The notes: a model not told the origin generated them from the letters alone. A stretch of DNA of 64,000 bases from an uncultured Bacteroidales bacterium (GCA_903916595.1 CAIWXI010000135.1:8584-72583), one strand, 5' to 3'; positions 1 through 64,000 are shown, counted from the stretch's first letter. Program-made: numbers and translations.

Positions 1-914
1 ACTGCTGTTGTGATAAGCCCGACAGCGCCGGTGAGAATACCGGTTTCCTTACGGATGGTATCTGCAAAAGGTACCTGGTATCCTGGTTCAGGGCTGATAG
101 TTACACCAGTGATATTACCCCCCGAAGAGCAATCAATCAGGTCTACTCCCATATCTTTAAGTATTTTCACCAGAGCAACGGAATCGTTTAAAGACCATCC
201 GTTATCCACCCATTCCGTTGAAGAGATACGAACAAACAGCAAATGATCTTCAGGGATGTTTTTCCTAATTCCTCTAACGATTTCAGTTAACAGCCTGATG
301 CGGTTCTCAAATTGTCCCCCGTATTCATCGTTACGTTTATTGCTCAGGGGCGAAAGGAACTCATTAAGCAGATAACCATGGGCCGCATGAATTTCGAGTA
401 TCCTGAATCCTGCATCTACAGCCCTTTTTGCGGCACTGACAAAATCCTGCCTTACTTTGGCTATCCCTTCGAGGCTCAAGGCCTCAGGAATTGCCATGTC
501 GGCCGAAAAGGCGATGGCGCTGGGTGCAACAGGCTGCCACCCGCCCTCGGAAACAGTTAACAGACGGTCACCACTCCATGGTGCTGCATGGCTTGCCTTA
601 CGGCCTGCATGGGCCAGCTGAACTCCCGGTACAGAGCCTTGTTTGCTGATGAATTCCGTTATTGTAAGCAGATATGGAATATGTTCGTCGCTCCATAGGC
701 CCAGGTCATTGATGCTGATGCGGCCTTCGGGGCAAACCGCGGTAGCTTCGGCAATGATTGCCCCGGCCCCTCCCATGGCTCTGCTGCCGTAATGGACCAG
801 GTGATATTCGTTGGCAAAACCGTCTTTACCTGAGTATTGGCACATCGGGGAGACTACCAAACGGTTCTTAAGTTCGCTTCCCCTAATTTTTAAAGGGCTG
901 AAAAGATTATTCAT
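1..914 (-). CDS. NADH:flavin oxidoreductase, Old Yellow Enzyme family (C-terminal end runs off the window)
   Basis: Absent from the ORF track because it is open to the window edge. My reverse-strand translation from ATG 914-912 gives MNNLFSPLKIRGSELKNRLVVSPMCQYSGKDGFANEYHLVHYGSRAMGGAG..., a typical YqjM/NamA-type OYE N-terminus. Confidence 0.85.
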   Translation of the reverse strand, partial: MNNLFSPLKIRGSELKNRLVVSPMCQYSGKDGFANEYHLVHYGSRAMGGAGAIIAEATAVCPEGRISINDLGLWSDEHIPYLLTITEFISKQGSVPGVQLAHAGRKASHAAPWSGDRLLTVSEGGWQPVAPSAIAFSADMAIPEALSLEGIAKVRQDFVSAAKRAVDAGFRILEIHAAHGYLLNEFLSPLSNKRNDEYGGQFENRIRLLTEIVRGIRKNIPEDHLLFVRISSTEWVDNGWSLNDSVALVKILKDMGVDLIDCSSGGNITGVTISPEPGYQVPFADTIRKETGILTGAVGLITTA

Positions 915-963
915 GACAAGGTTTTAAATCTTTATAAATTTACATTTCGTAACACGCAAAACT

Positions 964-2376
964 ATGAAAAAGAACCTTACCCGGCGCGAAGCTCTTAAAA
1001 CCATTGGTTTAACAATCGGTGGCGCTGTAATCGGAATTCCAGGACTGGCAAAAGTGAGTGATGATGTGTATGAATATCCGCTTGGTCTGAACGAGGTTTT
1101 CAAGCCTTTAGATAATCCCCTTGGAAGGCCAATAACAGCTATTACCTGCGGGGCCGGTAACAGGGGCAATGTATACGGCGGGTATGCAGCAAATTTCCCT
1201 GAACAGATAAAGATCATTGGTGTAGCCGAACCCATCCCGATACGAAACGAGAGGTATGCAAAAGCCCACCAGATCCCCGATGCCAGCAGGTTTAAGACAT
1301 GGGAAGATGTCTTCCGCAGACCTAAATTCGCTGATGTGATCATTATAACCATGCCTGATAACCTGCATTATGTGCCTTGCATGAAAGCTCTCGAGATGGG
1401 GTACGATGTATTGCTCGAGAAACCTATGGCCCAGAGTGAACAGGAATGCAGGGATATCCTTGCCATGGTAAAGAAGACCGGCAGGATCGTGGCAATTTGC
1501 CACGTGCTCAGGTACTCTCCGTATTTTATTAAAATGAAGAAGCTGATGGCTGAAGGCGCGGTAGGAGAGCTTGTGAGCATACAGCATATGGAGCCGATTT
1601 ACCATATCCACATGTCGCATTCCTACGTACGAGGCAACTGGCACAATTCAAAAGAAACCACTCCCATCATCCTGGCCAAATCGTGTCATGACCTTGATAT
1701 TTTACGATGGATGATAGGGAAGCCTTGTCAGAAAATCGTCGCTATGGGTGACCTTAAGTGGTTCAGGAAGGAGAACGCTCCTGCAGGAAGTACACCCCGC
1801 TGCATGGATGGTTGTACTGCGGAAGCCGGATGCCCCTATTCGGCTCTAAAAGTTTACGGTGGTTCAAGGGATTGGACGTATGTTTTCGATCTGCCCGACG
1901 ACAAAGACAAACAGCAGTCAGCCGTGATGGAATACCTGCGGACGACAAACTACGGGCGTTGTGTTTACCAGATGGATAACGACCAGCCCGACCACTATAT
2001 CACTTCTATCCAGTTCGAGGGGAACATCACGGCAAATTTCTCCATGGAGGCGTTCACTTCATACGGTGGCCGCAGGACCCGCGTAATGGGAGCTATGGGC
2101 GATATGGTTGGCGATATGGAAGAACTAAGGGTTACAGACTTCCGTACCGGGAAATCGGTGAAACTTGTCCCAAATGCCGAGGATGTTGATAAACTCAAAA
2201 CCAGCGGCCATGGAGGAGGTGACTGGAACCTGATGCGTGATTTTATACTTGCAGTTTCAAACCAGGATCCGAAATACCTTACTTCTACTATTGATCAGTC
2301 GATCGAAAGCCATGTTATGGGATTTGCTGCCGAGAAAAGCCGGCTTACTTCACAGATTATTCCCGTGAGAATGTAA
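964..2376 (+). CDS. Gfo/Idh/MocA family oxidoreductase with twin-arginine (Tat) signal
   Basis: 470 aa. N-terminus MKKNLTRREALKTIGLTIGGAVIG is Tat-like. Has the GAGNRG Rossmann motif and the EKP motif typical of the family. Confidence 0.85.
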   Translation: MKKNLTRREALKTIGLTIGGAVIGIPGLAKVSDDVYEYPLGLNEVFKPLDNPLGRPITAITCGAGNRGNVYGGYAANFPEQIKIIGVAEPIPIRNERYAKAHQIPDASRFKTWEDVFRRPKFADVIIITMPDNLHYVPCMKALEMGYDVLLEKPMAQSEQECRDILAMVKKTGRIVAICHVLRYSPYFIKMKKLMAEGAVGELVSIQHMEPIYHIHMSHSYVRGNWHNSKETTPIILAKSCHDLDILRWMIGKPCQKIVAMGDLKWFRKENAPAGSTPRCMDGCTAEAGCPYSALKVYGGSRDWTYVFDLPDDKDKQQSAVMEYLRTTNYGRCVYQMDNDQPDHYITSIQFEGNITANFSMEAFTSYGGRRTRVMGAMGDMVGDMEELRVTDFRTGKSVKLVPNAEDVDKLKTSGHGGGDWNLMRDFILAVSNQDPKYLTSTIDQSIESHVMGFAAEKSRLTSQIIPVRM

Positions 2377-2385
2377 GTAAAAAAA

Positions 2386-2408
2386 GAACGCCCCGCAAAG
2401 GGGCGTTC
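2386..2408 (+). terminator. GC-rich stem-loop after the oxidoreductase gene
   Basis: gaacgcccc-gcaaa-ggggcgttc is a perfect 9-bp stem starting 10 nt after the stop. An A-run lies upstream and there is no clear T-run. Confidence 0.45.
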
Positions 2409-2424
2409 CAGCTGTCTAGCTTGT

Positions 2425-2450
2425 AATCCGGTTAACCGGATTTTCTTTTT
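2425..2450 (+). terminator. Intrinsic terminator-like palindrome plus T-run
   Basis: aatccggttaaccggatt is a perfect 18-nt palindrome followed by ttctttttg. Confidence 0.55.
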
Positions 2451-2632
2451 GAGCCGTGGGCTCTCTGAACCACGTAAGGTCATCCCTTAACGTGCGGAAA
2501 TTTGTTTTATCGTAATCTGTTTTTCTGTTTTTCAATCAGATTACTACTGTCACAAATGTAATAAAGTCAGAGCCCGTTGTCAAGGGGTTTAACAATTATT
2601 AACATTAGTTCGGATCTTTCTTAAAATTATTT

Positions 2633-2640
2633 TAGATTTG
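2633..2640 (+). promoter_or_regulatory. Bacteroidetes-type -7 box TAGATTTG
   Basis: Matches TAnnTTTG and lies 20 nt upstream of the ATG at 2660. Confidence 0.45.
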
Positions 2641-2659
2641 TGAAAGATTCTTTGAGAAA

Positions 2660-3352
2660 ATGAACAAGGTAGTACAAAATGCACAGGAGGCGATCCTCGG
2701 AATAGAAAGCCACATGACCCTTATGCTGGGTGGCTTCGGCCTCTGCGGAATCCCCGAAAATTGTATCGCGGCCCTGGCGGCTTCTGATCTTACAGGTCTC
2801 ACATGTATATCGAACAATGCAGGTGTCGACGGATTCGGTCTGGGTATGCTTCTGCGGAAGCACCAGATCCGTAAAATGATCTCTTCGTACGTGGGTGAAA
2901 ACAAGGAATTTGAGCGCCAGCTGCTAAGCGGTGAACTCGAAGTAGAACTCATACCCCAGGGAACGCTGGCTGAACGGATCCGCGCCGGCGGAGCAGGGAT
3001 TCCTGCGTTTTATGTCCCGGCAGGCTATGGTACTGAAGTTGCTGAGGGTAAACCGGTGCGGAAGTTTGGAGATAAAATGTACCTTGAAGAGCAGTGGCTC
3101 AAAGCCGATTTTGCTATTGTAAAAGCCTGGAAAGGTGATGCGAGCGGCAACCTGGTGTACCGGAATGTTGCCAATAACTTTAACCAGTCTATGGCAATGG
3201 CAGGAAAGATAACGATTGCAGAAGTTGAGGAACTTGTGCCGGTTGGCAGCCTGGACCCAAACCATATTCATACTCCGGGTGTATTCGTTCAAAGGATCTT
3301 CCAGGGAATGAACTATGAAAAGAGGATTGAATTTGTTACTGTCAGGGGTTAG
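2660..3352 (+). CDS. scoA: 3-oxoacid CoA-transferase subunit A
   Basis: 230 aa. LMLGGFGLCGIPE and the overall sequence are typical of the class I CoA-transferase A subunit (ScoA/AtoD/CtfA type). Followed by the B subunit. Confidence 0.9.
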   Translation: MNKVVQNAQEAILGIESHMTLMLGGFGLCGIPENCIAALAASDLTGLTCISNNAGVDGFGLGMLLRKHQIRKMISSYVGENKEFERQLLSGELEVELIPQGTLAERIRAGGAGIPAFYVPAGYGTEVAEGKPVRKFGDKMYLEEQWLKADFAIVKAWKGDASGNLVYRNVANNFNQSMAMAGKITIAEVEELVPVGSLDPNHIHTPGVFVQRIFQGMNYEKRIEFVTVRG

Positions 3353-3363
3353 GGGTTGGGGAT
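3344..3363. repeat. G-rich GGGGTT(A) units x3 containing the scoA stop codon
   Basis: Sequence is caGGGGttaGGGGttGGGGat. The TAG stop at 3350-3352 lies inside the unit. The 14-mer TAGGGGTTGGGGAT recurs on the minus strand at 48089-48102. Confidence 0.85.
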
Positions 3364-3367
3364 AAAT

Positions 3368-3521
3368 CGTACATCGTACATCGTACATCGTACATCGTAC
3401 ATCGTACATCGTACATCGTACATCGTACATCGTACATCGTACATCGTACATCGTACATCGTACATCGTAATTCGTACATCGTAAATCGTACATCGTAATT
3501 CGTACATCGTAATTCGTAAAT
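3368..3521. repeat. Heptamer tandem array CGTACAT, about 22 copies
   Basis: 14 perfect copies span 3368-3465. Eight degenerate copies (CGTAATT / CGTAAAT / CGTACAT) run to 3521. The array ends 7 nt before the scoB ATG. Confidence 0.95.
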
Positions 3522-3528
3522 CAATATT

Positions 3529-4185
3529 ATGTCTTTAGATAAAAACGGTATAGCAAAACGCATCGCCCGGGAAGTCCGCGACGGGTATTACGTCAACCTG
3601 GGCATTGGAATCCCTACCCTGGTGGCAAATTATGTCCCGGAGGGTATGCAAATCACGCTGCAGTCTGAAAACGGCTTACTTGGAATAGGTCCTTTCCCCA
3701 CAAAAGCCGAGGTTGATCCTGACCTTATCAATGCTGGCAAACAGACCATCACAGCCCTGCCGGGTGCGGCATTTTTTGATTCAGCGATGAGCTTTGCAAT
3801 GATTCGTGGCGGTCATATTGACCTTACGGTGCTTGGAGCATTCGAAGTCTCCGAAACAGGCGACATCGCCAGCTGGAAGATCCCGGGTAAACTCGTCAAG
3901 GGAATGGGTGGTGCAATGGACCTTGTAGCTTCTGCCAAAAATATCATTGTTGCCATGATGCATACAAATCCTCAGGGGGAGTCGAAACTGCTGAAGAAGT
4001 GTACCCTGCCGCTTACAGGTGTGGGTGTGGTAAAAAGAATTGTATCTGACCTTGCTGTACTGGATGTAACACCCCAGGGTTTCAAACTTTTGGAACGAGC
4101 CCCGGGTGTCAGTGTCGAAGAAATTATTAAAGCTACTGCAGGTAACCTGATCGTCGAGGGTGATATCCCCGAAATGCAGATCTGA
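3529..4185 (+). CDS. scoB: 3-oxoacid CoA-transferase subunit B
   Basis: 218 aa. Has the SENG motif (LQSENGLLG) that carries the catalytic glutamate of class I CoA-transferases. Confidence 0.9.
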   Translation: MSLDKNGIAKRIAREVRDGYYVNLGIGIPTLVANYVPEGMQITLQSENGLLGIGPFPTKAEVDPDLINAGKQTITALPGAAFFDSAMSFAMIRGGHIDLTVLGAFEVSETGDIASWKIPGKLVKGMGGAMDLVASAKNIIVAMMHTNPQGESKLLKKCTLPLTGVGVVKRIVSDLAVLDVTPQGFKLLERAPGVSVEEIIKATAGNLIVEGDIPEMQI

Positions 4186-4196
4186 AAATGCTCAGA

Positions 4197-6257
4197 TCAA
4201 TGCGTATAGATCGCTGAAGCTGCACGGTATCCCTGCAGATTCTGGTACCAATCGGGGAATGAAGCTCCCGAACTCTGAGCCCAGTCATTGAATTTCAGGT
4301 ATGCTGTATTGATAGCAGCTCTTTCGATGGGATAAGCGAATTTACCGGCAATATTCAGCGCCCATGGAAGATTGTTACTGGTCTTGTAATACCTGTTCTG
4401 AGCCGGGATACTGTTGTCGTTCCCTGCTCCGAAATCCGATCCGTTAACTTTGTCGGTTGGCGGCTGGTCGGGAAGATGGACCTCGCGGTTACGGTTCCCG
4501 TTAACAATAATAAACGCGTTGTAGGGCGGGGTGCCTGCCTGGGCAATAGCAACAGGCGTGGCTAAAGAAATCACAAGGTTCATGGTGTCGGGAGTGACAT
4601 ATGGAGCGCCCAGCTCAGTGTTTGTTCCTATACCCTGGCCGGGAGCGGGCAGGTGATCGAATGCATCGTCAAAAGCCACGATTACTGCTTTGGTTTGCCC
4701 TGCCTCGGTATTGTTAGCCGAGCTCGTAATATATCCGTGATTCAGGCTCCTTCCGGTCACAGTTTGAATCTTATCGGGAGTATATGGCAACTGGAATGCA
4801 AACCCGTTATGGAGTGTAGCCCCCGTTGCTTCTGTAATGAGTTTGGCGTCGATCTCAACAACCAGGTTTTGGGCATTGGTGATCTGGTTAAAACGATAGG
4901 ATAATACCAGGTCGTTAAAGTCATAATCTCCTTTTCCCGGCCAGAGGTCTTCAAAAGCAAGTGAGCTGTAACCTGTTTTGGAAGGAGTATAATTGTTAAA
5001 TGCTTTGTTGGGATCATTGGGGTAATCATCGGAAAGATCAGGCACCCCGTCGTGATCGGCATCAACAACGGAGGTTGCGAGTAAAGGCATGTTTACGGTA
5101 TTGATCGATTGGATCGACGGGCTGATGGTCAGGTAAAAAACATTATCGTTACAGTCCCGGTCAGCTCCCTGGAACAAACCCTGGTCCTCAAGAGTAAAAA
5201 GAACCTGCTGGCGTGAAGGATCTTTGAAAAAAAACAGATGCTTAAGCATCAAAGGGTCGATCGTGTTAAAGGAAGGGATAGAATAATATACGTCGCTGTT
5301 TACGCTGGTCTGGCTGCCGGTCCATGCATGTGCTGCCACGACAAAGCCTATCGATTTCCCGGCAGGGAACTTGCCTAAATAGATCTTATTCCCGGGGTTC
5401 AGACCTCCACCGCTGCCGGCATTGCTGACATTCGGGAAAATGATATGTACTGTGTCGATCGCAGCCGCTGAAGCTGGTGGAGAACCAGTATTGAATGTAA
5501 AATACCCAAGGCTGTTCATCCATCCGGCGCCTTCAGTTATATAGGTGATGTAAACATCGCTCAAACTCAGAATTTCAATATTATTTGGCGGAGTGCCCGA
5601 GAACCATTCGGGATGTGCAGCGACTTCATTACGGTATTCCGGCAGAGCCGTATTGATATCATTCATTAGTACCTGGTTAACAGGATCGTTTACCGGCATC
5701 AGGTTATTTGGGACTCCCTGTGAATTATAACCACTCATATATACCCAGCGCACGGATCCGGCGCTTTTGATTGTGCCTCCGTTATCAAGAGATTTTGTAG
5801 CAATGGGATCCGGTGACTTCCCACCGAATTGAGCACTTACTCCGGTTGAAGTGACCGGCACTTCCATCTGACGGATCAGGCCTAAAAAATTATTGAACAC
5901 GGTCACCTTTGTCATTGCAGTAGGCAAAGAGGCCATGGAATTCCACATGCCATTGGGGCCGGTAATGCCGCTGACAAGATAAACACCTCCTGAATCCGGA
6001 TTAGAAGTGTAAAGAGTAAATCTTACCCCTTCAATCGCGTTGTCCTGATTGTCTTTGGCCGCTATTGAAATGTTCACCTCATGCGTGGTCGCCCAACTGA
6101 AAGTTGATGCAACTTTTAACTGATCTATGGTCATTGTGCCGGAATTACCCGTATTATCCTGTTTGTTGCATCCTGTTACTAAAAGCAACAAAATAAAGCC
6201 GCTGACCATTAAATTGATCCACAGAAATTTGTTATTCACAAGAGATAAAGTTTTCAT
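4197..6257 (-). CDS. LruC domain-containing lipoprotein
   Basis: Lipobox LLLLVTGCNKQ. The stretch DADHDGVPDLSDDYPNDPNKAFN...SLAFEDLWPGKGDYDFNDLV is typical of the LruC domain. I place the start at the ATG at 6257 (MKTLSL...) rather than the track start at 6299. Confidence 0.8.
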   Translation of the reverse strand: MKTLSLVNNKFLWINLMVSGFILLLLVTGCNKQDNTGNSGTMTIDQLKVASTFSWATTHEVNISIAAKDNQDNAIEGVRFTLYTSNPDSGGVYLVSGITGPNGMWNSMASLPTAMTKVTVFNNFLGLIRQMEVPVTSTGVSAQFGGKSPDPIATKSLDNGGTIKSAGSVRWVYMSGYNSQGVPNNLMPVNDPVNQVLMNDINTALPEYRNEVAAHPEWFSGTPPNNIEILSLSDVYITYITEGAGWMNSLGYFTFNTGSPPASAAAIDTVHIIFPNVSNAGSGGGLNPGNKIYLGKFPAGKSIGFVVAAHAWTGSQTSVNSDVYYSIPSFNTIDPLMLKHLFFFKDPSRQQVLFTLEDQGLFQGADRDCNDNVFYLTISPSIQSINTVNMPLLATSVVDADHDGVPDLSDDYPNDPNKAFNNYTPSKTGYSSLAFEDLWPGKGDYDFNDLVLSYRFNQITNAQNLVVEIDAKLITEATGATLHNGFAFQLPYTPDKIQTVTGRSLNHGYITSSANNTEAGQTKAVIVAFDDAFDHLPAPGQGIGTNTELGAPYVTPDTMNLVISLATPVAIAQAGTPPYNAFIIVNGNRNREVHLPDQPPTDKVNGSDFGAGNDNSIPAQNRYYKTSNNLPWALNIAGKFAYPIERAAINTAYLKFNDWAQSSGASFPDWYQNLQGYRAASAIYTH

Positions 6258-6275
6258 GATGTATTTTTTAGTGTA

Positions 6276-6283
6276 CAAAGTTA
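6276..6283 (-). promoter_or_regulatory. -7 box TAACTTTG (minus strand)
   Basis: Plus strand reads caaagtta, whose reverse complement matches TAnnTTTG. It lies 18 nt upstream of the ATG at 6257. Confidence 0.45.
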
Positions 6284-6376
6284 AGTCCGGAATAAGCAAG
6301 ATGCAATGAGAAATTAGTATTCGTCGTCATTATGTTTGTAAAAGGAAATAATAACCACTGTATTGTATTTCCGCTA

Positions 6377-8392
6377 TCATGAAAGGAACATCGAAAGAAC
6401 GTTTATAAGTTTATCTTCTTCAAAAGGTTTGGCGATAAAATCATTCATTCCCGCCTCCCGGCATCTTAACTCTTCAGACTTCAAAGCATGGGCCGTGAGG
6501 GCAATTATGGGAAGTGTGGTACTGATCTCTTTCCTGATCATCATAGTGGCATCGATTCCGTCCATCACTGGCATCTGCATATCCATCAGCACAAGGTCAA
6601 AAGTTTCTTTTCTAAGGATCTCCACGGCAATCTCACCGTTCACGGCTTCGGTTACCAGAATCCCGAAATGAGCAAGGATTGTTTTTGCCACAAGGCGGTT
6701 AAGCTTATTGTCTTCAACCAGCAGAATTTTCTTTCCTTTTAATCTTTGATGGCTGATGAGGGGCTTCGGTTTCTCGGCTTTTTCCTGCTGATGCCCTACC
6801 GGGAGGGTGAGACGGATGCTAACTTTTGTTCCCTGGTTTTTTTCACTTTCAATGCTGATCTTCCCATCCATCAGATCGACCAGTTGCTTGGTTATCGCCA
6901 TGCCCAGGCCTGTCCCGCCGTATTTTCTGGCAATATTCACACTTTCCTGCGAAAATTTCTGGAAGATCTTTTTCAGATATTTTTTATCAACGCCTATCCC
7001 AGTATCGGCTACCGTGAGTTCAATGACCTGCCTGTCGGCATGGCTTTCAATAAGACTGCAACTAAGAGAGATACTGCCCTGATCAGTAAATTTGATAGAA
7101 TTACTCAACAGGTTTAACAGGATCTGGTTGATGCGGTGGGGATCGCCTTTGAGGACCGGGGAAATGGCTCTATCCAAATACATTTCACATTTAAGCCCTT
7201 TCTCTTCGATTTTATTTGAAAGCATGTTGCGGAGCTGGGTCAGAACGGCAGGCAGGTTGAAATCAATAGCTTCAAGATCGAGTTTTCCGGATTCAATTTT
7301 AGAGAAATCGAGAATGTCGTTGATGATAACCAGAAGGTTGTCGGCAGCGGTTGTAATCGACTCCAGAAACGACCTCTGATATGTGCTTAATTCAGTCTTT
7401 AACAGCTGCTTGCCAAGACCTAATATGGCATTCATGGGAGTTCGTATCTCATGGCTCATGTTGGCAAGAAAAATCTCCTTGGTTTTGGCCGTGTCTTCTG
7501 CCATCTGCTTCGCTTCCCTGAGCGTAAACTCCAGCTGTTTTCTGCCGGTGATGTCGAGATGTATCCCAGTCGAACCAACCTGAATGCCTTCATTATTAAA
7601 CAGTGGAGCTCCTGAGATGAGCCACCATTTTCGTAAGCCTTTCTTGTTAGTGATCTCCAGTTCGTAAGCATCGGAGATGCCCTGTTTACGGGCTTCATTC
7701 TTCTGAACAACAAGTTCACGGTTTTTTGGTACGGTAAATATATTTTCACCTACCTGGCCGTACATCTCTTCCCGTTTAAAACCAGACATCTCACAAAAAC
7801 TCTGGTTGGCATAAATAACCTTGCCTTCCATGTCCACTTCAAGCAGCCCCAGGTTGATGTTCTCGATAAGCAGACGGTATTTCTCCTCACTTCTCCTCAG
7901 AGCATCTTCATATTTTCTGCGGCTTGTTATATCAACGTATTTCCAGAAGTGCCCCCGGTAGACGCCTTCAATGATAATGGGGTTATAATCCCTTGACAAA
8001 GTACGCCCGTCTTTCAGCCGAAGAATCTCTCCTGTCACTTTTTTGCGTTTTGCCAGAAGATAATTTATCCCCGACACGAACACTTCCGGGTCTTCAAAGA
8101 GATGTTTTGACTGTTCTGCCGAACCCGAGCAATCTGCTCCTATCAGGACTTCGGGCTTAACAGGGATACCGAACATAGCACAGAATGATTCGTTCATGAG
8201 CACGATCAGCCGGTTCTCGTCCTCAACCAACACTCCTTCCCGCATATTTATAATAATGTTGGATAGCCGATCTGAGTTGCAGGAAAGTTCGGAAGCGCGC
8301 CCGGCAATCGTTTCCTCTAAGCGTTTCTCAGCATCCAGCCTGGCTTTACGTTCCCGCTCGAGAGCTGCTATTAATGCTTTTTCGGATTCCAT
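6377..8392 (-). CDS. Hybrid sensor histidine kinase / response regulator with PAS domains, cytoplasmic
   Basis: Has the H-box MSHEIRTPMN, an HATPase region (GGTGLGMAI) and a C-terminal receiver (ILLVEDN...LVLMDMQMPVMDG). PAS-like segments are present and there is no TM helix. The track start at 8422 is TTG; the first ATG is at 8392. Confidence 0.9.
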   Translation of the reverse strand: MESEKALIAALERERKARLDAEKRLEETIAGRASELSCNSDRLSNIIINMREGVLVEDENRLIVLMNESFCAMFGIPVKPEVLIGADCSGSAEQSKHLFEDPEVFVSGINYLLAKRKKVTGEILRLKDGRTLSRDYNPIIIEGVYRGHFWKYVDITSRRKYEDALRRSEEKYRLLIENINLGLLEVDMEGKVIYANQSFCEMSGFKREEMYGQVGENIFTVPKNRELVVQKNEARKQGISDAYELEITNKKGLRKWWLISGAPLFNNEGIQVGSTGIHLDITGRKQLEFTLREAKQMAEDTAKTKEIFLANMSHEIRTPMNAILGLGKQLLKTELSTYQRSFLESITTAADNLLVIINDILDFSKIESGKLDLEAIDFNLPAVLTQLRNMLSNKIEEKGLKCEMYLDRAISPVLKGDPHRINQILLNLLSNSIKFTDQGSISLSCSLIESHADRQVIELTVADTGIGVDKKYLKKIFQKFSQESVNIARKYGGTGLGMAITKQLVDLMDGKISIESEKNQGTKVSIRLTLPVGHQQEKAEKPKPLISHQRLKGKKILLVEDNKLNRLVAKTILAHFGILVTEAVNGEIAVEILRKETFDLVLMDMQMPVMDGIDATMMIRKEISTTLPIIALTAHALKSEELRCREAGMNDFIAKPFEEDKLINVLSMFLS

Positions 8393-8411
8393 AGGCTGTT
8401 CAATTATTCCT

Positions 8412-9605
8412 TTATTTGCCAAGCCTTATTAATAAACCAATCGTGGCATCATACTGAAGCAGATTTGATTCAGCATTAATTACGTATGGCATCACCCTGA
8501 TTTCTTCACTATAAAGAAACGGTGCATCCCTGGGGTGGACCTGGTATAATAACTGGGTCTGAAGCCTGAAGCCTATGACTTTTGTAACAAACCAGTTGCA
8601 ACCGGCCCTTCCGCCGACTGCAAAATACCAAACATCCCTGAAAAATTTATCTTTCATGACAACATTCACACTCCCGAAATCAAAACCCACATAAGGCTGA
8701 AAACTCTTTTTATGAAAAAACCTGTATATACTGCTAATCAGGATGTAGTTGTTGCTCAAAGCCAGATCACCTTCCCTGGGATACCGTTGAGCCTCAGTTT
8801 TGGCAAAGGCATCTTCGCGCTTGTAGCCGATCGAAATATCCAACCCTTTGTAAATGTTTACCATGAACTCCAATCCATAGTCGGGTCCTGGCCTGAAGAT
8901 TGTCTTGCCGCCGGTGACGGCGATAGTGCCACCTGAACAATATCCGCCGTATATGGCAAATTCAAATGTGGTAAAACCCTCTTTGTTCAGGTAAGCCGGT
9001 TTTTTTTTGGTAAGCGGATTTCTTGACCCGGGAATGCCCCTTACGGAGTTTCGGGCCGCACCGTCAACCCCGGCGCCGCTCACTGTAGCTTGTTTCGAAT
9101 AGAATGGGATGGAGGGGGCTAAATCAGGGACAGCCTTTTTTAAATAAAGAAAGGCCTTTGAAATTGAAGTGTAATCAACGGTTTTTTCATTCTCTGGCCT
9201 GAGTGAGTGCTGAGCGTAAACCCTTCCGCTGGCATCCTGTACCATCAGGGTGCTGGGCCCCCCCCGTTCCCCTGAGCTGTCGGCACGGATGCTTACCCTG
9301 ATCTCAAGAAAGGCTTCATTGGAAGCCAGGGCTTTTATCTGTCTTGCCTTCCATGATTCAGAAGAGGATCCGTTTCCCGGCTCAAAAAATAAGCGTTTAG
9401 ATTCATACCCTTTACGGTTCAGGGTTTCCTCTATCGCACTTACAACATCAGAATAGCAATTGAAAGTTGTGTCTCCTTCAATAATGGCCCAGTATTTGAT
9501 CCTTCTGATATTTTCGGCAAAAGCCACACGCTGATCCCAGTCTGGGGACTGCGGGAAAACATGACCGGAAATAACGATCAGAAAAAGCGGGATCAGTCGT
9601 TTCAT
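8412..9605 (-). CDS. Hypothetical secreted protein with a C-terminal beta-barrel-like half
   Basis: 397 aa with a signal peptide (MKRLIPLFLIVISGHVFPQ). The C-terminal half has alternating hydrophobic/aromatic strands. No family recognised. Confidence 0.6.
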   Translation of the reverse strand: MKRLIPLFLIVISGHVFPQSPDWDQRVAFAENIRRIKYWAIIEGDTTFNCYSDVVSAIEETLNRKGYESKRLFFEPGNGSSSESWKARQIKALASNEAFLEIRVSIRADSSGERGGPSTLMVQDASGRVYAQHSLRPENEKTVDYTSISKAFLYLKKAVPDLAPSIPFYSKQATVSGAGVDGAARNSVRGIPGSRNPLTKKKPAYLNKEGFTTFEFAIYGGYCSGGTIAVTGGKTIFRPGPDYGLEFMVNIYKGLDISIGYKREDAFAKTEAQRYPREGDLALSNNYILISSIYRFFHKKSFQPYVGFDFGSVNVVMKDKFFRDVWYFAVGGRAGCNWFVTKVIGFRLQTQLLYQVHPRDAPFLYSEEIRVMPYVINAESNLLQYDATIGLLIRLGK

Positions 9606-9691
9606 CGAATAAACTGATTAAGCCTGTTGCAAAACTAAAAATAACGCTTGCAGATATTATTCTACAGGCGGTTTGCTAATCAGGTTCGTAT

Positions 9692-10345
9692 TTATCTCAG
9701 TAAATAGCACAGCCCAACCCTGAGCTGCAGCATCTGGAGGTTCTTGAATTTATCGTTGTTGGAAAAATTAATCTGGTTCGTGGTCCATTTGTAGTTGAAA
9801 GCAATCTGTGCTCCAAAATTACTGAAGGCCCCAAATTTGATGAGAGCGCCAATCTCGGGTGTAAGAGAAAAATCCCAATAGGTTTTATAAATATCAAGCT
9901 CCTGTATAAGCAAATGATGTTCCATATAATCGCCTCCAATACCCAGGCTGATGTATGGAGAGATCATTTTTGAAGGGATGAAATAATAATCTATTGCTGC
10001 CTGGAATGGCACCATCCAAGTAAACCTGTAATTGACGGCTGTAAGTGCGACACCATTGTCGCCGTAAAAGGTCTGCTGAGGATAATCCTGCCATACGCGC
10101 TGCCATTGTATGTTGAACCCGGCTGCAAAGTTTGTCCCCGGGATGAAATAGCGACCGCCAAAATTAAAACCGGCAGGACTTCCGTTACCAACCCATTTGT
10201 TGAAATCGCCAATCGTCCACAAGGTGTTCCAGGCAAAAGTATAATATGACGAGGGTTTATATCCGGGTGATGTAGATTGTTCCTGGGCAACGACACTGAC
10301 CGATAAAAGCACGCTTAGTATCAGAAATAAAAATATCTTCTTCAT
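9692..10345 (-). CDS. Outer membrane beta-barrel (porin-family) protein
   Basis: 217 aa. Signal peptide followed by Gly/aromatic-rich amphipathic strands. Confidence 0.65.
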   Translation of the reverse strand: MKKIFLFLILSVLLSVSVVAQEQSTSPGYKPSSYYTFAWNTLWTIGDFNKWVGNGSPAGFNFGGRYFIPGTNFAAGFNIQWQRVWQDYPQQTFYGDNGVALTAVNYRFTWMVPFQAAIDYYFIPSKMISPYISLGIGGDYMEHHLLIQELDIYKTYWDFSLTPEIGALIKFGAFSNFGAQIAFNYKWTTNQINFSNNDKFKNLQMLQLRVGLCYLLR

Positions 10346-10367
10346 AAATTTTTAATTTTCATGGTTA

Positions 10368-11003
10368 TTATAAGCTTGTTTTAAGGACTGGTGTCTGAGC
10401 GAAAGACTGGTCAATGCTATTTGTTATATCGACGGTTGTGTGAGTGCCGGTAAGCAATCCGCGTATAAAAGCATTCCAAACAACCGGAATCTGCCCCTTG
10501 GGATTGATCTTTTTAAAATTTACCATTTCGATAGAAAGAGTGCCTGAAGAGTAGGATGTGTAATAGGTTGGATAATACGGATAATAATAACTGTTACCGG
10601 GATATCCCCACCAGTCGGGAGGATAATACCCGGGGTAGCCCCAGTACCATCCTGGATAATACGCGGTGACATTGGTGACTTCGATTGCCGAAACATTGAT
10701 CCCTAAATCAGGATTTGTTGATTTTGCAACCTCCTGATATCCCCTGGAAGTAAGATCCTGGGCAATTCTTGTAAGAACAGCCTTTGCCTGGGCGTCGAGA
10801 ATTTTTTTAGTTGATTTGTCAGAGATGTAGCTGATGGAATCTACCATGCTGAAAGTCTTGTACTGCCCGAAATTTGTATTTACGTCATACTGTGTCAGTA
10901 CGGCCAGATCCTCAAGCAAACGGCTTGAAAGAGGAGGGTATTTTGAGCATGATGCCAGGCTCAGAAACCCTGCGGCAAGTAATGTTAGTTTAAAAAATCT
11001 CAT
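10368..11003 (-). CDS. DUF4136-like lipoprotein
   Basis: 211 aa. Lipobox LSLASCSKY and a Tyr/Trp/Pro/Gly-rich insert (YYPGWYWGYPGYYPPDWWGYPG). The family call is from memory only. Confidence 0.6.
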   Translation of the reverse strand: MRFFKLTLLAAGFLSLASCSKYPPLSSRLLEDLAVLTQYDVNTNFGQYKTFSMVDSISYISDKSTKKILDAQAKAVLTRIAQDLTSRGYQEVAKSTNPDLGINVSAIEVTNVTAYYPGWYWGYPGYYPPDWWGYPGNSYYYPYYPTYYTSYSSGTLSIEMVNFKKINPKGQIPVVWNAFIRGLLTGTHTTVDITNSIDQSFAQTPVLKTSL

Positions 11004-11042
11004 ATTGATGTCATTTAAATTATTATAATATGTTTGATTGCT

Positions 11043-11687
11043 TTAATATGTTATCCTGGTGGCGTTCGCATCAGGTACATATCCCAGACGGAAAATAAGC
11101 CCCCCGGTAAACCCGAACTGCACCATCGTGGAATTCAGAGAAACTCCTCCGCCAGATCCTCCGGTACCTATAACGAAACAAAATCCGGCGCCCTGAATCG
11201 GAACCAAAGCCTGGGCTTGTAACCGTATACCGAAACGTTTGCTGAAATAAATCTTGGCCCCTCCGTTTAACCCCATCGAGAAAAACCATTCAGCAGTATA
11301 ATCACTGCTTTTTGGAGCCATCAGGCAGGCGCCGGCATTTATTCCGCAGAAAGGAGAGAACATGGTACTGATCCGGAAATTCTTTGTAAATCCAATATGC
11401 ATGTAATTAATGCTGAGAGGAGCCTGCTGGTAAGGATAGTTAATTACATTAAGCTCAGCTTTGGTGTCGATCCGGTTATACAAAATATCAACATCAATAA
11501 CCCGGCTTACTCCCACAGAGACCATCCCTCCGTACTGAGCATTACCGTTAAACCTCACATAGCCGCCCGATACGCTGATTCTCGCAGGAAAAACATAGCC
11601 TCCGAAGGGAGAAATTTCAACCGTCTGTGCCTGCATGAACAGAGGGAAAAACAAAACGGTTATCAATAAGATAATCAGACGTTTCAT
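11043..11687 (-). CDS. Outer membrane beta-barrel (porin-family) protein
   Basis: 214 aa. Signal peptide and a small-barrel strand pattern. Confidence 0.65.
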   Translation of the reverse strand: MKRLIILLITVLFFPLFMQAQTVEISPFGGYVFPARISVSGGYVRFNGNAQYGGMVSVGVSRVIDVDILYNRIDTKAELNVINYPYQQAPLSINYMHIGFTKNFRISTMFSPFCGINAGACLMAPKSSDYTAEWFFSMGLNGGAKIYFSKRFGIRLQAQALVPIQGAGFCFVIGTGGSGGGVSLNSTMVQFGFTGGLIFRLGYVPDANATRITY

Positions 11688-11795
11688 AGAGATAGTTTAA
11701 ATAAATAAATACGTTATGCGGTCATTCCTTCATGAAATCAACGCAAAGATACTCAATCGGCCGTTTATGTCAACCAAACTTTGTTTGGTTTTCTC

Positions 11796-11803
11796 TATCT
11801 TTG
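11796..11803 (+). promoter_or_regulatory. -7 box TATCTTTG
   Basis: Matches TAnnTTTG and lies 40 nt upstream of the ATG at 11843. Confidence 0.4.
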
Positions 11804-11842
11804 GCCGCTGACAAAGCAAACTTTTTTTTATTTTTTCTGCGG

Positions 11843-13399
11843 ATGGATGAGCTCCAGGATTACATTGTTATTGGGTCAGGTTTTGGCGGAAGCGTTTCTG
11901 CCATGCGGCTTGCCATGAAAGGATATTCAGTGCTTGTACTCGAAAAAGGCAAGAGATACAGGACCGAAGATTTTCCAAAAACCAACTGGAACCTCAGGAA
12001 ATACCTCTGGTTGCCAAGGTTTGGAATGTACGGATTTCAACGACTCGACCTGTTCAGGCATGCCTTCATCCTCAGCGGAACAGGGGTGGGAGGGGGAAGC
12101 CTGGTGTATGCCAATACACTGATGAAACCTGCAGACCAGTTCTTCAGGCACGAACAATGGAAACGGTTCAATGACTGGAAAACTGTGCTTGAGCCATTCT
12201 ATGAGGAAGCTCACCGGATGCTGGGCCGCGTAAAACTTCAGAAGTTCTATGTTGAAGATGAAACCCTAAGGGACGTGGCCAGGGATATGGGCCGTGAGGA
12301 TTCGTTTGACCATGTATACGTGGCGGTTTATTACAATGAGAATGAAAAAGGCTGTGATCCTTATTTTAATGGCGAAGGCCCGCACCGAAACCCCTGCAAG
12401 GAATGTGCGGGTTGTATGGTAGGCTGTAGGGAAAACGCTAAAAACACCCTCGATAAGAATTATCTCTGGTTCGCCGAAAAACACGGAGCAGAAATTCTTC
12501 CCGAAACCCAGGTGTTTAAAATAACATATGAGAATGGGATTTACTCGGTACATACTCACCGCCTGAATAAGAAAGGGGAGCATATCTTTCGCTCCAAAGG
12601 TCTCATCGTTGCGGGGGGAGTGCTGGGAACAATGAAACTGCTGCTTCATCAGAAACATATCTATAAAACCATGCCGGGGCTGAGCGACAGGCTGGGCGAA
12701 GGACTACGTACCAATTCAGAAACCCTTTGCTCCGCTTCAGGCGCCAACGTAAAGCTGAATAATGGCCTGGCGATCAGTTCCATTTTCAAGCCTGCTGATG
12801 ATACCTGGATTGAGATCGTGAAATACCCCGATGGTTCCAATGCAATGAAAGGGTTGGTAACTCTGGCAACAGGCAATGCGAACCCCTACTTTCTGAGGCC
12901 CTTGAAATTTCTGGCCAATGTGATAATTCATCCTCTGAAATTCCTTCGGATGATGTTCAATATGAACTGGGCCACAAATACTGTGATCTTTCTGGTGATG
13001 CAAACAGCCGATAATGCTATGCGCATGACTCTGAAAAAAGGGCTTTTCCATCATCGCCTCACTATAAAAAATGATGGAAACAAAAAAGTGAATGCCTTTA
13101 TCCCCCTGGGTCAGGAAGTCATGAACCGCTATGCAAAAAAAGTGAATGCCATTCCGCAGAACTCAGCCATGGAAATACTGTTCAATGTGCCTTCCACGGC
13201 ACATATCCTGGGCGGATGTCCGATGGGTGAGACGGTAAACGAGGGAGTCATTGACAGTAAGTTCCAGGTGCACGGATATCCCGGCATGTATGTAGTAGAT
13301 GGCTCGTCAATCCAGGGAAACCTGGGCGTGAACCCGAGCTTTACGATCACTGCCCAGGCCGAGTACGCCATGTCGCTTATCCCGGAAAAGAAAGGCTAA
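11843..13399 (+). CDS. GMC family oxidoreductase (cholesterol-oxidase-like)
   Basis: Has the FAD fingerprint DYIVIGSGFGGSV...LEKG directly after the ATG at 11843, and a C-terminal GMC region (HILGGCPMG). The track start at 11732 adds an implausible leader. Confidence 0.85.
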   Translation: MDELQDYIVIGSGFGGSVSAMRLAMKGYSVLVLEKGKRYRTEDFPKTNWNLRKYLWLPRFGMYGFQRLDLFRHAFILSGTGVGGGSLVYANTLMKPADQFFRHEQWKRFNDWKTVLEPFYEEAHRMLGRVKLQKFYVEDETLRDVARDMGREDSFDHVYVAVYYNENEKGCDPYFNGEGPHRNPCKECAGCMVGCRENAKNTLDKNYLWFAEKHGAEILPETQVFKITYENGIYSVHTHRLNKKGEHIFRSKGLIVAGGVLGTMKLLLHQKHIYKTMPGLSDRLGEGLRTNSETLCSASGANVKLNNGLAISSIFKPADDTWIEIVKYPDGSNAMKGLVTLATGNANPYFLRPLKFLANVIIHPLKFLRMMFNMNWATNTVIFLVMQTADNAMRMTLKKGLFHHRLTIKNDGNKKVNAFIPLGQEVMNRYAKKVNAIPQNSAMEILFNVPSTAHILGGCPMGETVNEGVIDSKFQVHGYPGMYVVDGSSIQGNLGVNPSFTITAQAEYAMSLIPEKKG

Positions 13400-13409
13400 A
13401 GGAGTAAAC

Positions 13410-13973
13410 TTACCTGATATCCCCTATCAGGACATTCCATATTTTTAAGGTATCCCGGCCGAAGACTTTATCTTGCTTTAATGCAAAGATATCGGCAAAC
13501 CTTGTCTTTGGCTGAGAATGATTCCTGACGGCCTGCCTGGCATCTGGCATTGCGGCCATAAAAGATAACTGGCCGTAATAAACGCTATCGCTGAGGCGTT
13601 GAAGAGTTTTGAAAACCCTGATAGAATCGACAACAACTCCTTTCATCCGGGCTGTTACTTCTTTCCCAGGATAACACAAAGCCAGGGCCATTGCTCCCGC
13701 CTTTTCCTTAAAAGCCTTGTCGGCGGTACTGTCATTCATCACTTTCAGGTAATCGCGCAGATCGCCCAGCTTTATACAGGCCGTTGCCTCAAAAGCTCTC
13801 AGGGCAGGCTGATCCAGACTGTCTGATTGAAATACTGATGTAATGCTGTCCCGGTCCCTTGTGGCCCGGTTTTTTTCCTGTTCACGCGTAAGCTGCTCGT
13901 TGCTGTCACAGCTTTTTCCGCATACAATAAAGTAAACGAGAATCAGTGCCGATATTTGAAAAAACCTTCTCAT
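13410..13973 (-). CDS. Hypothetical secreted protein or lipoprotein
   Basis: 187 aa. N-terminal hydrophobic segment followed by Cys (VCGKSC). Its start overlaps the upstream gene stop in ATGA. Confidence 0.5.
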   Translation of the reverse strand: MRRFFQISALILVYFIVCGKSCDSNEQLTREQEKNRATRDRDSITSVFQSDSLDQPALRAFEATACIKLGDLRDYLKVMNDSTADKAFKEKAGAMALALCYPGKEVTARMKGVVVDSIRVFKTLQRLSDSVYYGQLSFMAAMPDARQAVRNHSQPKTRFADIFALKQDKVFGRDTLKIWNVLIGDIR

Positions 13974-14941
13974 GACGATGTTTTTACCCTGAACCTCAAT
14001 ACGGTGATCCTTCCATCCCTTAACCTGGTATCAAGGATTTCAATATTTTTCAGGCTGCCCGATGGCATGCTCAGTTTATCAATAAACTCCTGCTTGTTCA
14101 GAAGTTCCATCCCGCCGGCCACATTCTTTTCACTGTATACCTTGTAGATCATGGCCCCGTCGTCGATCATGTTCTCAAGCCTGGCTCTTCTTTTTGCCCA
14201 GTCATCTACTTTCATTTGTGAAAAATAATGGATCATCAGGGCGTAGTCGTTGGCATGAAGGTTTACAATTTCATTCAGGTTGAGCTTCTCAACAATGCGT
14301 GTGATGGTGTCGCTCTGGTAATACGGTGCGGAAACCACGAGTTTTACCTTGCTCTTATCCGTTTTCAGAAAGAAACATCCGTCCGGGCCCGAATAATTCG
14401 TTGCAGGAGATTCACCGTCAAGTAGAACCTGGACCTGTATTTTTGTATTGACAATAGGCTCCCTGGTATCGGCATCATAAAAACAGAACTTATACTCCCT
14501 GGTGTTGAACAGTTTGAATATTCCGAAAAAGATCAGTACGATAAATACTGTGGCCACAGGGATGATGATAAAGTAACGGTTTGACCTGTCGGGTGCAGGT
14601 TGAACTACTGCAGGTGCAGCAAGGGCACCGGTTTGAGAAGCCCCGATAAGATCCTGGTTTTTATATACAAAATCATCCCAGTTTGAATACCCTGCGTATT
14701 TGCTTAAAAGGTTCAGAACATCAATTCTTGGCAGGGATTTACTCACCGATTTCATATGAGTATAAAACCACTTTTCGCTGATATGGGCATTCACACATTT
14801 AAGCAGCTCTTCCTGGAAATCTGTTATTTCCTGTCCCTTCCATTCCGATATGTCAGGATTGATTCCCGGGTATGACTGTTGCATCATGGCCACAATCTTT
14901 TTTTTCAGTTCCTCGAAATATGCTATCTGGTTCCGGGACAA
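13970..14941 (-). CDS. Hypothetical single-pass membrane protein
   Basis: 323 aa. It has a cytoplasmic N-domain, one TM helix (IIIPVATVFIVLIFFGIF), then a beta-rich segment resembling a carboxypeptidase-regulatory-like fold (FCFYDADTREPIVNTKIQV...). The start codon at 14941 is TTG. Confidence 0.55.
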   Translation of the reverse strand: MSRNQIAYFEELKKKIVAMMQQSYPGINPDISEWKGQEITDFQEELLKCVNAHISEKWFYTHMKSVSKSLPRIDVLNLLSKYAGYSNWDDFVYKNQDLIGASQTGALAAPAVVQPAPDRSNRYFIIIPVATVFIVLIFFGIFKLFNTREYKFCFYDADTREPIVNTKIQVQVLLDGESPATNYSGPDGCFFLKTDKSKVKLVVSAPYYQSDTITRIVEKLNLNEIVNLHANDYALMIHYFSQMKVDDWAKRRARLENMIDDGAMIYKVYSEKNVAGGMELLNKQEFIDKLSMPSGSLKNIEILDTRLRDGRITVLRFRVKTSS

Positions 14942-14968
14942 AGTTCCTGTGTTTTATAAGTTATTGTA

Positions 14969-15007
14969 TGTAAAACTCTTGTAAAACTATTTACAATTAT
15001 TTTACAA
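14969..15007. promoter_or_regulatory. Four phased TTGTAAA half-sites (candidate operator) in a divergent promoter region
   Basis: TGTAAAA occurs at 14969 and 14980. TTTACAA occurs at 14990 and 15001. Spacings are 11, 10 and 11 nt. The outer pair forms cttgtaaaa / ttttacaag, a perfect 9-bp inverted repeat. Confidence 0.5.
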
Positions 15008-15148
15008 GCGTATTTCTAATACATTCTATAATGTCGAATTAATTTCGCCATGAAAAAATACCCAAAGGCATTGCAAAACCAAAAGTAAGAAAAAGAATTA
15101 CCTAAGTCAAATTTGAGAAGTATTAATCAAAAAAACGAGAAACAAACA

Positions 15149-15730
15149 ATGAAAACAAAAACCAGAACTATCGTTTCAATTTTTATCGCGTTTACCATAA
15201 TCTTAAGCGCAATGATAACATTCGGGGCCTATGCCCAGAAAAAATCCGGAAAGATCAAAATCGGGACTTACGACTCCCGTACAATCATCTTTGCCTGGTC
15301 AAGGACAGACCTTCTAAAACAGTACCTTGTAAGATTACGCCAAAAGTCTGATTCTGCCGAAAAAGTTCATGATACGGCCAGGATCAAGGAACTTAGCGTG
15401 GGGGCCATGTCATTCCAGCACCTTCTCCACCTGATGATTTTCAGCACGGGATCTGTCGCATCTTTCATGAAAGTGATTAAAGACAAACTCCCCCAACTGG
15501 CGAAAACAGAAGGTGTAAGTATAATTGTGAGCAAGTGGGAGCTCAACTACAGCGATCCTTCTTTTGAAGTCATTGACCTTACTAAACAGGTTGCAGCGCT
15601 TTTTCAGCCCAAGGAAAATATCGACAAGATGGCAGCGGATATTGCAGGGCAGCCTCCGGTTCCAATTGAAGATTTTGGGATAGAAACGGATATGCTCGAC
15701 GGCTATTGCAAGAGGTTTGATGAAAAGTAA
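15149..15730 (+). CDS. Hypothetical exported protein
   Basis: The ATG at 15149 (MKTKTRTIVSIFIAFTIILSAM...) gives a signal/anchor sequence. The track start at 15113 is TTG. Confidence 0.5.
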   Translation: MKTKTRTIVSIFIAFTIILSAMITFGAYAQKKSGKIKIGTYDSRTIIFAWSRTDLLKQYLVRLRQKSDSAEKVHDTARIKELSVGAMSFQHLLHLMIFSTGSVASFMKVIKDKLPQLAKTEGVSIIVSKWELNYSDPSFEVIDLTKQVAALFQPKENIDKMAADIAGQPPVPIEDFGIETDMLDGYCKRFDEK

Positions 15731-15742
15731 TTTCGCCAGTTA

Positions 15743-15800
15743 TTCGCACCAATTGTTTATTTCTTTTGCGTGCTCATTACGGCTTCGCCGAACGCTATTT
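15743..15800. repeat. Dispersed intergenic leader element, copy A, ending in one CGCTATTT octamer
   Basis: About 85% identical to 57921-57974. It contains an identical 20-mer, tcattacggcttcgccgaac, at 15774-15793. Confidence 0.8.
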
Positions 15801-15832
15801 AATATCTTTACAAACCCTTAAAACCAAAAACC

Positions 15833-16237
15833 ATGTTAGAGCATTTGCACAATCACATTACAAAGGAACTGGAGCAGAATACAAAGACCGATACGATCTT
15901 TATTCTGACAGCAATAATTTTGAACCTGATCACCCTTGCTGTGAATTCCGGAATGGTGGAAAAATCGCGCACTGAAAAGTCATCACTTATGGTGATGTTT
16001 ATATTTGTTGTCCTCATCATTGTTGTGAACCTGGTGGTGGTTATAGGCCTTTTAAAAGGGAGGCAGACCAGGGTGAAACTAACCAATGGACTCATTGCCA
16101 TGTACCGCGACCAGAATGTTTCAAAGTATTATGACGAGACTCTGCTTGCAAACTATAATGTGAGGTATAACCTTTTCCTCATGGTTGTAGTATGTACAGG
16201 TCTGATTGCATCGGTCGTGCCATTTATTATGAGATGA
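15833..16237 (+). CDS. Hypothetical membrane protein
   Basis: 134 aa with three predicted hydrophobic helices. No family recognised. Confidence 0.45.
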   Translation: MLEHLHNHITKELEQNTKTDTIFILTAIILNLITLAVNSGMVEKSRTEKSSLMVMFIFVVLIIVVNLVVVIGLLKGRQTRVKLTNGLIAMYRDQNVSKYYDETLLANYNVRYNLFLMVVVCTGLIASVVPFIMR

Positions 16238-16261
16238 AAAGCACATTCTATACACTGGTCG

Positions 16262-17515
16262 TTAATCTGTTCTTACGATCGTGAAAGCCATAAAGGCTTT
16301 GCCGTGCCTGATGTAGAGATTTCCCCTGTCAATAACAGGATGGGAGAAATGTTCTTTAGTCCCTTTGGGAACTCTGAAAAAGCTTACAATGTCCATCTTC
16401 CCCTTATCGGGATTAATAAGCTGAATCTCTCCCTTTTGATTATAATAGTAAAGCATTTTACCGTCGGAGATGATTGCGCCGGTGCCACATTTGAGCGAAT
16501 CCAGAATAGTCCCTGTTTTAGTGTCAATGCATAGCAGTGACTTCCGGTTATCGGAACAGCTGTAGATCTTTTCTCCCTGGATAATGAAGCCTCCCATATA
16601 ATTGTCAACTGTTGGATTCCTCCATATCTGGCGCACGGTCCGGCCCTGGTTCTCAAGCGCCAGTTTTACAGCTCCGTTCCCGTCGCCTGCGATATAATAA
16701 ATAAATCCGGCATCATACCAGACCGTATTGCTGTGAGTGTCGCCGTTTCCCGGTTTTCTCTCGGCCAGAGGGGTGTTGACCTGTTCGTGAACCCAGAGCA
16801 GTTCTCCCGATTTAGCATCTATCCCTAAGAGGGAATAGGCAGAAAAAACAACCAGTACCGATCGTTCCACGAACTTTATAAGCAGGGGGGAATTATAAGC
16901 AGGCTTTTCGCCCCTTCCTTTGCATACCCATATGATCTTCCCTGTAAGCCGGTTTAAGGCAACCACGTTGGTGTCCCGTCCGCCCGGCATGAAAAACACC
17001 ATGTCCCCTTCAACCAGAGGCGATTCGGAATGCCCGTGCAGGGGCAGGACGCCATGAAGCTCAGTCCGGTTCACTATCCAGATAAGTTTACCTGTTTTAA
17101 GCTCTATGCAAGCAATATTTCCAATTCCTGAACTAACATAGATCATTCCTTCATGAATGGTCGGGGTCATGCGGGAACCCTGGAAGGTCTTGGTCCATTC
17201 CTTGCCAAACGCGGTTTTCCAGAGAATTTTTCCTCCGAGGTCAAGAGCAAAGAGATAGGCTGTAGAATCCACTTCGCCGCAGATGAAGATCTGGTTCTCG
17301 TGAAAGGAGGGAGAGCCATAGCCATTCCCTATTTCTGTGTTCGCCCAGGCCATGACAGGCCCTTCGGGCGGCCAGAAATTCTGTAAAGAAGCTTCATTGT
17401 ATACTCCCCTGCGTTCGGCGCCTCTCCACTGACTTACCGATTGAGATACAGAAATGTAATACATTAATAAAAGCGTAAGAAGTAAGGGCAGTTTAAGAGA
17501 AATGGTGGGTCGCAT
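16262..17515 (-). CDS. PQQ-like beta-propeller repeat protein (BamB-like fold)
   Basis: 417 aa. Signal peptide, then repeated segments such as G.IYV...G.L.A.D..TGK..W. Confidence 0.7.
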   Translation of the reverse strand: MRPTISLKLPLLLTLLLMYYISVSQSVSQWRGAERRGVYNEASLQNFWPPEGPVMAWANTEIGNGYGSPSFHENQIFICGEVDSTAYLFALDLGGKILWKTAFGKEWTKTFQGSRMTPTIHEGMIYVSSGIGNIACIELKTGKLIWIVNRTELHGVLPLHGHSESPLVEGDMVFFMPGGRDTNVVALNRLTGKIIWVCKGRGEKPAYNSPLLIKFVERSVLVVFSAYSLLGIDAKSGELLWVHEQVNTPLAERKPGNGDTHSNTVWYDAGFIYYIAGDGNGAVKLALENQGRTVRQIWRNPTVDNYMGGFIIQGEKIYSCSDNRKSLLCIDTKTGTILDSLKCGTGAIISDGKMLYYYNQKGEIQLINPDKGKMDIVSFFRVPKGTKEHFSHPVIDRGNLYIRHGKAFMAFTIVRTD

Positions 17516-17519
17516 AAAG

Positions 17520-18461
17520 TTATGTTTGTTGTTGTTTGGTTAGAACCAGGATCATGTATTTTTTTTCTGAAATAAAAGCTGCAGTGTCAAGTTTCGAAAA
17601 TTCTTTTGTCAGTTTTTTCGAAAGTTTATCCCTGATCTCACGGGTGAGATGATGCAGCCATGCCAGTTTAACCAGTAGTTTATCCTCAAGGTATAATAGT
17701 AAAGGGTTCACTATACGGGTCACATACATGTTTGCAAATTTAAGAGTTGGCAGAACGTGGAATGTGATGTCTTCCTGATAAATAATTTTCCACCCGTGCT
17801 CGCCGACCATCTTCTCAAACTCTTCAAATTTTTTTTGATATTTTTTATCGGGAAACTGCTGAATCGAGAAGTAATCGGCAATGATCCATCTCCCTTCAGG
17901 AGCAATGATCTCACCGGCTTTCTCAAAAGCCTTTTTCATGTCGATATATTGAAATGATTCAGCATTCAGCAGTGTGCCATATTTTTTCTCTGTCCTGAAA
18001 TCTTCGAATTTCAGGTTATGGGAAGGCAAATCCGGGTAATTCTTCCTTACATAAGTGATCTGGCCGATGTTGGGAGTAAGAACCTCAACCTGATATCCGT
18101 GTTTGTGGATCAGGTTTGCAATGCCCCCGATGCCGCAACCGATGTCGAGAACAGGCAGGAATTTGTCGTGCATGTGACTGATCAGTTTCTCAGCATACCT
18201 GATCTGGGCATTTTCCACATCGTTGAATGATAGTTTTTCCGGTTCCGTATCTACATCCTCGAAGTACCCGTAATGAAGCATATCGTTCGAAAGCATCTCG
18301 GCATAAAGCCTTAGCTCCATGTCATGGCTCACTTTACAGTATTTTTTCTGTTTACGATGGAATTTTATTGCCCGTATAATCCTTGCCGGATTCAGAAGAC
18401 CAAGAAGATAGACGGTCAGCTTTTTAGGCGGTTTTTCTATTATAGGTTGTTTTTCCGTCAT
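17520..18461 (-). CDS. Class I SAM-dependent methyltransferase
   Basis: Motif I is VLDIGCGIGG. The stop lies 4 nt upstream of the start of the propeller gene. Confidence 0.8.
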   Translation of the reverse strand: MTEKQPIIEKPPKKLTVYLLGLLNPARIIRAIKFHRKQKKYCKVSHDMELRLYAEMLSNDMLHYGYFEDVDTEPEKLSFNDVENAQIRYAEKLISHMHDKFLPVLDIGCGIGGIANLIHKHGYQVEVLTPNIGQITYVRKNYPDLPSHNLKFEDFRTEKKYGTLLNAESFQYIDMKKAFEKAGEIIAPEGRWIIADYFSIQQFPDKKYQKKFEEFEKMVGEHGWKIIYQEDITFHVLPTLKFANMYVTRIVNPLLLYLEDKLLVKLAWLHHLTREIRDKLSKKLTKEFSKLDTAAFISEKKYMILVLTKQQQT

Positions 18462-18515
18462 CCGGTTCAGTTTCGTTCATGACTTTTTTGCTACGGGCCA
18501 AAGCCCTAAACGGCT

Positions 18516-18523
18516 CAAAAATA
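18516..18523 (-). promoter_or_regulatory. -7 box TATTTTTG (minus strand)
   Basis: Plus strand reads caaaaata. It lies 55 nt upstream of the ATG at 18461. Confidence 0.35.
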
Positions 18524-18580
18524 CATCAAATAATGAATGAAACTAAAAAATGAAATCAAATTTAAATAATATGATCGCGA

Positions 18581-20623
18581 TTACCAGATTTTCACCCTTA
18601 GGCTGTCGGGTCTCCACATTGCATTTCCCTGCTTAATATTGAATGTAGCATAAAACTCAGGAATATCAGATAGAGGGCCGATGACCCTGAATTTCGCTGG
18701 TGAATGTTCATCGCTTCTTACCTGATTTGCAATAGCTTCCGGCCGCGAGTTGATCATCCATGCCAGTCCATACCCCAGGAAATATCTCTGGTCGGGATTC
18801 AGGCCTGAAATCAGAATCTTGTTTTTAAATTGCGAAGTTTTTTTAAAAGCTTCATAACCCATGATCACACCAGCCAGATCGGCAATGTTCTCTCCCTGGG
18901 TAAGCTCTCCGTTGATATGCAGATTGTCTACTGCAATATACCCGTTGAACTGCTCAACGATTAGTTTGGTTCTGGCAAAGAACCTGATGCTATCTTCTTT
19001 AGACCACCAGTTGTGCAGGTTGCCGTATTCATCATACTTGCAACCCTGGTCGTCAAAACCATGGGTTATCTCATGGCCGAATGTTGATCCCCCTATGATT
19101 GAATATAACAGAGCGTCATCCGCCATCACCCGTTCATAGCCTGGAACAATTATGTTACAGCCGGGAATCACGATCTCATTATTCGATGGATTATAGTACG
19201 CATTATAGGTCTGGGGTTCCATGTCCCATTCTGCACGGTCAACCGGTTTCCCGAATTTCGAGATGTTATAAGCAAACTCCCATTTGTTGGCATTCATGGC
19301 GTTTTTCACATACGAGCTGCGGTCGAACTGCAGAGAACTCAGATCTTTCCATTTGTCGGGGTATCCAACCTTGAGGATCACCGTGCCCAATTTTTTCAGC
19401 GCTTTTTGTTTGGTTGCATCGCTCATCCAGTCAAGGTTCTTGATTCTTTCTGAATATACATCCATGATAGCTTTTCCAATCTCCAGGAGTTTTTCCTTAG
19501 TGCCTTTCGGCAGATATTCAGCCACGTAAACCTGTCCGATTAACTCTCCGAGAGACTGGTCGGTCTGCTCAACAACTCTCTTCCACCTGGGTTTAGGCTC
19601 TTTCACACCCCTTAGCACCGTTGAATAAAAACTGAACGATTCGAGGTAGGTCTCGTCGTCAAGGTATCGAGAAAGACTCCTGATGAGCTGAAACTTCAGG
19701 TAGTTCTTCCAATCAGCAAGAGGAAAGGATTTAAGATACCCGTTTTCGGCAGCCAGGAACTCCGGCTGGCCTGTGATAACAGTATCAACATTTGACAATC
19801 CGGCGTTTTGAACGAAAAGGTCCCAATCAAAATTTGGCATTGAAATTTTTAGCTTTGCAAATGGAATTTTATTGTAATTCTTCAGTGGATCGCGGGTGTC
19901 CTCACGTTTCCGGGATACTTTGGCCAGCGCGGTTTCCAGTTTCATGTTGCGCTCTGCTGCATGTGTTGCGGCAGCTTCGGTATACCCCATGAGTTTATAC
20001 ATTCTGGCAAGATGCTCTGTGAATTTTTCCCGTATCATCACAGCTCTGGGATCTTTGTCAAAATAAAAACTACGATCGGGCAGGCTCAGACCTCCCTGGC
20101 TGATAAAAATGGCATGTTTGCTGCTGATTCTGTCGTCCTGCCCTACATAAAAACGGAAAAGAGGGGAGCCGGCGACCGAATGGACATAAGCGGCTTCAGA
20201 CACTAAACCTTTAGTATCCTTAATCGCATCAATGCGGTCTAAATCCTCTTTCAGGCTGGCAAGTCCCTTGATATTGAGGTCCAGGCTGTCCATCCCTGAA
20301 TAGAAAAAATCTCCTATTTTCTGCTTGTTACTTCCTTTGGGTGCGTCGTTAAGAGCGGCGGAAGTTTCACAGATATTGAGTATCTGGGCGTTGATAGTAT
20401 CCTGGATAAGTTGCCAGAGGCCGTTAGATTGTTCGCTGGGAGGAATCGGATTTGCCTTGAACCATTTCCCGTTTGCGAACAGAAAAAAATCATCGCCCGC
20501 CTGTACAGTTGAATCGATATGTGACACAAGGGCATCTGAGCCGCCGGGGCTCTTGCCTGGTTTGCATGAAACAATAGTTATAACAAAAGCCAGTAAGGCT
20601 AGCAGGCGTATGATTTTCTTCAT
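18581..20623 (-). CDS. M13 family metallopeptidase (PepO / endothelin-converting-enzyme-like) lipoprotein
   Basis: Has HEITHGFD (HExxH) and ENIADLAG (ExxxD). Lipobox IVSCKPG. I place the start at the ATG at 20623 (MKKIIRLLALL). Confidence 0.9.
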   Translation of the reverse strand: MKKIIRLLALLAFVITIVSCKPGKSPGGSDALVSHIDSTVQAGDDFFLFANGKWFKANPIPPSEQSNGLWQLIQDTINAQILNICETSAALNDAPKGSNKQKIGDFFYSGMDSLDLNIKGLASLKEDLDRIDAIKDTKGLVSEAAYVHSVAGSPLFRFYVGQDDRISSKHAIFISQGGLSLPDRSFYFDKDPRAVMIREKFTEHLARMYKLMGYTEAAATHAAERNMKLETALAKVSRKREDTRDPLKNYNKIPFAKLKISMPNFDWDLFVQNAGLSNVDTVITGQPEFLAAENGYLKSFPLADWKNYLKFQLIRSLSRYLDDETYLESFSFYSTVLRGVKEPKPRWKRVVEQTDQSLGELIGQVYVAEYLPKGTKEKLLEIGKAIMDVYSERIKNLDWMSDATKQKALKKLGTVILKVGYPDKWKDLSSLQFDRSSYVKNAMNANKWEFAYNISKFGKPVDRAEWDMEPQTYNAYYNPSNNEIVIPGCNIIVPGYERVMADDALLYSIIGGSTFGHEITHGFDDQGCKYDEYGNLHNWWSKEDSIRFFARTKLIVEQFNGYIAVDNLHINGELTQGENIADLAGVIMGYEAFKKTSQFKNKILISGLNPDQRYFLGYGLAWMINSRPEAIANQVRSDEHSPAKFRVIGPLSDIPEFYATFNIKQGNAMWRPDSLRVKIW

Positions 20624-20667
20624 TACGTGTCTTTTAGTCCACGGCTGCCACAATCAATTTCTTTGCC

Positions 20668-21225
20668 CTATACAGGTGCAATCAGGAGCTGAACGGTTCC
20701 GTCGAGGAACATACCGACAGTAACAGCGGGCAAAGGCCCGTTCAGAACAGCGTAAAGCCGAATATAAAAACTGGGCTGTGAGAGATAAGGACGGATGTTT
20801 AAGTTGTTTAATGTAACAAATACTGTTTTTGCATTCGGATCGGTATTTGTTACGTTGCCAATCTCATTCTGAGGATCGAAATTCTGGTTTGCGGAAATGA
20901 CAGCCCGCATCGAACTAAGCCAATGGAAAGTTGAGTCGGCCGGCACGTTAATAGTTACCGAAAGTGAAGTAAATGTAGTAGTCTGAATAATCCCTGAGGG
21001 CAGGCCATTGGCATTCAGGATACTGTCAAGATTTACCGTCACCATACCGGAATAAAGGATTACTTCTCCCGTTTTTAGCTTGGTCTCGGAGTATGTGAAA
21101 TGCTGACGGGGCATTTTCATAGTAACATTAACAGAGGTCAGTTCCTTGACCTTGTTACAGGAAGTGAGATATACCAGGGGAACGGCAATCAATATAAGCA
21201 AAGAAATAAAAATGCGGGTTTTCAT
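20668..21225 (-). CDS. Hypothetical lipoprotein
   Basis: The ATG at 21225 gives MKTRIFISLLILIAVPLVYLTSC. No family recognised. Confidence 0.5.
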   Translation of the reverse strand: MKTRIFISLLILIAVPLVYLTSCNKVKELTSVNVTMKMPRQHFTYSETKLKTGEVILYSGMVTVNLDSILNANGLPSGIIQTTTFTSLSVTINVPADSTFHWLSSMRAVISANQNFDPQNEIGNVTNTDPNAKTVFVTLNNLNIRPYLSQPSFYIRLYAVLNGPLPAVTVGMFLDGTVQLLIAPV

Positions 21226-21299
21226 ATGAAAGGATTTTGAGGTTATACAAAAACTAAATTGAGGGATCAAAGATAGGTAAAATTCATGGTAAAAGCAAA

Positions 21300-22454
21300 T
21301 TATTTTATAGTATACTGTCGTTTCCCGTTTTTATAGACTACGATGAATGCATCATGTATCCCTTTTTTATTCATTATTTCTTTTATATCGATCGCACATT
21401 GCTGGTTAAGGCATCGGCCAACGATAAACCTTTCCACGTCTCCATCCTTTTCCAATCTTATCACTTCCGAAATTTGATATTTTTTTCTGAGATACGCCAC
21501 CGTATACTTATGATGGCTAAAAGCAAAGATCTGTACTGCATAGGAAATCGTCTCCCGGGATATAACAGGCTCTGCCCGGGATTTAGCCGGATTTGCCTGG
21601 GATTTAGCCGGCTCTGCCCGGGGAATATCAGGAGGAGGAGAATACGCCGGACTGTAAGCGGGGGTATATACCGGATATGAAACCGGATATTCTGCGGGCT
21701 GCATCTGCATACTCTTAGGTGGTTTGCCAGAGCGACCCTTTGCCATGCCTGTGCCAAGGTTGAAAGAGATATTCAGAGCCACGTAATTCACCACATCATA
21801 AGGATATCCGGCAACGGCATTGTCGAGTTTGTCAGAAAAATAGGTCTTATAGCTATACTCCAACCCGAGGTTAAGCCGGTTTCCTATCCTGTAATAACAT
21901 CCCAGACCGGCAGGAATTACAAAGGCTACATTGAAATTACTAAGCGGATTGTCGATTGCCAGGGAGTCATAGTTATATACTTTGTTTGTTAGTTTTGAAT
22001 ACCACCCGCCATACCCCATCCCCAGAATTCCATAAACGAAAAACTTCCGGGCAGGCCGTTGTCCAAAAAACAGGTTCGAGAAATTAATAACCATATGAAG
22101 ATCTCCTTCAAGGATAATTCCTGTAAAGGAATCCTCAACTACCGCTCCGCTTTTTTCCCAGGTCCTGATTCCTCCGTTTAGGATCCCGGTGAACAATGAT
22201 ATACGGAAGCCAAAAACTTCAGAGAAATAGTACTGCCCGAACAAACTGGCAGCAAGTCCGGTGGAGCGTTTGAAGGTAAAGTTCCCGATGTTCAGGTCCC
22301 CATGATATATTGCAGGACCAAAGGTAAGCCCGAACTGGCCAGTATTGGAAAGCACGGCATTGTATCCCTTACTTACAGGTTGCGGCTGGGTATATCCGTT
22401 TGAGCCGGAGATGAACAAAAACATGAGCAGGGCTATTCCCGGCTTAAATCTCAT
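21300..22454 (-). CDS. Outer-membrane beta-barrel protein with Pro-rich linker and C-terminal SPOR domain
   Basis: Signal peptide begins at the ATG at 22454. It is followed by a barrel-like N-terminal half and a linker, YPVSYPVYTPAYSPAYSPPPDIPRAEPAKSQANPAKSRAEPV. The C-terminus (YAVQIFAFSHHKYTVAYLRKKY...RFIVGRC...) is SPOR-like. Confidence 0.7.
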   Translation of the reverse strand: MRFKPGIALLMFLFISGSNGYTQPQPVSKGYNAVLSNTGQFGLTFGPAIYHGDLNIGNFTFKRSTGLAASLFGQYYFSEVFGFRISLFTGILNGGIRTWEKSGAVVEDSFTGIILEGDLHMVINFSNLFFGQRPARKFFVYGILGMGYGGWYSKLTNKVYNYDSLAIDNPLSNFNVAFVIPAGLGCYYRIGNRLNLGLEYSYKTYFSDKLDNAVAGYPYDVVNYVALNISFNLGTGMAKGRSGKPPKSMQMQPAEYPVSYPVYTPAYSPAYSPPPDIPRAEPAKSQANPAKSRAEPVISRETISYAVQIFAFSHHKYTVAYLRKKYQISEVIRLEKDGDVERFIVGRCLNQQCAIDIKEIMNKKGIHDAFIVVYKNGKRQYTIK

Positions 22455-22588
22455 AATGCGTAGGTTGAAAGCTTGTAAAAGTAAGGCCAAATTAGTAAGG
22501 TAATGTTGCATGATCAGCATTTTTTTGAACAGTCACTTGTGAGTTTATTTTGCCATCTTCATGGCTTTCTATAGAAAAGCAGTATATT

Positions 22589-22596
22589 TACGTTTG
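22589..22596 (+). promoter_or_regulatory. -7 box TACGTTTG
   Basis: Matches TAnnTTTG and lies 18 nt upstream of the ATG at 22614. Confidence 0.45.
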
Positions 22597-22613
22597 GAGA
22601 TAACAGATATACT

Positions 22614-23405
22614 ATGGCATATACGAGATTTAAAAACAAAGAGATCCATTATACCGATAAAGGGAGAGGAGACACAATCGTTCTATTGCACGGGTTCACC
22701 GAGGATCTCAGGATATGGAAACATTTTTCTGCAAAACTTTCGAAGAGCTACAGAGTGATCTGCATTGACCTTCCCGGCCATGGAAAAAGTGAATGTATCG
22801 CTGGAACACATACCATGGAACTCCTCGCAGATTCGACATCCGCAGTCCTTGAAAACCTTAAAATAAAACAATGCCTGCTCATAGGGCATTCCATGGGAGG
22901 TTTTGTAACTCTCGCCTTTGCGTCAAAATACCCGGGGATGCTGAAAGGTTTCGTGTTGTTTCATTCCCATTGTTTTGCCGATTCGCCGGATGATAAGCGA
23001 AATCGCAGCCGCACTATAGAGTTGGTAAGAAAGGATCGGTTCAGTTTTCTTTCCATGTTTATTCCGGGTCTTTTCCCTGAAGATGTACGCGAAAAATTCA
23101 GCAAGGAAATAGAATTTCTTAAGTGGTGTGCGGGGGAGATTCCCCGTGAAGGAATTATAGCAGCTTTGAAAGGAATGCAGGAACGCGGGGATCAGACAGC
23201 CCTTCTGAGGTCGACAAAACTTCCGGTTCTGTTTATTCTGGGATTAAAGGATTCCAGAGCTCCGGTAGCAAAGTTGTGGGACATGATCTCTCTGCCAGTT
23301 GTAAGCGAAAGCCTTATTCTGCGCGACTGCGGGCATATGGGATACATTGAAGCGCCTGAAGTGACACTCAAAACTGTGAAAAATTTTGCAAGAAAGGTTT
23401 TCTGA
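22614..23405 (+). CDS. Alpha/beta hydrolase
   Basis: 263 aa. Has the HG oxyanion motif (LLHGF), the nucleophile elbow GHSMGG and a C-terminal catalytic His (CGHMG). Confidence 0.85.
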   Translation: MAYTRFKNKEIHYTDKGRGDTIVLLHGFTEDLRIWKHFSAKLSKSYRVICIDLPGHGKSECIAGTHTMELLADSTSAVLENLKIKQCLLIGHSMGGFVTLAFASKYPGMLKGFVLFHSHCFADSPDDKRNRSRTIELVRKDRFSFLSMFIPGLFPEDVREKFSKEIEFLKWCAGEIPREGIIAALKGMQERGDQTALLRSTKLPVLFILGLKDSRAPVAKLWDMISLPVVSESLILRDCGHMGYIEAPEVTLKTVKNFARKVF

Positions 23406-23453
23406 TGAATACCGGGAGGTGGTGTCAGGCTCGGGTGAGCTGCATTAATAATT

Positions 23454-24125
23454 CTAGAATGTGAAACCCAGCCTGAACAGGAATAGCTGCTGGTAGGCCA
23501 TTATGGGAGTAAGATATTCGGTGATGATTGCGGTGGTTTTACCGTAAATTGTAGATGTAGCATTGTACACCCAGTAATGATTTTCGCCTGAAACCGACCA
23601 GATTGAAAAATCGACGGAGGCATATAGCCCGAAACGCTTATAGATCTTTGCGTTAACACCGATCTCAAGGTTTGCAAACAGCCCCCCCCTGAGGTAGGTA
23701 TCGTAATTGTAATAATAGTTCCATGCATAGGGCGGGTATACCCATTTCATCCATTCTTCCATCTGCGACGAGGGTGTGTTAATAAGTACTTTATATCCAC
23801 CCTGAATTGCGATAACAGGTGAAAATCTCGTCTTTAGCACGGTGTATCTCAATTCTGCAAATACAGGTAAAAGTGTAAAATTGGCCTTATAATAGCTGTA
23901 GGTAGGCAGATTCCTGAGACGTTCAATGCCGACGCCTCCTCCAAGACCCAGGTGAGGATTGAATTTATATCCGAAAACAGTCTGCATTCCGCTGAACAAA
24001 TTCCCCTTCCAGCTTACAATCGCAAAGCTTGTGTTATTATACAGGCCCTGGGCAAATGTACCCGGGTTTGCAGCGCCTGTAAAGAGAAACAGGGCGATCA
24101 CAATCTTATAGATTAACTTTTTCAT
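23454..24125 (-). CDS. Hypothetical outer-membrane beta-barrel protein
   Basis: Signal peptide begins at the ATG at 24125. The protein is aromatic-rich with a strand pattern and ends in a C-terminal Phe (RLGFTF). Confidence 0.55.
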   Translation of the reverse strand: MKKLIYKIVIALFLFTGAANPGTFAQGLYNNTSFAIVSWKGNLFSGMQTVFGYKFNPHLGLGGGVGIERLRNLPTYSYYKANFTLLPVFAELRYTVLKTRFSPVIAIQGGYKVLINTPSSQMEEWMKWVYPPYAWNYYYNYDTYLRGGLFANLEIGVNAKIYKRFGLYASVDFSIWSVSGENHYWVYNATSTIYGKTTAIITEYLTPIMAYQQLFLFRLGFTF

Positions 24126-24139
24126 ACTGTTTTCTGCCA

Positions 24140-24994
24140 TCACATGATCTGCCCAAAAGGCCTGACTACGCTTTCAACGCCGAGATTCACTTCGCTTGAA
24201 TCATGCATTTTTTCAAAAATAATAAAAGTATGTTTATTCAGAAGGTTTCTGGCGCTGAGATTGATTCTGAGCTGTTCAAGGTAAACTTCTTTTTTAACCT
24301 GCATCGCGATCCCCGGGTTTTTTTTCAGGTTCCTGTAATACCTCAGCCATGAACTCATCCAAATGAGGGGATAGAAGAAAGGAAACAGTGCCAGGGAGCC
24401 TTTGCTCAGTCTCATGTAACGTATTTCTTTGATCCTGAATCCGCTGAGTTTGGCCAGTATCCTGAGCTTTTGCAGCCCTATCATAAAAATATGCCCGTGG
24501 TAAATCTCCTTACTTCCCGAATGGTCGGCCATCCATATATCGTCAATTTCATTCGGGGGCATCTGTTTATTTGTCTCGCTCTCGAACAGGAGGTAACTTA
24601 ACTTTGCCGAGAGATTGGAATAGCTGGGAGTAGTAAGAAGCAGCCTGCCGTGTTTTTTCAGCACACGGTTAATCTCCCTGAATGTGCGCGCCTGATCGCT
24701 GAAATGCTCTATGCCTTCCTGACAAGTTACCCAGTCGGCGTAACCGTTTGGCAGCGGGATACTTTCGGTAATGTCGGCTCGTTTACACTCCATTTCCTTC
24801 AGCATGAAATATTCGGGAAACAGGTCGAAGGCCTCAACATCGGCCCCGGCCCCGAGCAGTATCTCGGTAGTAGCTCCGTTACCCGCCGGAATGTCAATAA
24901 CCTTTCTGCCTTTTAGTTGGTCTTTAATCCCTTCAAAGTATTTCCTTACATAGTATTTCTGACTTTTTGGATTATAAATGTGCGAATCGATCAT
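24140..24994 (-). CDS. Class I SAM-dependent methyltransferase
   Basis: 284 aa. Motif I-like VIDIPAGNG. Its stop overlaps the track start (24143) of the downstream barrel gene by 4 nt. Confidence 0.7.
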   Translation of the reverse strand: MIDSHIYNPKSQKYYVRKYFEGIKDQLKGRKVIDIPAGNGATTEILLGAGADVEAFDLFPEYFMLKEMECKRADITESIPLPNGYADWVTCQEGIEHFSDQARTFREINRVLKKHGRLLLTTPSYSNLSAKLSYLLFESETNKQMPPNEIDDIWMADHSGSKEIYHGHIFMIGLQKLRILAKLSGFRIKEIRYMRLSKGSLALFPFFYPLIWMSSWLRYYRNLKKNPGIAMQVKKEVYLEQLRINLSARNLLNKHTFIIFEKMHDSSEVNLGVESVVRPFGQIM

Positions 24995-25097
24995 GAGTTT
25001 CTATCTGGTTTAATGCTATCTGTCCCCGTTCTTTCACGTATGGATAGCGCAAAATTAAAGTAAAAACCTCATTATTATTGAAAAGCAGATGGTTTTG

Positions 25098-25778
25098 TTA
25101 CCCAAAAAGTTCAATTGGATTTCCTTGTTTTTGTATTCTGCCCTTTTCAATGATATAAACATAGTCAGACAGTTTAACAACTTCAGCCTTATCATGACTA
25201 ACCAATAAAGTTGTAGCATGAAAATTTTTATGTGCCTGAAATAGCTCAGATTGCAGAATGTCTCTGGTCTCGCTGTCGAGCGATGATAAAGGCTCATCTA
25301 GTAATAAGATCCGTGGCTTTTGCGCTAAGGCTCTTGCAACTGCCAGGCGCTGTTGCTGCCCGCCAGAAAGTTTATCAGGTTTTCTCTGGCACAGACCTTT
25401 GAGATGAAAAGTGTCTAATAATTCTGAAACATAGCCTTGCTCTATTTGCGGCTGGGCATATAAAAGATGCTCTTTAACAGTCATATTCGGGAACAAGGCA
25501 TAATCCTGAAACACGAATCCAATATTTCGTTGCTGAGGTTTGATGTTTATTTTCTTTGTGCTGTCGAACCAAATCTCATTTCCGACTTTAACATATCCGC
25601 TATCGGGTTTTATTAAGCCTGCGATGATCCGTAAAAGAGTTGTTTTTCCAACACCTGATTTACCGAAAAGAGTAACAAAGCCATATTCAGGAATTGTCAA
25701 ACCTATATCGAGGATCTCATTGCCATCCGCGGTATGTATTGTTTTCTTAATGGATAGTTCGATCAGAATCTTTTCCAT
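25098..25778 (-). CDS. modC: Molybdate ABC transporter ATP-binding protein (short form, no C-terminal regulatory domain)
   Basis: Has Walker A GKSGVGKT, the signature LSGGQQQR and Walker B LLLDEP. At 226 aa it is the ATPase core only. Assigned by context with modA and modB. Confidence 0.75.
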   Translation of the reverse strand: MEKILIELSIKKTIHTADGNEILDIGLTIPEYGFVTLFGKSGVGKTTLLRIIAGLIKPDSGYVKVGNEIWFDSTKKINIKPQQRNIGFVFQDYALFPNMTVKEHLLYAQPQIEQGYVSELLDTFHLKGLCQRKPDKLSGGQQQRLAVARALAQKPRILLLDEPLSSLDSETRDILQSELFQAHKNFHATTLLVSHDKAEVVKLSDYVYIIEKGRIQKQGNPIELFG

Positions 25779-26443
25779 TTCAGGGGTTCAGGGTTTACGC
25801 TATAAATTACGAGGAGAATCAGGAAGCTGAATAAGAATAAAAATAATGCATAATTATTTGCCGTGTCGAAATTCAGAGCCTGAACTTCGTCATACACGGC
25901 CAGCGAAGCTACTCTTGTTTTGCCAGGAATATTTCCTCCGATCATAAGGATTACACCAAACTCGCCGATAGTATGAGCGAAAGTCAGGCATATTCCTGTA
26001 ACCAACGAGGGTTTCATATTAGGCAATAATACTCTGAACAGGGTTGTGGATCTTGATTTTCCGATTGTATAGGAGGCATCTTTAAGTGAGACAGGCAGAT
26101 TCGAGAAGCCGTTCTGTATGGAATTTACCATGAATGGCAGATTAAAAATCACAGACCCGATAAGTATTCCGGTGAATGAAAATGCGAGCCGCAGATTAAA
26201 CCAATGGTTCAGAAAATTACCTAACCAATAATTCGGGCTGAAAGAAAGGAGCAGATAGAACCCCAGAACTGAGGGGGGTAAGACCAGGGGCATACTTACC
26301 AGGGCTTGTAAAACAATTTTTAACCGAAAGGATGAGTATGTAAGAAAATAGGCAACAGGTATTCCGGCACAAAATAAAATAATGGTTGTTAGTGAGGCAA
26401 GTTTTAATGAAATCCAGAAAGTTTGAAAAAAGACAGCATCCAT
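25763..26443 (-). CDS. modB: Molybdate ABC transporter permease
   Basis: 226 aa. Polytopic membrane protein with an EAA-like loop (ASYTIGKSRSTTLFRVLLP). Overlaps modC by 16 nt. Confidence 0.8.
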   Translation of the reverse strand: MDAVFFQTFWISLKLASLTTIILFCAGIPVAYFLTYSSFRLKIVLQALVSMPLVLPPSVLGFYLLLSFSPNYWLGNFLNHWFNLRLAFSFTGILIGSVIFNLPFMVNSIQNGFSNLPVSLKDASYTIGKSRSTTLFRVLLPNMKPSLVTGICLTFAHTIGEFGVILMIGGNIPGKTRVASLAVYDEVQALNFDTANNYALFLFLFSFLILLVIYSVNPEPLKWKRF

Positions 26444-26452
26444 TGCAAAAAA

Positions 26453-27238
26453 TTATTTTTCGTCAGGCAAAGTAAAACCATATTTGCCGAATATCATTCT
26501 GGCTTTTTCTGTTTCTATGAATTGTATAAATTTAATAACATCTTTGCTGGTTTCTGATTTTTTAATGATAACGTATGCCTGCTCTAACTTCGCGTAACTT
26601 TTTTCATCAATAATGAAACAGCTTCCTTTGCCTGTCATTTCAGGTGAAAGTGCCAGTGAAAGCGCAATCAGACCTGCTTCTGCGTTTCCGGTTAATACGA
26701 ACTGGGCAGCCTGAGAAACGTTTTCTCCTTCCACAATTTTATCTTTGACCTGATCATAAAGATGATAGTATTTCAAACATTCAACCGCTCGTTTTCCGTA
26801 AGGAGCCACTCTGGGATTAGCGATAGCTATGGACTTTACGTCCATATTTTTTAGCGATTCAATAGTATTGGAAATTTCCGGTCTTGTACTCCATAACACA
26901 AGGTGTCCGATCGCATAGAGTTTGGGCTTGCTTAATGTTAAATTCAGAGAATCAAGTTTTTTGGGATATGAAATATCCGCAGAAAAGAAAACATTAAACG
27001 GCGCCTGATTAACTATTTGTTGATACAGGTTTCCTGAAGAACCATAGATTACGTCAATGCTGATTTCCGGATTTGATTTTCGGAATTCATTCTTCAGTTC
27101 ATCCATTGCAAACCGCAGATCTGCCGCAGCGGCAACAGTGATTATTTGTGCGTATGAATGGCTGGTTAGAAGAATGCTGAAAAAATAAATAATCAGGAGT
27201 TTATTTTTTAACAGATTTCCATAATCACGGTATCTCAT
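26453..27238 (-). CDS. modA: Molybdate ABC transporter substrate-binding protein
   Basis: 261 aa. Signal peptide, then ModA-type sequence (ITVAAAADL...YGSSG...FFSAD...NP.VAPYG). Confidence 0.8.
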   Translation of the reverse strand: MRYRDYGNLLKNKLLIIYFFSILLTSHSYAQIITVAAAADLRFAMDELKNEFRKSNPEISIDVIYGSSGNLYQQIVNQAPFNVFFSADISYPKKLDSLNLTLSKPKLYAIGHLVLWSTRPEISNTIESLKNMDVKSIAIANPRVAPYGKRAVECLKYYHLYDQVKDKIVEGENVSQAAQFVLTGNAEAGLIALSLALSPEMTGKGSCFIIDEKSYAKLEQAYVIIKKSETSKDVIKFIQFIETEKARMIFGKYGFTLPDEK

Positions 27239-27387
27239 TTTTGGATGGGTTTAGGTAAATTAGTGTAGAATTTTCAGGATGATTTTATTCTAAAATACCT
27301 GATGGATGTCAATTTGCAATCAAATTTCTTAAAATATTCAACAAATCCCACTGAATGAATTGCATATCCCATATATGGTAATTGTTT

Positions 27388-27756
27388 TTAGGAGGTATAG
27401 GTATGGTAGATTGCAGAAATGGAGATATATTGGGAAAAGTAGTTATTTTTCGTACACTCGGCCTTTGTCAACTGATCCGGGGCTGATAATGATGTGTTAA
27501 TGAAAACTCCAAGTTTCGCCTCAGTCACCGATAAATCCTGCTGGCGGGCAGCATCAGTAGACTTCAAAACAGGATGACACATCCAATTATTCGGATCACT
27601 GTAACTAATTGTTTGAGCAAATGATGTAGAAAATGCCGCAAAAACCAAGAGGAGAAAAAAAAGTACAGGCGAGGTAAAAACTGAATTAATCGTTTTAACA
27701 GAACTTCTGTAGAATTTCGGCAGTAAAAGGACCTGGTTTTTTTTCATTTTTTTCAT
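27388..27756 (-). CDS. Hypothetical small membrane-anchored protein (possibly a gene remnant)
   Basis: 122 aa with one hydrophobic segment. Its start overlaps the upstream TPR gene stop by 1 nt. The 3' part is AT-rich. Confidence 0.35.
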   Translation of the reverse strand: MKKMKKNQVLLLPKFYRSSVKTINSVFTSPVLFFLLLVFAAFSTSFAQTISYSDPNNWMCHPVLKSTDAARQQDLSVTEAKLGVFINTSLSAPDQLTKAECTKNNYFSQYISISAIYHTYTS

Positions 27757-29720
27757 TATTTATAGCAGTACCTCTTCATCACCTTATAAGCTTCTGAAAT
27801 ACCGAGCTCGCCGGCGCGGCTAAGGTCCTCGCAGCCGGCCTGGGAGTCACCCATCATGATTTGCACAAGACCCCGGTTGAACAAGGCTTCAGCAAAATTC
27901 TTACGCAGGCCAATTGCTTTGCTGAAATCTTCAAGGGCCCGGTGATAATTGCCCATCCTGCAGTAAACAATACCACGATTGTAGTAAGCAAAGAAAAATC
28001 CGGGATCTATTTTCAGGGCTGATTCGAAGTCGCATACTACTGCGTCGTAGGTGTGCTCAAGCTCAGTTGTGGTATACTGCTCCCGGGTCTTGGGGTTGGA
28101 CTTCCCAATAGTGATCTGCTGTTCGTAATTATCGAGGGTGCTGATCAGCTGGATCAAATCGTAGCGGGTTATCCCCCTGCAAAAATAGGGAAGGGCGTAC
28201 AAGCTGTCAAGCTCCTCCGCTGCTGCATAATCGGCAAAGGCTTCATTGTACTTTTTCAAGCCCGAATAAGCTACAGCCCTCTGTAAAAATGCATCGGAAA
28301 GTTCTGCACCCTTATTGATCCTGATGGTTTGAATTTCCCGCTGATTGTTGCAAAGTGAATCACTGATAAGATAGGGCCGGTATGTCAGCGAAAGGATACC
28401 GGTGGTATAATGTCCTTTATGCCATGTGTCGTACAATTCTATTACGTCGTAACCGGCCTTGCCCTGAAATAGCCTGAACATGGGCATCAGCGTTATCTCC
28501 ACAGCCTGGTTCTGGAACTTGCTGTTGCTGGTGTTCATCTCCTCGAAATCCCCGCTCAGCTTGACCAGGCTCTGCAGGAAGTCTTTCTTTTTGGTAGTGA
28601 GGCTGTCGGCCGACATATTGTTCTTCTTCGCAATTTCCATCGCCATTTTGTAATCTTTCTGGGCTCCGGCCATATCTTTCAGCTTCAGCTTGATCTCATA
28701 CCTCGCATACCAGGCATCAGCATAATCGGGAAGCAAATCCAGGGTCTTGTCCATATCCTCCAGAGCCCCCTTCGGATCGTTCTCCTGCATCTTCATCAGC
28801 CCGCGATAATAATAACTCACGATGTTCTTGGGGTTCAGTTTGATCACTTTGTCGAAATCACTGATAGCAGACTTTCGGTTTCCCATATCGTTATAAAGTA
28901 TGGCCCTGTTAAAGTATGCATAGGAATTATAAGGAGAAAGGCGGATAATTTTCCCCAGGTCGGCCAGGCCTGCCTTGTTGTCCTTTTTTTTGATCAGTGT
29001 GATGGACCGGTCAAACAAAGCAAAGATATTATTGCTGTCAAGGGCAATCGCCTTGTCGAAATATACAAGAGCAGAATCGTAGCCGATCTTTTCGCTCCAT
29101 GCTGTGCCAAGCTGGATGTAGGCATAAATGTTAGCCGGATTCATCTCAATAGCTTTTTTCATGTCTTCAATGGCCGCATCAAAACGGTCGATGCCCAACT
29201 CGGCAGCGCCTCTGATGATATATACGGTTTCATTTTCATATTTCAGCTTGATGGCCCGGTTACAGTCGGTGAGACAGGCATAGTATTTTTTCATGTATAA
29301 CTTGATCCTGGCCAGGGTGAAAAAAATGTCGGCATTGGTGCTGTCAAGCTTTGAAGCGGCCGAGAGATCTTCCAGCGCCCCGGCGTAATTCTGCTGCTGG
29401 CTCCTTACCTGGGACCGGTTCACGTATACGTCAGGCAAATATGGGAAAAGCGCGATGGACTTGCTAAAGTCCTGCTCGGCACCTATATAATCGTCCAGAC
29501 TGAACTTCACATATCCCCGCATATAATACAACTCAGGAATGGAAGCGTCGGTTTCTATACCCAGGTTAAGGGTTTTCAGGGCTTCCACATACTGCCCTGC
29601 ACGGATTAAAGTCTGGGCATCCCTTGCATAATTGCCTGCAGCCTGGGGCCGCGCAGTAAGGGCAGATAATAGAAAGGCTACCAGCAGCCAGATGACAGGA
29701 GAAAAATGTAGTTTCGGCAT
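27756..29720 (-). CDS. Tetratricopeptide repeat protein, exported
   Basis: 654 aa. Signal peptide and many 34-aa TPR-like units (A..Y..A..L.P....A...). Confidence 0.85.
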   Translation of the reverse strand: MPKLHFSPVIWLLVAFLLSALTARPQAAGNYARDAQTLIRAGQYVEALKTLNLGIETDASIPELYYMRGYVKFSLDDYIGAEQDFSKSIALFPYLPDVYVNRSQVRSQQQNYAGALEDLSAASKLDSTNADIFFTLARIKLYMKKYYACLTDCNRAIKLKYENETVYIIRGAAELGIDRFDAAIEDMKKAIEMNPANIYAYIQLGTAWSEKIGYDSALVYFDKAIALDSNNIFALFDRSITLIKKKDNKAGLADLGKIIRLSPYNSYAYFNRAILYNDMGNRKSAISDFDKVIKLNPKNIVSYYYRGLMKMQENDPKGALEDMDKTLDLLPDYADAWYARYEIKLKLKDMAGAQKDYKMAMEIAKKNNMSADSLTTKKKDFLQSLVKLSGDFEEMNTSNSKFQNQAVEITLMPMFRLFQGKAGYDVIELYDTWHKGHYTTGILSLTYRPYLISDSLCNNQREIQTIRINKGAELSDAFLQRAVAYSGLKKYNEAFADYAAAEELDSLYALPYFCRGITRYDLIQLISTLDNYEQQITIGKSNPKTREQYTTTELEHTYDAVVCDFESALKIDPGFFFAYYNRGIVYCRMGNYHRALEDFSKAIGLRKNFAEALFNRGLVQIMMGDSQAGCEDLSRAGELGISEAYKVMKRYCYK

Positions 29721-29788
29721 TATCAGCTAAGCCCGTGAGAATTCCACGATAGAATTTAAACGTCCCGGGAACTATTTATATTACAAGG

Positions 29789-29796
29789 CAAAGGTA
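29789..29796 (-). promoter_or_regulatory. -7 box TACCTTTG (minus strand)
   Basis: Plus strand reads caaaggta. It lies 69 nt upstream of the ATG at 29720. Confidence 0.35.
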
Positions 29797-29861
29797 ATAA
29801 AAAGTGGCGTATACGGAAGAACAGAAACTGGGCTTTTATGCCGCGATAATAGCTGCAGCAC

Positions 29862-32399
29862 CTATCTTTTCAACAGTTTCGTGCTCCACTTCGCCCCGTC
29901 CCTGCTGTATACTTTTACAATATACATCCCGTTCGCGAGTGAGGATGCATTGATACGGGTTTCGGGCAGGCTGCTGCATCGCCCGCCAATAACTTTCCGG
30001 CCGGTGATATCACTTACAGAATAATAATAGTCTGCGGATGAGGGAGCGTCTCTGAACTTAAGTTTTATTTCTTCATGACAAGGATTGGGATACAGACTGA
30101 AGCCGGAGCCTGAACCTGTATCAACATCAATGCCTGAAGGCGAATTTCCCCCGAGCTTTATCCCGTCGCCGAAAGAAGTTACCCATGTTTCTGCTGAATT
30201 GTACGGACTAAAAAAAACTCTCATCGGATGCCTGAAGGGGTAACTGCTGACCTGAGTGAAATGCGGAACGGCGGCCGAAGCATCGCTGCTGTACCATAAT
30301 CCGTCGGTCTCGGTTGTGAAGTACACCTCGCCGGGCGACCCGGGTTTGAAGCTGCAGGAATTCACCCTGAAATTATCGTTGATCCTCGTCCAGCTTAGAC
30401 CTTTGTCGGTTGTCCTGAACAAACCTCCCGTACCTTGTATTCCCGTCGTTCCCCAGCCCTGGAAAACACAGGCGTACCATGTGCTTTGAGCCGCATCGCC
30501 GGGGTCGATCACAACATCCTGGGTCCAGAATCTCATGTTCGCATCGGAACGGTCATACCATGTTGAGGTCGCATTATTGTAGTAAAATACTCCGGAGCTG
30601 TCTGTGAAGGCTGCGCTGCCCGTTGGTTTCCGGGCCGAGAAACTGCAAACGAGATCACCGTTGTTCATTACACTGATGTTGAAAGGATGCCCGTTGCTCC
30701 TGGGAGGGGCCGGCATCTTGACCCATGTTGAAGCTGCCCCGGCGCTCAGGTTGGATGTCACCCAGATCCCCCCGATGTTTTGTTTGTTGTGATGCAGAAC
30801 GCTTGCGAACATTTTCTCAGGATTGCCCGGATCAAGGGCTATCCATACCACGGGATGCCCGAAATTATGCAGCAGGGTAAAACTGTTCCCATTATCATTT
30901 GAAACATACACATTGCCTGTTCCGGCATCAATCTGGGCATCATAGATCCTGGTGCTCTGGAAGATGTCGTGGATGTTGGAAGTTGCTGCATAGATTTTTC
31001 CGTTCGGATGTTTAACGAGACGGTAGACGGTATTCTGGGTAAGGTTGGGGATGAACTTCCAGCTTTCCCCGTGATCATCGCTCATGATACCGTTGACATC
31101 TGAATACGCCCCGAACAGATGCAGGCTGTCGGCCCACATCAATTGCCAGCAGGAGGTATTCTCAAGCCCGATACCATGATATTTTTTTCCGATGGGAGTG
31201 GGAGCATTCATAGGGTTTTCATCTTCATGCCTAAGGTATTGCTGCTGCCATGTGGAACCGCCATCGGTACTGATATGAGCACAGGAATAGTCGCTCAGCA
31301 TCAGAGTACCGGCATCGTTCAAAGCTACATTGAAACCGAAGGGCGCTTCGGGAAAACTCCACCCGTGATCTCCCCCCGACCCGGCCCATCCGGTATAAAT
31401 ATTCTGATTGTTCACTGTCAGGAAAACATGAGCCCAGTTGCCCCCGTTCAACGATTTCATAACTATCGGAGCTCCTGCAGAACTACCCCCGCTGATGTAC
31501 GCGGTTGAAATGTCATCAGCAGACATCCCGATAAAAACAGGGAAATCGCTTCCTGAAGTAATGCCCCCGGTTTGTGAAACCCAGGTTCCGCCGGCATTGT
31601 CCATACTGTATATGCCTTTCATAGCGCCCCAGTAATCACTCCCGTACTGATACCCGGCCCATACTGCCGATGCGGTCAGGCAGTAAAAACGGGTAGTGCC
31701 TCCCTGCTTTGCACCGGCAAAGGACAGGATGTATTCGTTTGACGGGATGCCTGTGACGCTCATGGTGCTGAATGTCTGTCCGTTATTTGTCGAAACCAGT
31801 AATCCGTCGTTAGTCCCTATGTATATAGCCGGACTGTCGAAGAAAATACCGGCTATATGGTTCCCCGATCCGTTGGAAAGACAGGTGTGGACCTGGTGAA
31901 ACGTGGCTCCGCCATCCGCCGAGAAATAAATAGTGCCGTAATCGGCGATCATCAGGAGTTCAGGATGGTTGTAATCGGCCAGAAGCCTTAAGATACTCCC
32001 GTTGGGTGCGGGCGGGTAAGGATTTCCGCTGAGCACGCTCCATGTGTTTCCGCCATCAGTGCTTTTCATGGGCCTTATGCAATCATTGCCCTGTATCGTG
32101 GAATAATCGACGCAGTACCTGAGCTGAGGATCGTTTGTAAACTGCACACAGGCATCATGCCCACCCTGGATATGAAGAAAGTTCACTTCATGCCAGCTAT
32201 AACCAAGGTCGGTTGAATGATACAGCGCGCTCATATCGCAGCCAAGGTAAATCTCATTGTGATCGGCAGGATTGATCGAAGGGGAAAACAAAGCGCCCCC
32301 ACCTCCGATGCCGCGGCTGTGCCATGTATCAGGAGTCTGAGAATTAACCCCTGTGACTACGGCAGCCAGGAACAAAAATTGCAGAAATAATTTTTTCAT
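29862..32399 (-). CDS. BNR/Asp-box repeat (sialidase/GH74-like beta-propeller) protein with T9SS C-terminal sorting domain
   Basis: Asp-boxes are STDGGNTW, SADGGATF, STNNGQTF, STDGGSTW, SDDHGESW, SNDNGNSF and TTDKGLSW. The C-terminal ~80 aa (FSLYPNPCHEEIKLKF...GMYIVKVYS...) is a type A T9SS CTD. Confidence 0.8.
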   Translation of the reverse strand: MKKLFLQFLFLAAVVTGVNSQTPDTWHSRGIGGGGALFSPSINPADHNEIYLGCDMSALYHSTDLGYSWHEVNFLHIQGGHDACVQFTNDPQLRYCVDYSTIQGNDCIRPMKSTDGGNTWSVLSGNPYPPAPNGSILRLLADYNHPELLMIADYGTIYFSADGGATFHQVHTCLSNGSGNHIAGIFFDSPAIYIGTNDGLLVSTNNGQTFSTMSVTGIPSNEYILSFAGAKQGGTTRFYCLTASAVWAGYQYGSDYWGAMKGIYSMDNAGGTWVSQTGGITSGSDFPVFIGMSADDISTAYISGGSSAGAPIVMKSLNGGNWAHVFLTVNNQNIYTGWAGSGGDHGWSFPEAPFGFNVALNDAGTLMLSDYSCAHISTDGGSTWQQQYLRHEDENPMNAPTPIGKKYHGIGLENTSCWQLMWADSLHLFGAYSDVNGIMSDDHGESWKFIPNLTQNTVYRLVKHPNGKIYAATSNIHDIFQSTRIYDAQIDAGTGNVYVSNDNGNSFTLLHNFGHPVVWIALDPGNPEKMFASVLHHNKQNIGGIWVTSNLSAGAASTWVKMPAPPRSNGHPFNISVMNNGDLVCSFSARKPTGSAAFTDSSGVFYYNNATSTWYDRSDANMRFWTQDVVIDPGDAAQSTWYACVFQGWGTTGIQGTGGLFRTTDKGLSWTRINDNFRVNSCSFKPGSPGEVYFTTETDGLWYSSDASAAVPHFTQVSSYPFRHPMRVFFSPYNSAETWVTSFGDGIKLGGNSPSGIDVDTGSGSGFSLYPNPCHEEIKLKFRDAPSSADYYYSVSDITGRKVIGGRCSSLPETRINASSLANGMYIVKVYSRDGAKWSTKLLKR

Positions 32400-32533
32400 G
32401 ATCGATGTTGTTTGTCTGAATATAAAGATATGAAATATGGCACAGGGTTGCTTCGTTATGATTTTTTGCAGTATCTTTAACTCCGTTTTGTACTATTTCA
32501 CGGGATTCGGAGTTAATATTTAAACACTTCAAC

Positions 32534-33238
32534 ATGAAAAAAATAATTCTTGTTTCGATTGGCCTGCTTTGCCTTGTGTCGGTATATGCCCAAAATGACT
32601 TGTCACAACCGCAAAAAAAGAGCGATTCCTCAGGTTTTAAAACCGTTTTCGGCGGAAATAAACACCACTGTAAAGTCCCTCTTGGATACTTTGTTGAGAT
32701 CAGCGGAGCCTATACAATGGTTGGCTCCAACAACGCCTTTATGCCTGGTCTCAGCGCAGGTATAATTCTCAACCACCACTGGACCATCGGACTTACCGGA
32801 AGCATGCTTGGTATGCCTCGGGGCTTTCATTACGACAGCATTTATCTCGATACCTTGGGACGGCCAATGAAAGGGGCTTACCTGAAGGGAGGTTATGGCG
32901 GACTTCTTCTCGAGTATACCTTACTGCCAAAGTCGGTCGTACATGTGTCGTTTCCGCTGATGATCGGAATGGGGTATATGTTTTTCAGAAGCACCGACTC
33001 GTATAATTCCAACCATAACAATAACTGGAACAACAACTGGAATAATTACGTAGTGGCCAATACTTATTGCTTTGTGATAGAACCCGGGGTCAGAGCCGAA
33101 TTTAATCTGGTAAAGATTCTGCGGATGGGTGTGACCGTAAGCTACCGCTACGCCCCTGGCTTTAGCCTGGCTGGCATCTCTGCAAGCACCCTCAACCAGT
33201 TCAACGCGAAACTAAGCTTCAGGTTCGGGAAGTTTTAG
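32534..33238 (+). CDS. Hypothetical outer-membrane beta-barrel protein
   Basis: 234 aa. Signal peptide, Gly/aromatic strands, an Asn-rich loop (NSNHNNNWNNNWNN) and a C-terminal Phe. Confidence 0.55.
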   Translation: MKKIILVSIGLLCLVSVYAQNDLSQPQKKSDSSGFKTVFGGNKHHCKVPLGYFVEISGAYTMVGSNNAFMPGLSAGIILNHHWTIGLTGSMLGMPRGFHYDSIYLDTLGRPMKGAYLKGGYGGLLLEYTLLPKSVVHVSFPLMIGMGYMFFRSTDSYNSNHNNNWNNNWNNYVVANTYCFVIEPGVRAEFNLVKILRMGVTVSYRYAPGFSLAGISASTLNQFNAKLSFRFGKF

Positions 33239-33273
33239 ATCAGATATCGGATATCAGATATCAGAAATCTGCC
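33239..33273. repeat. Heptamer array ATCAGAT / ATCGGAT, about 5 copies
   Basis: Starts immediately after the TAG at 33236-33238 and contains the GH2 stop codon (tca at 33261-33263). Same family as 35749-35783. Confidence 0.85.
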
Positions 33274-35708
33274 ATCTGTATCACAGCAACCACCGGTTTG
33301 AGGGTTTCCGACGAGGCGCTAAGAGTCAGCGTTCCCTGACCTCTTCCCGACTGAACGATCACCTGGCATTTTCCGCTGAACAGCTTCCTTTGCCAGTTCC
33401 CCGGGGCACATTGATCTGCCTCGTGGGAGCTGGGATCCCCATTGCCCACGCCTATAATCTTTCCTTCTCCCTTCAGTTCAAATTTAATAAGGTTCGAGGC
33501 AACCGGGACTTCCCTTCCTTTTTCGTCCAGCACGCTGATGTTGACCACGCTCACATCCACCCCGTTTCCCTTGATAATGCTGCGATCTGGGCTTAGTACG
33601 ATACTGACCGGCGACCCTGTGGTTTCGACCTTAGTAACGATCTTCTTAACGTCCTTCTTCCCGTTCTTCATCACGATTTTAGTTCCCCTTGCCTCCAGCG
33701 TTCCGGGCTTATAAGCTACGTTCCATTCGAGATGACTGTTCAAAGGCATTTTCTTTGAACCCAGGCTCTTCCCGTTCAGGAACAGCTCCACCCTTTCGCA
33801 GTTCGAATTGCACCACACACTGATCGTGTCGCCTTCCCGTCCTTGCCAGTTCCAATGCGGGTAAATATGGAGGACGTCATCCGCAGTCCACCAGCTTTTA
33901 TAATAATAATAGTTGTTCTTCGGGAATCCGCAAACATCCATGATCCCGAAATGGGAACTGATGCAGGGCCAGCCGTAAGGCGTGGGCTCTCCCCGGTAAT
34001 CGAAGCCGGTCCACACGAAAGCGCCCAGCAGGAAAGGCCTTGCAGAATAGTAAGTCCACCATTTCTCTGCCGTTGTTCCCCAATAGGGATGCGTCACATC
34101 GTAATCGGGCACATAGCCTTTCACCGTGTCTTTATAGTATATCCCGCGGGTGCAAAGCGTGCTTGCTTCCTCGCTCCCCATCAGGATCTGACCGGGATGC
34201 CCGCTATGGTACTTGTCTATATCGGCATTGTTGTTCATGTAATTGAACCCCCGAATCGGCACCAGCTCGTTCACGCCCTTCCACTCATTTCCGTTGTTGC
34301 CGGCATAGGAATAAAGCCTCGTGGGATCGAGCTGCTTTAGCCTGGCAATAAGGGACTTTGCAATATTATGCCCTGTTTCGTTCCCCTGTACCACCCATTC
34401 TTCGTTGCCTATCGACCAGATGAAGATGCTCGGGTGGTTGCGGTCCCTCAGGATCAGCCTTTCGAACTGCCCCATGTACTCGGGAGAACTGCCCATAAGC
34501 CTTGTCTCGTCAAACACCAGCATGCCCAGCTTATCGCAGGCGTCGAGCAGCTCCCTGGTCGGAGGGTTGTGGCTTGTACGGTATGCATTACAGCCCATTT
34601 CCTTAAGTTTTTCAATGCGGTAATACTGCAGGCGGTCGGGCAGGGCCGATCCAACCCCGGCGTGGTCCTGGTGACAGCATACTCCCTTTATCTCCACCCG
34701 CTTACCGTTGAGGAAAAAGCCTTTGTCCTTATCGAATTCCATGGTTCTGATCCCGAATGCCGTGCTCATGCTGTCGATCACTTTGCCTCCCGATTTCACG
34801 AGTGAGACCAGAGTATACAGGAAAGGTGTTTCAAGGGACCAGAGTTTCGGGTCAGATACTTTGATTTCCGAGCTCAGGGCCATGGTCATCAGCGGCGAGA
34901 TCATCTGCGGTTTGCCCGCATTGATCCCGACCTGCTTCCCATCCGGTCCCAACACCTGAGATTCCAGCTCAAAGTCAGTATTTTTCTCACCCTGGTTGAT
35001 GATTTCGGTCCCGGCAATGATCAGAGCTGCATTATCCCTCATCTCGGTACGCACAAACACCCCGTATTCCATAATATGCAGGGGGTTGTAAATCTCCATC
35101 CAAACATGGCGGTATATCCCCGCACCTTCATAAAACCAGCCTTCATACTGGGTGGCATCCGCCCTTATTACAAGTACATTCTTTTTACCGGGCCAGATAT
35201 AATCGGTTACATCGAAACTGAATTCGGAATACCCGCTCATGTTGTTTACCATGTAATGTCCGTTCAGCCATACCCTGCAGTCACGGAACACCCCGTCGAA
35301 CCGTATCCTGATCCGTTTGCCCCGGTCGGCCTCTGGTACTGTGAATGACTTACGGTACCAGCCTATCGTGCTCTCAGGATAGATGCGCCCCGCCGGCTTG
35401 AAGCCATGGCTCAGCACATTGGGATTGTCGCTCTTCACGAAGTCCTGCTCAGCCATCCAGTCATGCGGTACGTCAATCGACCTCCAGTCCTCATCTTTGA
35501 AATCAGGGGCAACCGGTCCGTAAGCCTCCCCGGCCTTGGCAAACAATGCCGAAGCTCCATATCCGAAATCTTTTTCTGCGGATGAGGCGCTGCCCAGGTG
35601 AAACTTCCACCCCCGATCCATCAGGAGTTTTTCGCGTGGATTGCCGGCTTTTATGGAAGCTGCGGCGAGACAAAGGATCAGGCAGAGGAAGATGGCTGTT
35701 TTTTTCAT
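33261..35708 (-). CDS. Glycoside hydrolase family 2 (beta-galactosidase-like), exported
   Basis: 815 aa with a signal peptide. GH2 hallmarks include DVPHDW, a sugar-binding N-domain and the TIM-barrel region NHPSIFIWSIGNEE. Confidence 0.9.
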   Translation of the reverse strand: MKKTAIFLCLILCLAAASIKAGNPREKLLMDRGWKFHLGSASSAEKDFGYGASALFAKAGEAYGPVAPDFKDEDWRSIDVPHDWMAEQDFVKSDNPNVLSHGFKPAGRIYPESTIGWYRKSFTVPEADRGKRIRIRFDGVFRDCRVWLNGHYMVNNMSGYSEFSFDVTDYIWPGKKNVLVIRADATQYEGWFYEGAGIYRHVWMEIYNPLHIMEYGVFVRTEMRDNAALIIAGTEIINQGEKNTDFELESQVLGPDGKQVGINAGKPQMISPLMTMALSSEIKVSDPKLWSLETPFLYTLVSLVKSGGKVIDSMSTAFGIRTMEFDKDKGFFLNGKRVEIKGVCCHQDHAGVGSALPDRLQYYRIEKLKEMGCNAYRTSHNPPTRELLDACDKLGMLVFDETRLMGSSPEYMGQFERLILRDRNHPSIFIWSIGNEEWVVQGNETGHNIAKSLIARLKQLDPTRLYSYAGNNGNEWKGVNELVPIRGFNYMNNNADIDKYHSGHPGQILMGSEEASTLCTRGIYYKDTVKGYVPDYDVTHPYWGTTAEKWWTYYSARPFLLGAFVWTGFDYRGEPTPYGWPCISSHFGIMDVCGFPKNNYYYYKSWWTADDVLHIYPHWNWQGREGDTISVWCNSNCERVELFLNGKSLGSKKMPLNSHLEWNVAYKPGTLEARGTKIVMKNGKKDVKKIVTKVETTGSPVSIVLSPDRSIIKGNGVDVSVVNISVLDEKGREVPVASNLIKFELKGEGKIIGVGNGDPSSHEADQCAPGNWQRKLFSGKCQVIVQSGRGQGTLTLSASSETLKPVVAVIQMADF

Positions 35709-35748
35709 AAGGTCGGATTAATGTATTGAACATTCAAAAGTAAGGAAA

Positions 35749-35783
35749 TATCAGATGGCGGATAGCAGATATCAGATGGCTCC
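35749..35783. repeat. Heptamer array TATCAGA / TGGCGGA / TAGCAGA (left inverted arm)
   Basis: Sequence is tatcaga tggcgga tagcaga tatcaga tggctcc. Positions 35749-35769 are complementary at 19 of 21 positions to 36030-36050. Confidence 0.85.
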
Positions 35784-35927
35784 GCTTTTGCTCGCAACTT
35801 CACACCGCGGCTGCGGTTCGCTTTTGCTCGCAGCTTCACACCGCGGCTGCGGTTCGCTTTTGCTCGCAACTTCACACCGCGGCTGCGGTTCGCTTTTGCT
35901 CGCAACTTCACACCGCCGCTACGGTGT
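35784..35927. repeat. 36-nt tandem repeat x4
   Basis: The unit is gcttttgctcgcaacttcacaccgcggctgcggttc. Copies 1-3 differ by one substitution and copy 4 is degenerate at its 3' end. There are no spacers between copies. Confidence 0.95.
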
Positions 35928-35937
35928 CACTGCGTTC

Positions 35938-36006
35938 CACCTGAGGCGGCTTGTGTGAATTGCTTCGCTCGGCTGCACCTGATGCCGCTTGTATGAATTG
36001 CTTCGC
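35938..36006. repeat. 38-nt-period direct repeat x2 (31-nt conserved core)
   Basis: cacctgaggcggcttgtgtgaattgcttcgc at 35938-35968 matches cacctgatgccgcttgtatgaattgcttcgc at 35976-36006. Confidence 0.85.
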
Positions 36007-36015
36007 GTTCCATAA

Positions 36016-36050
36016 TCCGCCATCTGCTATCCGCTATCCGCCATCCGATA
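36016..36050. repeat. Heptamer array TCCGCCA / TCTGCTA (right inverted arm)
   Basis: Sequence is tccgcca tctgcta tccgcta tccgcca tccgata. It is the reverse-complement family of the 35749 array. Confidence 0.85.
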
Positions 36051-36057
36051 ACTTTAC

Positions 36058-36065
36058 TACTTTTG
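36058..36065 (+). promoter_or_regulatory. -7 box TACTTTTG
   Basis: Matches TAnnTTTG and lies 22 nt upstream of the ATG at 36088, just after the repeat block. Confidence 0.45.
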
Positions 36066-36087
36066 CTCACTCATCCTGAACATTCCC

Positions 36088-37272
36088 ATGACTACCAGAC
36101 TCTGGAACAGGAATTTCACGCTCCTCACCCTTTCTAACTTCCTGATGGGTTGTTCCTACTATTCGCTGATCTCAACACTCCCGTTGTACGTTTCCGATGT
36201 ACTTCATTCCCCTCACAGCATCGTCGGACTGGTCCTTTCGGCCTATGCAATTGCCGCAATCCTGGTAAGGCCATTTACCGGATTCGGTCTGGACTACTTT
36301 GGCCGTAAAACTATCTTTCTTGCTTCACTCCTCGTTTATGCATTGATCTTTAACGGTTATGTTTTTGCTTCAACTGTGATGATCATGCTGTTTCTGAGGT
36401 TTGCTCACGGGCTGACCTGGGGTCTCACCACGACTGCAAATACGACGCTTGCAGGTGATATCATCCCGTCTGAAAAAAGGGGTGAGGGTTTCGGCCTTTT
36501 CGGGGTCACAACTACCATCGGCATGGCCCTGGGCCCTCCCATAGGAACATTCATCCTCCAGCATTCCGGTTACAATGCCATGTTCATCTCGGGCTCCGTC
36601 ATCAGCATTGTCAGTATGGTCATGGCATCGCTGATCAAATACCCCGTATACATACCGCTTCCACAAAACCGGCAGTTCAAGTGGAAGAACCTGTTCGAGG
36701 CCGCTACAGTCATCCCTTCTGGAAATCTTCTGATCATCGGCCTTTCTTATGGCGGCCTTATGTCTTTCATTGCTTTATACGGTAAAGAAATAGGGATAGA
36801 GAACCCTTCGGTGTTCTTCCTGGTATTTGCAGTGGGCATCATCACATCCAGGTTTTCAACCGGAAAAGCAGTTGACCGCAACGGACCCAGGCTAGTCATC
36901 ATCATCTGCCTTATTCTTCTGATCATAGGTTATCCCATACTGGCGCTGATACGAAATTCATGGGGGTACTATACTGCCGCACTGATTATTGGCCTTGGTA
37001 ACGGAGTGGTGTGGCCCACATTCCAGGCCATGGTAAATAATATCGTGCCATCCAACCGCCGGGGTGCAGCCAATTCAACATTGTTCATGTCGATGGACCT
37101 GGGCATGGGGCTGGGTATGGTCATCGCCGGACTGATCTCGCAGAAGTACAGCATCTCTTTGGCATTTTTGTGCTGCTCATTATATTGCGCTACCGGACTG
37201 ATACTTTTCAGGACGTTCACGCTGAAACACTACCTGAAGCATCGTGTACTTGTTCTGGTGGAGAGAAAATAG
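36088..37272 (+). CDS. MFS transporter
   Basis: 394 aa with about 12 hydrophobic helices. Has an MFS loop motif (G..LD.FGRK). Confidence 0.9.
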   Translation: MTTRLWNRNFTLLTLSNFLMGCSYYSLISTLPLYVSDVLHSPHSIVGLVLSAYAIAAILVRPFTGFGLDYFGRKTIFLASLLVYALIFNGYVFASTVMIMLFLRFAHGLTWGLTTTANTTLAGDIIPSEKRGEGFGLFGVTTTIGMALGPPIGTFILQHSGYNAMFISGSVISIVSMVMASLIKYPVYIPLPQNRQFKWKNLFEAATVIPSGNLLIIGLSYGGLMSFIALYGKEIGIENPSVFFLVFAVGIITSRFSTGKAVDRNGPRLVIIICLILLIIGYPILALIRNSWGYYTAALIIGLGNGVVWPTFQAMVNNIVPSNRRGAANSTLFMSMDLGMGLGMVIAGLISQKYSISLAFLCCSLYCATGLILFRTFTLKHYLKHRVLVLVERK

Positions 37273-37282
37273 TGAAATGGTG
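37267..37282. repeat. Two octamers, AAATAGTG and AAATGGTG, in inverse orientation to the downstream array
   Basis: They contain the MFS stop TAG at 37270-37272 and are complementary to CACCATTT units downstream. Confidence 0.8.
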
Positions 37283-37340
37283 AAAAATATTTATTTTCGT
37301 CATTACACGATTTCGCTGCTTTCTTTTATTTTTTTAATTT

Positions 37341-37436
37341 CACCATTTCACCATTTCACCATTTCACCATTTCACCATTTCACCATTTCACCATTTCACC
37401 ATTTCACCATTTCACCATTTCACCATTTCACCATTT
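37341..37436. repeat. Octamer tandem array CACCATTT x12 (perfect)
   Basis: 96 nt of perfect repeat, ending 5 nt before the GH35 ATG at 37442. Confidence 0.97.
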
Positions 37437-37441
37437 GAATT

Positions 37442-39259
37442 ATGTCCAAACTCCTCACCCTCTCAACCCTTCTGCTCCTTCTCGGCATGTATGCTTTCCC
37501 CCAGGCACACACTTTCAGGATAGGTGAAGGCGACTTCATGCTCGACGGCAAACCTTTCCAGATCATCAGCGGGGAGATGCATTTTGCCCGTATCCCCCGA
37601 GAATGCTGGCGTGAACGGCTGCATATGGCCAAAGCCATGGGGCTGAATACAGTGGCTACTTATGTGTTCTGGAATTACCATGAGACCGAAAAAGGGAAGT
37701 ACAACTTCAAAGGAAACGCAGATGTAGCCGAATTCTGCCGACTGGCCAAACTGGAGGGATTATGGGTGATCATTCGACCAAGTCCATACGCCTGCGCCGA
37801 ATGGGAATGGGGAGGATATCCCTGGTGGCTGATGAGGGAGAAAGGACTGAAAGTGCGTAGTCAGGATCCGCGTTTTATGGATATGAGCCGGAAGTATTTC
37901 AAAGCACTGGCTAAACAACTTGGTCCTCTCCAGGTCACTAAAGGCGGTCCCATCATCATGGTCCAGATAGAAAATGAATATGGGTCCTATGATAAGGACA
38001 AGGTATACCTGGGTAAATACCGTGACATCTATAGGGAGGTCGGCTTCGACGTTGATCTGTACACCTGCGACGGCCCTTCCCAGATGCCAGCGGGTTACCT
38101 GCCCGGGGTCCTTCCTGCTGTAAACGGTCTCGATAATGTGAAAGAAGTTAAGGAGCTGATCAATAAATACAATAACAATCACGGGCCTTATTTCATTGCC
38201 GAATGGTACCCTGCATGGTTCGATTCCTGGGGATTGAAGCACCATGTCGTTCCTTACGCAGATTTCATTCATACATATGATACAGTGCTGGCTGCCGGAT
38301 TGTCGATCAATATCTATATGGCTCATGGCGGCACTACCCGCTGGTTCTGGAACGGGGCCAATATGAGCCGCAAGGAACCATATATGCCCCAGACTTCCAG
38401 CTACGACTATGATGCTCCCATTGATGAAGCCGGAAATGCCACCCCGAAACTTATGGCAATGAGAGAGGTGATCATGAAGCATCTTCCTCCACAAACAGTC
38501 CTGCCTGATGTGCCGGCGAAAAAACCATCAATGGCTGTCCCTGAGTTCAGACTTGATCAATCCTGCCCTTTGTTCAACAACCTGCCGTCGGCAATCCATG
38601 TTTCAAGGCCCCTGAGTTTTGAAGACTATGGACAGGGCTACGGTTATATGTTGTACCGCACACGAATCAAAGGCCCGGCCAAAGGGATTCTGAAGATATT
38701 GCAGATGCGTGATTATGCCATGGTTTATCTCGATGGAAAACGAATTGCCATTCTCGACCGCCGTCTGAAACAGGATTCTCTGGAACTGGATGTAACGGAG
38801 GAAGGAGCCCGGCTCGATATCCTCGTTGAAAATAACGGCAGGATAAACTACGGATATTACCTGAACGATAACAAACAAGGTATCACCGAAAAAGTCAGTT
38901 TAAACGGGAAAGAGATCAGGGGCTGGACCATGTACGGGTTTCCGATGAAGGATCTGAAAGGGCTTAAATTTTCTACACAAAAAAACACTTCGGGGCCTGT
39001 TTTCCGTAAAGGAATTTTTACCGTGGACGAGCCTGCCGATACCTATGCCGACATGAGTCGCTGGGGCAAGGGACATGTATGGATCAACGGCCGCAGCATA
39101 GGGAAATACTGGAACATAGGACCTCAGCAAACATTATATGTTCCTGCTCAATGGCTGAACAAGGGACAGAACGAAATAGTCATTATCGAAGAAATAAAAC
39201 CAGAGCAGGAAGCAATTCAGTTCCTGGATCATCCGGTCCTGGATGAGCTAAAGCCCTGA
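37442..39259 (+). CDS. Glycoside hydrolase family 35 beta-galactosidase, exported
   Basis: 605 aa with a signal peptide. Has GEMHFARIP, the acid/base region MVQIENEYG and a typical GH35 layout. Confidence 0.9.
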   Translation: MSKLLTLSTLLLLLGMYAFPQAHTFRIGEGDFMLDGKPFQIISGEMHFARIPRECWRERLHMAKAMGLNTVATYVFWNYHETEKGKYNFKGNADVAEFCRLAKLEGLWVIIRPSPYACAEWEWGGYPWWLMREKGLKVRSQDPRFMDMSRKYFKALAKQLGPLQVTKGGPIIMVQIENEYGSYDKDKVYLGKYRDIYREVGFDVDLYTCDGPSQMPAGYLPGVLPAVNGLDNVKEVKELINKYNNNHGPYFIAEWYPAWFDSWGLKHHVVPYADFIHTYDTVLAAGLSINIYMAHGGTTRWFWNGANMSRKEPYMPQTSSYDYDAPIDEAGNATPKLMAMREVIMKHLPPQTVLPDVPAKKPSMAVPEFRLDQSCPLFNNLPSAIHVSRPLSFEDYGQGYGYMLYRTRIKGPAKGILKILQMRDYAMVYLDGKRIAILDRRLKQDSLELDVTEEGARLDILVENNGRINYGYYLNDNKQGITEKVSLNGKEIRGWTMYGFPMKDLKGLKFSTQKNTSGPVFRKGIFTVDEPADTYADMSRWGKGHVWINGRSIGKYWNIGPQQTLYVPAQWLNKGQNEIVIIEEIKPEQEAIQFLDHPVLDELKP

Positions 39260-39269
39260 GCTTTGTATA

Positions 39270-41789
39270 CTACTTTCTTCCTCCACCAGCCGGGCGTGTA
39301 CCACTACCACCTCCTGAAGGCCGGTTGCCGCCACCGCCAGTCCTCATAGACCCACTGCTGCCCGAGGTGCGACTGCCTCCACCACTGCTGCGATCAAAAC
39401 TGTTATGGTTCTGGTTCATCTGTTGGCCACGGTCCCGGCTCTGGCTCTGACGGTCCATTGATGAACGGTCAAATCCTGAATTGCTTCCACCTCCCCGGTT
39501 TGCCGGCTGCTGGGATGGCTGTCCTGCAGGCCTTGCCGACCCATCCTGTCGTCCGGGCTGGGTCGAAGGCTGCTGCCCCTGGCGTCCACGGCCCTGGTCA
39601 ACGTTCTGCCAACTCTTTCCGTCATTTTTCTGCCAGTTGTTGTCCTGGCCCTTGCGGTATACGTCCCCGTTTTTATCGGTGAAGACATCGTTCCTGGTAT
39701 TGGGCGCTGTTCCGGCCCGGTTCCCGGTTGACTGTCCAGACCTGCCATCCATCTGGCCCTGGCCTGGCCTGCTGCCTGGCTGAGCCTGTCCAGACCTGCC
39801 ATCCATCTGGCCCTGGCCCTGACCCGGTCTGCTGCCTGGCTGAGCCTGTCCTGACTGTCCCTGGCCCGGCCTGCTGCCCGGATTAGTTCCCGGTCTGCTG
39901 CCAGGATTAGTGCCTGGCCTGCTGCCCGGATTAGTTCCCGGCCGGGAATTTGTGCCTGGTCCCGGTCTTACACCGTTCTGGTGGTTGTTATAGACGTTAT
40001 TCCGGTTGTAGTAATTGTTGTTGACATTTACGTTGACATAGGTATTCCTGTATACTGGAGGGCGCGGGCCATAGAAATGGTTATAGGGAGGGCAAAATGG
40101 CGGATGGTACATGGGCGGTCCCCACCAACCACCAGGATGTGGTCCGTAGAAACCAACACTCATAAACCCGACCGACATGCCAAACCCGAAACCCCAGCCT
40201 GTCCAGGGGTTGTAGCTCATCGCAAAACCATATGTGGCGGGCCTTGGATAGTAATAGGGCCCGTACCAGGGATTATAATAAAAGCCTGTGCCGTAAACGA
40301 CCGTCGGACCATATACGTAGCATCCTGTATAACCAGGCAGGTATCCCACATAAACCACTTCGGGAGTTGATTCGTAAATGTAAACGTACTTCACGTTGTA
40401 AGCAGGATCTTCGGGCGGAATGTTCTGAATGTCGGGAGGTATTTCTGTAGCAACTGCCCAGGGACCTGAAGGTGTATTTCCCATAAACCAAACCGCATTA
40501 TCGCAAACGTAATAACTCTTACCAGCCATGATTACGGTACTCTTTGTATTGGCCGCCCTGTACAACAAGGTTCCCTTTATCTGGACAAATTTAGGATCCC
40601 CGTCATAAGACACCTTGCATGTGGCTGTCTTGCGGTCAACAGCCGCGGTCTGGGGAATCTGCGCATCCATTACGGCCTCCTTTGCAGCCTCCGTTCCTGC
40701 AACTGAAGCCAATACCTGGTCTTTGTCGGAACCTTCAGGAATTTTAGCGAAATCAACAGGAAGTTTATCGGAAGAAACATAGCTCCATGGACCGGCCATT
40801 GCTGCTGAAGAATACCACCGGCCAGAGATCAGCACATAATACATCTGCTTGTCGATAAACATGAAAATATTGTTCTCGCTGTTGGTCATGTACAGCAGCT
40901 GGGTTCCCTGTATGGGAGCAAAATCAGGTTCGCCGCTCGACTGGACCAGCTCTGCCGGTGTGGTCCTCACAATGATCTGGGGAGCAGTGGCAGGTGGTGT
41001 TTTATCTGCGGATTTGCGGCTGAGGGATGCTGACTGCTGACTGCTGTCGGCGTTCTGTTTCGACTGTGCAGCCAGATTCTCCTGCAATTTTTTAATGTCC
41101 TGGGGAGGCTCGTTTATATTGATCCATTTGCCTTTAACAACATCGTTGCTTTTAAACCACCAGGTACTTCCGTAAAGATAATATTGCCTGTCGCCGGGAT
41201 CCTGGACCACGAAAAAAGGTGTATTCACAGCCTGAGTGATCTTTGAACCAGGGACTGGTTTGAAGTTCGGAACACCATCAAAAAGGACCAGTACTGAAGG
41301 GGTCTTTGTAAAAATGATCTCGGGCGGGTCGTTATTCAGTCCGGAAGCCTGCCGGTTTAGGGCCTTCCCATCTTTCAGACTGGCATTCAGCTCATCAATA
41401 GTGAGGTTCAGATTCCATTTGGGGATCTCCGTCTCCAGAGTGTTCTTGAACTTTTGGATTTTGCCGGAGTCTGTCTGGTTAGGGAATCTCACATTCAGTA
41501 TGTTTACGCTGCTCAGGCTAACATCCCTGCTCGCGCGATCTACTTCAATGGAAGTCATAAACCATATAGCGCCGAAAACGGGCTGCTGTCCGTTCCTGGT
41601 ATAGGAAACGGCCGCCCGACCGTATAAACTGATCCCTATGAGTGAGTCAGGCTGAGGCTGGTAAACCAGGATCTTACCGTTTGTGGTATTGATCTGCCTG
41701 GGCCAGCCCGACGGAGCCTGCTGCTTCGTCTGGGCAAATACCATAAGGCTTAAACAAGCACTTATGATCAATACACTGATTTTTTTCAT
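39270..41789 (-). CDS. Hypothetical secreted protein with an aromatic/Pro-rich core and a long low-complexity Gly/Gln/Pro/Ser/Arg tail
   Basis: 839 aa with a signal peptide. Tandem peptide repeats include PGSRPGTN x3 and SGQAQPGSRPGQGQ(GQ)MDGR x2. No family recognised with confidence. Confidence 0.7.
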   Translation of the reverse strand: MKKISVLIISACLSLMVFAQTKQQAPSGWPRQINTTNGKILVYQPQPDSLIGISLYGRAAVSYTRNGQQPVFGAIWFMTSIEVDRASRDVSLSSVNILNVRFPNQTDSGKIQKFKNTLETEIPKWNLNLTIDELNASLKDGKALNRQASGLNNDPPEIIFTKTPSVLVLFDGVPNFKPVPGSKITQAVNTPFFVVQDPGDRQYYLYGSTWWFKSNDVVKGKWININEPPQDIKKLQENLAAQSKQNADSSQQSASLSRKSADKTPPATAPQIIVRTTPAELVQSSGEPDFAPIQGTQLLYMTNSENNIFMFIDKQMYYVLISGRWYSSAAMAGPWSYVSSDKLPVDFAKIPEGSDKDQVLASVAGTEAAKEAVMDAQIPQTAAVDRKTATCKVSYDGDPKFVQIKGTLLYRAANTKSTVIMAGKSYYVCDNAVWFMGNTPSGPWAVATEIPPDIQNIPPEDPAYNVKYVYIYESTPEVVYVGYLPGYTGCYVYGPTVVYGTGFYYNPWYGPYYYPRPATYGFAMSYNPWTGWGFGFGMSVGFMSVGFYGPHPGGWWGPPMYHPPFCPPYNHFYGPRPPVYRNTYVNVNVNNNYYNRNNVYNNHQNGVRPGPGTNSRPGTNPGSRPGTNPGSRPGTNPGSRPGQGQSGQAQPGSRPGQGQGQMDGRSGQAQPGSRPGQGQMDGRSGQSTGNRAGTAPNTRNDVFTDKNGDVYRKGQDNNWQKNDGKSWQNVDQGRGRQGQQPSTQPGRQDGSARPAGQPSQQPANRGGGSNSGFDRSSMDRQSQSRDRGQQMNQNHNSFDRSSGGGSRTSGSSGSMRTGGGGNRPSGGGSGTRPAGGGRK

Positions 41790-41800
41790 GACAGAATATT

Positions 41801-42946
41801 TTAATCGTACACTCCGATATACCTTGAGATGACAAGGCGCTGGATCTCGGAAGTCCCTTCACCTATCTGCAGAAGCCGTTGATCACGGTAAAATCTTTCA
41901 ATATCGTAATCTTTCATCAGACCGTAGCCTCCGAAAATCTGAACAGCTTCGTCAGCTACTTCCTTCGCAATTTCCGAACAATAGAGTTTGGCCATGGCTG
42001 CTTCTTTTGCAAATGGCTGGTGATTGGACTTCAGCCAGGCTCCTTTATACAGCAAATTACGTGCCAGTTCTATCTTTGTTGCCATGTCGGCCAGCTTAAA
42101 GGCGTTGATCTGGAAATGCCCGATGGGCTTGCCAAATTGCCTGCGCTCCTTGGAATATTTTAGTGCCATTTCGAAAGCTCCCTGTGCACAACCCAGTCCC
42201 ATGGCTGCAATTGAAAGCCGGCCACTATCAAGGGTGTTGAGCATGATTTTGGACCCTTCTCCTCTCTTGCCGAGGAGGTTACTGGCAGGAACCCTGCAGT
42301 CATCAAAAAACAGCTGGGCTGTATCAGAAGCTCTCCACATCATCTTACCATGCATGGGAACCCGTTTGAACCCAGGGGTTTCTGCATCGACCAGGATGGT
42401 GGAAAATTCCTTGTGCCCGCTCTGCTCTCCGCTAACAGCCTGCACGGTAGCGCCCCTGTTCAAAGAAGATGACCCGTTGGTGATGAAGATTTTGGAACCG
42501 TTGATGACCCACTCGTCGCCTTCCAGTCTCGCGGTGGTTTTAGTTCCGCGTGAATCACTGCCGGCATCCGGCTCGGTAAGCCCGAAAGCCCATAAGCCTT
42601 CACCACTCGATAACATCGGCAGGTATTTCTGCTTCTGTTCCTCGTTGCCGTAATTCATGATTGGTCCTATGCCCAGAGAAATATGGGCTGCAAGGGTGGC
42701 TGCGTGAGAACCGTCTACCCTTGCCATTTCCTCCACGGCGATCACATATGAAAGAGTATCCATATCAAGGCCCCCGTATTCCGGCGATGTCCTTAATGCG
42801 AATAACCCAAGCTCTCCCATGCGCTTGGTTAAAGGGATAGAAAATTCGGCTTTCTCATCCAGTTCACGGGCCAGTGGTTTCACTTCCCGTTCTGCAAAAT
42901 CACGCACAGTCTTGCGTATAGTGTGATGTTCTTCAGTCAATAACAT
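41801..42946 (-). CDS. Acyl-CoA dehydrogenase (isovaleryl-CoA dehydrogenase by context)
   Basis: Typical ACAD sequence (GLTEPDAGSD..., C-terminal IGEGTSEIQR). I place the start at the ATG at 42946 (MLLTEEHH...). The track start at 42985 is TTG. Confidence 0.85.
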   Translation of the reverse strand: MLLTEEHHTIRKTVRDFAEREVKPLARELDEKAEFSIPLTKRMGELGLFALRTSPEYGGLDMDTLSYVIAVEEMARVDGSHAATLAAHISLGIGPIMNYGNEEQKQKYLPMLSSGEGLWAFGLTEPDAGSDSRGTKTTARLEGDEWVINGSKIFITNGSSSLNRGATVQAVSGEQSGHKEFSTILVDAETPGFKRVPMHGKMMWRASDTAQLFFDDCRVPASNLLGKRGEGSKIMLNTLDSGRLSIAAMGLGCAQGAFEMALKYSKERRQFGKPIGHFQINAFKLADMATKIELARNLLYKGAWLKSNHQPFAKEAAMAKLYCSEIAKEVADEAVQIFGGYGLMKDYDIERFYRDQRLLQIGEGTSEIQRLVISRYIGVYD

Positions 42947-43796
42947 GTTTCTGATTTTTAAGTTTTGTTCCCAGTTCAATGGCAATCTTCAGGGCCTCAG
43001 CATCAATCCCTGAGCCCAGCCCGGATTGCTCCGTGAAGATAATTAAATTTTCGGTTTTAAGATTACCCAGCATTTTTTTGTCGGCCATAGGGCATCCGCC
43101 CAATCCGCCGATCACGCTGTCGAACCTCCTGCAACCCTGCAAATATGCGGCATCCACGACTTCAGACCAGTCATCGCCCGAAGTATGAAGATGCAATCCG
43201 AATTCCACGCAAGGAAAATCATGAATGAGCATGGAATAGACATCCGAAACGGTTTCTTTACTCACCGGGACTGATACATTCGAGAGCGGCATGGTCCTTA
43301 CACCCATCTTCTGCAGCCTATCAATGTTGTCGATGAGGAGTTCGTGACTCCATTCTTCGCCGTATGGTGTTCCGAAAGCCATGGAGACATATAGAATAAG
43401 GTTCTTTTCCTTTCTTGTACACAGGTTCAGAAGGTAATCGGTCATCCGCAGTGCATCATCGTATGTAGTATTCATATTGCGTCTGAGGAATTCAGGGGAA
43501 AACGAAAAAGGGTAGGAGATGCAGCTGATTTCCTCCCTTTCGGCAACGAGGTCTGCCCCTTTTTTATTTACCACCAGCATCATCAGCTTTGAACGGCTCG
43601 ATGAAAGGTCAAGCAAGTCAAGCACCTCCATGCTGTTGCTCATCTGGGGAATGGCTCTGGCCGAAACGCTGCTCCCGACCTCAACAGTATCGAAACCCAC
43701 TTTCAGCAAGGCATTGATGTAATCCACCTTTTGCTCCGTCGGAACAAACCGACTAAGTGCCTGCATACCCTCCCTCGGTGATTCGATGATCCTCAT
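42933..43796 (-). CDS. Hydroxymethylglutaryl-CoA lyase
   Basis: HMGL-like: ESPREGMQ, HLHTSGD (HxH) and GGLGGCP. I place the start at the ATG at 43796 (MRIIESP...). The track start at 43811 is TTG. Confidence 0.85.
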   Translation of the reverse strand: MRIIESPREGMQALSRFVPTEQKVDYINALLKVGFDTVEVGSSVSARAIPQMSNSMEVLDLLDLSSSRSKLMMLVVNKKGADLVAEREEISCISYPFSFSPEFLRRNMNTTYDDALRMTDYLLNLCTRKEKNLILYVSMAFGTPYGEEWSHELLIDNIDRLQKMGVRTMPLSNVSVPVSKETVSDVYSMLIHDFPCVEFGLHLHTSGDDWSEVVDAAYLQGCRRFDSVIGGLGGCPMADKKMLGNLKTENLIIFTEQSGLGSGIDAEALKIAIELGTKLKNQKHVID

Positions 43797-43832
43797 TTTA
43801 AAATGCTCCAATTAATTGTTGAAGAAAAAGTT

Positions 43833-43871
43833 GAATATCGAATATTGAACAACGAATTTCGAATATCGAAC
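43833..43871. repeat. Heptamer array GAATATC-type x5 (left arm)
   Basis: Sequence is gaatatc gaatatt gaacaac gaatttc gaatatc gaac. It is the reverse-complement family of 43882-43916. Confidence 0.85.
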
Positions 43872-43881
43872 TAATTTATTT

Positions 43882-43916
43882 CAATGTTCAATATTCAATA
43901 TTCGATATTCGACATT
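43882..43916. repeat. Heptamer array CAATATT / CGATATT x5 (right arm)
   Basis: Sequence is caatgtt caatatt caatatt cgatatt cgacatt. It ends 2 nt before the stop codon (43919-43921) of the HMGL-like gene. Confidence 0.85.
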
Positions 43917-43918
43917 CA

Positions 43919-44929
43919 TCATCCCCGTCCTGTAAGGTTCTTCGGTATTCTCCCATTTTTGATCGCTTCCGACCGTAGCCGGCGGCCGACTATCCGCTCG
44001 ACCATGTTCCCGATCTCGAGCACTTTATCGACATCAAGCTGGGTGTCTATCCCCATCTCATCCATCATCACGACCATATCCTCGGTTGAAACCAGTCCGG
44101 TGATATTGGGATCTTTGTAATAATAGCTTCCGGTGCCGCTCACGGGGACTCCGCTAACGAAATTGGCCGGCTGACCGCCTATTCCACCCATGGTCGATTC
44201 GAAATTGACCATGCCGGCCTGCAAGGCAGCCAGTACATTGGCAAGCCCCCATCCGCGGGTTGTATGGAAATGCACGATCTGCTTTTCGGGCCTGGGTATG
44301 GCATCGAGCAGCATCGAATAGTATTTGTATACCCTGTCGGGCGATGCGCTGCCGTCGTGATCGGCATGTTCCACGTCGTTTGCACCTATCTCGAACCAGC
44401 GTTTGGCAAACTCAATGGCCTTGCTTATCTCGGTGGGCCCTTCGATCGGACAGCCCCAGATCGTGCTTACGGTGCCGTTCACTTTCAGACCTGCTTCCCT
44501 GGCCAATGGAATCCATTTTTCGGCCATGGCCCAGTATTCGGCAAGCGAAAGACCGGAATTCTTCCTGTGATGTGATTCACTGGTCGATACCATCAGCAGG
44601 ATACGGTTTGGCCCCCAGCCTTCTTTCCTGGCCTGAATGGCTCTTTCGATGGCTTTCTCGCGGATGGTGATGGCCGTGATGGAAACCGTGTTGATAAGGT
44701 GTGCTACTTTCTTGCTGCTCCTGATGCCTTTTAGAAGGATATCGGAATCCTTGAACTGAGGCATGCTCTGCGGATTTCCAAGGTTCGTTAATTCAATATG
44801 CTTGTACCCGGCAAGAATGAGCTGCTCTGCAACCCAAACCTTGGCCTCGGTGGGAATAAAGGTTTCCTCATGCTGAAAACCGTCTCTTACGGTAATATCT
44901 CCCAGTGTTACTTTCTTCGGATAATTCAT
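43919..44929 (-). CDS. HMGL-like (pyruvate carboxyltransferase fold) lyase paralog, divergent
   Basis: 336 aa. Has ITVRDGFQHEE (R-D-G-x-Q) and VHFHTTRGWGLANVLAALQAG (HxH). The GGCP motif is replaced by GGIGGQP plus a roughly 20-aa insertion. Confidence 0.75.
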   Translation of the reverse strand: MNYPKKVTLGDITVRDGFQHEETFIPTEAKVWVAEQLILAGYKHIELTNLGNPQSMPQFKDSDILLKGIRSSKKVAHLINTVSITAITIREKAIERAIQARKEGWGPNRILLMVSTSESHHRKNSGLSLAEYWAMAEKWIPLAREAGLKVNGTVSTIWGCPIEGPTEISKAIEFAKRWFEIGANDVEHADHDGSASPDRVYKYYSMLLDAIPRPEKQIVHFHTTRGWGLANVLAALQAGMVNFESTMGGIGGQPANFVSGVPVSGTGSYYYKDPNITGLVSTEDMVVMMDEMGIDTQLDVDKVLEIGNMVERIVGRRLRSEAIKNGRIPKNLTGRG

Positions 44930-44944
44930 GGTTTTGCGTTATTG

Positions 44945-44986
44945 CGTTCTACGTTATTCAATATTCAATATTCGTTATTCGATATT
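44945..44986. repeat. Heptamer block CGTTATT / CAATATT / CGATATT x6
   Basis: Sequence is cgttcta cgttatt caatatt caatatt cgttatt cgatatt. Confidence 0.85.
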
Positions 44987-44994
44987 CATCCGGG

Positions 44995-45050
44995 CGTTCT
45001 AAGTAATTCGACATTCGATATTCAATGTTCGCTATTCGATATTCGTTATT
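44995..45050. repeat. Heptamer block x8, same family
   Basis: Sequence is cgttcta agtaatt cgacatt cgatatt caatgtt cgctatt cgatatt cgttatt. It contains the carboxylase alpha stop codon (tta at 45046-45048). Confidence 0.85.
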
Positions 45051-47046
45051 CTCTCCTCTCCAGGTCCACCAGCGCGGTACTCGTCTCAACCATCTGGTTC
45101 AGTTTAACATTCACTTTCTGTACAATGCCGTCGGCAGGTGCTGTGATCATGTTTTCCATTTTCATAGCTTCGATGATCAGAAGCACTTTGCCTTTCTTTA
45201 CTTCGTCGCCCGGGTTTACGTTGATCTTGGTAACCTTGCCGGGCATAGGTGAAGTAATATGGCCTCCTTCCTGACCAACACTGTCAAACGAAGCGGCCGA
45301 TACAGTTTCGGTAAGAAGGTCGGCCCTCTGCATAGTGTAAAGGAAGCCGCCTGTACTCACGCAGCCCTGATTGCCTTTGTCTTCGCTTACATAAACCACG
45401 TGATCGTGCCCGTTGATTGTGCATGCCAGACGACCGCCGTTCCAGGTTTCGATAGCGCAGCTGTATGTGTTTCCCGAGATCTCAAAGCCGAAATTGTTGT
45501 TACCGCTCCGGCTCACTTTCACTTCAAGGCCCTTTGCTCCGGCTTTCAAACCGATCTTCATCAGGTTGCGCCAATAGCCTATCTGCTGCCAGACACTGGG
45601 TTTTTCGCAGCCTGATGCCAGCGAATTCGAGAGGCTTGCCATAAGGTAGCCCGTTACGGGAACATGCAGGGGGAACTTCTCTTTTTCTGATTCCATCGAA
45701 GCGACCAGGCCCTGAAGGTGTTCATCGATGAACCTGGTGGTTATGGCATTGCTTACAAATTCCTTGCTTTGCATTAAAGCTGTCAGGAAGGAAATATTGG
45801 TTTTTACACCGTGGATGACATAGTCCTGAAGCGCAGTAACCATGATCCTCGATGCTTCCTCCCGGTCTTCACCCCATACCACCAGCTTGCAGATCATGGG
45901 GTCGAAAGAACTTTTTATTTCGGTTTGGGCAGCGATTCCGGTGTCTATTCTTATTCCAGGAATGCACGGCTCCTTGTAAAGGCTCATTTTACCGGGCGAT
46001 GGCTGGAAATTGTTAGATGGGTCTTCAGCATAGATCCTGCATTCTATGGCATGCCCTCGCTGCATCACATCCTCTTGCCGTATCCTCATCGGATGCCCGG
46101 AAGCAATAAGGATCTGTTCTTCCACGATGTCGACACCGGTCACCATTTCCGTTACCGGATGCTCAACCTGGATGCGGGTGTTCATCTCGAGGAAGTAAAA
46201 GTTAAGGTCCTTGTCGACCAGGAATTCAATGGTCCCGGCGCTGGTATAGCCGGCTTCTTTTCCGATTTTCACGGCAGCTTCTCCCATTCTCAGGCGAACC
46301 TCAGAGCTCAGGGTGGGGGAGGGAGATTCTTCAATGATCTTTTGATAACGTCTCTGGATAGAGCATTCCCTTTCGAAAAGATGGATCACATTCCCATGCT
46401 CGTCGCCCAGTATCTGCACCTCGATATGCCTGGGCTCGACAATATATTTTTCGATGTAAACGGTTTCATCACCGAAATACGCTTTTGCCTGCCTGGCTGC
46501 ACTCTCAATAGCTTCTTCAAGTTCTTCAGGCTTGTACACTATTCGCATGCCTTTGCCTCCACCACCTGCAGCTGCTTTGAGCAAAACAGGAAAGCCGATT
46601 TTTGGCGCGGTCGAAATGAGTTCTTCTGCTCTACCGGTAACGCCTTCAGTGATTGGGATATTGATCTTTTTGGCGAAATTTCTGGCCTCAATTTTGTTCC
46701 CCATTACCTGCATCGCCACTGCATCGGGACCGATGAAAATAATGCCTGCATCATGGCAGGCTGCTACGAACAGCGGGTTCTCGGCCAGGAAGCCGTAGCC
46801 GGGATGTATGGCGTCGGCACCCGCCTTCTTTGCGGTCTCAACGATCTTCGCGATGTTCAGGTAAGTCTCGCTGAGCTCCGAATGCCCTATGCAAAAGGCT
46901 TCGTCGGCCTGGGCCACATGCAGGGAATCGTGGTCGATCTCAGAATACACCGCTACGGTCCGTATTCCCATCTTCTTCGCTGTACGTATGATCCTGCAGG
47001 CGATTTCGCCCCGGTTTGCTATTAATAACTTGCTGATTTGTTTCAT
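45046..47046 (-). CDS. Methylcrotonyl-CoA (acyl-CoA) carboxylase alpha subunit: biotin carboxylase plus biotinyl domain
   Basis: The ATG at 47046 gives MKQISKLLIANRGEIACRIIRT.... Has an ATP-grasp core and a C-terminal biotin attachment motif, EAMKME. Confidence 0.88.
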   Translation of the reverse strand: MKQISKLLIANRGEIACRIIRTAKKMGIRTVAVYSEIDHDSLHVAQADEAFCIGHSELSETYLNIAKIVETAKKAGADAIHPGYGFLAENPLFVAACHDAGIIFIGPDAVAMQVMGNKIEARNFAKKINIPITEGVTGRAEELISTAPKIGFPVLLKAAAGGGGKGMRIVYKPEELEEAIESAARQAKAYFGDETVYIEKYIVEPRHIEVQILGDEHGNVIHLFERECSIQRRYQKIIEESPSPTLSSEVRLRMGEAAVKIGKEAGYTSAGTIEFLVDKDLNFYFLEMNTRIQVEHPVTEMVTGVDIVEEQILIASGHPMRIRQEDVMQRGHAIECRIYAEDPSNNFQPSPGKMSLYKEPCIPGIRIDTGIAAQTEIKSSFDPMICKLVVWGEDREEASRIMVTALQDYVIHGVKTNISFLTALMQSKEFVSNAITTRFIDEHLQGLVASMESEKEKFPLHVPVTGYLMASLSNSLASGCEKPSVWQQIGYWRNLMKIGLKAGAKGLEVKVSRSGNNNFGFEISGNTYSCAIETWNGGRLACTINGHDHVVYVSEDKGNQGCVSTGGFLYTMQRADLLTETVSAASFDSVGQEGGHITSPMPGKVTKINVNPGDEVKKGKVLLIIEAMKMENMITAPADGIVQKVNVKLNQMVETSTALVDLERRE

Positions 47047-47059
47047 TACTTCAGTTTTT

Positions 47060-47137
47060 AAGTAGCGAAGTAGCGAAGTGGCGAGGTCGCGAAATTTCGC
47101 CATTTCACCATTTCGCTATTTCGCTATTTCGCTATTT
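47060..47137. repeat. Octamer-built imperfect palindrome: AAGTAGCG-type x5 facing CGCCATTT / CACCATTT / CGCTATTT x3
   Basis: The centre is gcgaaa|tttcgc at 47089-47100. Arms 47060-47094 and 47095-47129 give 35 positions: 28 Watson-Crick pairs, 5 G-T pairs on the plus strand and 2 mismatches. Contains the hydratase stop codon (47124-47126). Confidence 0.85.
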
Positions 47138-47924
47138 CTTTTACCCACCCCGGCTTTCTCTTCTCCAAAAACGCCTTCATCCCCTCCTGCCCCTCTTCCG
47201 AGACCCTGATCTCGGCGATCATGCGTGCCGTGTATTCAATAGCCTCCTTCATCGTAAGGGTGTTGGAGACTTTGTCGATAAGGGTTTTGCAGTGGCTCAT
47301 GGCGGCCGGACCGCTGCTTCTGAGCTCGGCAATGACCTTTTCCACCGCTGCATCGACTTCGGCAGCCGGAAGCGAACGGTTCACCAGCCTGAAGGACTCT
47401 GCTTCCTTACCCGAAATCCTGCGACCGGTAAGCATCAGCTCCCTGGCACCGTACTCGCCAACACGTTTGATCACGTAAGGCGAAATGCAGGCAGGCACAA
47501 TGCCGATCTTAACTTCCGAAAGCGAAAATACTGAATCATCGCTGCAATAAGCCATATCACAGGCTGACAGAAGTCCGTTTGCTCCACCCAGTACCGAACC
47601 ATGGGCCACAGCAATAGTCGGCTTTGCACACGTATATATCGTGTAAAAACATTCAGCCAGAAACAGGCTTTCCTGATAATTTTTTTCCCAGGAATTCTTT
47701 GCCACGTCTTTCATCCAGTTCAGGTCAATCCCTGCACAGAAACTTTTTCCGTTGCCGCGAAGCACAACACAGATAACCCCGTCCATACGCTGAATGCCTG
47801 TAAAAACATCGGTCAGCTCCTGCAGCATGAGCTCGTTGAAAGCATTGTGTTTCTCAGGCCGGTTCAGCCTGATCGTAAGCACCCTATTGGTGGTAAGCGT
47901 TTCAATCGTGTTGTATGCTTTCAT
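47124..47924 (-). CDS. Enoyl-CoA hydratase (methylglutaconyl-CoA hydratase by context)
   Basis: 266 aa of the crotonase fold (FCAGIDL, oxyanion-hole regions). Lies between the carboxylase subunits. Confidence 0.85.
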   Translation of the reverse strand: MKAYNTIETLTTNRVLTIRLNRPEKHNAFNELMLQELTDVFTGIQRMDGVICVVLRGNGKSFCAGIDLNWMKDVAKNSWEKNYQESLFLAECFYTIYTCAKPTIAVAHGSVLGGANGLLSACDMAYCSDDSVFSLSEVKIGIVPACISPYVIKRVGEYGARELMLTGRRISGKEAESFRLVNRSLPAAEVDAAVEKVIAELRSSGPAAMSHCKTLIDKVSNTLTMKEAIEYTARMIAEIRVSEEGQEGMKAFLEKRKPGWVKEIAK

Positions 47925-47944
47925 ATTTTAGAAATATTTGTTAA

Positions 47945-47983
47945 CTGGGTTACTGGGTTACTGGGTTACTGGGTTACTGGGTT
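47945..47983. repeat. Octamer array CTGGGTTA, about 4.9 copies
   Basis: Four perfect copies and one partial copy, starting 21 nt upstream of the hydratase ATG at 47924. Confidence 0.9.
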
Positions 47984-47994
47984 GAATCGAAATT

Positions 47995-48022
47995 CAAAGT
48001 TCGTTGTTCAATATTCGATATT
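47995..48022. repeat. Heptamers CAAAGTT CGTTGTT CAATATT CGATATT
   Basis: Same family as the arrays at 43882 and 44945. Confidence 0.7.
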
Positions 48023-48066
48023 CAAATGATTTTGGTCAGCACGAACAGGAAAAAGCCTTCCAATCC

Positions 48067-48101
48067 AACCCCCAATCCCCAACCCTCAATCCCCAACCCC
48101 T
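48067..48101. repeat. Heptamer array AA(C/T)CCCC x5 (G-rich on the minus strand)
   Basis: The minus strand reads TAGGGGTTGGGGATTGAGGGTTGGGGATTGGGGGTT. It begins with the stop codon of the carboxyltransferase gene. Confidence 0.9.
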
Positions 48102-49707
48102 ACATCCTAAACACCCCGTACTCTGTCTTGTCATACTTCTTATTCCGGCTTACAGCAATAGCCATTGCAAGCATCTTACGGGTGTCGGCAGGGTCTATGA
48201 TCCCGTCGTCCCAAAGCCTTGCCGTGCTGTAATAAGCCGAACCTTCATGATTATATTTTTGTAATATGCCGTCGAGCATCTTTTGCTTTTCTTCTGCGGA
48301 TAGGGCTTTCCCCTGTGCCCTAAGCTGGTCTTCCTTTACCGTGATAAGTACATTGGCTGCCTGTTCTCCCCCCATAACCGATATTTTTGAACTGGGGTAC
48401 ATCCACAGGAACCGGGGTTCGTAAGCTCTTCCGGCCATGGCGTAATTGCCGGCGCCAAACGAACCTCCGAAGATCAGGGTGAACTTGGGCACGTTGGCAT
48501 TGGCAACGGCATGCACGAACTTGGCCCCGTCGCGTGCAATGCCAGCTCTCTCGTATTGCTTTCCAACGATGAACCCGGTCACGTTCTGCATGAACAGGAT
48601 AGGAATATTCCTCGAGGTGCAGAGCTCGACGAAATGGGCTCCTTTAAGGGCTGTCTCACCGAAAAGCACACCGTTGTTCGCGATGATACCTATCGGGAGC
48701 CCCATAATATGGGCGAAACCCGTGACAATGGTCGGTGCATACCGCTCCTTGAACTCGTGGAACAGGCTTCCGTCGACGATTCTGGCGATGATCTCACGCG
48801 CATCCACCGGTTTTTTCAGGTCGAGCGGGAGTATACCGTACAACTCATCCGCAGGATAAAATGGTTCCTGAATTTTCTGCATCTGAAGCTCCTGAAACTC
48901 CCGCCTCCGTATCGATTCAAAGATATTCCTGCAGATCTGTATCGCGTGCTCGTCGTTCATCGCAAGGTGGTCGGCAACACCGGAAATGCTGGTATGCACA
49001 TCGGCTCCGCCAAGGTCCTCGGCGCTGACTTCCTCGCCTGTGGCAGCCTTCACCAATGGCGGACCGCCAATGAAAATAGTCCCCTGCTTGCGCACGATGA
49101 TGGTCTCGTCGCTCATGGCAGGCACGTAAGCCCCGCCTGCAGTACAGGATCCCATAACTACCGCTATCTGCGGAATGCCTTTGGAAGACAAGCGGGCCTG
49201 GTTGAAGAAAAATCTTCCGAAATCATATTTGTCGGGAAACACCGAAGCCTGCTCGTGAAGGAAAACACCCCCGGAATCGACCAGATACACACACGGCAAA
49301 CGATTTTCAAGAGCGATCTCCTGGGCACGTACATGCTTCTTGATGCCTTCCTTCATGTAAGTGCCCCCTTTGACCGTTGCGTCATTTGCCACGATCATCG
49401 TCTCCATGCCATGGATCACTCCGATGCCGGTGATCACCCCGGCCGAAGGAAATTCGTTGTTGTAAAGATCATAGGCTGCAAGCGCAGAGAGTTCCATGAA
49501 TGGAGTGTTTCTGTCGACCAGAAGGTCTATCCTCTCCCTGGCCAGCAGTTTGCCCCTTTCTTTATGGCGTTTGACGGATTGCTCCGAGCCGCCTTCCTTC
49601 ACTTTTTCGAGGGTCTGCCTGTAAATATTCAGAATTTTCAGGTATTCTTCCTTGTTTTTCAGGAATTCAGGGGAAGAAGTATCTATTTTACTTTCAATAC
49701 GAAACAT
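48100..49707 (-). CDS. Methylcrotonyl-CoA carboxylase beta subunit (carboxyltransferase)
   Basis: 535 aa. Full-length carboxyl_trans family sequence (GGAYVPAMSD..., GSFGAGNYAM...). Confidence 0.9.
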   Translation of the reverse strand: MFRIESKIDTSSPEFLKNKEEYLKILNIYRQTLEKVKEGGSEQSVKRHKERGKLLARERIDLLVDRNTPFMELSALAAYDLYNNEFPSAGVITGIGVIHGMETMIVANDATVKGGTYMKEGIKKHVRAQEIALENRLPCVYLVDSGGVFLHEQASVFPDKYDFGRFFFNQARLSSKGIPQIAVVMGSCTAGGAYVPAMSDETIIVRKQGTIFIGGPPLVKAATGEEVSAEDLGGADVHTSISGVADHLAMNDEHAIQICRNIFESIRRREFQELQMQKIQEPFYPADELYGILPLDLKKPVDAREIIARIVDGSLFHEFKERYAPTIVTGFAHIMGLPIGIIANNGVLFGETALKGAHFVELCTSRNIPILFMQNVTGFIVGKQYERAGIARDGAKFVHAVANANVPKFTLIFGGSFGAGNYAMAGRAYEPRFLWMYPSSKISVMGGEQAANVLITVKEDQLRAQGKALSAEEKQKMLDGILQKYNHEGSAYYSTARLWDDGIIDPADTRKMLAMAIAVSRNKKYDKTEYGVFRM

Positions 49708-49779
49708 AAATCTAAAATATCAGGCATCTAATTTAGAAACAATTTTAATAAAATGAAATCATCCTGCATCAAAATCATC

Positions 49780-49787
49780 TAATTTTG
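49780..49787 (+). promoter_or_regulatory. -7 box TAATTTTG
   Basis: Matches TAnnTTTG but ends only 8 nt before the ATG at 49796. This implies a near-leaderless mRNA or a downstream true start. Confidence 0.3.
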
Positions 49788-49795
49788 GTGTCGGA

Positions 49796-51784
49796 ATGAA
49801 TGAAAAGGGAATAAATACAGCTAACGAAGTACAATGGGAGAGTCTTCTGGACGATACCCGGCTGGCTGAAGGAAAACCTTTGCTGGAAAGGGCATTGACA
49901 TATATTCAGCAGGAATCTTTTAAAGCCGAATTCCCGGCACTGCTAAACGCTTCTTTCGAGATCTCTTTCATCCTGCTTTGTGAAATGAACCAGGATGCCG
50001 AGACCATGGTGGCCGTGATGCTAAAGGAGATTCTTGACAAAGGCAGGATCAGCCTGCAGCAGATCATCACTGATTATGGCAAGAGTGTTGGCGGACTTCT
50101 TGAAGGTTTGCAAAAGATTGACCGCTTCGATACCCGCAAAGCCCACACCAACGTTGAGAACTTTATTAAACTGCTGCTTACCAGTTCCGATGATATACGG
50201 GTTATCCTGGTCCGCATTGCCCAGAAATTGTATGCTCTGCGCCATATTGAAGTAGCAGAGCCGGACTATCAGGCCGAAATATTGAAAGAAGTCCACATGC
50301 TCTATCTCCCGATCACTCACCGTATCGGGCTATACAGACTGAAGACGGAATTTGAGGATCGCATCATGCAGTACGCAAAACCTGATATTTACCATCTTAT
50401 CGAACAGAAACTAGTCGAGACCCGCGCCGACCGCGACAGGTTTACCCGTGATTTCATCCGCCCGATAGAAGAAATATTGGTTGAGCATGGTCTGAAATGC
50501 GAGATCCGGAGCCGTATCAAATCCATACCTTCCATTAACCGCAAGATGCAGGCACAGAAAGTAGAGTTCGAGAAGGTGTACGACCTTTTTGCCATACGAA
50601 TAATACTTAATGAAGTTGTTGAAAGCGAGAAGGCCGACTGCTGGAAGATCTATTCCCTGGTCACTGATTTTTACACGCCTAATCCCCGCCGCCTTCGCGA
50701 CTGGATCTCTTTCCCGAAATCAACCGGTTATGAATCTCTTCATTCTACGGTGATAGGTCCGGAAGGCCGATGGGTGGAAGTCCAGATACGTACCCGCCGC
50801 ATGGATGAGGTGGCTGAGAAAGGCCTTGCGGCTCACTGGAAATACAAGGCAGGGGAGAAACCGAAAGGAGAGACGGACTTGTTTACCGCTATCAGGGAGA
50901 TGCTCGAAACCCCAGTGAATAACCAGGGAATGACTACCAACAAAGAGAAAAGGGCTCTTTACTCCGACGAGATCTTTATCTTCACTCCCATGGGCGACCT
51001 TAAAAGGCTTAAAAACGGGTACACGGTGCTTGATTTTGCTTTTGAAGTCCATACAACCATAGGCCATACCTGCACCGGCGCTATTGTGAACGGGAAGATC
51101 GTCCCCTTGAAATATACTCTCAGGAATGGGGATACGGTGAAGATCCTGACTTCGAGAAACCAGAAGCCGAACTCTGGATGGCTGGAGTTCGTGCGAAGTC
51201 CGCGCAACATCGCCAGGGTCAAGCATGCCCTGAAGATGGAACAGTATAAGGATGCTGACCAGGGCAAGGAGATCATTAAGAATAAAGTCCTCCAGCTGGA
51301 GATGGAATTCACCGACCTGGTGATCCAGAGGCTTGTCGATGCATTTGAATGCGAGAACTACCTTGAGCTTTACCAGAGATTCGGCGAAGGAAAGCTTGAT
51401 CCGCTAAAGATCAAGAAGGCCCTGACGGAGCAAAAGCCTGCTGTTGTTGCTGAACCCCCGCCCGAAGAAAAGTTTCCGGAGAATATTTCAAAAGTGCTTT
51501 CGGGCGACAAAGAATACCTGATCATCGACAACCGCAGCGAATCTTTCCATTACCAGTTTGCAAAATGCTGCAGTCCCGCGCCGGGAAGCAAAATATTTGC
51601 CTTTGTGAGTGTTTACCAGGGAGTGAAGATCCATCGTACTGACTGCCCGAACTCACGACAGCTTATCATGCGTTATCCATACAGGATTCTGGATGCAAAA
51701 TGGAAGACCTCAATCGCAATGGAAACAGGACTACCTTTAAATTTGGAAAAAAATCATCCTGACAGGAAAAAGAACAGAAAATGA
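49796..51784 (+). CDS. relA: RelA-like long RSH (p)ppGpp synthetase with a degenerate hydrolase domain
   Basis: The synthetase core is YDLFAIRIIL...GYESLHSTVIGPEGRWVEVQIRTRRMDEVAEKGLAAHWKYK. A TGS domain and a Cys-rich region are present. HD-domain residues are replaced (MLKEILDKG where LLHDVIEDT is expected). Confidence 0.85.
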   Translation: MNEKGINTANEVQWESLLDDTRLAEGKPLLERALTYIQQESFKAEFPALLNASFEISFILLCEMNQDAETMVAVMLKEILDKGRISLQQIITDYGKSVGGLLEGLQKIDRFDTRKAHTNVENFIKLLLTSSDDIRVILVRIAQKLYALRHIEVAEPDYQAEILKEVHMLYLPITHRIGLYRLKTEFEDRIMQYAKPDIYHLIEQKLVETRADRDRFTRDFIRPIEEILVEHGLKCEIRSRIKSIPSINRKMQAQKVEFEKVYDLFAIRIILNEVVESEKADCWKIYSLVTDFYTPNPRRLRDWISFPKSTGYESLHSTVIGPEGRWVEVQIRTRRMDEVAEKGLAAHWKYKAGEKPKGETDLFTAIREMLETPVNNQGMTTNKEKRALYSDEIFIFTPMGDLKRLKNGYTVLDFAFEVHTTIGHTCTGAIVNGKIVPLKYTLRNGDTVKILTSRNQKPNSGWLEFVRSPRNIARVKHALKMEQYKDADQGKEIIKNKVLQLEMEFTDLVIQRLVDAFECENYLELYQRFGEGKLDPLKIKKALTEQKPAVVAEPPPEEKFPENISKVLSGDKEYLIIDNRSESFHYQFAKCCSPAPGSKIFAFVSVYQGVKIHRTDCPNSRQLIMRYPYRILDAKWKTSIAMETGLPLNLEKNHPDRKKNRK

Positions 51785-52548
51785 ATTCTGAAGCAGTCAT
51801 ACGGGTAAAGAATGTGCATAAATCCTTTAAAACGGTTCATGCCGTGAGAGGGATCGACCTGGATATTCATCCGGGGCAGTTTGTGGCGCTGCTTGGTCCC
51901 AACGGAGCCGGCAAGACCACCCTGGTCGAGATGATTGAAGGAATACAGAAGCCCGACAGAGGGGAGATCCTGATCACCGGGAAACCCTGGAGGGGGAACG
52001 AGAAAGAGCTCCGTAAGATCATCGGGCTTTCACTTCAGGAAACCCGCTTCATCGATAAACTCAGGCTGTTCGAGACTCTGAGGCTGTTCGCCAGTTTTTT
52101 CGGGCTTGGAAAGGAGCGTTGCGAAGAAGTTATGAACCTTGTAGGGCTGGAGGAGAAACGACAAGCGTATGTGGTCAATCTTTCGGGCGGACAGCGTCAG
52201 AGGCTGGCTCTCGGTGTGGCTCTGTTGAACAAGCCGAAGATCCTGCTGCTTGATGAACCGACCACGGGGCTAGATCCCCAGGCCAGAAGGGAGGTGTGGA
52301 TGATTTTGAAAAAGCTGAAGGATGCTTCTTCGACCTCACTCATCCTCACAACCCATTATATGGAAGAAGCCGAACAGCTCTGCGATTATATCGTGATCAT
52401 CGACCATGGGACGATTCTGAAAGAAGGCACACTGCCTGACCTGCTCGGAACCTCATCCGCAGTCACGAAAAAGGAAGAATATCATGGCCCGCCAAGGAAT
52501 CTTGACGAACTTTTCATTGAGCTTACGGGGAGGCATTTAAATGAATAA
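51781..52548 (+). CDS. ABC transporter ATP-binding protein (ABC-2 type)
   Basis: Has Walker A GPNGAGKT, the signature LSGGQRQR and Walker B LLLDEP. Its ATG overlaps the relA-like stop in ATGA. Confidence 0.9.
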   Translation: MNSEAVIRVKNVHKSFKTVHAVRGIDLDIHPGQFVALLGPNGAGKTTLVEMIEGIQKPDRGEILITGKPWRGNEKELRKIIGLSLQETRFIDKLRLFETLRLFASFFGLGKERCEEVMNLVGLEEKRQAYVVNLSGGQRQRLALGVALLNKPKILLLDEPTTGLDPQARREVWMILKKLKDASSTSLILTTHYMEEAEQLCDYIVIIDHGTILKEGTLPDLLGTSSAVTKKEEYHGPPRNLDELFIELTGRHLNE

Positions 52549-52579
52549 AATGGTGAAATGGTGAAATGGTGAAATGGTT
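52548..52579. repeat. Octamer array AAATGGTG x3 plus AAATGGTT
   Basis: This is the reverse-complement family of CACCATTT. It overlaps the last base of the TAA stop (52546-52548) and contains the permease ATG at 52566. Confidence 0.9.
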
Positions 52580-53708
52580 AAATAGCCAACTTTGGCAGCT
52601 CATCCTTGCCAACGCCCGTGAACTGCTTCGCGAGCCGGCGGTTCTGTTCTGGGGAATTGTGTTTCCTATCCTGATGTCGCTGGGGCTTGGCGTCGCATTT
52701 ACTAAAAAGAAAGATGTAACTGTGAATATCGCCGTGATTGGGCGTAACCATCTGGTTCAGGCGCCGGGCGACAGCGCTTCGGTGATCCGTAATTTTTTAC
52801 AGGATAACAGGGCAGCGCTCAGGGTCGGTAAAGACGGTGCTCTGTCACGTGAACTCAGGGTGCCGGATGATAAGCTGGGTGGGACAACATATATTTTCGA
52901 AAATATGGATTGGAATACGGCCATGGTTTCGCTGAAGCGGGGTAATCTGAATCTTGTGATGGATGAAGACAATGGGCAGATAAGCTACCATTTCGACCCT
53001 ATGAACCCTGATGCACAGCTGACCTACCTGAAGTTTTCCAAACTGATGAAAGAACCTGGCATGCTGATAAAGCCTTCGGAGACTGAGATCAGGCCGCTTA
53101 CTGTTAACGGTACTCGTTATATTGACTTTCTTGTACCCGGACTGATCTGCATGGGGGTGATGATGTCGTGCATGTGGGGTGTGAGTTATGATATCATCGA
53201 AAAACGTTCCAAGAAGCTTCTTCGAAGGATGATTGCAACTCCCATGAAACGTTCGAATTTCCTGGTGGCGCTGATTACAGTTAGGATAACAATGAATTTC
53301 ATGGAGGCCGGATTGTTACTTTTCTTTAGCTGGCTGGTTTTCGATATTACTATTCAGGGAAGTGTTCCCGCGCTTCTGCTGTTTTTTATTTCGGGCAACA
53401 TTGCTTTTGCCGGCATTGCCGTATTCCTTTCATGTAATACTTCCAAAACAGAGATCGGCAATGGCTTGATAAACCTGATAAGCATGCCTATGATGGTGCT
53501 TTCGGGTATCTTTTTTTCGTATCATAACTTTCCTGCCTGGAGCTTGCCGGTAATCAGGAAATTCCCACTCACTATGATGGCCGATGGAGTTCGAGGCATC
53601 TTCATTGAAAGCACTGGATTTTCGCAAGTCCTCCTGCCTGCAGCAATCATGCTCGCTATTGGAGTCGTGTTTTTTACTGCCGGGCTGAAGCTTTTCAAAT
53701 GGCATTGA
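52566..53708 (+). CDS. ABC-2 type transporter permease
   Basis: 380 aa. It has an N-terminal TM helix, a large loop and a six-helix ABC-2 membrane domain. Confidence 0.85.
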   Translation: MVKWLNSQLWQLILANARELLREPAVLFWGIVFPILMSLGLGVAFTKKKDVTVNIAVIGRNHLVQAPGDSASVIRNFLQDNRAALRVGKDGALSRELRVPDDKLGGTTYIFENMDWNTAMVSLKRGNLNLVMDEDNGQISYHFDPMNPDAQLTYLKFSKLMKEPGMLIKPSETEIRPLTVNGTRYIDFLVPGLICMGVMMSCMWGVSYDIIEKRSKKLLRRMIATPMKRSNFLVALITVRITMNFMEAGLLLFFSWLVFDITIQGSVPALLLFFISGNIAFAGIAVFLSCNTSKTEIGNGLINLISMPMMVLSGIFFSYHNFPAWSLPVIRKFPLTMMADGVRGIFIESTGFSQVLLPAAIMLAIGVVFFTAGLKLFKWH

Positions 53709-53807
53709 TCTGTTATTATTCAAGTTAGCAGATTTCAGAACCTTTCATTATGAAATTACTTGCTTTTTCCCTTGGAATTTCGTAACTTGGCTTCAAATCG
53801 CCGGGTT

Positions 53808-54497
53808 ATGGAAAATCTTTTATTGAAATACATGGGGCAGGGTCTTACTGAAGTTTTTACGCAGACAGGCATATCGGTCAAGCCTATCGTAACTATCAGC
53901 CGGGAATTCGGATGCCCTTCCAAATTGATCGCGCAGATGCTCACAGATGCTATCAATAAAAGGGCAGGAGAACACCCTTATAAGAAGTGGAAATTCATAA
54001 ATAAGGAAGTGCTTGAGTCAGCGGCGAAGGAATTTCAGCTTAACCCTTCGGATGTAAAGTATCTGCTTGGCCTCGGTGAAAAAGGACTTCTTGAGGATTT
54101 CCTGGTGTCGTTTTCTTCAAACTATGTAAGCAATCTTAAAGTGAAACACACGCTTCACAAAGTGGTAAACACTATCGCCGATACCGGTCACGTTGTTTTT
54201 GTTGGAAGGGGAAGTGCGGCAATACTTCATGGCCGGCAGCACGCTCTTCATGTTCGGATTCAGGCTCCGGTCGAATGGAGGGCTCATTCAGTTTGTGAAA
54301 TGAGAAATATCGATATGATGGAAGCAAGAAGGATGATGGAGGCGACCGATAAAAAGAGGACTGCTTTGTTTGAACTCATCCTGGGCCGTAAGATGGATCC
54401 TTACATCTTCGATGTGGTTTTCAACTGTTCCACCCTCACACAACAACAGATCGTCGGTGCCATCACCGGGATGATGGAAGCCCGCGAAATGCTCTGA
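53808..54497 (+). CDS. Cytidylate-kinase-like family protein
   Basis: The ATG at 53808 gives MENLLLKYM.... ITISREFGCPSKLIAQML is typical of this family and a standard P-loop is lacking. The track start at 53760 is a less likely TTG/upstream start. Confidence 0.65.
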   Translation: MENLLLKYMGQGLTEVFTQTGISVKPIVTISREFGCPSKLIAQMLTDAINKRAGEHPYKKWKFINKEVLESAAKEFQLNPSDVKYLLGLGEKGLLEDFLVSFSSNYVSNLKVKHTLHKVVNTIADTGHVVFVGRGSAAILHGRQHALHVRIQAPVEWRAHSVCEMRNIDMMEARRMMEATDKKRTALFELILGRKMDPYIFDVVFNCSTLTQQQIVGAITGMMEAREML

Positions 54498-54519
54498 TCG
54501 CAGTCGATCTCAATAAAAT

Positions 54520-54547
54520 CGTACATCGTACATCGTACATCGTACAT
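54520..54547. repeat. Heptamer array CGTACAT x4
   Basis: Four perfect copies of the same unit as 3368-3521, followed by a T8 run. It lies 30 nt upstream of tRNA-Pro. Confidence 0.95.
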
Positions 54548-54577
54548 TTTTTTTACCTTTGCAGCCCTTAATTAGCT

Positions 54578-54651
54578 CGGGATGTAGCGCAGTTGGCTAG
54601 CGCACCACGTTCGGGACGTGGGGGTCGGAAGTTCGAGTCTTCTCATCCCGA
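54578..54651 (+). tRNA. tRNA-Pro (anticodon CGG)
   Basis: Folded by hand. Acceptor is cgggatg/catcccg, D arm gcgc/gcgc, anticodon stem ccacg/cgtgg with loop ttCGGga, and T arm ggaag-ttcgagt-cttct. 74 nt, with no encoded CCA. Confidence 0.9.
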
Positions 54652-54658
54652 CTTTTTT

Positions 54659-54731
54659 GCCTCTTTAGCTCAGTTGGTAGAGCAACTGATTCGTAATTAG
54701 TAGGTCGGGGGTTCAAGTCCCCTGAGAGGCT
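54659..54731 (+). tRNA. tRNA-Thr (anticodon CGT)
   Basis: Folded by hand. Acceptor is gcctctt/gagaggc, D arm gctc/gagc, anticodon stem actga/ttagt with loop ttCGTaa, and T arm ggggg-ttcaagt-cccct. 73 nt. Confidence 0.9.
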
Positions 54732-54770
54732 CGGAATCAAGCGGTTATAAGCTGATATAAAATACAAAAT

Positions 54771-54814
54771 CTTGAATGAAATTGTCTAAAAACAAGAAAT
54801 TCAAGGTTTTTTTT
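54771..54814 (+). terminator. Intrinsic terminator after the tRNA pair
   Basis: The stem is cttgaat ... attcaag, followed by g plus T8. Confidence 0.5.
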
Positions 54815-55064
54815 ATGCGCTAAATATGCGCTATCAAGAAGAATGAAAGTAGGATTTCCTTTGTTTTCCTACGTTTTACTTGTTCCTTTTTTTATTCCCC
54901 AAAGTCAAATTGATAGCATTGAGGTGTAGATGGCTTCAACCTCTATCCCTCACCCTCAAATGCAATTATTTCAATTTTGACTATTTTTATCAGTTATTTC
55001 TCACAAAAACTATTTACGTTTAAGGAATCAAATACTGAAGTATTGCAGTAATCTCAGGTTTCCT

Positions 55065-55104
55065 CCCAATCGCTCGAAGGCTGAGCGATTTTGGGAACTT
55101 TTTT
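55065..55104. terminator. Orphan stem-loop with T-run on the plus strand
   Basis: aatcgctc-gaaggct-gagcgatt is a perfect 8-bp stem, extendable with ccc/ggg, followed by aactttttt. No annotated plus-strand gene lies upstream. It is 107 nt downstream of the minus-strand flavoprotein gene. Confidence 0.4.
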
Positions 55105-55210
55105 CAATCTGTAAGATTTGATTACATAAAAGGAACAGGAAGTTCCGGCAACCTATTCAAATCGATTTCCCCATCAAGGATAGCCTTTTGCGGATTTCCA
55201 ACTTCTTGAT

Positions 55211-55846
55211 CTACCTGATAAAATTGGTAATCACCTTCTTTTCGGGTAATGGTGGTTGAATAGTACCTGCTGTAGCTTCTTTCATTTTCAACAGCCAGCA
55301 TATGTTTTTACCCAAAATATGCATAGTTTGCACACCTTCACCATCTTGGGATACCTCATTGGGTGTTCTGCCATGAATTACATTCCAGTAAATGGACGTG
55401 GCAACAAGCATTTCGCCATAGGTTATAAAATGGTTTAAACTATCCAATGTAGCTGAACCGCCAGTGCGTCTTACTGCAACCACTGCTGCTGCTACCTTAT
55501 GACGCAAAAGGTTCCCATTTGCTCGTGAAACGTAGAACACCCTGTCTAAAAAACATTTCATAGTACCAGCAATGCCTGAAACATGCACTGGAGAGCCAAG
55601 GATAATGCCATCGGCTGCTTTTATTATTTGTATCCATTGGTTTAAATCATCAGTTCTTATGCTGCATTTTTCATCTTGGTTGTCGGCACATTTCCCGCAT
55701 GCTAAGCACCCATGAATCAATTTATGCCCGACATGCAGAATCTCGAATTCAATACCATTTGCAAGGAGTTCATCACCAACCATTGTTAGTGCATGAAAGG
55801 TATTGCCTTCCTTTTTGGGACTGCCATTAATTGCGATTACTTTCAT
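55211..55846 (-). CDS. Flavodoxin-family NAD(P)H-dependent FMN reductase (iron-sulfur flavoprotein-like)
   Basis: 211 aa. Has MKVIAINGSPKKEGNT and a Cys cluster, HGCLACGKC. Confidence 0.8.
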   Translation of the reverse strand: MKVIAINGSPKKEGNTFHALTMVGDELLANGIEFEILHVGHKLIHGCLACGKCADNQDEKCSIRTDDLNQWIQIIKAADGIILGSPVHVSGIAGTMKCFLDRVFYVSRANGNLLRHKVAAAVVAVRRTGGSATLDSLNHFITYGEMLVATSIYWNVIHGRTPNEVSQDGEGVQTMHILGKNICWLLKMKEATAGTIQPPLPEKKVITNFIR

Positions 55847-56176
55847 AAGATTAGATCGTTATAGTTTTTGTTTATCGGTTAACACCCTGACAAATTTAAG
55901 GAATTTGCAGTGATCCTTAAGAGATGCTATCATTGATTTTGTATTCTTGCAAAATTGAATTTTCTTTACCTTTGGATTTCATTAGGGGAAAATGAAACCT
56001 CAAGCCACGTTTCTTTTTTATTCACAGTCTTGTACCCGAACCCCTTAAAAAATTTGGGAATTTTCGTTCTTGTCAGAAAAAAATTCTGTCCGTTTCAATG
56101 CGTTATTGTCAATCGTTCGTTCGAGATACTGGATACTTTCAGCATCCCTAATCTGACCGGGACACTTTTAAAGCAA

Positions 56177-56539
56177 CTAATTGATTTCGTAGAACGATGC
56201 CTCCGCAGGAATAATGGGAGCCAGACAAGCACTTACGGTTTCCACGGTGGTATCTGAATCCGAAAAATCAGCCTCAGCTTGAGTTATCGGGGCGAGATCA
56301 GAAACAATGAGATTCAGATTGTCTGAATCTGAATCCATAAAATCTGCCTCAGGAGGAGTGACGGGGGCAAGAAAGGTTACAGTCGGGGAACTTGCGGGAG
56401 CAAGATCATTGTCGCTAAAATCAGCTTCCACCGGATTTACCGGAGCCAGTCTCTTCAATTCTGCCGAGTTGATGTTTGCGAAAAGGAAGTTAGAATGTGT
56501 TGCTAAAAAGATCGACAGTATATAGATTGTTGTTTTCAT
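56177..56539 (-). CDS. Small secreted repeat protein (LAPxxPxEADF units)
   Basis: 120 aa. A signal peptide is followed by LAPVNPVEADFSD, LAPVTPPEADFMD, LAPITQAEADFSD and LAPIIPAEASFYE, plus one degenerate unit. Confidence 0.55.
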   Translation of the reverse strand: MKTTIYILSIFLATHSNFLFANINSAELKRLAPVNPVEADFSDNDLAPASSPTVTFLAPVTPPEADFMDSDSDNLNLIVSDLAPITQAEADFSDSDTTVETVSACLAPIIPAEASFYEIN

Positions 56540-56804
56540 TTTCTTCTGTTTTAAAATTCTTTATTCTTTAACTTTTAACCCTGATACGACCATAAGACGT
56601 ACTTGCGTGGTTAATGTTACATCCTTTTTATTGCACTGATATCGCTTAACAAATATTTAACAATTAATTGATAATTAAAAAGATACAAGGCAAAAATATC
56701 ACTTATTTAGACTATGTAAAATTAAAAATCGATGAAAAACCGTTAAATTCCGACGAAAGGCGGAAAAAAACCGACGAAATGTTAAAGTGCAGAAAAAGAG
56801 ATGA

Positions 56805-57917
56805 TTACATGTGTGCTTCGGCGAGTGTCCCGTTAATCAGGTAATTGCCCATGCACTGCGAAGCCAGGCATGAATGTACCGGTAAAATCCCCAGCAGATC
56901 CCCACATCTGATCGAGAGGAACACTTCATTACTTACTTTAATCACGCCATGTTCCTGTGAAACAGATTTCACGTAGCAATCATAAAGTGGCTCGGACCAT
57001 CCTTCGGCCGAGAGGGTACAAACAAACCCATAAATAGTTTTATCTACATAGAAAACAGATTCTTTTGACAAGTGAACGGCGCCTCCGTAAACTACTATTT
57101 CCTTTCTTGTTGCATTTTTTGACACTACCGGGCAGGCAAGGCAAACAGCAATTCTGCCGGCTTCGCAACTCCCTATAACAGTCTGCATAACATCGAAAAA
57201 GACAAAATTTCCGGGTCTGATCTCATCAATGCCATCAAAGTTGCTCAGAAGGCTGCATGCAGGCGTGTCGCCAACAGAAAGAGTCAATGAGTCCGGACCG
57301 CTGTCAAACTTGGCTTTTAGTGAACCAAGCAGCCGGAATGCCTCCTTACTGATCATTTCGACCTCATTTTTGCATCTTGCATTATAAGTATGTCCGGTAT
57401 GGGTGAGGAATCCTTTAAACAGCAATGAGTAGCTTTGCCGGCAGGTGTTGATGATTTTTTCAATCTCTTCGATTTCGGAAGGTATCAACCCTGTCCTGTT
57501 GTAGCCGGTGTCTATTTTAATATATACTCCTGTCGGTTCTTCTGAGTTTTTTTTATGCCGGCTGAAAAGTTCTAAAGGTTCGGCCATCGTTACAAGAATA
57601 TTCAGTCTGGCTTTATCGGAGAGATCGATGATTTCATCCGACTCCCGAAGGTTAAGGGGGAAAGCAATAGTAATATCGTCCCAGCCGTCTTCATTGAAAT
57701 ATTTAGCCATTGAAACACTCGAAACAGTAATTGATTTAATACCCTCTTCCCTGAACCATCGCCCCATTTGCTTTGACTGGTGGGTTTTGAAATGCGGCCT
57801 GAAGTTCACGCCAAGCCTTGCGGCTTTTTCGGCCATCCACCTGATATTTTCCCTGCAGATGGCTTCATCAACCAACAACGTGGGGCGTTTAATACTATCC
57901 AGAGATATATTCACCAT
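56805..57917 (-). CDS. D-TA family PLP-dependent enzyme (D-threonine aldolase / D-serine dehydratase-like, alanine racemase N-domain fold)
   Basis: 370 aa. PTLLVDE...FRPHFKTHQS has the PLP-lysine context, and the C-terminal domain has a conserved H..C pattern. The start codon lies inside a CACCATTT unit at 57912-57919. Confidence 0.75.
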   Translation of the reverse strand: MVNISLDSIKRPTLLVDEAICRENIRWMAEKAARLGVNFRPHFKTHQSKQMGRWFREEGIKSITVSSVSMAKYFNEDGWDDITIAFPLNLRESDEIIDLSDKARLNILVTMAEPLELFSRHKKNSEEPTGVYIKIDTGYNRTGLIPSEIEEIEKIINTCRQSYSLLFKGFLTHTGHTYNARCKNEVEMISKEAFRLLGSLKAKFDSGPDSLTLSVGDTPACSLLSNFDGIDEIRPGNFVFFDVMQTVIGSCEAGRIAVCLACPVVSKNATRKEIVVYGGAVHLSKESVFYVDKTIYGFVCTLSAEGWSEPLYDCYVKSVSQEHGVIKVSNEVFLSIRCGDLLGILPVHSCLASQCMGNYLINGTLAEAHM

Positions 57918-57920
57918 TTA

Positions 57921-57967
57921 TTCACGAATTGTCTATTTTATTTGTGTTCATTACGGCTTCGCCGAAC
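57921..57967. repeat. Dispersed intergenic leader element, copy B
   Basis: Aligns to 15743-15793. The 20-mer tcattacggcttcgccgaac is identical at 57948-57967. A weaker third copy lies at about 37290-37320. Confidence 0.8.
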
Positions 57968-58006
57968 ACCATTTCACCATTTCACCATTTCACCATTTCA
58001 CCATTT
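57967..58006. repeat. Octamer tandem array CACCATTT x5
   Basis: Five perfect copies, ending 2 nt before the DPP-IV stop codon (58009-58011). Confidence 0.95.
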
Positions 58007-58008
58007 CA

Positions 58009-60141
58009 CTAAAGGTAATCCCTGAAGTACTCGTACATCTTCACATTCAGATGCACCCTGTCCTTACCACGAACATTGTGCTCATGCCCGGGATAGATAA
58101 AATAATCGACCTGTTTGCCTTCATCCACACATTTTTTAATGAACGACAGTCCGTTCTGGGGCACCACGGTGCCGTCCTGGTATCCCTGTATAATAAGAAG
58201 TTTGCCATTGAGTTGTTTCACATAATTAAGCAGGGAAGCATTTTTATAACCATCGGGATTAGTCTGGGGCATATCCATATAGCGTTCACCGTACATTACT
58301 TCATAGTATTTCCAGTCGATCACCGGCCCGCCGCAGACTCCGACTTTGAATACACCGGGGTTCCTTAGCATCATTGAAATAGTCATAAAGCCCCCGTAAG
58401 ACCAGCCGTTAATACCAATCCTTGTGCTGTCAACAAAGGGTAGCGACTTCAGGTATTTCACCCCGCACATCTGGTCTTCCACCTCATCATCTCCAAGGTG
58501 GCGGAAAACAGCCTGCTCAAACTCCTTTCCCCTTTCCGATGTACCTCTGTTGTCAAGTGTAAATACCACATTACCCCTTTCGGCCAGGTAATTCAGGAAA
58601 AGACCGGATCCACCCAGCCAGCTATCGGTCACCATTTGCGAATGCGGCCCTCCGTAAACATAGATGATCACAGGGTAGCGTTTCGATGAGTCAAAGTCAA
58701 CGGGTTTGATCATTCGGCAATACAGCCCGGTATTCTGATTGTTTTTGATCGTGAAAATGCTCAGCTTTCCGATCTTAAAATATTTCAGAGGATTGGCATC
58801 GGTGAGAAGTTCCTGTTTAACGGCCCCATGGGCATCCAGGAGTTCTATTTTACGGGCCATTGAAGGATTTGAGTAGGTGTCGAGAATAAAATTGCCATCC
58901 TTACTTATTTTTGGATTATGGCTTCCTGCGGATGAGGTGATCCCGCTTACCAGTCCTGATTTAAGGTCAAGTGAACAGAGAAGCCTCCCGATGGGATTCC
59001 CTTTATTGCACATAAAGAAGATTTTTTCACCTTTTGCATCTGTGCCATTGAATGAGCTCACTTCCCAGGGGCCTTTGGTAAGTTGTTTAATAAGTTTTCC
59101 CGAGGATTCATACAGGTAAAAATGATTATTTCCATCGCGGCGGCTCAGCCAGAGAAACCGGGAGGCATCTTTGTTTATGAATTCTGGACCGTTGAGGGGT
59201 TCCACGTATTTAGGATCGGTTTCAAGAAAGAGAGTTTTAATAAACTTCCCGGTACCGGAATCATAGGTTTTCATCCACATGCTGTCCTGCTCACGGTTTA
59301 ATACAGCAACATAAATGAGTTTGCCATCGGGACTCCAGGTGACATTGGTCAGATATTTTGCAGTGTCGGCTCCTGTTTCCAGTTCAACATGAGTTCCGGT
59401 GGAAATAGAAAAAACATGCACATTTACACTGTGGCTCTTTTGCCCTGCCATTGGATATTTTGTTGCATCTAAAACAGCTATGGGATCTGTGATATCAACT
59501 GTGGGGTAAGATGCCACCCCGGTTTCGTTCATATAATAATACGCCAGCCTGTCCCCCTCGGGCGACCAGAAAGTTCCCTTGCTGATGCCGAACTCATTAC
59601 GGTGGACGCGGTTCGATCCAAATGAAATATCAGGATTGCCGGAGCTTTCAACTTTGAGTTCCTTTCCATCTACACTTACAAAAAGGGCATTTTTAATAGT
59701 ATATGCTGTATTGAACTGCGGATTGGTCAGGTCGGTATTCTCTACATTTCCGGGCCAGGAATTGAGTTTTCGCAGAATGCCATCCGCCGTGTTATAACTG
59801 AATAATGTATTCTTTGAAATGAAACTGAAAGTGTTTGTTTTATATGCAGTTACAACCGGGAATCTGCTCAGGGTATCTGCTTTGGTTTCTTTAAGCCTGG
59901 AATTCAATACACTAAGCCGGAGCAGGGTATCCACCCGTGAATTATCGGCATACCCTTTGACCAGGCAGTTCTTAGCTACGAAATACCAGGTGTTGTCATC
60001 CCCGTTCCATTGCAGCTGCGAAAGATTTTTTGCTATGAGTCCCGTTCCCAGCGTGGCTTCGTCCATGCTCATCAGTTTCGACTGGGCAAGAAGAAGGCCC
60101 GGAAGAACCAGGCCTGCAATGATTATAATTAAGCGTTTCAT
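58009..60141 (-). CDS. S9 family serine peptidase, dipeptidyl-peptidase IV type
   Basis: 710 aa. It has a signal peptide, an N-terminal DPP-IV beta-propeller region and the catalytic GWSYGG with downstream Asp/His regions. Confidence 0.9.
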   Translation of the reverse strand: MKRLIIIIAGLVLPGLLLAQSKLMSMDEATLGTGLIAKNLSQLQWNGDDNTWYFVAKNCLVKGYADNSRVDTLLRLSVLNSRLKETKADTLSRFPVVTAYKTNTFSFISKNTLFSYNTADGILRKLNSWPGNVENTDLTNPQFNTAYTIKNALFVSVDGKELKVESSGNPDISFGSNRVHRNEFGISKGTFWSPEGDRLAYYYMNETGVASYPTVDITDPIAVLDATKYPMAGQKSHSVNVHVFSISTGTHVELETGADTAKYLTNVTWSPDGKLIYVAVLNREQDSMWMKTYDSGTGKFIKTLFLETDPKYVEPLNGPEFINKDASRFLWLSRRDGNNHFYLYESSGKLIKQLTKGPWEVSSFNGTDAKGEKIFFMCNKGNPIGRLLCSLDLKSGLVSGITSSAGSHNPKISKDGNFILDTYSNPSMARKIELLDAHGAVKQELLTDANPLKYFKIGKLSIFTIKNNQNTGLYCRMIKPVDFDSSKRYPVIIYVYGGPHSQMVTDSWLGGSGLFLNYLAERGNVVFTLDNRGTSERGKEFEQAVFRHLGDDEVEDQMCGVKYLKSLPFVDSTRIGINGWSYGGFMTISMMLRNPGVFKVGVCGGPVIDWKYYEVMYGERYMDMPQTNPDGYKNASLLNYVKQLNGKLLIIQGYQDGTVVPQNGLSFIKKCVDEGKQVDYFIYPGHEHNVRGKDRVHLNVKMYEYFRDYL

Positions 60142-60151
60142 ACAATTGTTA

Positions 60152-61231
60152 TCAGATATAAACTGTTGGCGTGATGTCGCCTTTCAGCACCATGATTCCG
60201 TTCTGGGCAAGGGCTCTCATTTCGTCTTCGCCGGGATAGATCTGTACAGGAGCCAGTTTATAAACCCTTTCGTGTATCCAGCTCACGAACATTTTATCGT
60301 AGGCAACACCCCCGGTGATAAGGATTGCTTCGCATTCGCATTTGAGCACGGTATACATTTCGCCTATCATCTTGGCAACCTGGTAAGCCATGGCCTGGTA
60401 GATAAGTTTTGCATATTCGTCGCCTGCCTTCACGCGCTCTTCCACCTCGGCAGCATTATTTGTGCCAAGGTAGGCTACAAGCCCGCCTTCACCGGTTACC
60501 ATTTTCTTGATCTGCCTTAGATCGTATTCCCCGCCAAAACACATTTTTATAAGCTGGTTCACCGGCAGAGTGCCGCTGCGTTCAGGGCTGAAGGGGCCTT
60601 CGCCGTCAACACCCTGGTTCACATCAATGACTTTCCCTTTCTTATGAGCACCTACAGTGGCGCCTCCGCCAAGATGTGCCACAATAAGATTAATGTCTTC
60701 GTAACGTTTCTGAACAGCCCGCGCATATTCCCTGGCGATGGCTTTCTGGTTCAGGGCATGGAATATAGATATACGTTTGAAAAGCGGATGGCCGGCAATC
60801 CTCGCCAGGGGTTCAAGCTCGTCAACTACCACGGGGTCTGCAATATAGGCCCTTGCCCCTGGTATATTCCTGACCAGGTCATGAGCGATGAGTCCGCCGA
60901 GATTGCTGGCATGCTCGGTCTCGGCATGGATCAGGTCGTGGATCATTGATTCATTGACCTCGTAAACCCCCGAAGCGATGGGTTTAAGAACGCCCCCTCT
61001 TCCAACAACGGCCCTGACCTGTTCAAGGTTTATTCCGGCCTCTGTAAGCTGCTGAATTATAATGTTCTTCCGGAACTGGAACTGGTCGGTGATCTTATGA
61101 AAAGGAGCCAGGTCTTCAGAAGTGTGTTTGATTGTCTTCAGGAAGACCGCTTTGTCGTTCTGAAATACAGCAATTTTAGTCGAAGTTGATCCAGGGTTAA
61201 CAGCGATAACCCTGACATTGTCCATTTCCAT
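60152..61231 (-). CDS. buk: Butyrate kinase
   Basis: 359 aa. Has the ASKHA fold N-terminus, VIAVNPGSTSTKIAVF, and full-length butyrate kinase features. Confidence 0.9.
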   Translation of the reverse strand: MEMDNVRVIAVNPGSTSTKIAVFQNDKAVFLKTIKHTSEDLAPFHKITDQFQFRKNIIIQQLTEAGINLEQVRAVVGRGGVLKPIASGVYEVNESMIHDLIHAETEHASNLGGLIAHDLVRNIPGARAYIADPVVVDELEPLARIAGHPLFKRISIFHALNQKAIAREYARAVQKRYEDINLIVAHLGGGATVGAHKKGKVIDVNQGVDGEGPFSPERSGTLPVNQLIKMCFGGEYDLRQIKKMVTGEGGLVAYLGTNNAAEVEERVKAGDEYAKLIYQAMAYQVAKMIGEMYTVLKCECEAILITGGVAYDKMFVSWIHERVYKLAPVQIYPGEDEMRALAQNGIMVLKGDITPTVYI

Positions 61232-61245
61232 AATTCTTCAGTTTT

Positions 61246-63027
61246 TCAGGCTCGTACGTTTTTTATACTGAGCACTGACCAGGCCAACAAGTAAGGAATA
61301 GTGAATAATCCGGCTGCAACACCAATCCTGAGAAAAACAAGGTTCGGATAAATTACCCAAAGCAGTGAATAAGGGATTATGAGCAGGAACATCAGGGCTA
61401 TGAGCCTAACCAGCATTGGCGCAATGGTAAATAATCTTGCATACCCGGCATACACGCCGGCAAGCAATGCTCCATCTTTGGTTCTGTACAAATTTCTGCC
61501 GGTGCGGAGGCCGATCACACTTTTCCGGATACTATAAATGAAATAGATCAAAAACCCAATGTACATCCAGATCAGAAGCCTCAGCCAGGTATCAATGGGA
61601 AGGGCCGCCATCTGGCCCAGGCAAAATAACGCACCCAGAATAGGAATAAGCGGAACCAGAGGTGTACGGAAAGGCCTTGGGATGTCGGGACGGCTCTTTC
61701 TGAGGAATATTATGCTTATACAAACGATAGTGAATGCAAGCAGTGTGCCAATCGACACGAGTTCACCCAATATGCTGATCGGAAGAATGCCGGCCAGTAT
61801 CATAGCTACTCCACCGGTAAGCAAAGAGCTGATATACGGGGTTTTGTATTTTTTGTGTACCTTGGAAAAAACGGGTGGAAGCAGTCCGTCCTTCGACATC
61901 GTATAAAAGATCCTGGGCTGGCCCAGAAGCATTACCAGGATGACCGAGCTTAGTCCTGCAAGCGCAGCAATCTTGATGATGGGCCTAAGCCAGAACATTT
62001 TATCACCCATGGAATCAACACCTACAGCAACAGGATCAGGAACCAGAAGCCTGGGATAAGCGATGATACCGGTAAGTACAATAGCGACAAGGATATACAG
62101 TATCGTGGATATTCCCAGGGATCCAAGGATACCGATGGGCATATGTTTCTGTGGATTTTTCGCTTCCTGGGCTGCCGTGGATACTGCGTCGAACCCTATA
62201 TAGGCAAAGAAGATAACCCCTGCCGCCCTGAAAATGCCTGACCAGCCGAAATGCCCCCATTCCCCGGTATTGGGTGGTATAAATGGCGTCCAGTTCGAAC
62301 TCTTAACAAAAAAGAAGCCGATGGCGACGAACAGAATGATCACGCCAACTTTAGTGATGACCATGACGTTGTTGAAGTTCGCCGATTCCTTGATCCCAAT
62401 GATCAAAAGTAAGGTAAGGATGCCGACAATGAACATGGCAGGGATATTCATGATGGCGTGTGTTGTGGGAAGAGTCGCCACATCAATACCCTGTTTGGCA
62501 AGGTGTTCTAAAAGGTCGGCGGTTTTTGGAACCCAGCTTATTGGCCCGGGTGGATCGATCAGTGTGGTTCCTGATGCAGCAGCGAATTGTGCCGGGAGAT
62601 TGATCCCCAGATCATGAAGAAAGCTGACCGCATATCCTGACCAGCCGACCGAAACAGTGGAGGCTGCAAACAAGTATTCAAGAATAAGATCCCAGCCAAT
62701 AATCCATGCCAGGAATTCACCGAGAGTTGTATAGGCATAGGTGTAAGCGCTGCCGGATATCGGTATCATCGAAGCGAACTCTGCATAGCATAATCCGGCA
62801 AAGGCACAGGCGATACCCGAGATGATAAACGAAATCACGATAGCTGGCCCGGCGTACTGTGCTGCAGCCTGTCCGGTGAGGACAAAAATACCGGCGCCGA
62901 TGATACCTCCGATACCTAGTGTGGTCAGGTTTGTCGCCGTTAGCGCTTTCCTGAACCCCTGCTTGTTCTCTGAGGCTTCGTCGAGAAGCTCCTGAATGGG
63001 TTTGATGGTGAATAGCTTACTGCCCAT
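61246..63027 (-). CDS. APC-superfamily amino acid permease with a C-terminal PspC-like domain
   Basis: 593 aa. The first ~500 aa is a 14-TM cationic-amino-acid-transporter-like core (FRTPLVPLIPILG near TM13). The last ~82 aa, LYRTKDGALLAGVYAGYARLFTIAPMLVRLIALMF..., resembles a PspC domain. Confidence 0.85.
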   Translation of the reverse strand: MGSKLFTIKPIQELLDEASENKQGFRKALTATNLTTLGIGGIIGAGIFVLTGQAAAQYAGPAIVISFIISGIACAFAGLCYAEFASMIPISGSAYTYAYTTLGEFLAWIIGWDLILEYLFAASTVSVGWSGYAVSFLHDLGINLPAQFAAASGTTLIDPPGPISWVPKTADLLEHLAKQGIDVATLPTTHAIMNIPAMFIVGILTLLLIIGIKESANFNNVMVITKVGVIILFVAIGFFFVKSSNWTPFIPPNTGEWGHFGWSGIFRAAGVIFFAYIGFDAVSTAAQEAKNPQKHMPIGILGSLGISTILYILVAIVLTGIIAYPRLLVPDPVAVGVDSMGDKMFWLRPIIKIAALAGLSSVILVMLLGQPRIFYTMSKDGLLPPVFSKVHKKYKTPYISSLLTGGVAMILAGILPISILGELVSIGTLLAFTIVCISIIFLRKSRPDIPRPFRTPLVPLIPILGALFCLGQMAALPIDTWLRLLIWMYIGFLIYFIYSIRKSVIGLRTGRNLYRTKDGALLAGVYAGYARLFTIAPMLVRLIALMFLLIIPYSLLWVIYPNLVFLRIGVAAGLFTIPYLLAWSVLSIKNVRA

Positions 63028-63034
63028 AGAATGA

Positions 63035-63958
63035 TTATATCGCGGCTGCCATGATGATGGAAGCCTGTTTGGATTCTTCGGTATCGGAACGGGAAGTCAG
63101 GACGATGGGAGCGGCGGCGCCAAGCACTACAGCTGCCAGTTGAGCGTTTGCCGAAAAGCCCCATGATTTGTACAGCATGTTGCCAGCTTCAATATCGGGA
63201 GCTATCAACAAGTCGGCATCTCCGGCCACGTCGCTTACAATACCTTTATGTTTTGCACTTGCAAGGCTTACCGCATTGTCATAAGCCAGCGGACCGTCGA
63301 TGATGCAATTTTTGATCTGCCCGCGCTGGTTCATCTTTGCAAGAAGGGCACCGTCGATCGTTGCCTGCATGGCTTCGTTCACCATTTCCACGGCGGCAAG
63401 CACTGCAACCTTGGGTTTAAGGTATCCAAGCTTGTTCATAAATTCCACAGCGTTGTTGACAATGGCAATCTTGGTCTTGAAATCGGGAGCAGGTATCATG
63501 GCTGCATCACTCAGACCCAGAAGTTTGTGGTAGGTCGGTATTTCAAAGAGAGCAAAATGCGACAGCACATCACCCTTGCGTAAACCGTTCTCCTTGTCAA
63601 GAACCCCTCTGAGAAAAGTGGCCGTTGAAACAAAACCTTTCATCAATATGTCGGCTTGTTTCTCCCTCACCATTTTAACTGCAATTTTTACTGCCGCAGC
63701 ATCACCATCTTCGTTGATGATCTTCATCTTGCTGACATCAAGATTTAGTTTAGAAGCAATGTCATGTATTTTTTTTTCATTGCCGATAAGAATAGCCTCT
63801 ACAAGTCCCATCCTGTCGACAGCACAAATAGCTTCCAGGCAATGTTCGTCATGGGCTACGGCAACAGCGAGACGTTTTTTTCCTGATTTTTTTGCAAGGG
63901 CATGAAGTTCAGATAGTTTTGTGAGTACGCCGGGTAAGGCCTGAGTCTGGGTAGTCAT
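63035..63958 (-). CDS. ptb: Phosphate butyryltransferase
   Basis: 307 aa of the PTA_PTB family (ADILMKG, GPLAYDNA, LIAPDIEAGN). It is the first gene of a tight ptb-permease-buk operon. Confidence 0.9.
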   Translation of the reverse strand: MTTQTQALPGVLTKLSELHALAKKSGKKRLAVAVAHDEHCLEAICAVDRMGLVEAILIGNEKKIHDIASKLNLDVSKMKIINEDGDAAAVKIAVKMVREKQADILMKGFVSTATFLRGVLDKENGLRKGDVLSHFALFEIPTYHKLLGLSDAAMIPAPDFKTKIAIVNNAVEFMNKLGYLKPKVAVLAAVEMVNEAMQATIDGALLAKMNQRGQIKNCIIDGPLAYDNAVSLASAKHKGIVSDVAGDADLLIAPDIEAGNMLYKSWGFSANAQLAAVVLGAAAPIVLTSRSDTEESKQASIIMAAAI

Positions 63959-64000
63959 CGAAAATTTCCTCCTTAATTTTAAGTTATTTTATTCTTTTTT

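Follow-up and report, generated by a model that had tools for sequence, protein, structure and literature searches.

Heptamer repeats of GGGAATC in Xanthomonas and of GGGGA(C/T)T in Nostoc/Anabaena are about 90% intergenic and lie mostly between co-directional genes (Rehm 2015, PMC4692102). The G-rich strand of these repeats is the coding strand when they overlap a stop codon or lie within 50 bp of it, and the non-coding strand when they lie just upstream of an open reading frame (ORF); they are transcribed, form many convergent inverted pairs, and vary in length between related species at sites that persist, with 83% of the Xcc repeats retained in Xac (PMC4692102). Deleting heptamer repeats in Nostoc changed the output of a recO reporter (bioRxiv 10.1101/2022.06.06.494920). 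Direct repeats of TAACTGA occur in marine Beggiatoaceae, where they consist of essentially one unit in 2 to 6 copies oriented toward start codons, and also in some Cyanobacteria and in five Bacteroidetes, one of them Paludibacter propionicigenes of the Bacteroidales (MacGregor 2015, PMC4679880). Long simple sequence repeats (LSSRs; Mrazek, Guo & Shah 2007) are, as summarized in PMC4679880, tandem units of 5 to 11 nucleotides (nt) far above chance, with heptamers dominant, that are barred from coding sequence unless their period is a multiple of 3 and for which slippage was proposed as the cause; by the same summary, the ten genomes richest in such repeats include no Bacteroidetes.

Tandem Repeats Finder and a custom scan for 7- or 8-nt units in at least three copies detected 16 arrays in the window (the entire 64-kb stretch of uncultured Bacteroidales DNA analyzed here), whereas 30 resamples of it under a third-order Markov model averaged 0.2; the count rises to 19 once shorter arms are included. 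Essentially every array listed in the first-pass annotation was recovered, the one at 3344-3363 by direct reading of the sequence, except that 15793-15800 and 57912-57919 are single units only. All arrays occur at 11 of the window's 52 gene junctions, and they constitute 17.5% of its intergenic DNA. Intergenic DNA makes up 7.1% of the window and holds 795 of the 861 array bases, the other 66 belonging to terminal or initial codons of genes, which upholds the earlier view that placement is nonrandom and follows stop and start codons. The accompanying statement that no array lies inside a gene body is correct for 7- and 8-nt units of at least three copies, gene bodies containing only chance matches of 2.1 to 2.8 copies and repeats with periods divisible by 3.

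All of the features listed for the Xanthomonas and Nostoc heptamers (intergenic location, a stop-proximal G strand, inverted pairs, transcription, and changes in length) are reproduced in this different phylum. Unlike those systems, a single genome here combines heptamer and octamer units from at least six families. The units are for the most part A/T-rich and incapable of forming G-quadruplexes, the motif being matched only by 48065-48100 and 47944-47983; and, whereas most Xcc repeats are retained in Xac, here one unit gives way to another at a given junction from one close relative to the next. Like the TAACTGA repeats, these are spacer heptamers that often overlap the upstream stop and end just before the downstream start, with other heptamers occupying the same spacers and Bacteroidetes among the carriers (PMC4679880), so the earlier supposition that Bacteroidota have no described equivalent does not hold. 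TAACTGA itself is not repeated in the window, and in contrast to the Beggiatoaceae there are many units in up to 22 copies, anchored at stops and frequently in inverted pairs. The frequency far above chance and the exclusion from coding sequence of all but multiple-of-3 periods match LSSRs as summarized by MacGregor, in whose summary neither polarity nor inverted pairing is mentioned (PMC4679880).

The likeness to cyanobacterial STRR heptamers that had been suggested is apt; the STRR unit sequences themselves are not repeated in the window. These heptamers were reportedly described by Mazel and colleagues in 1990. The analogy to REP/BIME/REPIN elements of Proteobacteria does not hold anatomically: those elements are likewise dispersed and intergenic, often separate convergent or co-directional genes, and form mRNA hairpins, but each REP is a single imperfect palindrome of about 20 to 40 nt with a conserved head, rather than a tandem 7- or 8-mer, and does not change length in unit steps. 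REPs are also tied to a RAYT gene, and no RAYT or other transposase was found in the window or among the sampled genes between inverted arms. Because stop-proximal, strand-specific geometry is published for Xanthomonas and Nostoc and heptamers for five Bacteroidetes, we assign the arrays to the known LSSR/STRR class rather than to a new system; repeats of this kind were known before from Xanthomonas, Nostoc, and a few Bacteroidetes.

At eight of the nine co-directional junctions, the array begins on or at the stop codon. All ten stop-codon placements in the first-pass annotation hold, as do its start-codon placements for scoB, GH35, and the ABC-2 permease, and Pfam confirmed its gene names. 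The scoA stop TAG (3350-3352) falls within the first unit of a plus-strand array reading GGGGTTA GGGGTTG GGGATAA (3344..3363), the sense strand being the G-rich strand, and is followed by 22.4 plus-strand copies of ATCGTAC/CGTACAT (3366..3522) that end 6 nt short of the scoB ATG (3529), with perfect units at the 5' end and older variants, CGTAATT and CGTAAAT, at the 3' end. A nearly self-complementary array with GATATC cores, (ATCAGAT) x4.4 at 33239..33273 (detected core 33239-33269), fills the 22-nt gap between convergent stops (33236-33238 and 33261-33263). The divergent GH2/MFS spacer contains a nested palindrome (DNA fold of -70.3 kcal/mol, z -5.9) whose outer arms are 91% complementary: the left arm (35748..35783, detected core 35748-35777, TATCAGA/TGGCGGA) is G-rich, and C-rich when read on the GH2 sense strand, and the C-rich right arm (36015..36050, detected core 36015-36047, ATCCGCC/ATCTGCT) lies 37 nt before the MFS ATG (36088). 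At the other end of the MFS gene, its stop TAG (37270-37272) lies within the first unit of a short G-rich plus-strand arm, AAATAGTG AAATGGTG AAA (37267..37285), and a C-rich plus-strand arm of 12.5 perfect copies of ATTTCACC (37337..37436, 100% matches) ends 5 nt before the GH35 ATG (37442).

Among minus-strand junctions, a heptamer palindrome (43833..43918, arms 43833-43870 and 43880-43918) separates HMGL-like a, with its stop at 43919, from HMGL-like b, with its start at 43796; the sense strand reads the stop, then GAATATY units, then GATATTC units, and folds as RNA at -36.2 kcal/mol. Two direct arrays that are GAATATC-type on the sense strand (44945..45051, comprising 44955-44988 and 45006-45051) cover the biotin-carboxylase stop (45046-45048) and form no RNA structure. 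An octamer palindrome (47060..47138, arms 47060-47093 and 47094-47138; sense (AAATAGCG)n then (CGCTACTT)n; -35.1 kcal/mol as RNA) contains the hydratase stop (47124-47126) and reaches to within 13 nt of the biotin-carboxylase ATG (47046). This ATG, rather than 47103, is most likely the start, judging from the 666-amino-acid gene call in other assemblies and a Pfam domain that begins at residue 23, in which case the palindrome would be wholly spacer. The carboxyltransferase-hydratase spacer holds five sense-strand copies of GGGGTTG/GGGATTG (48065..48100) beginning at the carboxyltransferase stop (48100-48102), a short GAATATC-type array near its middle (47995..48025, detected core 48007-48025), and five perfect copies of ACTGGGTT (47944..47983, sense AACCCAGT) 19 nt before the hydratase ATG (47924).

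The plus-strand array (AAATGGTG) x4.5 (52548..52583) begins in the ATPase stop and provides the permease start, ATG 52566 (MVKWL...). The sole co-directional junction without stop anchoring follows the cytidylate-kinase-like (cmk-like) gene, where a perfect plus-strand (ATCGTAC) x4.3 (54518..54547) lies 20 nt past the stop, with two tRNA genes 30 nt beyond it; its ortholog in four related species is a CGTAAAT/CGTAATT array. On the minus strand, (AAATGGTG) x5.4 in the sense direction (57967..58009) begins in the DPP-IV stop (58009-58011). A nonrepeat core (TATTTTATTTGTGTTCATTACGGCTTCGCCGAAC, 57935..57966) is joined to the CACCATTT array; it has relatives at 15765-15800, in more diverged form at 37283-37330, and in a related genome (L018), and is absent at the orthologous junction in a sister strain.

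The arrays are strongly polar: the sense strand adjoining stop codons is G- or purine-rich, and the complementary C- or pyrimidine-rich arm precedes starts. To evaluate this polarity, we used independent loci from metagenomes and relatives, about 1 Mb in all; the metagenome sample was seeded with one unit and is therefore enriched for array-rich genomes. Among arrays no more than 5 nt from a stop, G exceeded C on the sense strand in 34 versus 3 AAATGGTG arrays and in 57 versus 12 arrays of other units. Metagenome start positions are crude ORF calls, and the start-side bias, with C exceeding G in 19 versus 2 arrays swallowed by over-extended ORF starts, appears only after correction for over-extension. 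The purine-richer arm comes first (5') in 38 of 39 inverted pairs, across many unit families, and all 17 AAATGGTG arrays that have a partner arm carry it downstream of the G arm rather than upstream, the other 114 of 131 arrays lacking one. Ten of the 39 purine-rich arms contain no stop in any frame, so frame closure is not universal. Polarity is also kept where no stop or start is at stake (for example, in the RecJ linker of L033 and at convergent junctions that have no starts), and there a mechanistic cause fits as well as, or better than, selection.

That the arrays might be assembly artifacts is contradicted by the recovery of the same arrays with the same flanks in at least 10 independent assemblies, and similar arrays occur in the closed chromosome of a relative (OY820914.1). 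Among contigs at 99.6 to 99.9% identity, only perfect arrays differ, always by whole units, which is the copy-number polymorphism expected for slipped-strand mispairing. The CGTACAT array at 3366..3522 has 22 units in the window and 15, 16, or at least 19 in other assemblies, the ATTTCACC array at 37337..37436 has 7.5, 11.5, 12.5, or 13.5 copies in other assemblies, and the ACTGGGTT array at 47944..47983 has five copies in the window versus three in two other assemblies. Homogenization within arrays is also evident, from CGTTATT to CAATATT in L009 and from two CGCTATTT units to CACCATTT in L080. At about 95 to 98% genome identity, whole arrays are replaced. In a sister strain (about 98% identity), 19 to 24 copies of ATGTACG take the place of the GAATATC-type arrays at 44945..45051, the carboxyltransferase stop array (48065..48100) is two units shorter, and the DPP-IV array (57967..58009) has 8 units that fill the whole spacer. 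The junction of biotin carboxylase with HMGL carries six different array types among the seven genomes compared. The corresponding junctions of related species hold other units or are tight and lack an array, and the arrays are therefore insertions: L022 and L014 have overlapping or 8- to 10-nt junctions where the window has array spacers of 77 to 175 nt, and at the ATPase/permease junction relatives have an 8-nt gene overlap, ATGAATAA, where the window has its octamer array and a new start codon. The arrays are thus real, fast-changing, and fixed in orientation.

Metatranscriptome contigs read through two arrays (43833..43918 and 52548..52583), showing that arrays are cotranscribed with flanking genes. 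Several inverted pairs form strong hairpins, as had been proposed, with folding energies of -20 to -36 kcal/mol (z -4.8 to -5.6), and single arrays are unstructured as RNA (z +1.3 to +1.6). The G-rich strand folds better as RNA than its complement in 233 versus 17 arrays, and leaders with C-rich arrays fold at only -0.3 to -5.1 kcal/mol, whereas 40 other leaders from the window average -9.7.

Strong hairpins at four junctions, the precise placement at stops and 5 to 37 nt ahead of starts, and the retention of an array at the same junction across species despite a change of unit would suit dedicated regulatory elements of polycistronic mRNAs, with copy number tuning expression through RNase III hairpins, 3' stabilizers of the upstream cistron, weak or bidirectional terminators, or multimeric sites for RNA- or DNA-binding proteins. 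The high abundance of array k-mers in lake metatranscriptomes and the Nostoc recO result point the same way, as do the ATG and TGA in every copy of the commonest unit and its GGTGA, which is Shine-Dalgarno-like when set against the 16S 3' tail. We nevertheless regard this explanation as decidedly unlikely: even close relatives differ in the unit that they carry at a junction, and some relatives lack the array altogether, so purifying selection is not acting on any specific site or structure; most arrays are partnerless and unstructured; transcripts read through two of them; an Rfam search returned only two tRNAs; and just 11 of the 52 junctions have arrays, with no functional theme among them. 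The results do not support calling the arrays a network if coordination is meant. Contingency switching, in which gain or loss of units toggles adjacent genes, is highly improbable. Copy number does vary in natural populations, and the ATPase/permease array overlaps a start codon, but stops lie in the first unit and starts in the last in-frame unit, so that copy-number change shifts neither reading frame, and the flanking genes are housekeeping catabolic genes rather than surface or restriction genes.

The recurrence of one unit at unlinked junctions, at different junctions of sister strains, and in genomes of 26 to 68% G+C is not easily explained by independent local slippage. CGTACAT occurs at both 3366 and 54518 and in a third array at a different junction of the sister strain, AAATGGTG/AAATAGCG at four junctions, and GAATATC at three; CGTACAT is a derived unit that dominates two arrays 51 kb apart where relatives have CGTAAAT/CGTAATT; and exact (AAATGGTG)3 is present in at least 120 metagenome stretches. 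Together with the array inserted into the ATPase/permease overlap without a clear seed and the near-uniform polarity of inverted pairs, this could indicate that arrays are actively written or spread beyond local slippage. Such a process might copy and paste between arrays, when one array is converted by another or synthesis switches template to it, or might involve polar synthesis that yields G-arm-first palindromes, either through fold-back priming by a self-pairing G/T-rich nascent strand or through addition of repeats to both 3' ends of a break, leaving two G-rich strands facing the center, like fused telomeres. We consider an active process unlikely, since no reverse transcriptase, transposase, or primase-polymerase was found in the window or among genes between inverted arms, and no viral contig carries the AAATGGTG unit. 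Moreover, at the very position of the sister strain's 19- to 24-copy array, L022 carries one ATGTACG, which fits expansion or contraction in situ; the ancestral ATPase/permease junction already had a cryptic 8-nt, AAA-phased periodicity; and an inverted whole palindrome retains its polarity, so descent from a few founders combined with unit drift could also yield uniformity.

On balance, we think it likely that these arrays of an uncultured freshwater Bacteroidales bacterium are LSSR/STRR-like, slippage-prone repeats kept by a filter on orientation; most likely, such DNA persists only in the orientation that is harmless to translation. Slipped-strand mispairing would create the arrays and change their length, and selection would filter them, rather than build them for a purpose. 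Because 7- and 8-nt units would shift the frame in genes, arrays would be tolerated only in spacers, linkers, and gene tails. None of the stop and start codons TAA, TAG, TGA, ATG, GTG, and TTG contains C, so a C-poor strand after a gene would usually close reading frames within a few units at any copy number. A G-poor strand ahead of a gene would offer no false starts and, lacking G-C or G-U pairs, could not fold, leaving an open leader for ribosome loading. Bacteroidota initiate translation without reliance on Shine-Dalgarno pairing, and it is for this reason that an open leader would be important in the phylum. The orientation filter is inferred; where both arms are present, they would form a strong intercistronic hairpin in the transcript, which probably uncouples or stabilizes the cistrons as a side effect.

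Tandem Repeats Finder recovered nearly all of the short-unit arrays reported in the first-pass annotation, and direct reading confirmed the remainder. The window contains 16 arrays with a period of 7 or 8 nt and at least 3 copies (range, 3 to 22), against a chance expectation of 0.2 on average in 30 third-order Markov resamples of the window. When shorter arms are counted, there are 19 arrays totaling 861 bases; 15793-15800 and 57912-57919, which had also been entered as arrays, are each one unit only. Intergenic DNA makes up 7.1% of the window in the curated gene map, and the 795 array bases that fall within it comprise 17.5% of that fraction, the other 66 forming the last or first codons of genes. 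Of the 52 junctions, 11 have arrays: 9 among the 38 that are co-directional and one each among the 7 convergent and the 7 divergent ones. Repeats inside genes have periods of 12, 21, 24, and 54 nt: those of 12, 24, and 54 nt lie in frame at 39732-39943 within an 839-amino-acid ORF (39270-41789), and those of 21 nt at 21554-21622 within a 406-amino-acid ORF (21300-22520), both ORFs being without a Pfam match.

The proposed placement on stop codons was borne out. In 8 of the 9 co-directional junctions, the array begins on or at the upstream stop, and the 3' edge of the last array lies 5 to 37 nt ahead of the downstream start. When simply filled spacers are set aside, five remain, and for these the combined chance of stop contact under uniform placement is estimated at about 3e-8 (per-spacer chance, 3/(L-a+1)). 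On the sense strand, arrays touching a stop consist of AAATGGTG/AAATAGTG (MFS, ABC ATPase, and DPP-IV genes), AAATAGCG (enoyl-CoA hydratase), GAATATC (biotin carboxylase and HMGLa, one of two HMGL-like genes), or GGGGTTR (scoA and the carboxyltransferase). Arrays before starts consist of complements or other units with more C than G (CACCATTT, CGCTACTT, GATATTC, AACCCAGT, and CGTACAT), and C-rich arms precede both GH2 and MFS. Pfam supports the gene names assigned earlier, namely, CoA transferase A and B (scoA and scoB), GH2, MFS, GH35, two HMGL-like genes, biotin carboxylase, enoyl-CoA hydratase, carboxyltransferase, RelA/SpoT, ABC ATPase, ABC-2 permease, a D-threonine-aldolase-like enzyme, and DPP-IV. 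The earlier start assigned to biotin carboxylase gives way to 47046, which is most likely correct, and the palindrome at 47060-47138 is therefore spacer throughout. The array-rich operon at 41801-49707 groups genes of leucine/isovalerate catabolism (carboxyltransferase, enoyl-CoA hydratase, biotin carboxylase, two HMGL-like genes, and acyl-CoA dehydrogenase) whose gene order is kept in five related species. The GAATATC arrays fall within 4.2 kb, suggesting local clustering of unit families; the CGTACAT and GGGGTTR pairs are 45 to 51 kb apart.

Strand polarity was also assessed in about 1 Mb of related and metagenome loci, with genes called simply as the longest ORFs and the metagenome part seeded with one unit, AAATGGTG; the contig scan for (AAATGGTG)3 yielded at least 120 stretches (877 kb, 26 to 68% G+C). 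With loci redundant with the window or with one another removed, AAATGGTG occupied the sense strand within 10 nt of a stop in 30 cases versus 4 for its complement CACCATTT among the matches listed. In co-directional junctions among these matches, the median distance is 3 nt from the G-rich version to the stop and 11 nt from the C-rich version to the start, and the partner arm of AAATGGTG arrays lies downstream of the G-rich arm for 17 arrays (15 pairs) and upstream for none. Among the matches listed, arrays of units other than AAATGGTG that lie no more than 5 nt from a stop show more G than C on the sense strand in 57 cases versus 12, and the stop-side total for the wider sample is 91 versus 15 with the G-rich version on the coding strand. 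A bias from ORF definition is ruled out as the source of this stop-side polarity, since only seven arrays were absorbed into C-terminal tails. On the start side, raw counts from longest-ORF calls show no bias for units other than AAATGGTG among the matches listed; in those matches, 22 arrays were swallowed by over-extended ORF starts (C>G in 19 versus 2), and correction for over-extension gives 65 versus 33 overall. Arrays of AAATGGTG at stop codons come from genomes spanning 26 to 68% G+C.

All 7- and 8-nt arrays in the window, its relatives, and the matches listed include 39 inverted pairs, a few of which represent one locus seen in several sister strains. The pairs belong to many unit families, including CAGGATG, GGATGCA, GCAAGAT, GAATATC, TAATGTGC, GGTGAGAT, GAGTTAA, GAGAATG, and ATGTACG. 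In 38 of the 39, the 5' arm is the purine-richer one and has G>C, the exception being at 14638-14697 of L012, a contig from a relative. The G arm also comes first in eight junctions called convergent. Three of these have both arms on stop codons, and at least one (L033 5580) was called so because of a spurious ORF, its true arrangement being co-directional. A RecJ-like protein (L033 3467-3599) follows the rule as well: its linker contains a verified in-frame insertion, a translated heptamer palindrome (…SRMQDARSGMQDARSGMQDARS…) with the G arm first.

Several inverted pairs had been put forward as possible hairpins, and the paired junctions do fold strongly as RNA or DNA (z of -4.75 to -5.9). 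The RNA of the junction between the two HMGL-like genes, HMGLa and HMGLb, folds at -36.2 kcal/mol (z = -4.75), that of the hydratase-biotin carboxylase junction at -35.1 kcal/mol (z = -5.6), and that of MFS-GH35 at -20.0 kcal/mol (z = -5.35); as DNA, the nested palindrome at 35740-36060 folds at -70.3 kcal/mol (z = -5.9). Single arrays, by comparison, have weaker structure than their shuffled controls (z of +1.3 to +1.6). The nested palindrome is that of the GH2/MFS divergent spacer (35748-36050), where it occupies the expected place of both promoters; its outer arms are heptameric, and inside them come first four direct repeats of 36 nt (35783-35925) and then two repeats of 38 nt, which in part are reverse complements of the 36-nt set.

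A nonrepeat core of about 35 to 45 nt (TTTATTT..TCATTACGGCTTCGCCGAAC) recurs in the window at 15765-15800, 37283-37330, and 57935-57968 and in the relative L018 at 12470-12530. It adjoins CACCATTT/CGCTATTT units, occurs in both orientations relative to transcription, carries a small CGGC-GAA-GCCG stem-loop, and may be the middle of a composite element of the form (AAATGGTG)n-core-(CACCATTT)n. Each AAATGGTG unit (52548-52583, 57967-58009, and metagenome loci) contains GGTGA, an ATG two bases on, and then TGA. We take the GGTGA to be Shine-Dalgarno-like, judging by the 16S 3' tail. Across the array, MVKW-stop mini-ORFs thus overlap one another in a chain that uses each of the three frames.

The exact proteins of the window are also present in lake-water metagenome assemblies and in the metagenome-assembled genome GCA_903826745.1; the sequencing runs containing the window sequence are lake and freshwater metagenomes, and the nearest species-level genomes are uncultured Bacteroidales/Bacteroidota from lakes. 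Ten other contigs are 99.6 to 99.9% identical to the window, and among them the anticipated whole-unit copy-number polymorphism is seen, in perfect arrays only. The CGTACAT array has 15, 16, at least 19, or 22 units, the ATTTCACC array has 7.5, 11.5, 12.5, or 13.5, and the ACTGGGTT array has 5 or 3. Imperfect arrays are unchanged save for one unit made equal to its neighbors by two substitutions. Unit differences in the 40- and 100-nt arrays are not collapse artifacts because these arrays are shorter than the assembler k-mer; the longest array exceeds it, and two near-identical contigs (L003 and L004) end inside that array. Assembly artifact as the source of the arrays is ruled out by their presence in at least 10 independent assemblies and in the closed genome of a relative. 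The switching of gene expression by copy number is not supported: stops lie in the first unit, the permease start lies in the last in-frame unit, and both ORFs are intact in natural variants lacking one or two units.

A sister strain with about 98% identity to the window (contigs L068, L080, and L085) has (ATGTACG) x19 to x24 in place of both GAATATC arrays after the biotin carboxylase stop. This is the unit of the scoB and tRNA arrays of the window, here in the stop-proximal orientation, and two assemblies concur on the stop-side joint. At the same spot, the relative L022 has one ATGTACG and an identical right flank, so that either the sister-strain array is an expanded old form or the L022 copy is a contracted one. 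In the sister strain, moreover, two CGCTATTT units are changed to CACCATTT, the GGGGTTG array is two units shorter and the AAATGGTG array one unit shorter, and the DPP-IV spacer is array throughout, without the 49-nt nonrepeat core. L085 (3061-3229) and L080 (5346-5472) are identical over the hydratase and biotin carboxylase genes and split after the same (ATGTACG)n array, one continuing into an HMGL-like gene and the other into a GTPase-type gene (CysN-like by eye); this is either a chimeric join through the long array, with L085 probably the misjoined contig, or a real rearrangement at the array.

Related species with a carboxyltransferase identity of 80 to 92% have the same gene order as the window, and at the same four operon junctions their arrays are built of quite different units: CTGGATGA x9 to x19; GATGTCA palindromes; GATGCGG plus CTCATGG; GATTACTG plus GGTACTG; ACGAATT, GGGATNN, and CGCAAYAA; and GAAGAGT x8 and x17. 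Turnover is graded, with unit steps at 99.9% identity, whole-array replacement at 95 to 98%, and other units at one and the same junction between species. Two relatives (L022 and L014) have array-free junctions that are 8 to 10 nt long or overlapping. In four relatives, the genes of the ATPase/permease junction (52540-52600 in the window) overlap as ATGAATAA, with MNKLRNSQLW as the permease N terminus and its ATG sharing bases with the ATPase stop. The window retains the ancestral overlap bases, followed by (AAATGGTG) x4.5, the final unit of which is without its TGA; the former permease ATG is now the start of MNKMVKW-stop, a dead-end ORF of 7 codons, and the ABC-2 permease starts at an array-internal ATG with an array-encoded N terminus (MVKWLNSQLW). 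L012 has a different palindromic insert there. These filled and empty junctions establish that the arrays are insertions able to rewrite stops, starts, and a few terminal codons. The array between a cmk-like gene and a tRNA is orthologous in five genomes, its unit having changed from CGTAAWT to CGTACAT in the lineage of the window. Small genes bracketed by arms encode YtxH, DUF5674, an RF-1-domain protein, and a lipoprotein; in the closed genome L014 (19103-19811), the RF-1-domain gene (ArfB-like, 96 amino acids as called) lies between inverted heptamer-like arms and is followed by (GTCAGAAG) x6.

One lake metatranscriptome contains contigs of a related strain across two arrays, an 860-nt contig spanning the HMGL palindrome and a 470-nt contig spanning the ATPase/permease array with one unit fewer. 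As assembled contigs, these data indicate read-through and not transcript ends or processing, and DNA carry-over may contribute to them. The k-mers of the CACCATTT array (57754-58060) reach a summed contig depth of 11 to 1257 in four lake metatranscriptome runs (X25, X26, X28, and X29), far above the flanking genes; the RNA or the carried-over DNA is therefore rich in CACCATTT arrays of many loci or organisms. Rfam matches to known RNA families in the window are two tRNAs only.

Knowledge of heptamer and octamer arrays dates back to 1990, and in some bacteria they account for a sizeable share of the intergenic DNA. The STRR heptamers of heterocystous cyanobacteria, which we take to be CCCCAGT, TTGGTCA, and CAACAGT, form no doublets on either strand of the window; AACCCAGT is like STRR1 but is an octamer. 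The suggested likeness to REP/BIME elements fails on anatomy. REP, BIME, and REPIN sequences are single imperfect palindromes of about 20 to 40 nt, conserved in many near-identical copies, whereas the window elements are tandem arrays with arms variable in both unit and number, and only the 35- to 45-nt core recurs, three times. No RAYT (IS200/IS605-like Y1 transposase) is present in the window or between the inverted arms of the sampled loci. The window arrays do resemble the LSSRs (units of 5 to 11 nt) of the survey by Mrazek et al. (2007), as far as it is summarised in PMC4679880: units run head to tail beyond chance, those that are not multiples of 3 are barred from coding sequence, and length varies by whole units, as by slippage. 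In spacers of Beggiatoaceae, Cyanobacteria, and five Bacteroidetes, MacGregor (2015; PMC4679880) reported repeats of TAACTGA and of other heptamers, so an equivalent in Bacteroidota, of which the first-pass annotation was not aware, had already been described; TAACTGA itself occurs in the window as five single copies and no doublet.

The closest parallel in placement is with the Xanthomonas and Nostoc repeats of Rehm et al. (2015; PMC4692102). There, GGGAATC and GGGGA(C/T)T occupy the gaps between aligned ORFs, being on the coding strand when they overlap a stop or lie no more than 50 bp from it and on the noncoding strand when they lie just ahead of an ORF, with 70 to 75 convergent inverted pairs per genome, transcription, and between-species length differences. 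The same strand rule for stops and starts is found in our window and wider sample, and 38 of the 39 pairs are convergent; the stop/start geometry was thus already known. In those repeats, four or more G-tract units can form a G-quadruplex, whereas only 2 of the 19 window arrays contain the quadruplex motif (G3+N1-7 x4), and AAATGGTG, GAATATC, CGTACAT, and AAATAGCG are incapable of it. Since stop/start polarity holds in A/T-rich, nonquadruplex units, quadruplexes are not the common denominator. A Nostoc preprint (bioRxiv 10.1101/2022.06.06.494920) describes reporter effects on deletion of heptamer repeats. What is new here is the host lineage, the filled/empty site comparisons, the graded turnover, and the many A/T-rich 7- and 8-nt unit families incapable of quadruplexes. 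The locus holds real, statistically strong, and well-delimited polar intergenic arrays that belong to a class already known.

No stop or start codon contains C, and a C-poor strand is consequently rich in both while its complement has neither. Among the right arms of the 39 pairs, 34 are free of stops in every frame and 35 are free of ATG. When the two strands are folded as RNA, the G-rich one gives the more stable structure in 233 arrays and the C-rich one in 17, because of G-U pairs. In the window, leaders with C-rich arrays rank with the least structured, at -0.3 to -5.1 kcal/mol versus a mean of -9.7 for 40 others. We regard slippage plus an orientation filter as the most likely account of the arrays, with moderate confidence: arrays would persist only in the orientation that gives translation a clean end after a gene, and this orientation would leave the next leader open, without false starts. 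Frame closure is ruled out as the only cause of polarity by the 10 of 39 purine-rich arms that have no stop in any frame, as is upstream-ATG avoidance by the polarity of convergent junctions and the RecJ linker.

The filter accounts neither for these ten arms nor for the polarity seen where no stop or start is involved, which fits a mechanistic cause at least as well as selection; an active copying or array-writing process is therefore conceivable, if in our view unlikely. A self-pairing, G/T-rich nascent strand could possibly fold back and copy itself, or both 3' ends of a break could possibly receive added repeats, with two G-rich strands facing the center; each would yield G-arm-first palindromes. 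Simple descent could also give G-arm-first palindromes of uniform polarity, because inverting a whole palindrome leaves its polarity unchanged. That polarity is the signature of an undescribed array-making or copying process common to distant phyla, and not of selection at each junction, seems to us similarly doubtful. Neither a transposase nor a reverse transcriptase is encoded in the window or among the ORFs between inverted arms of the sampled loci. Carriage by phage is not supported, (AAATGGTG)3 being in no viral contig, nor is the PF05635/TIGR02436 four-helix-bundle cassette, since PF05635 is absent from the window and from arm-bracketed ORFs.

Close relatives offer filled and empty versions of one junction, and an array can take the place of overlapping stop and start codons and supply a start of its own. 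In practice, the arrays break or misjoin short-read contigs and extend ORF calls at the 5' end, and they could act as very fine strain markers in lake metagenomes. If an array-writing process does operate, the arrays would be nonautonomous mobile DNA that settles at gene junctions, where it alters stops and starts, and that even creates linkers within proteins.
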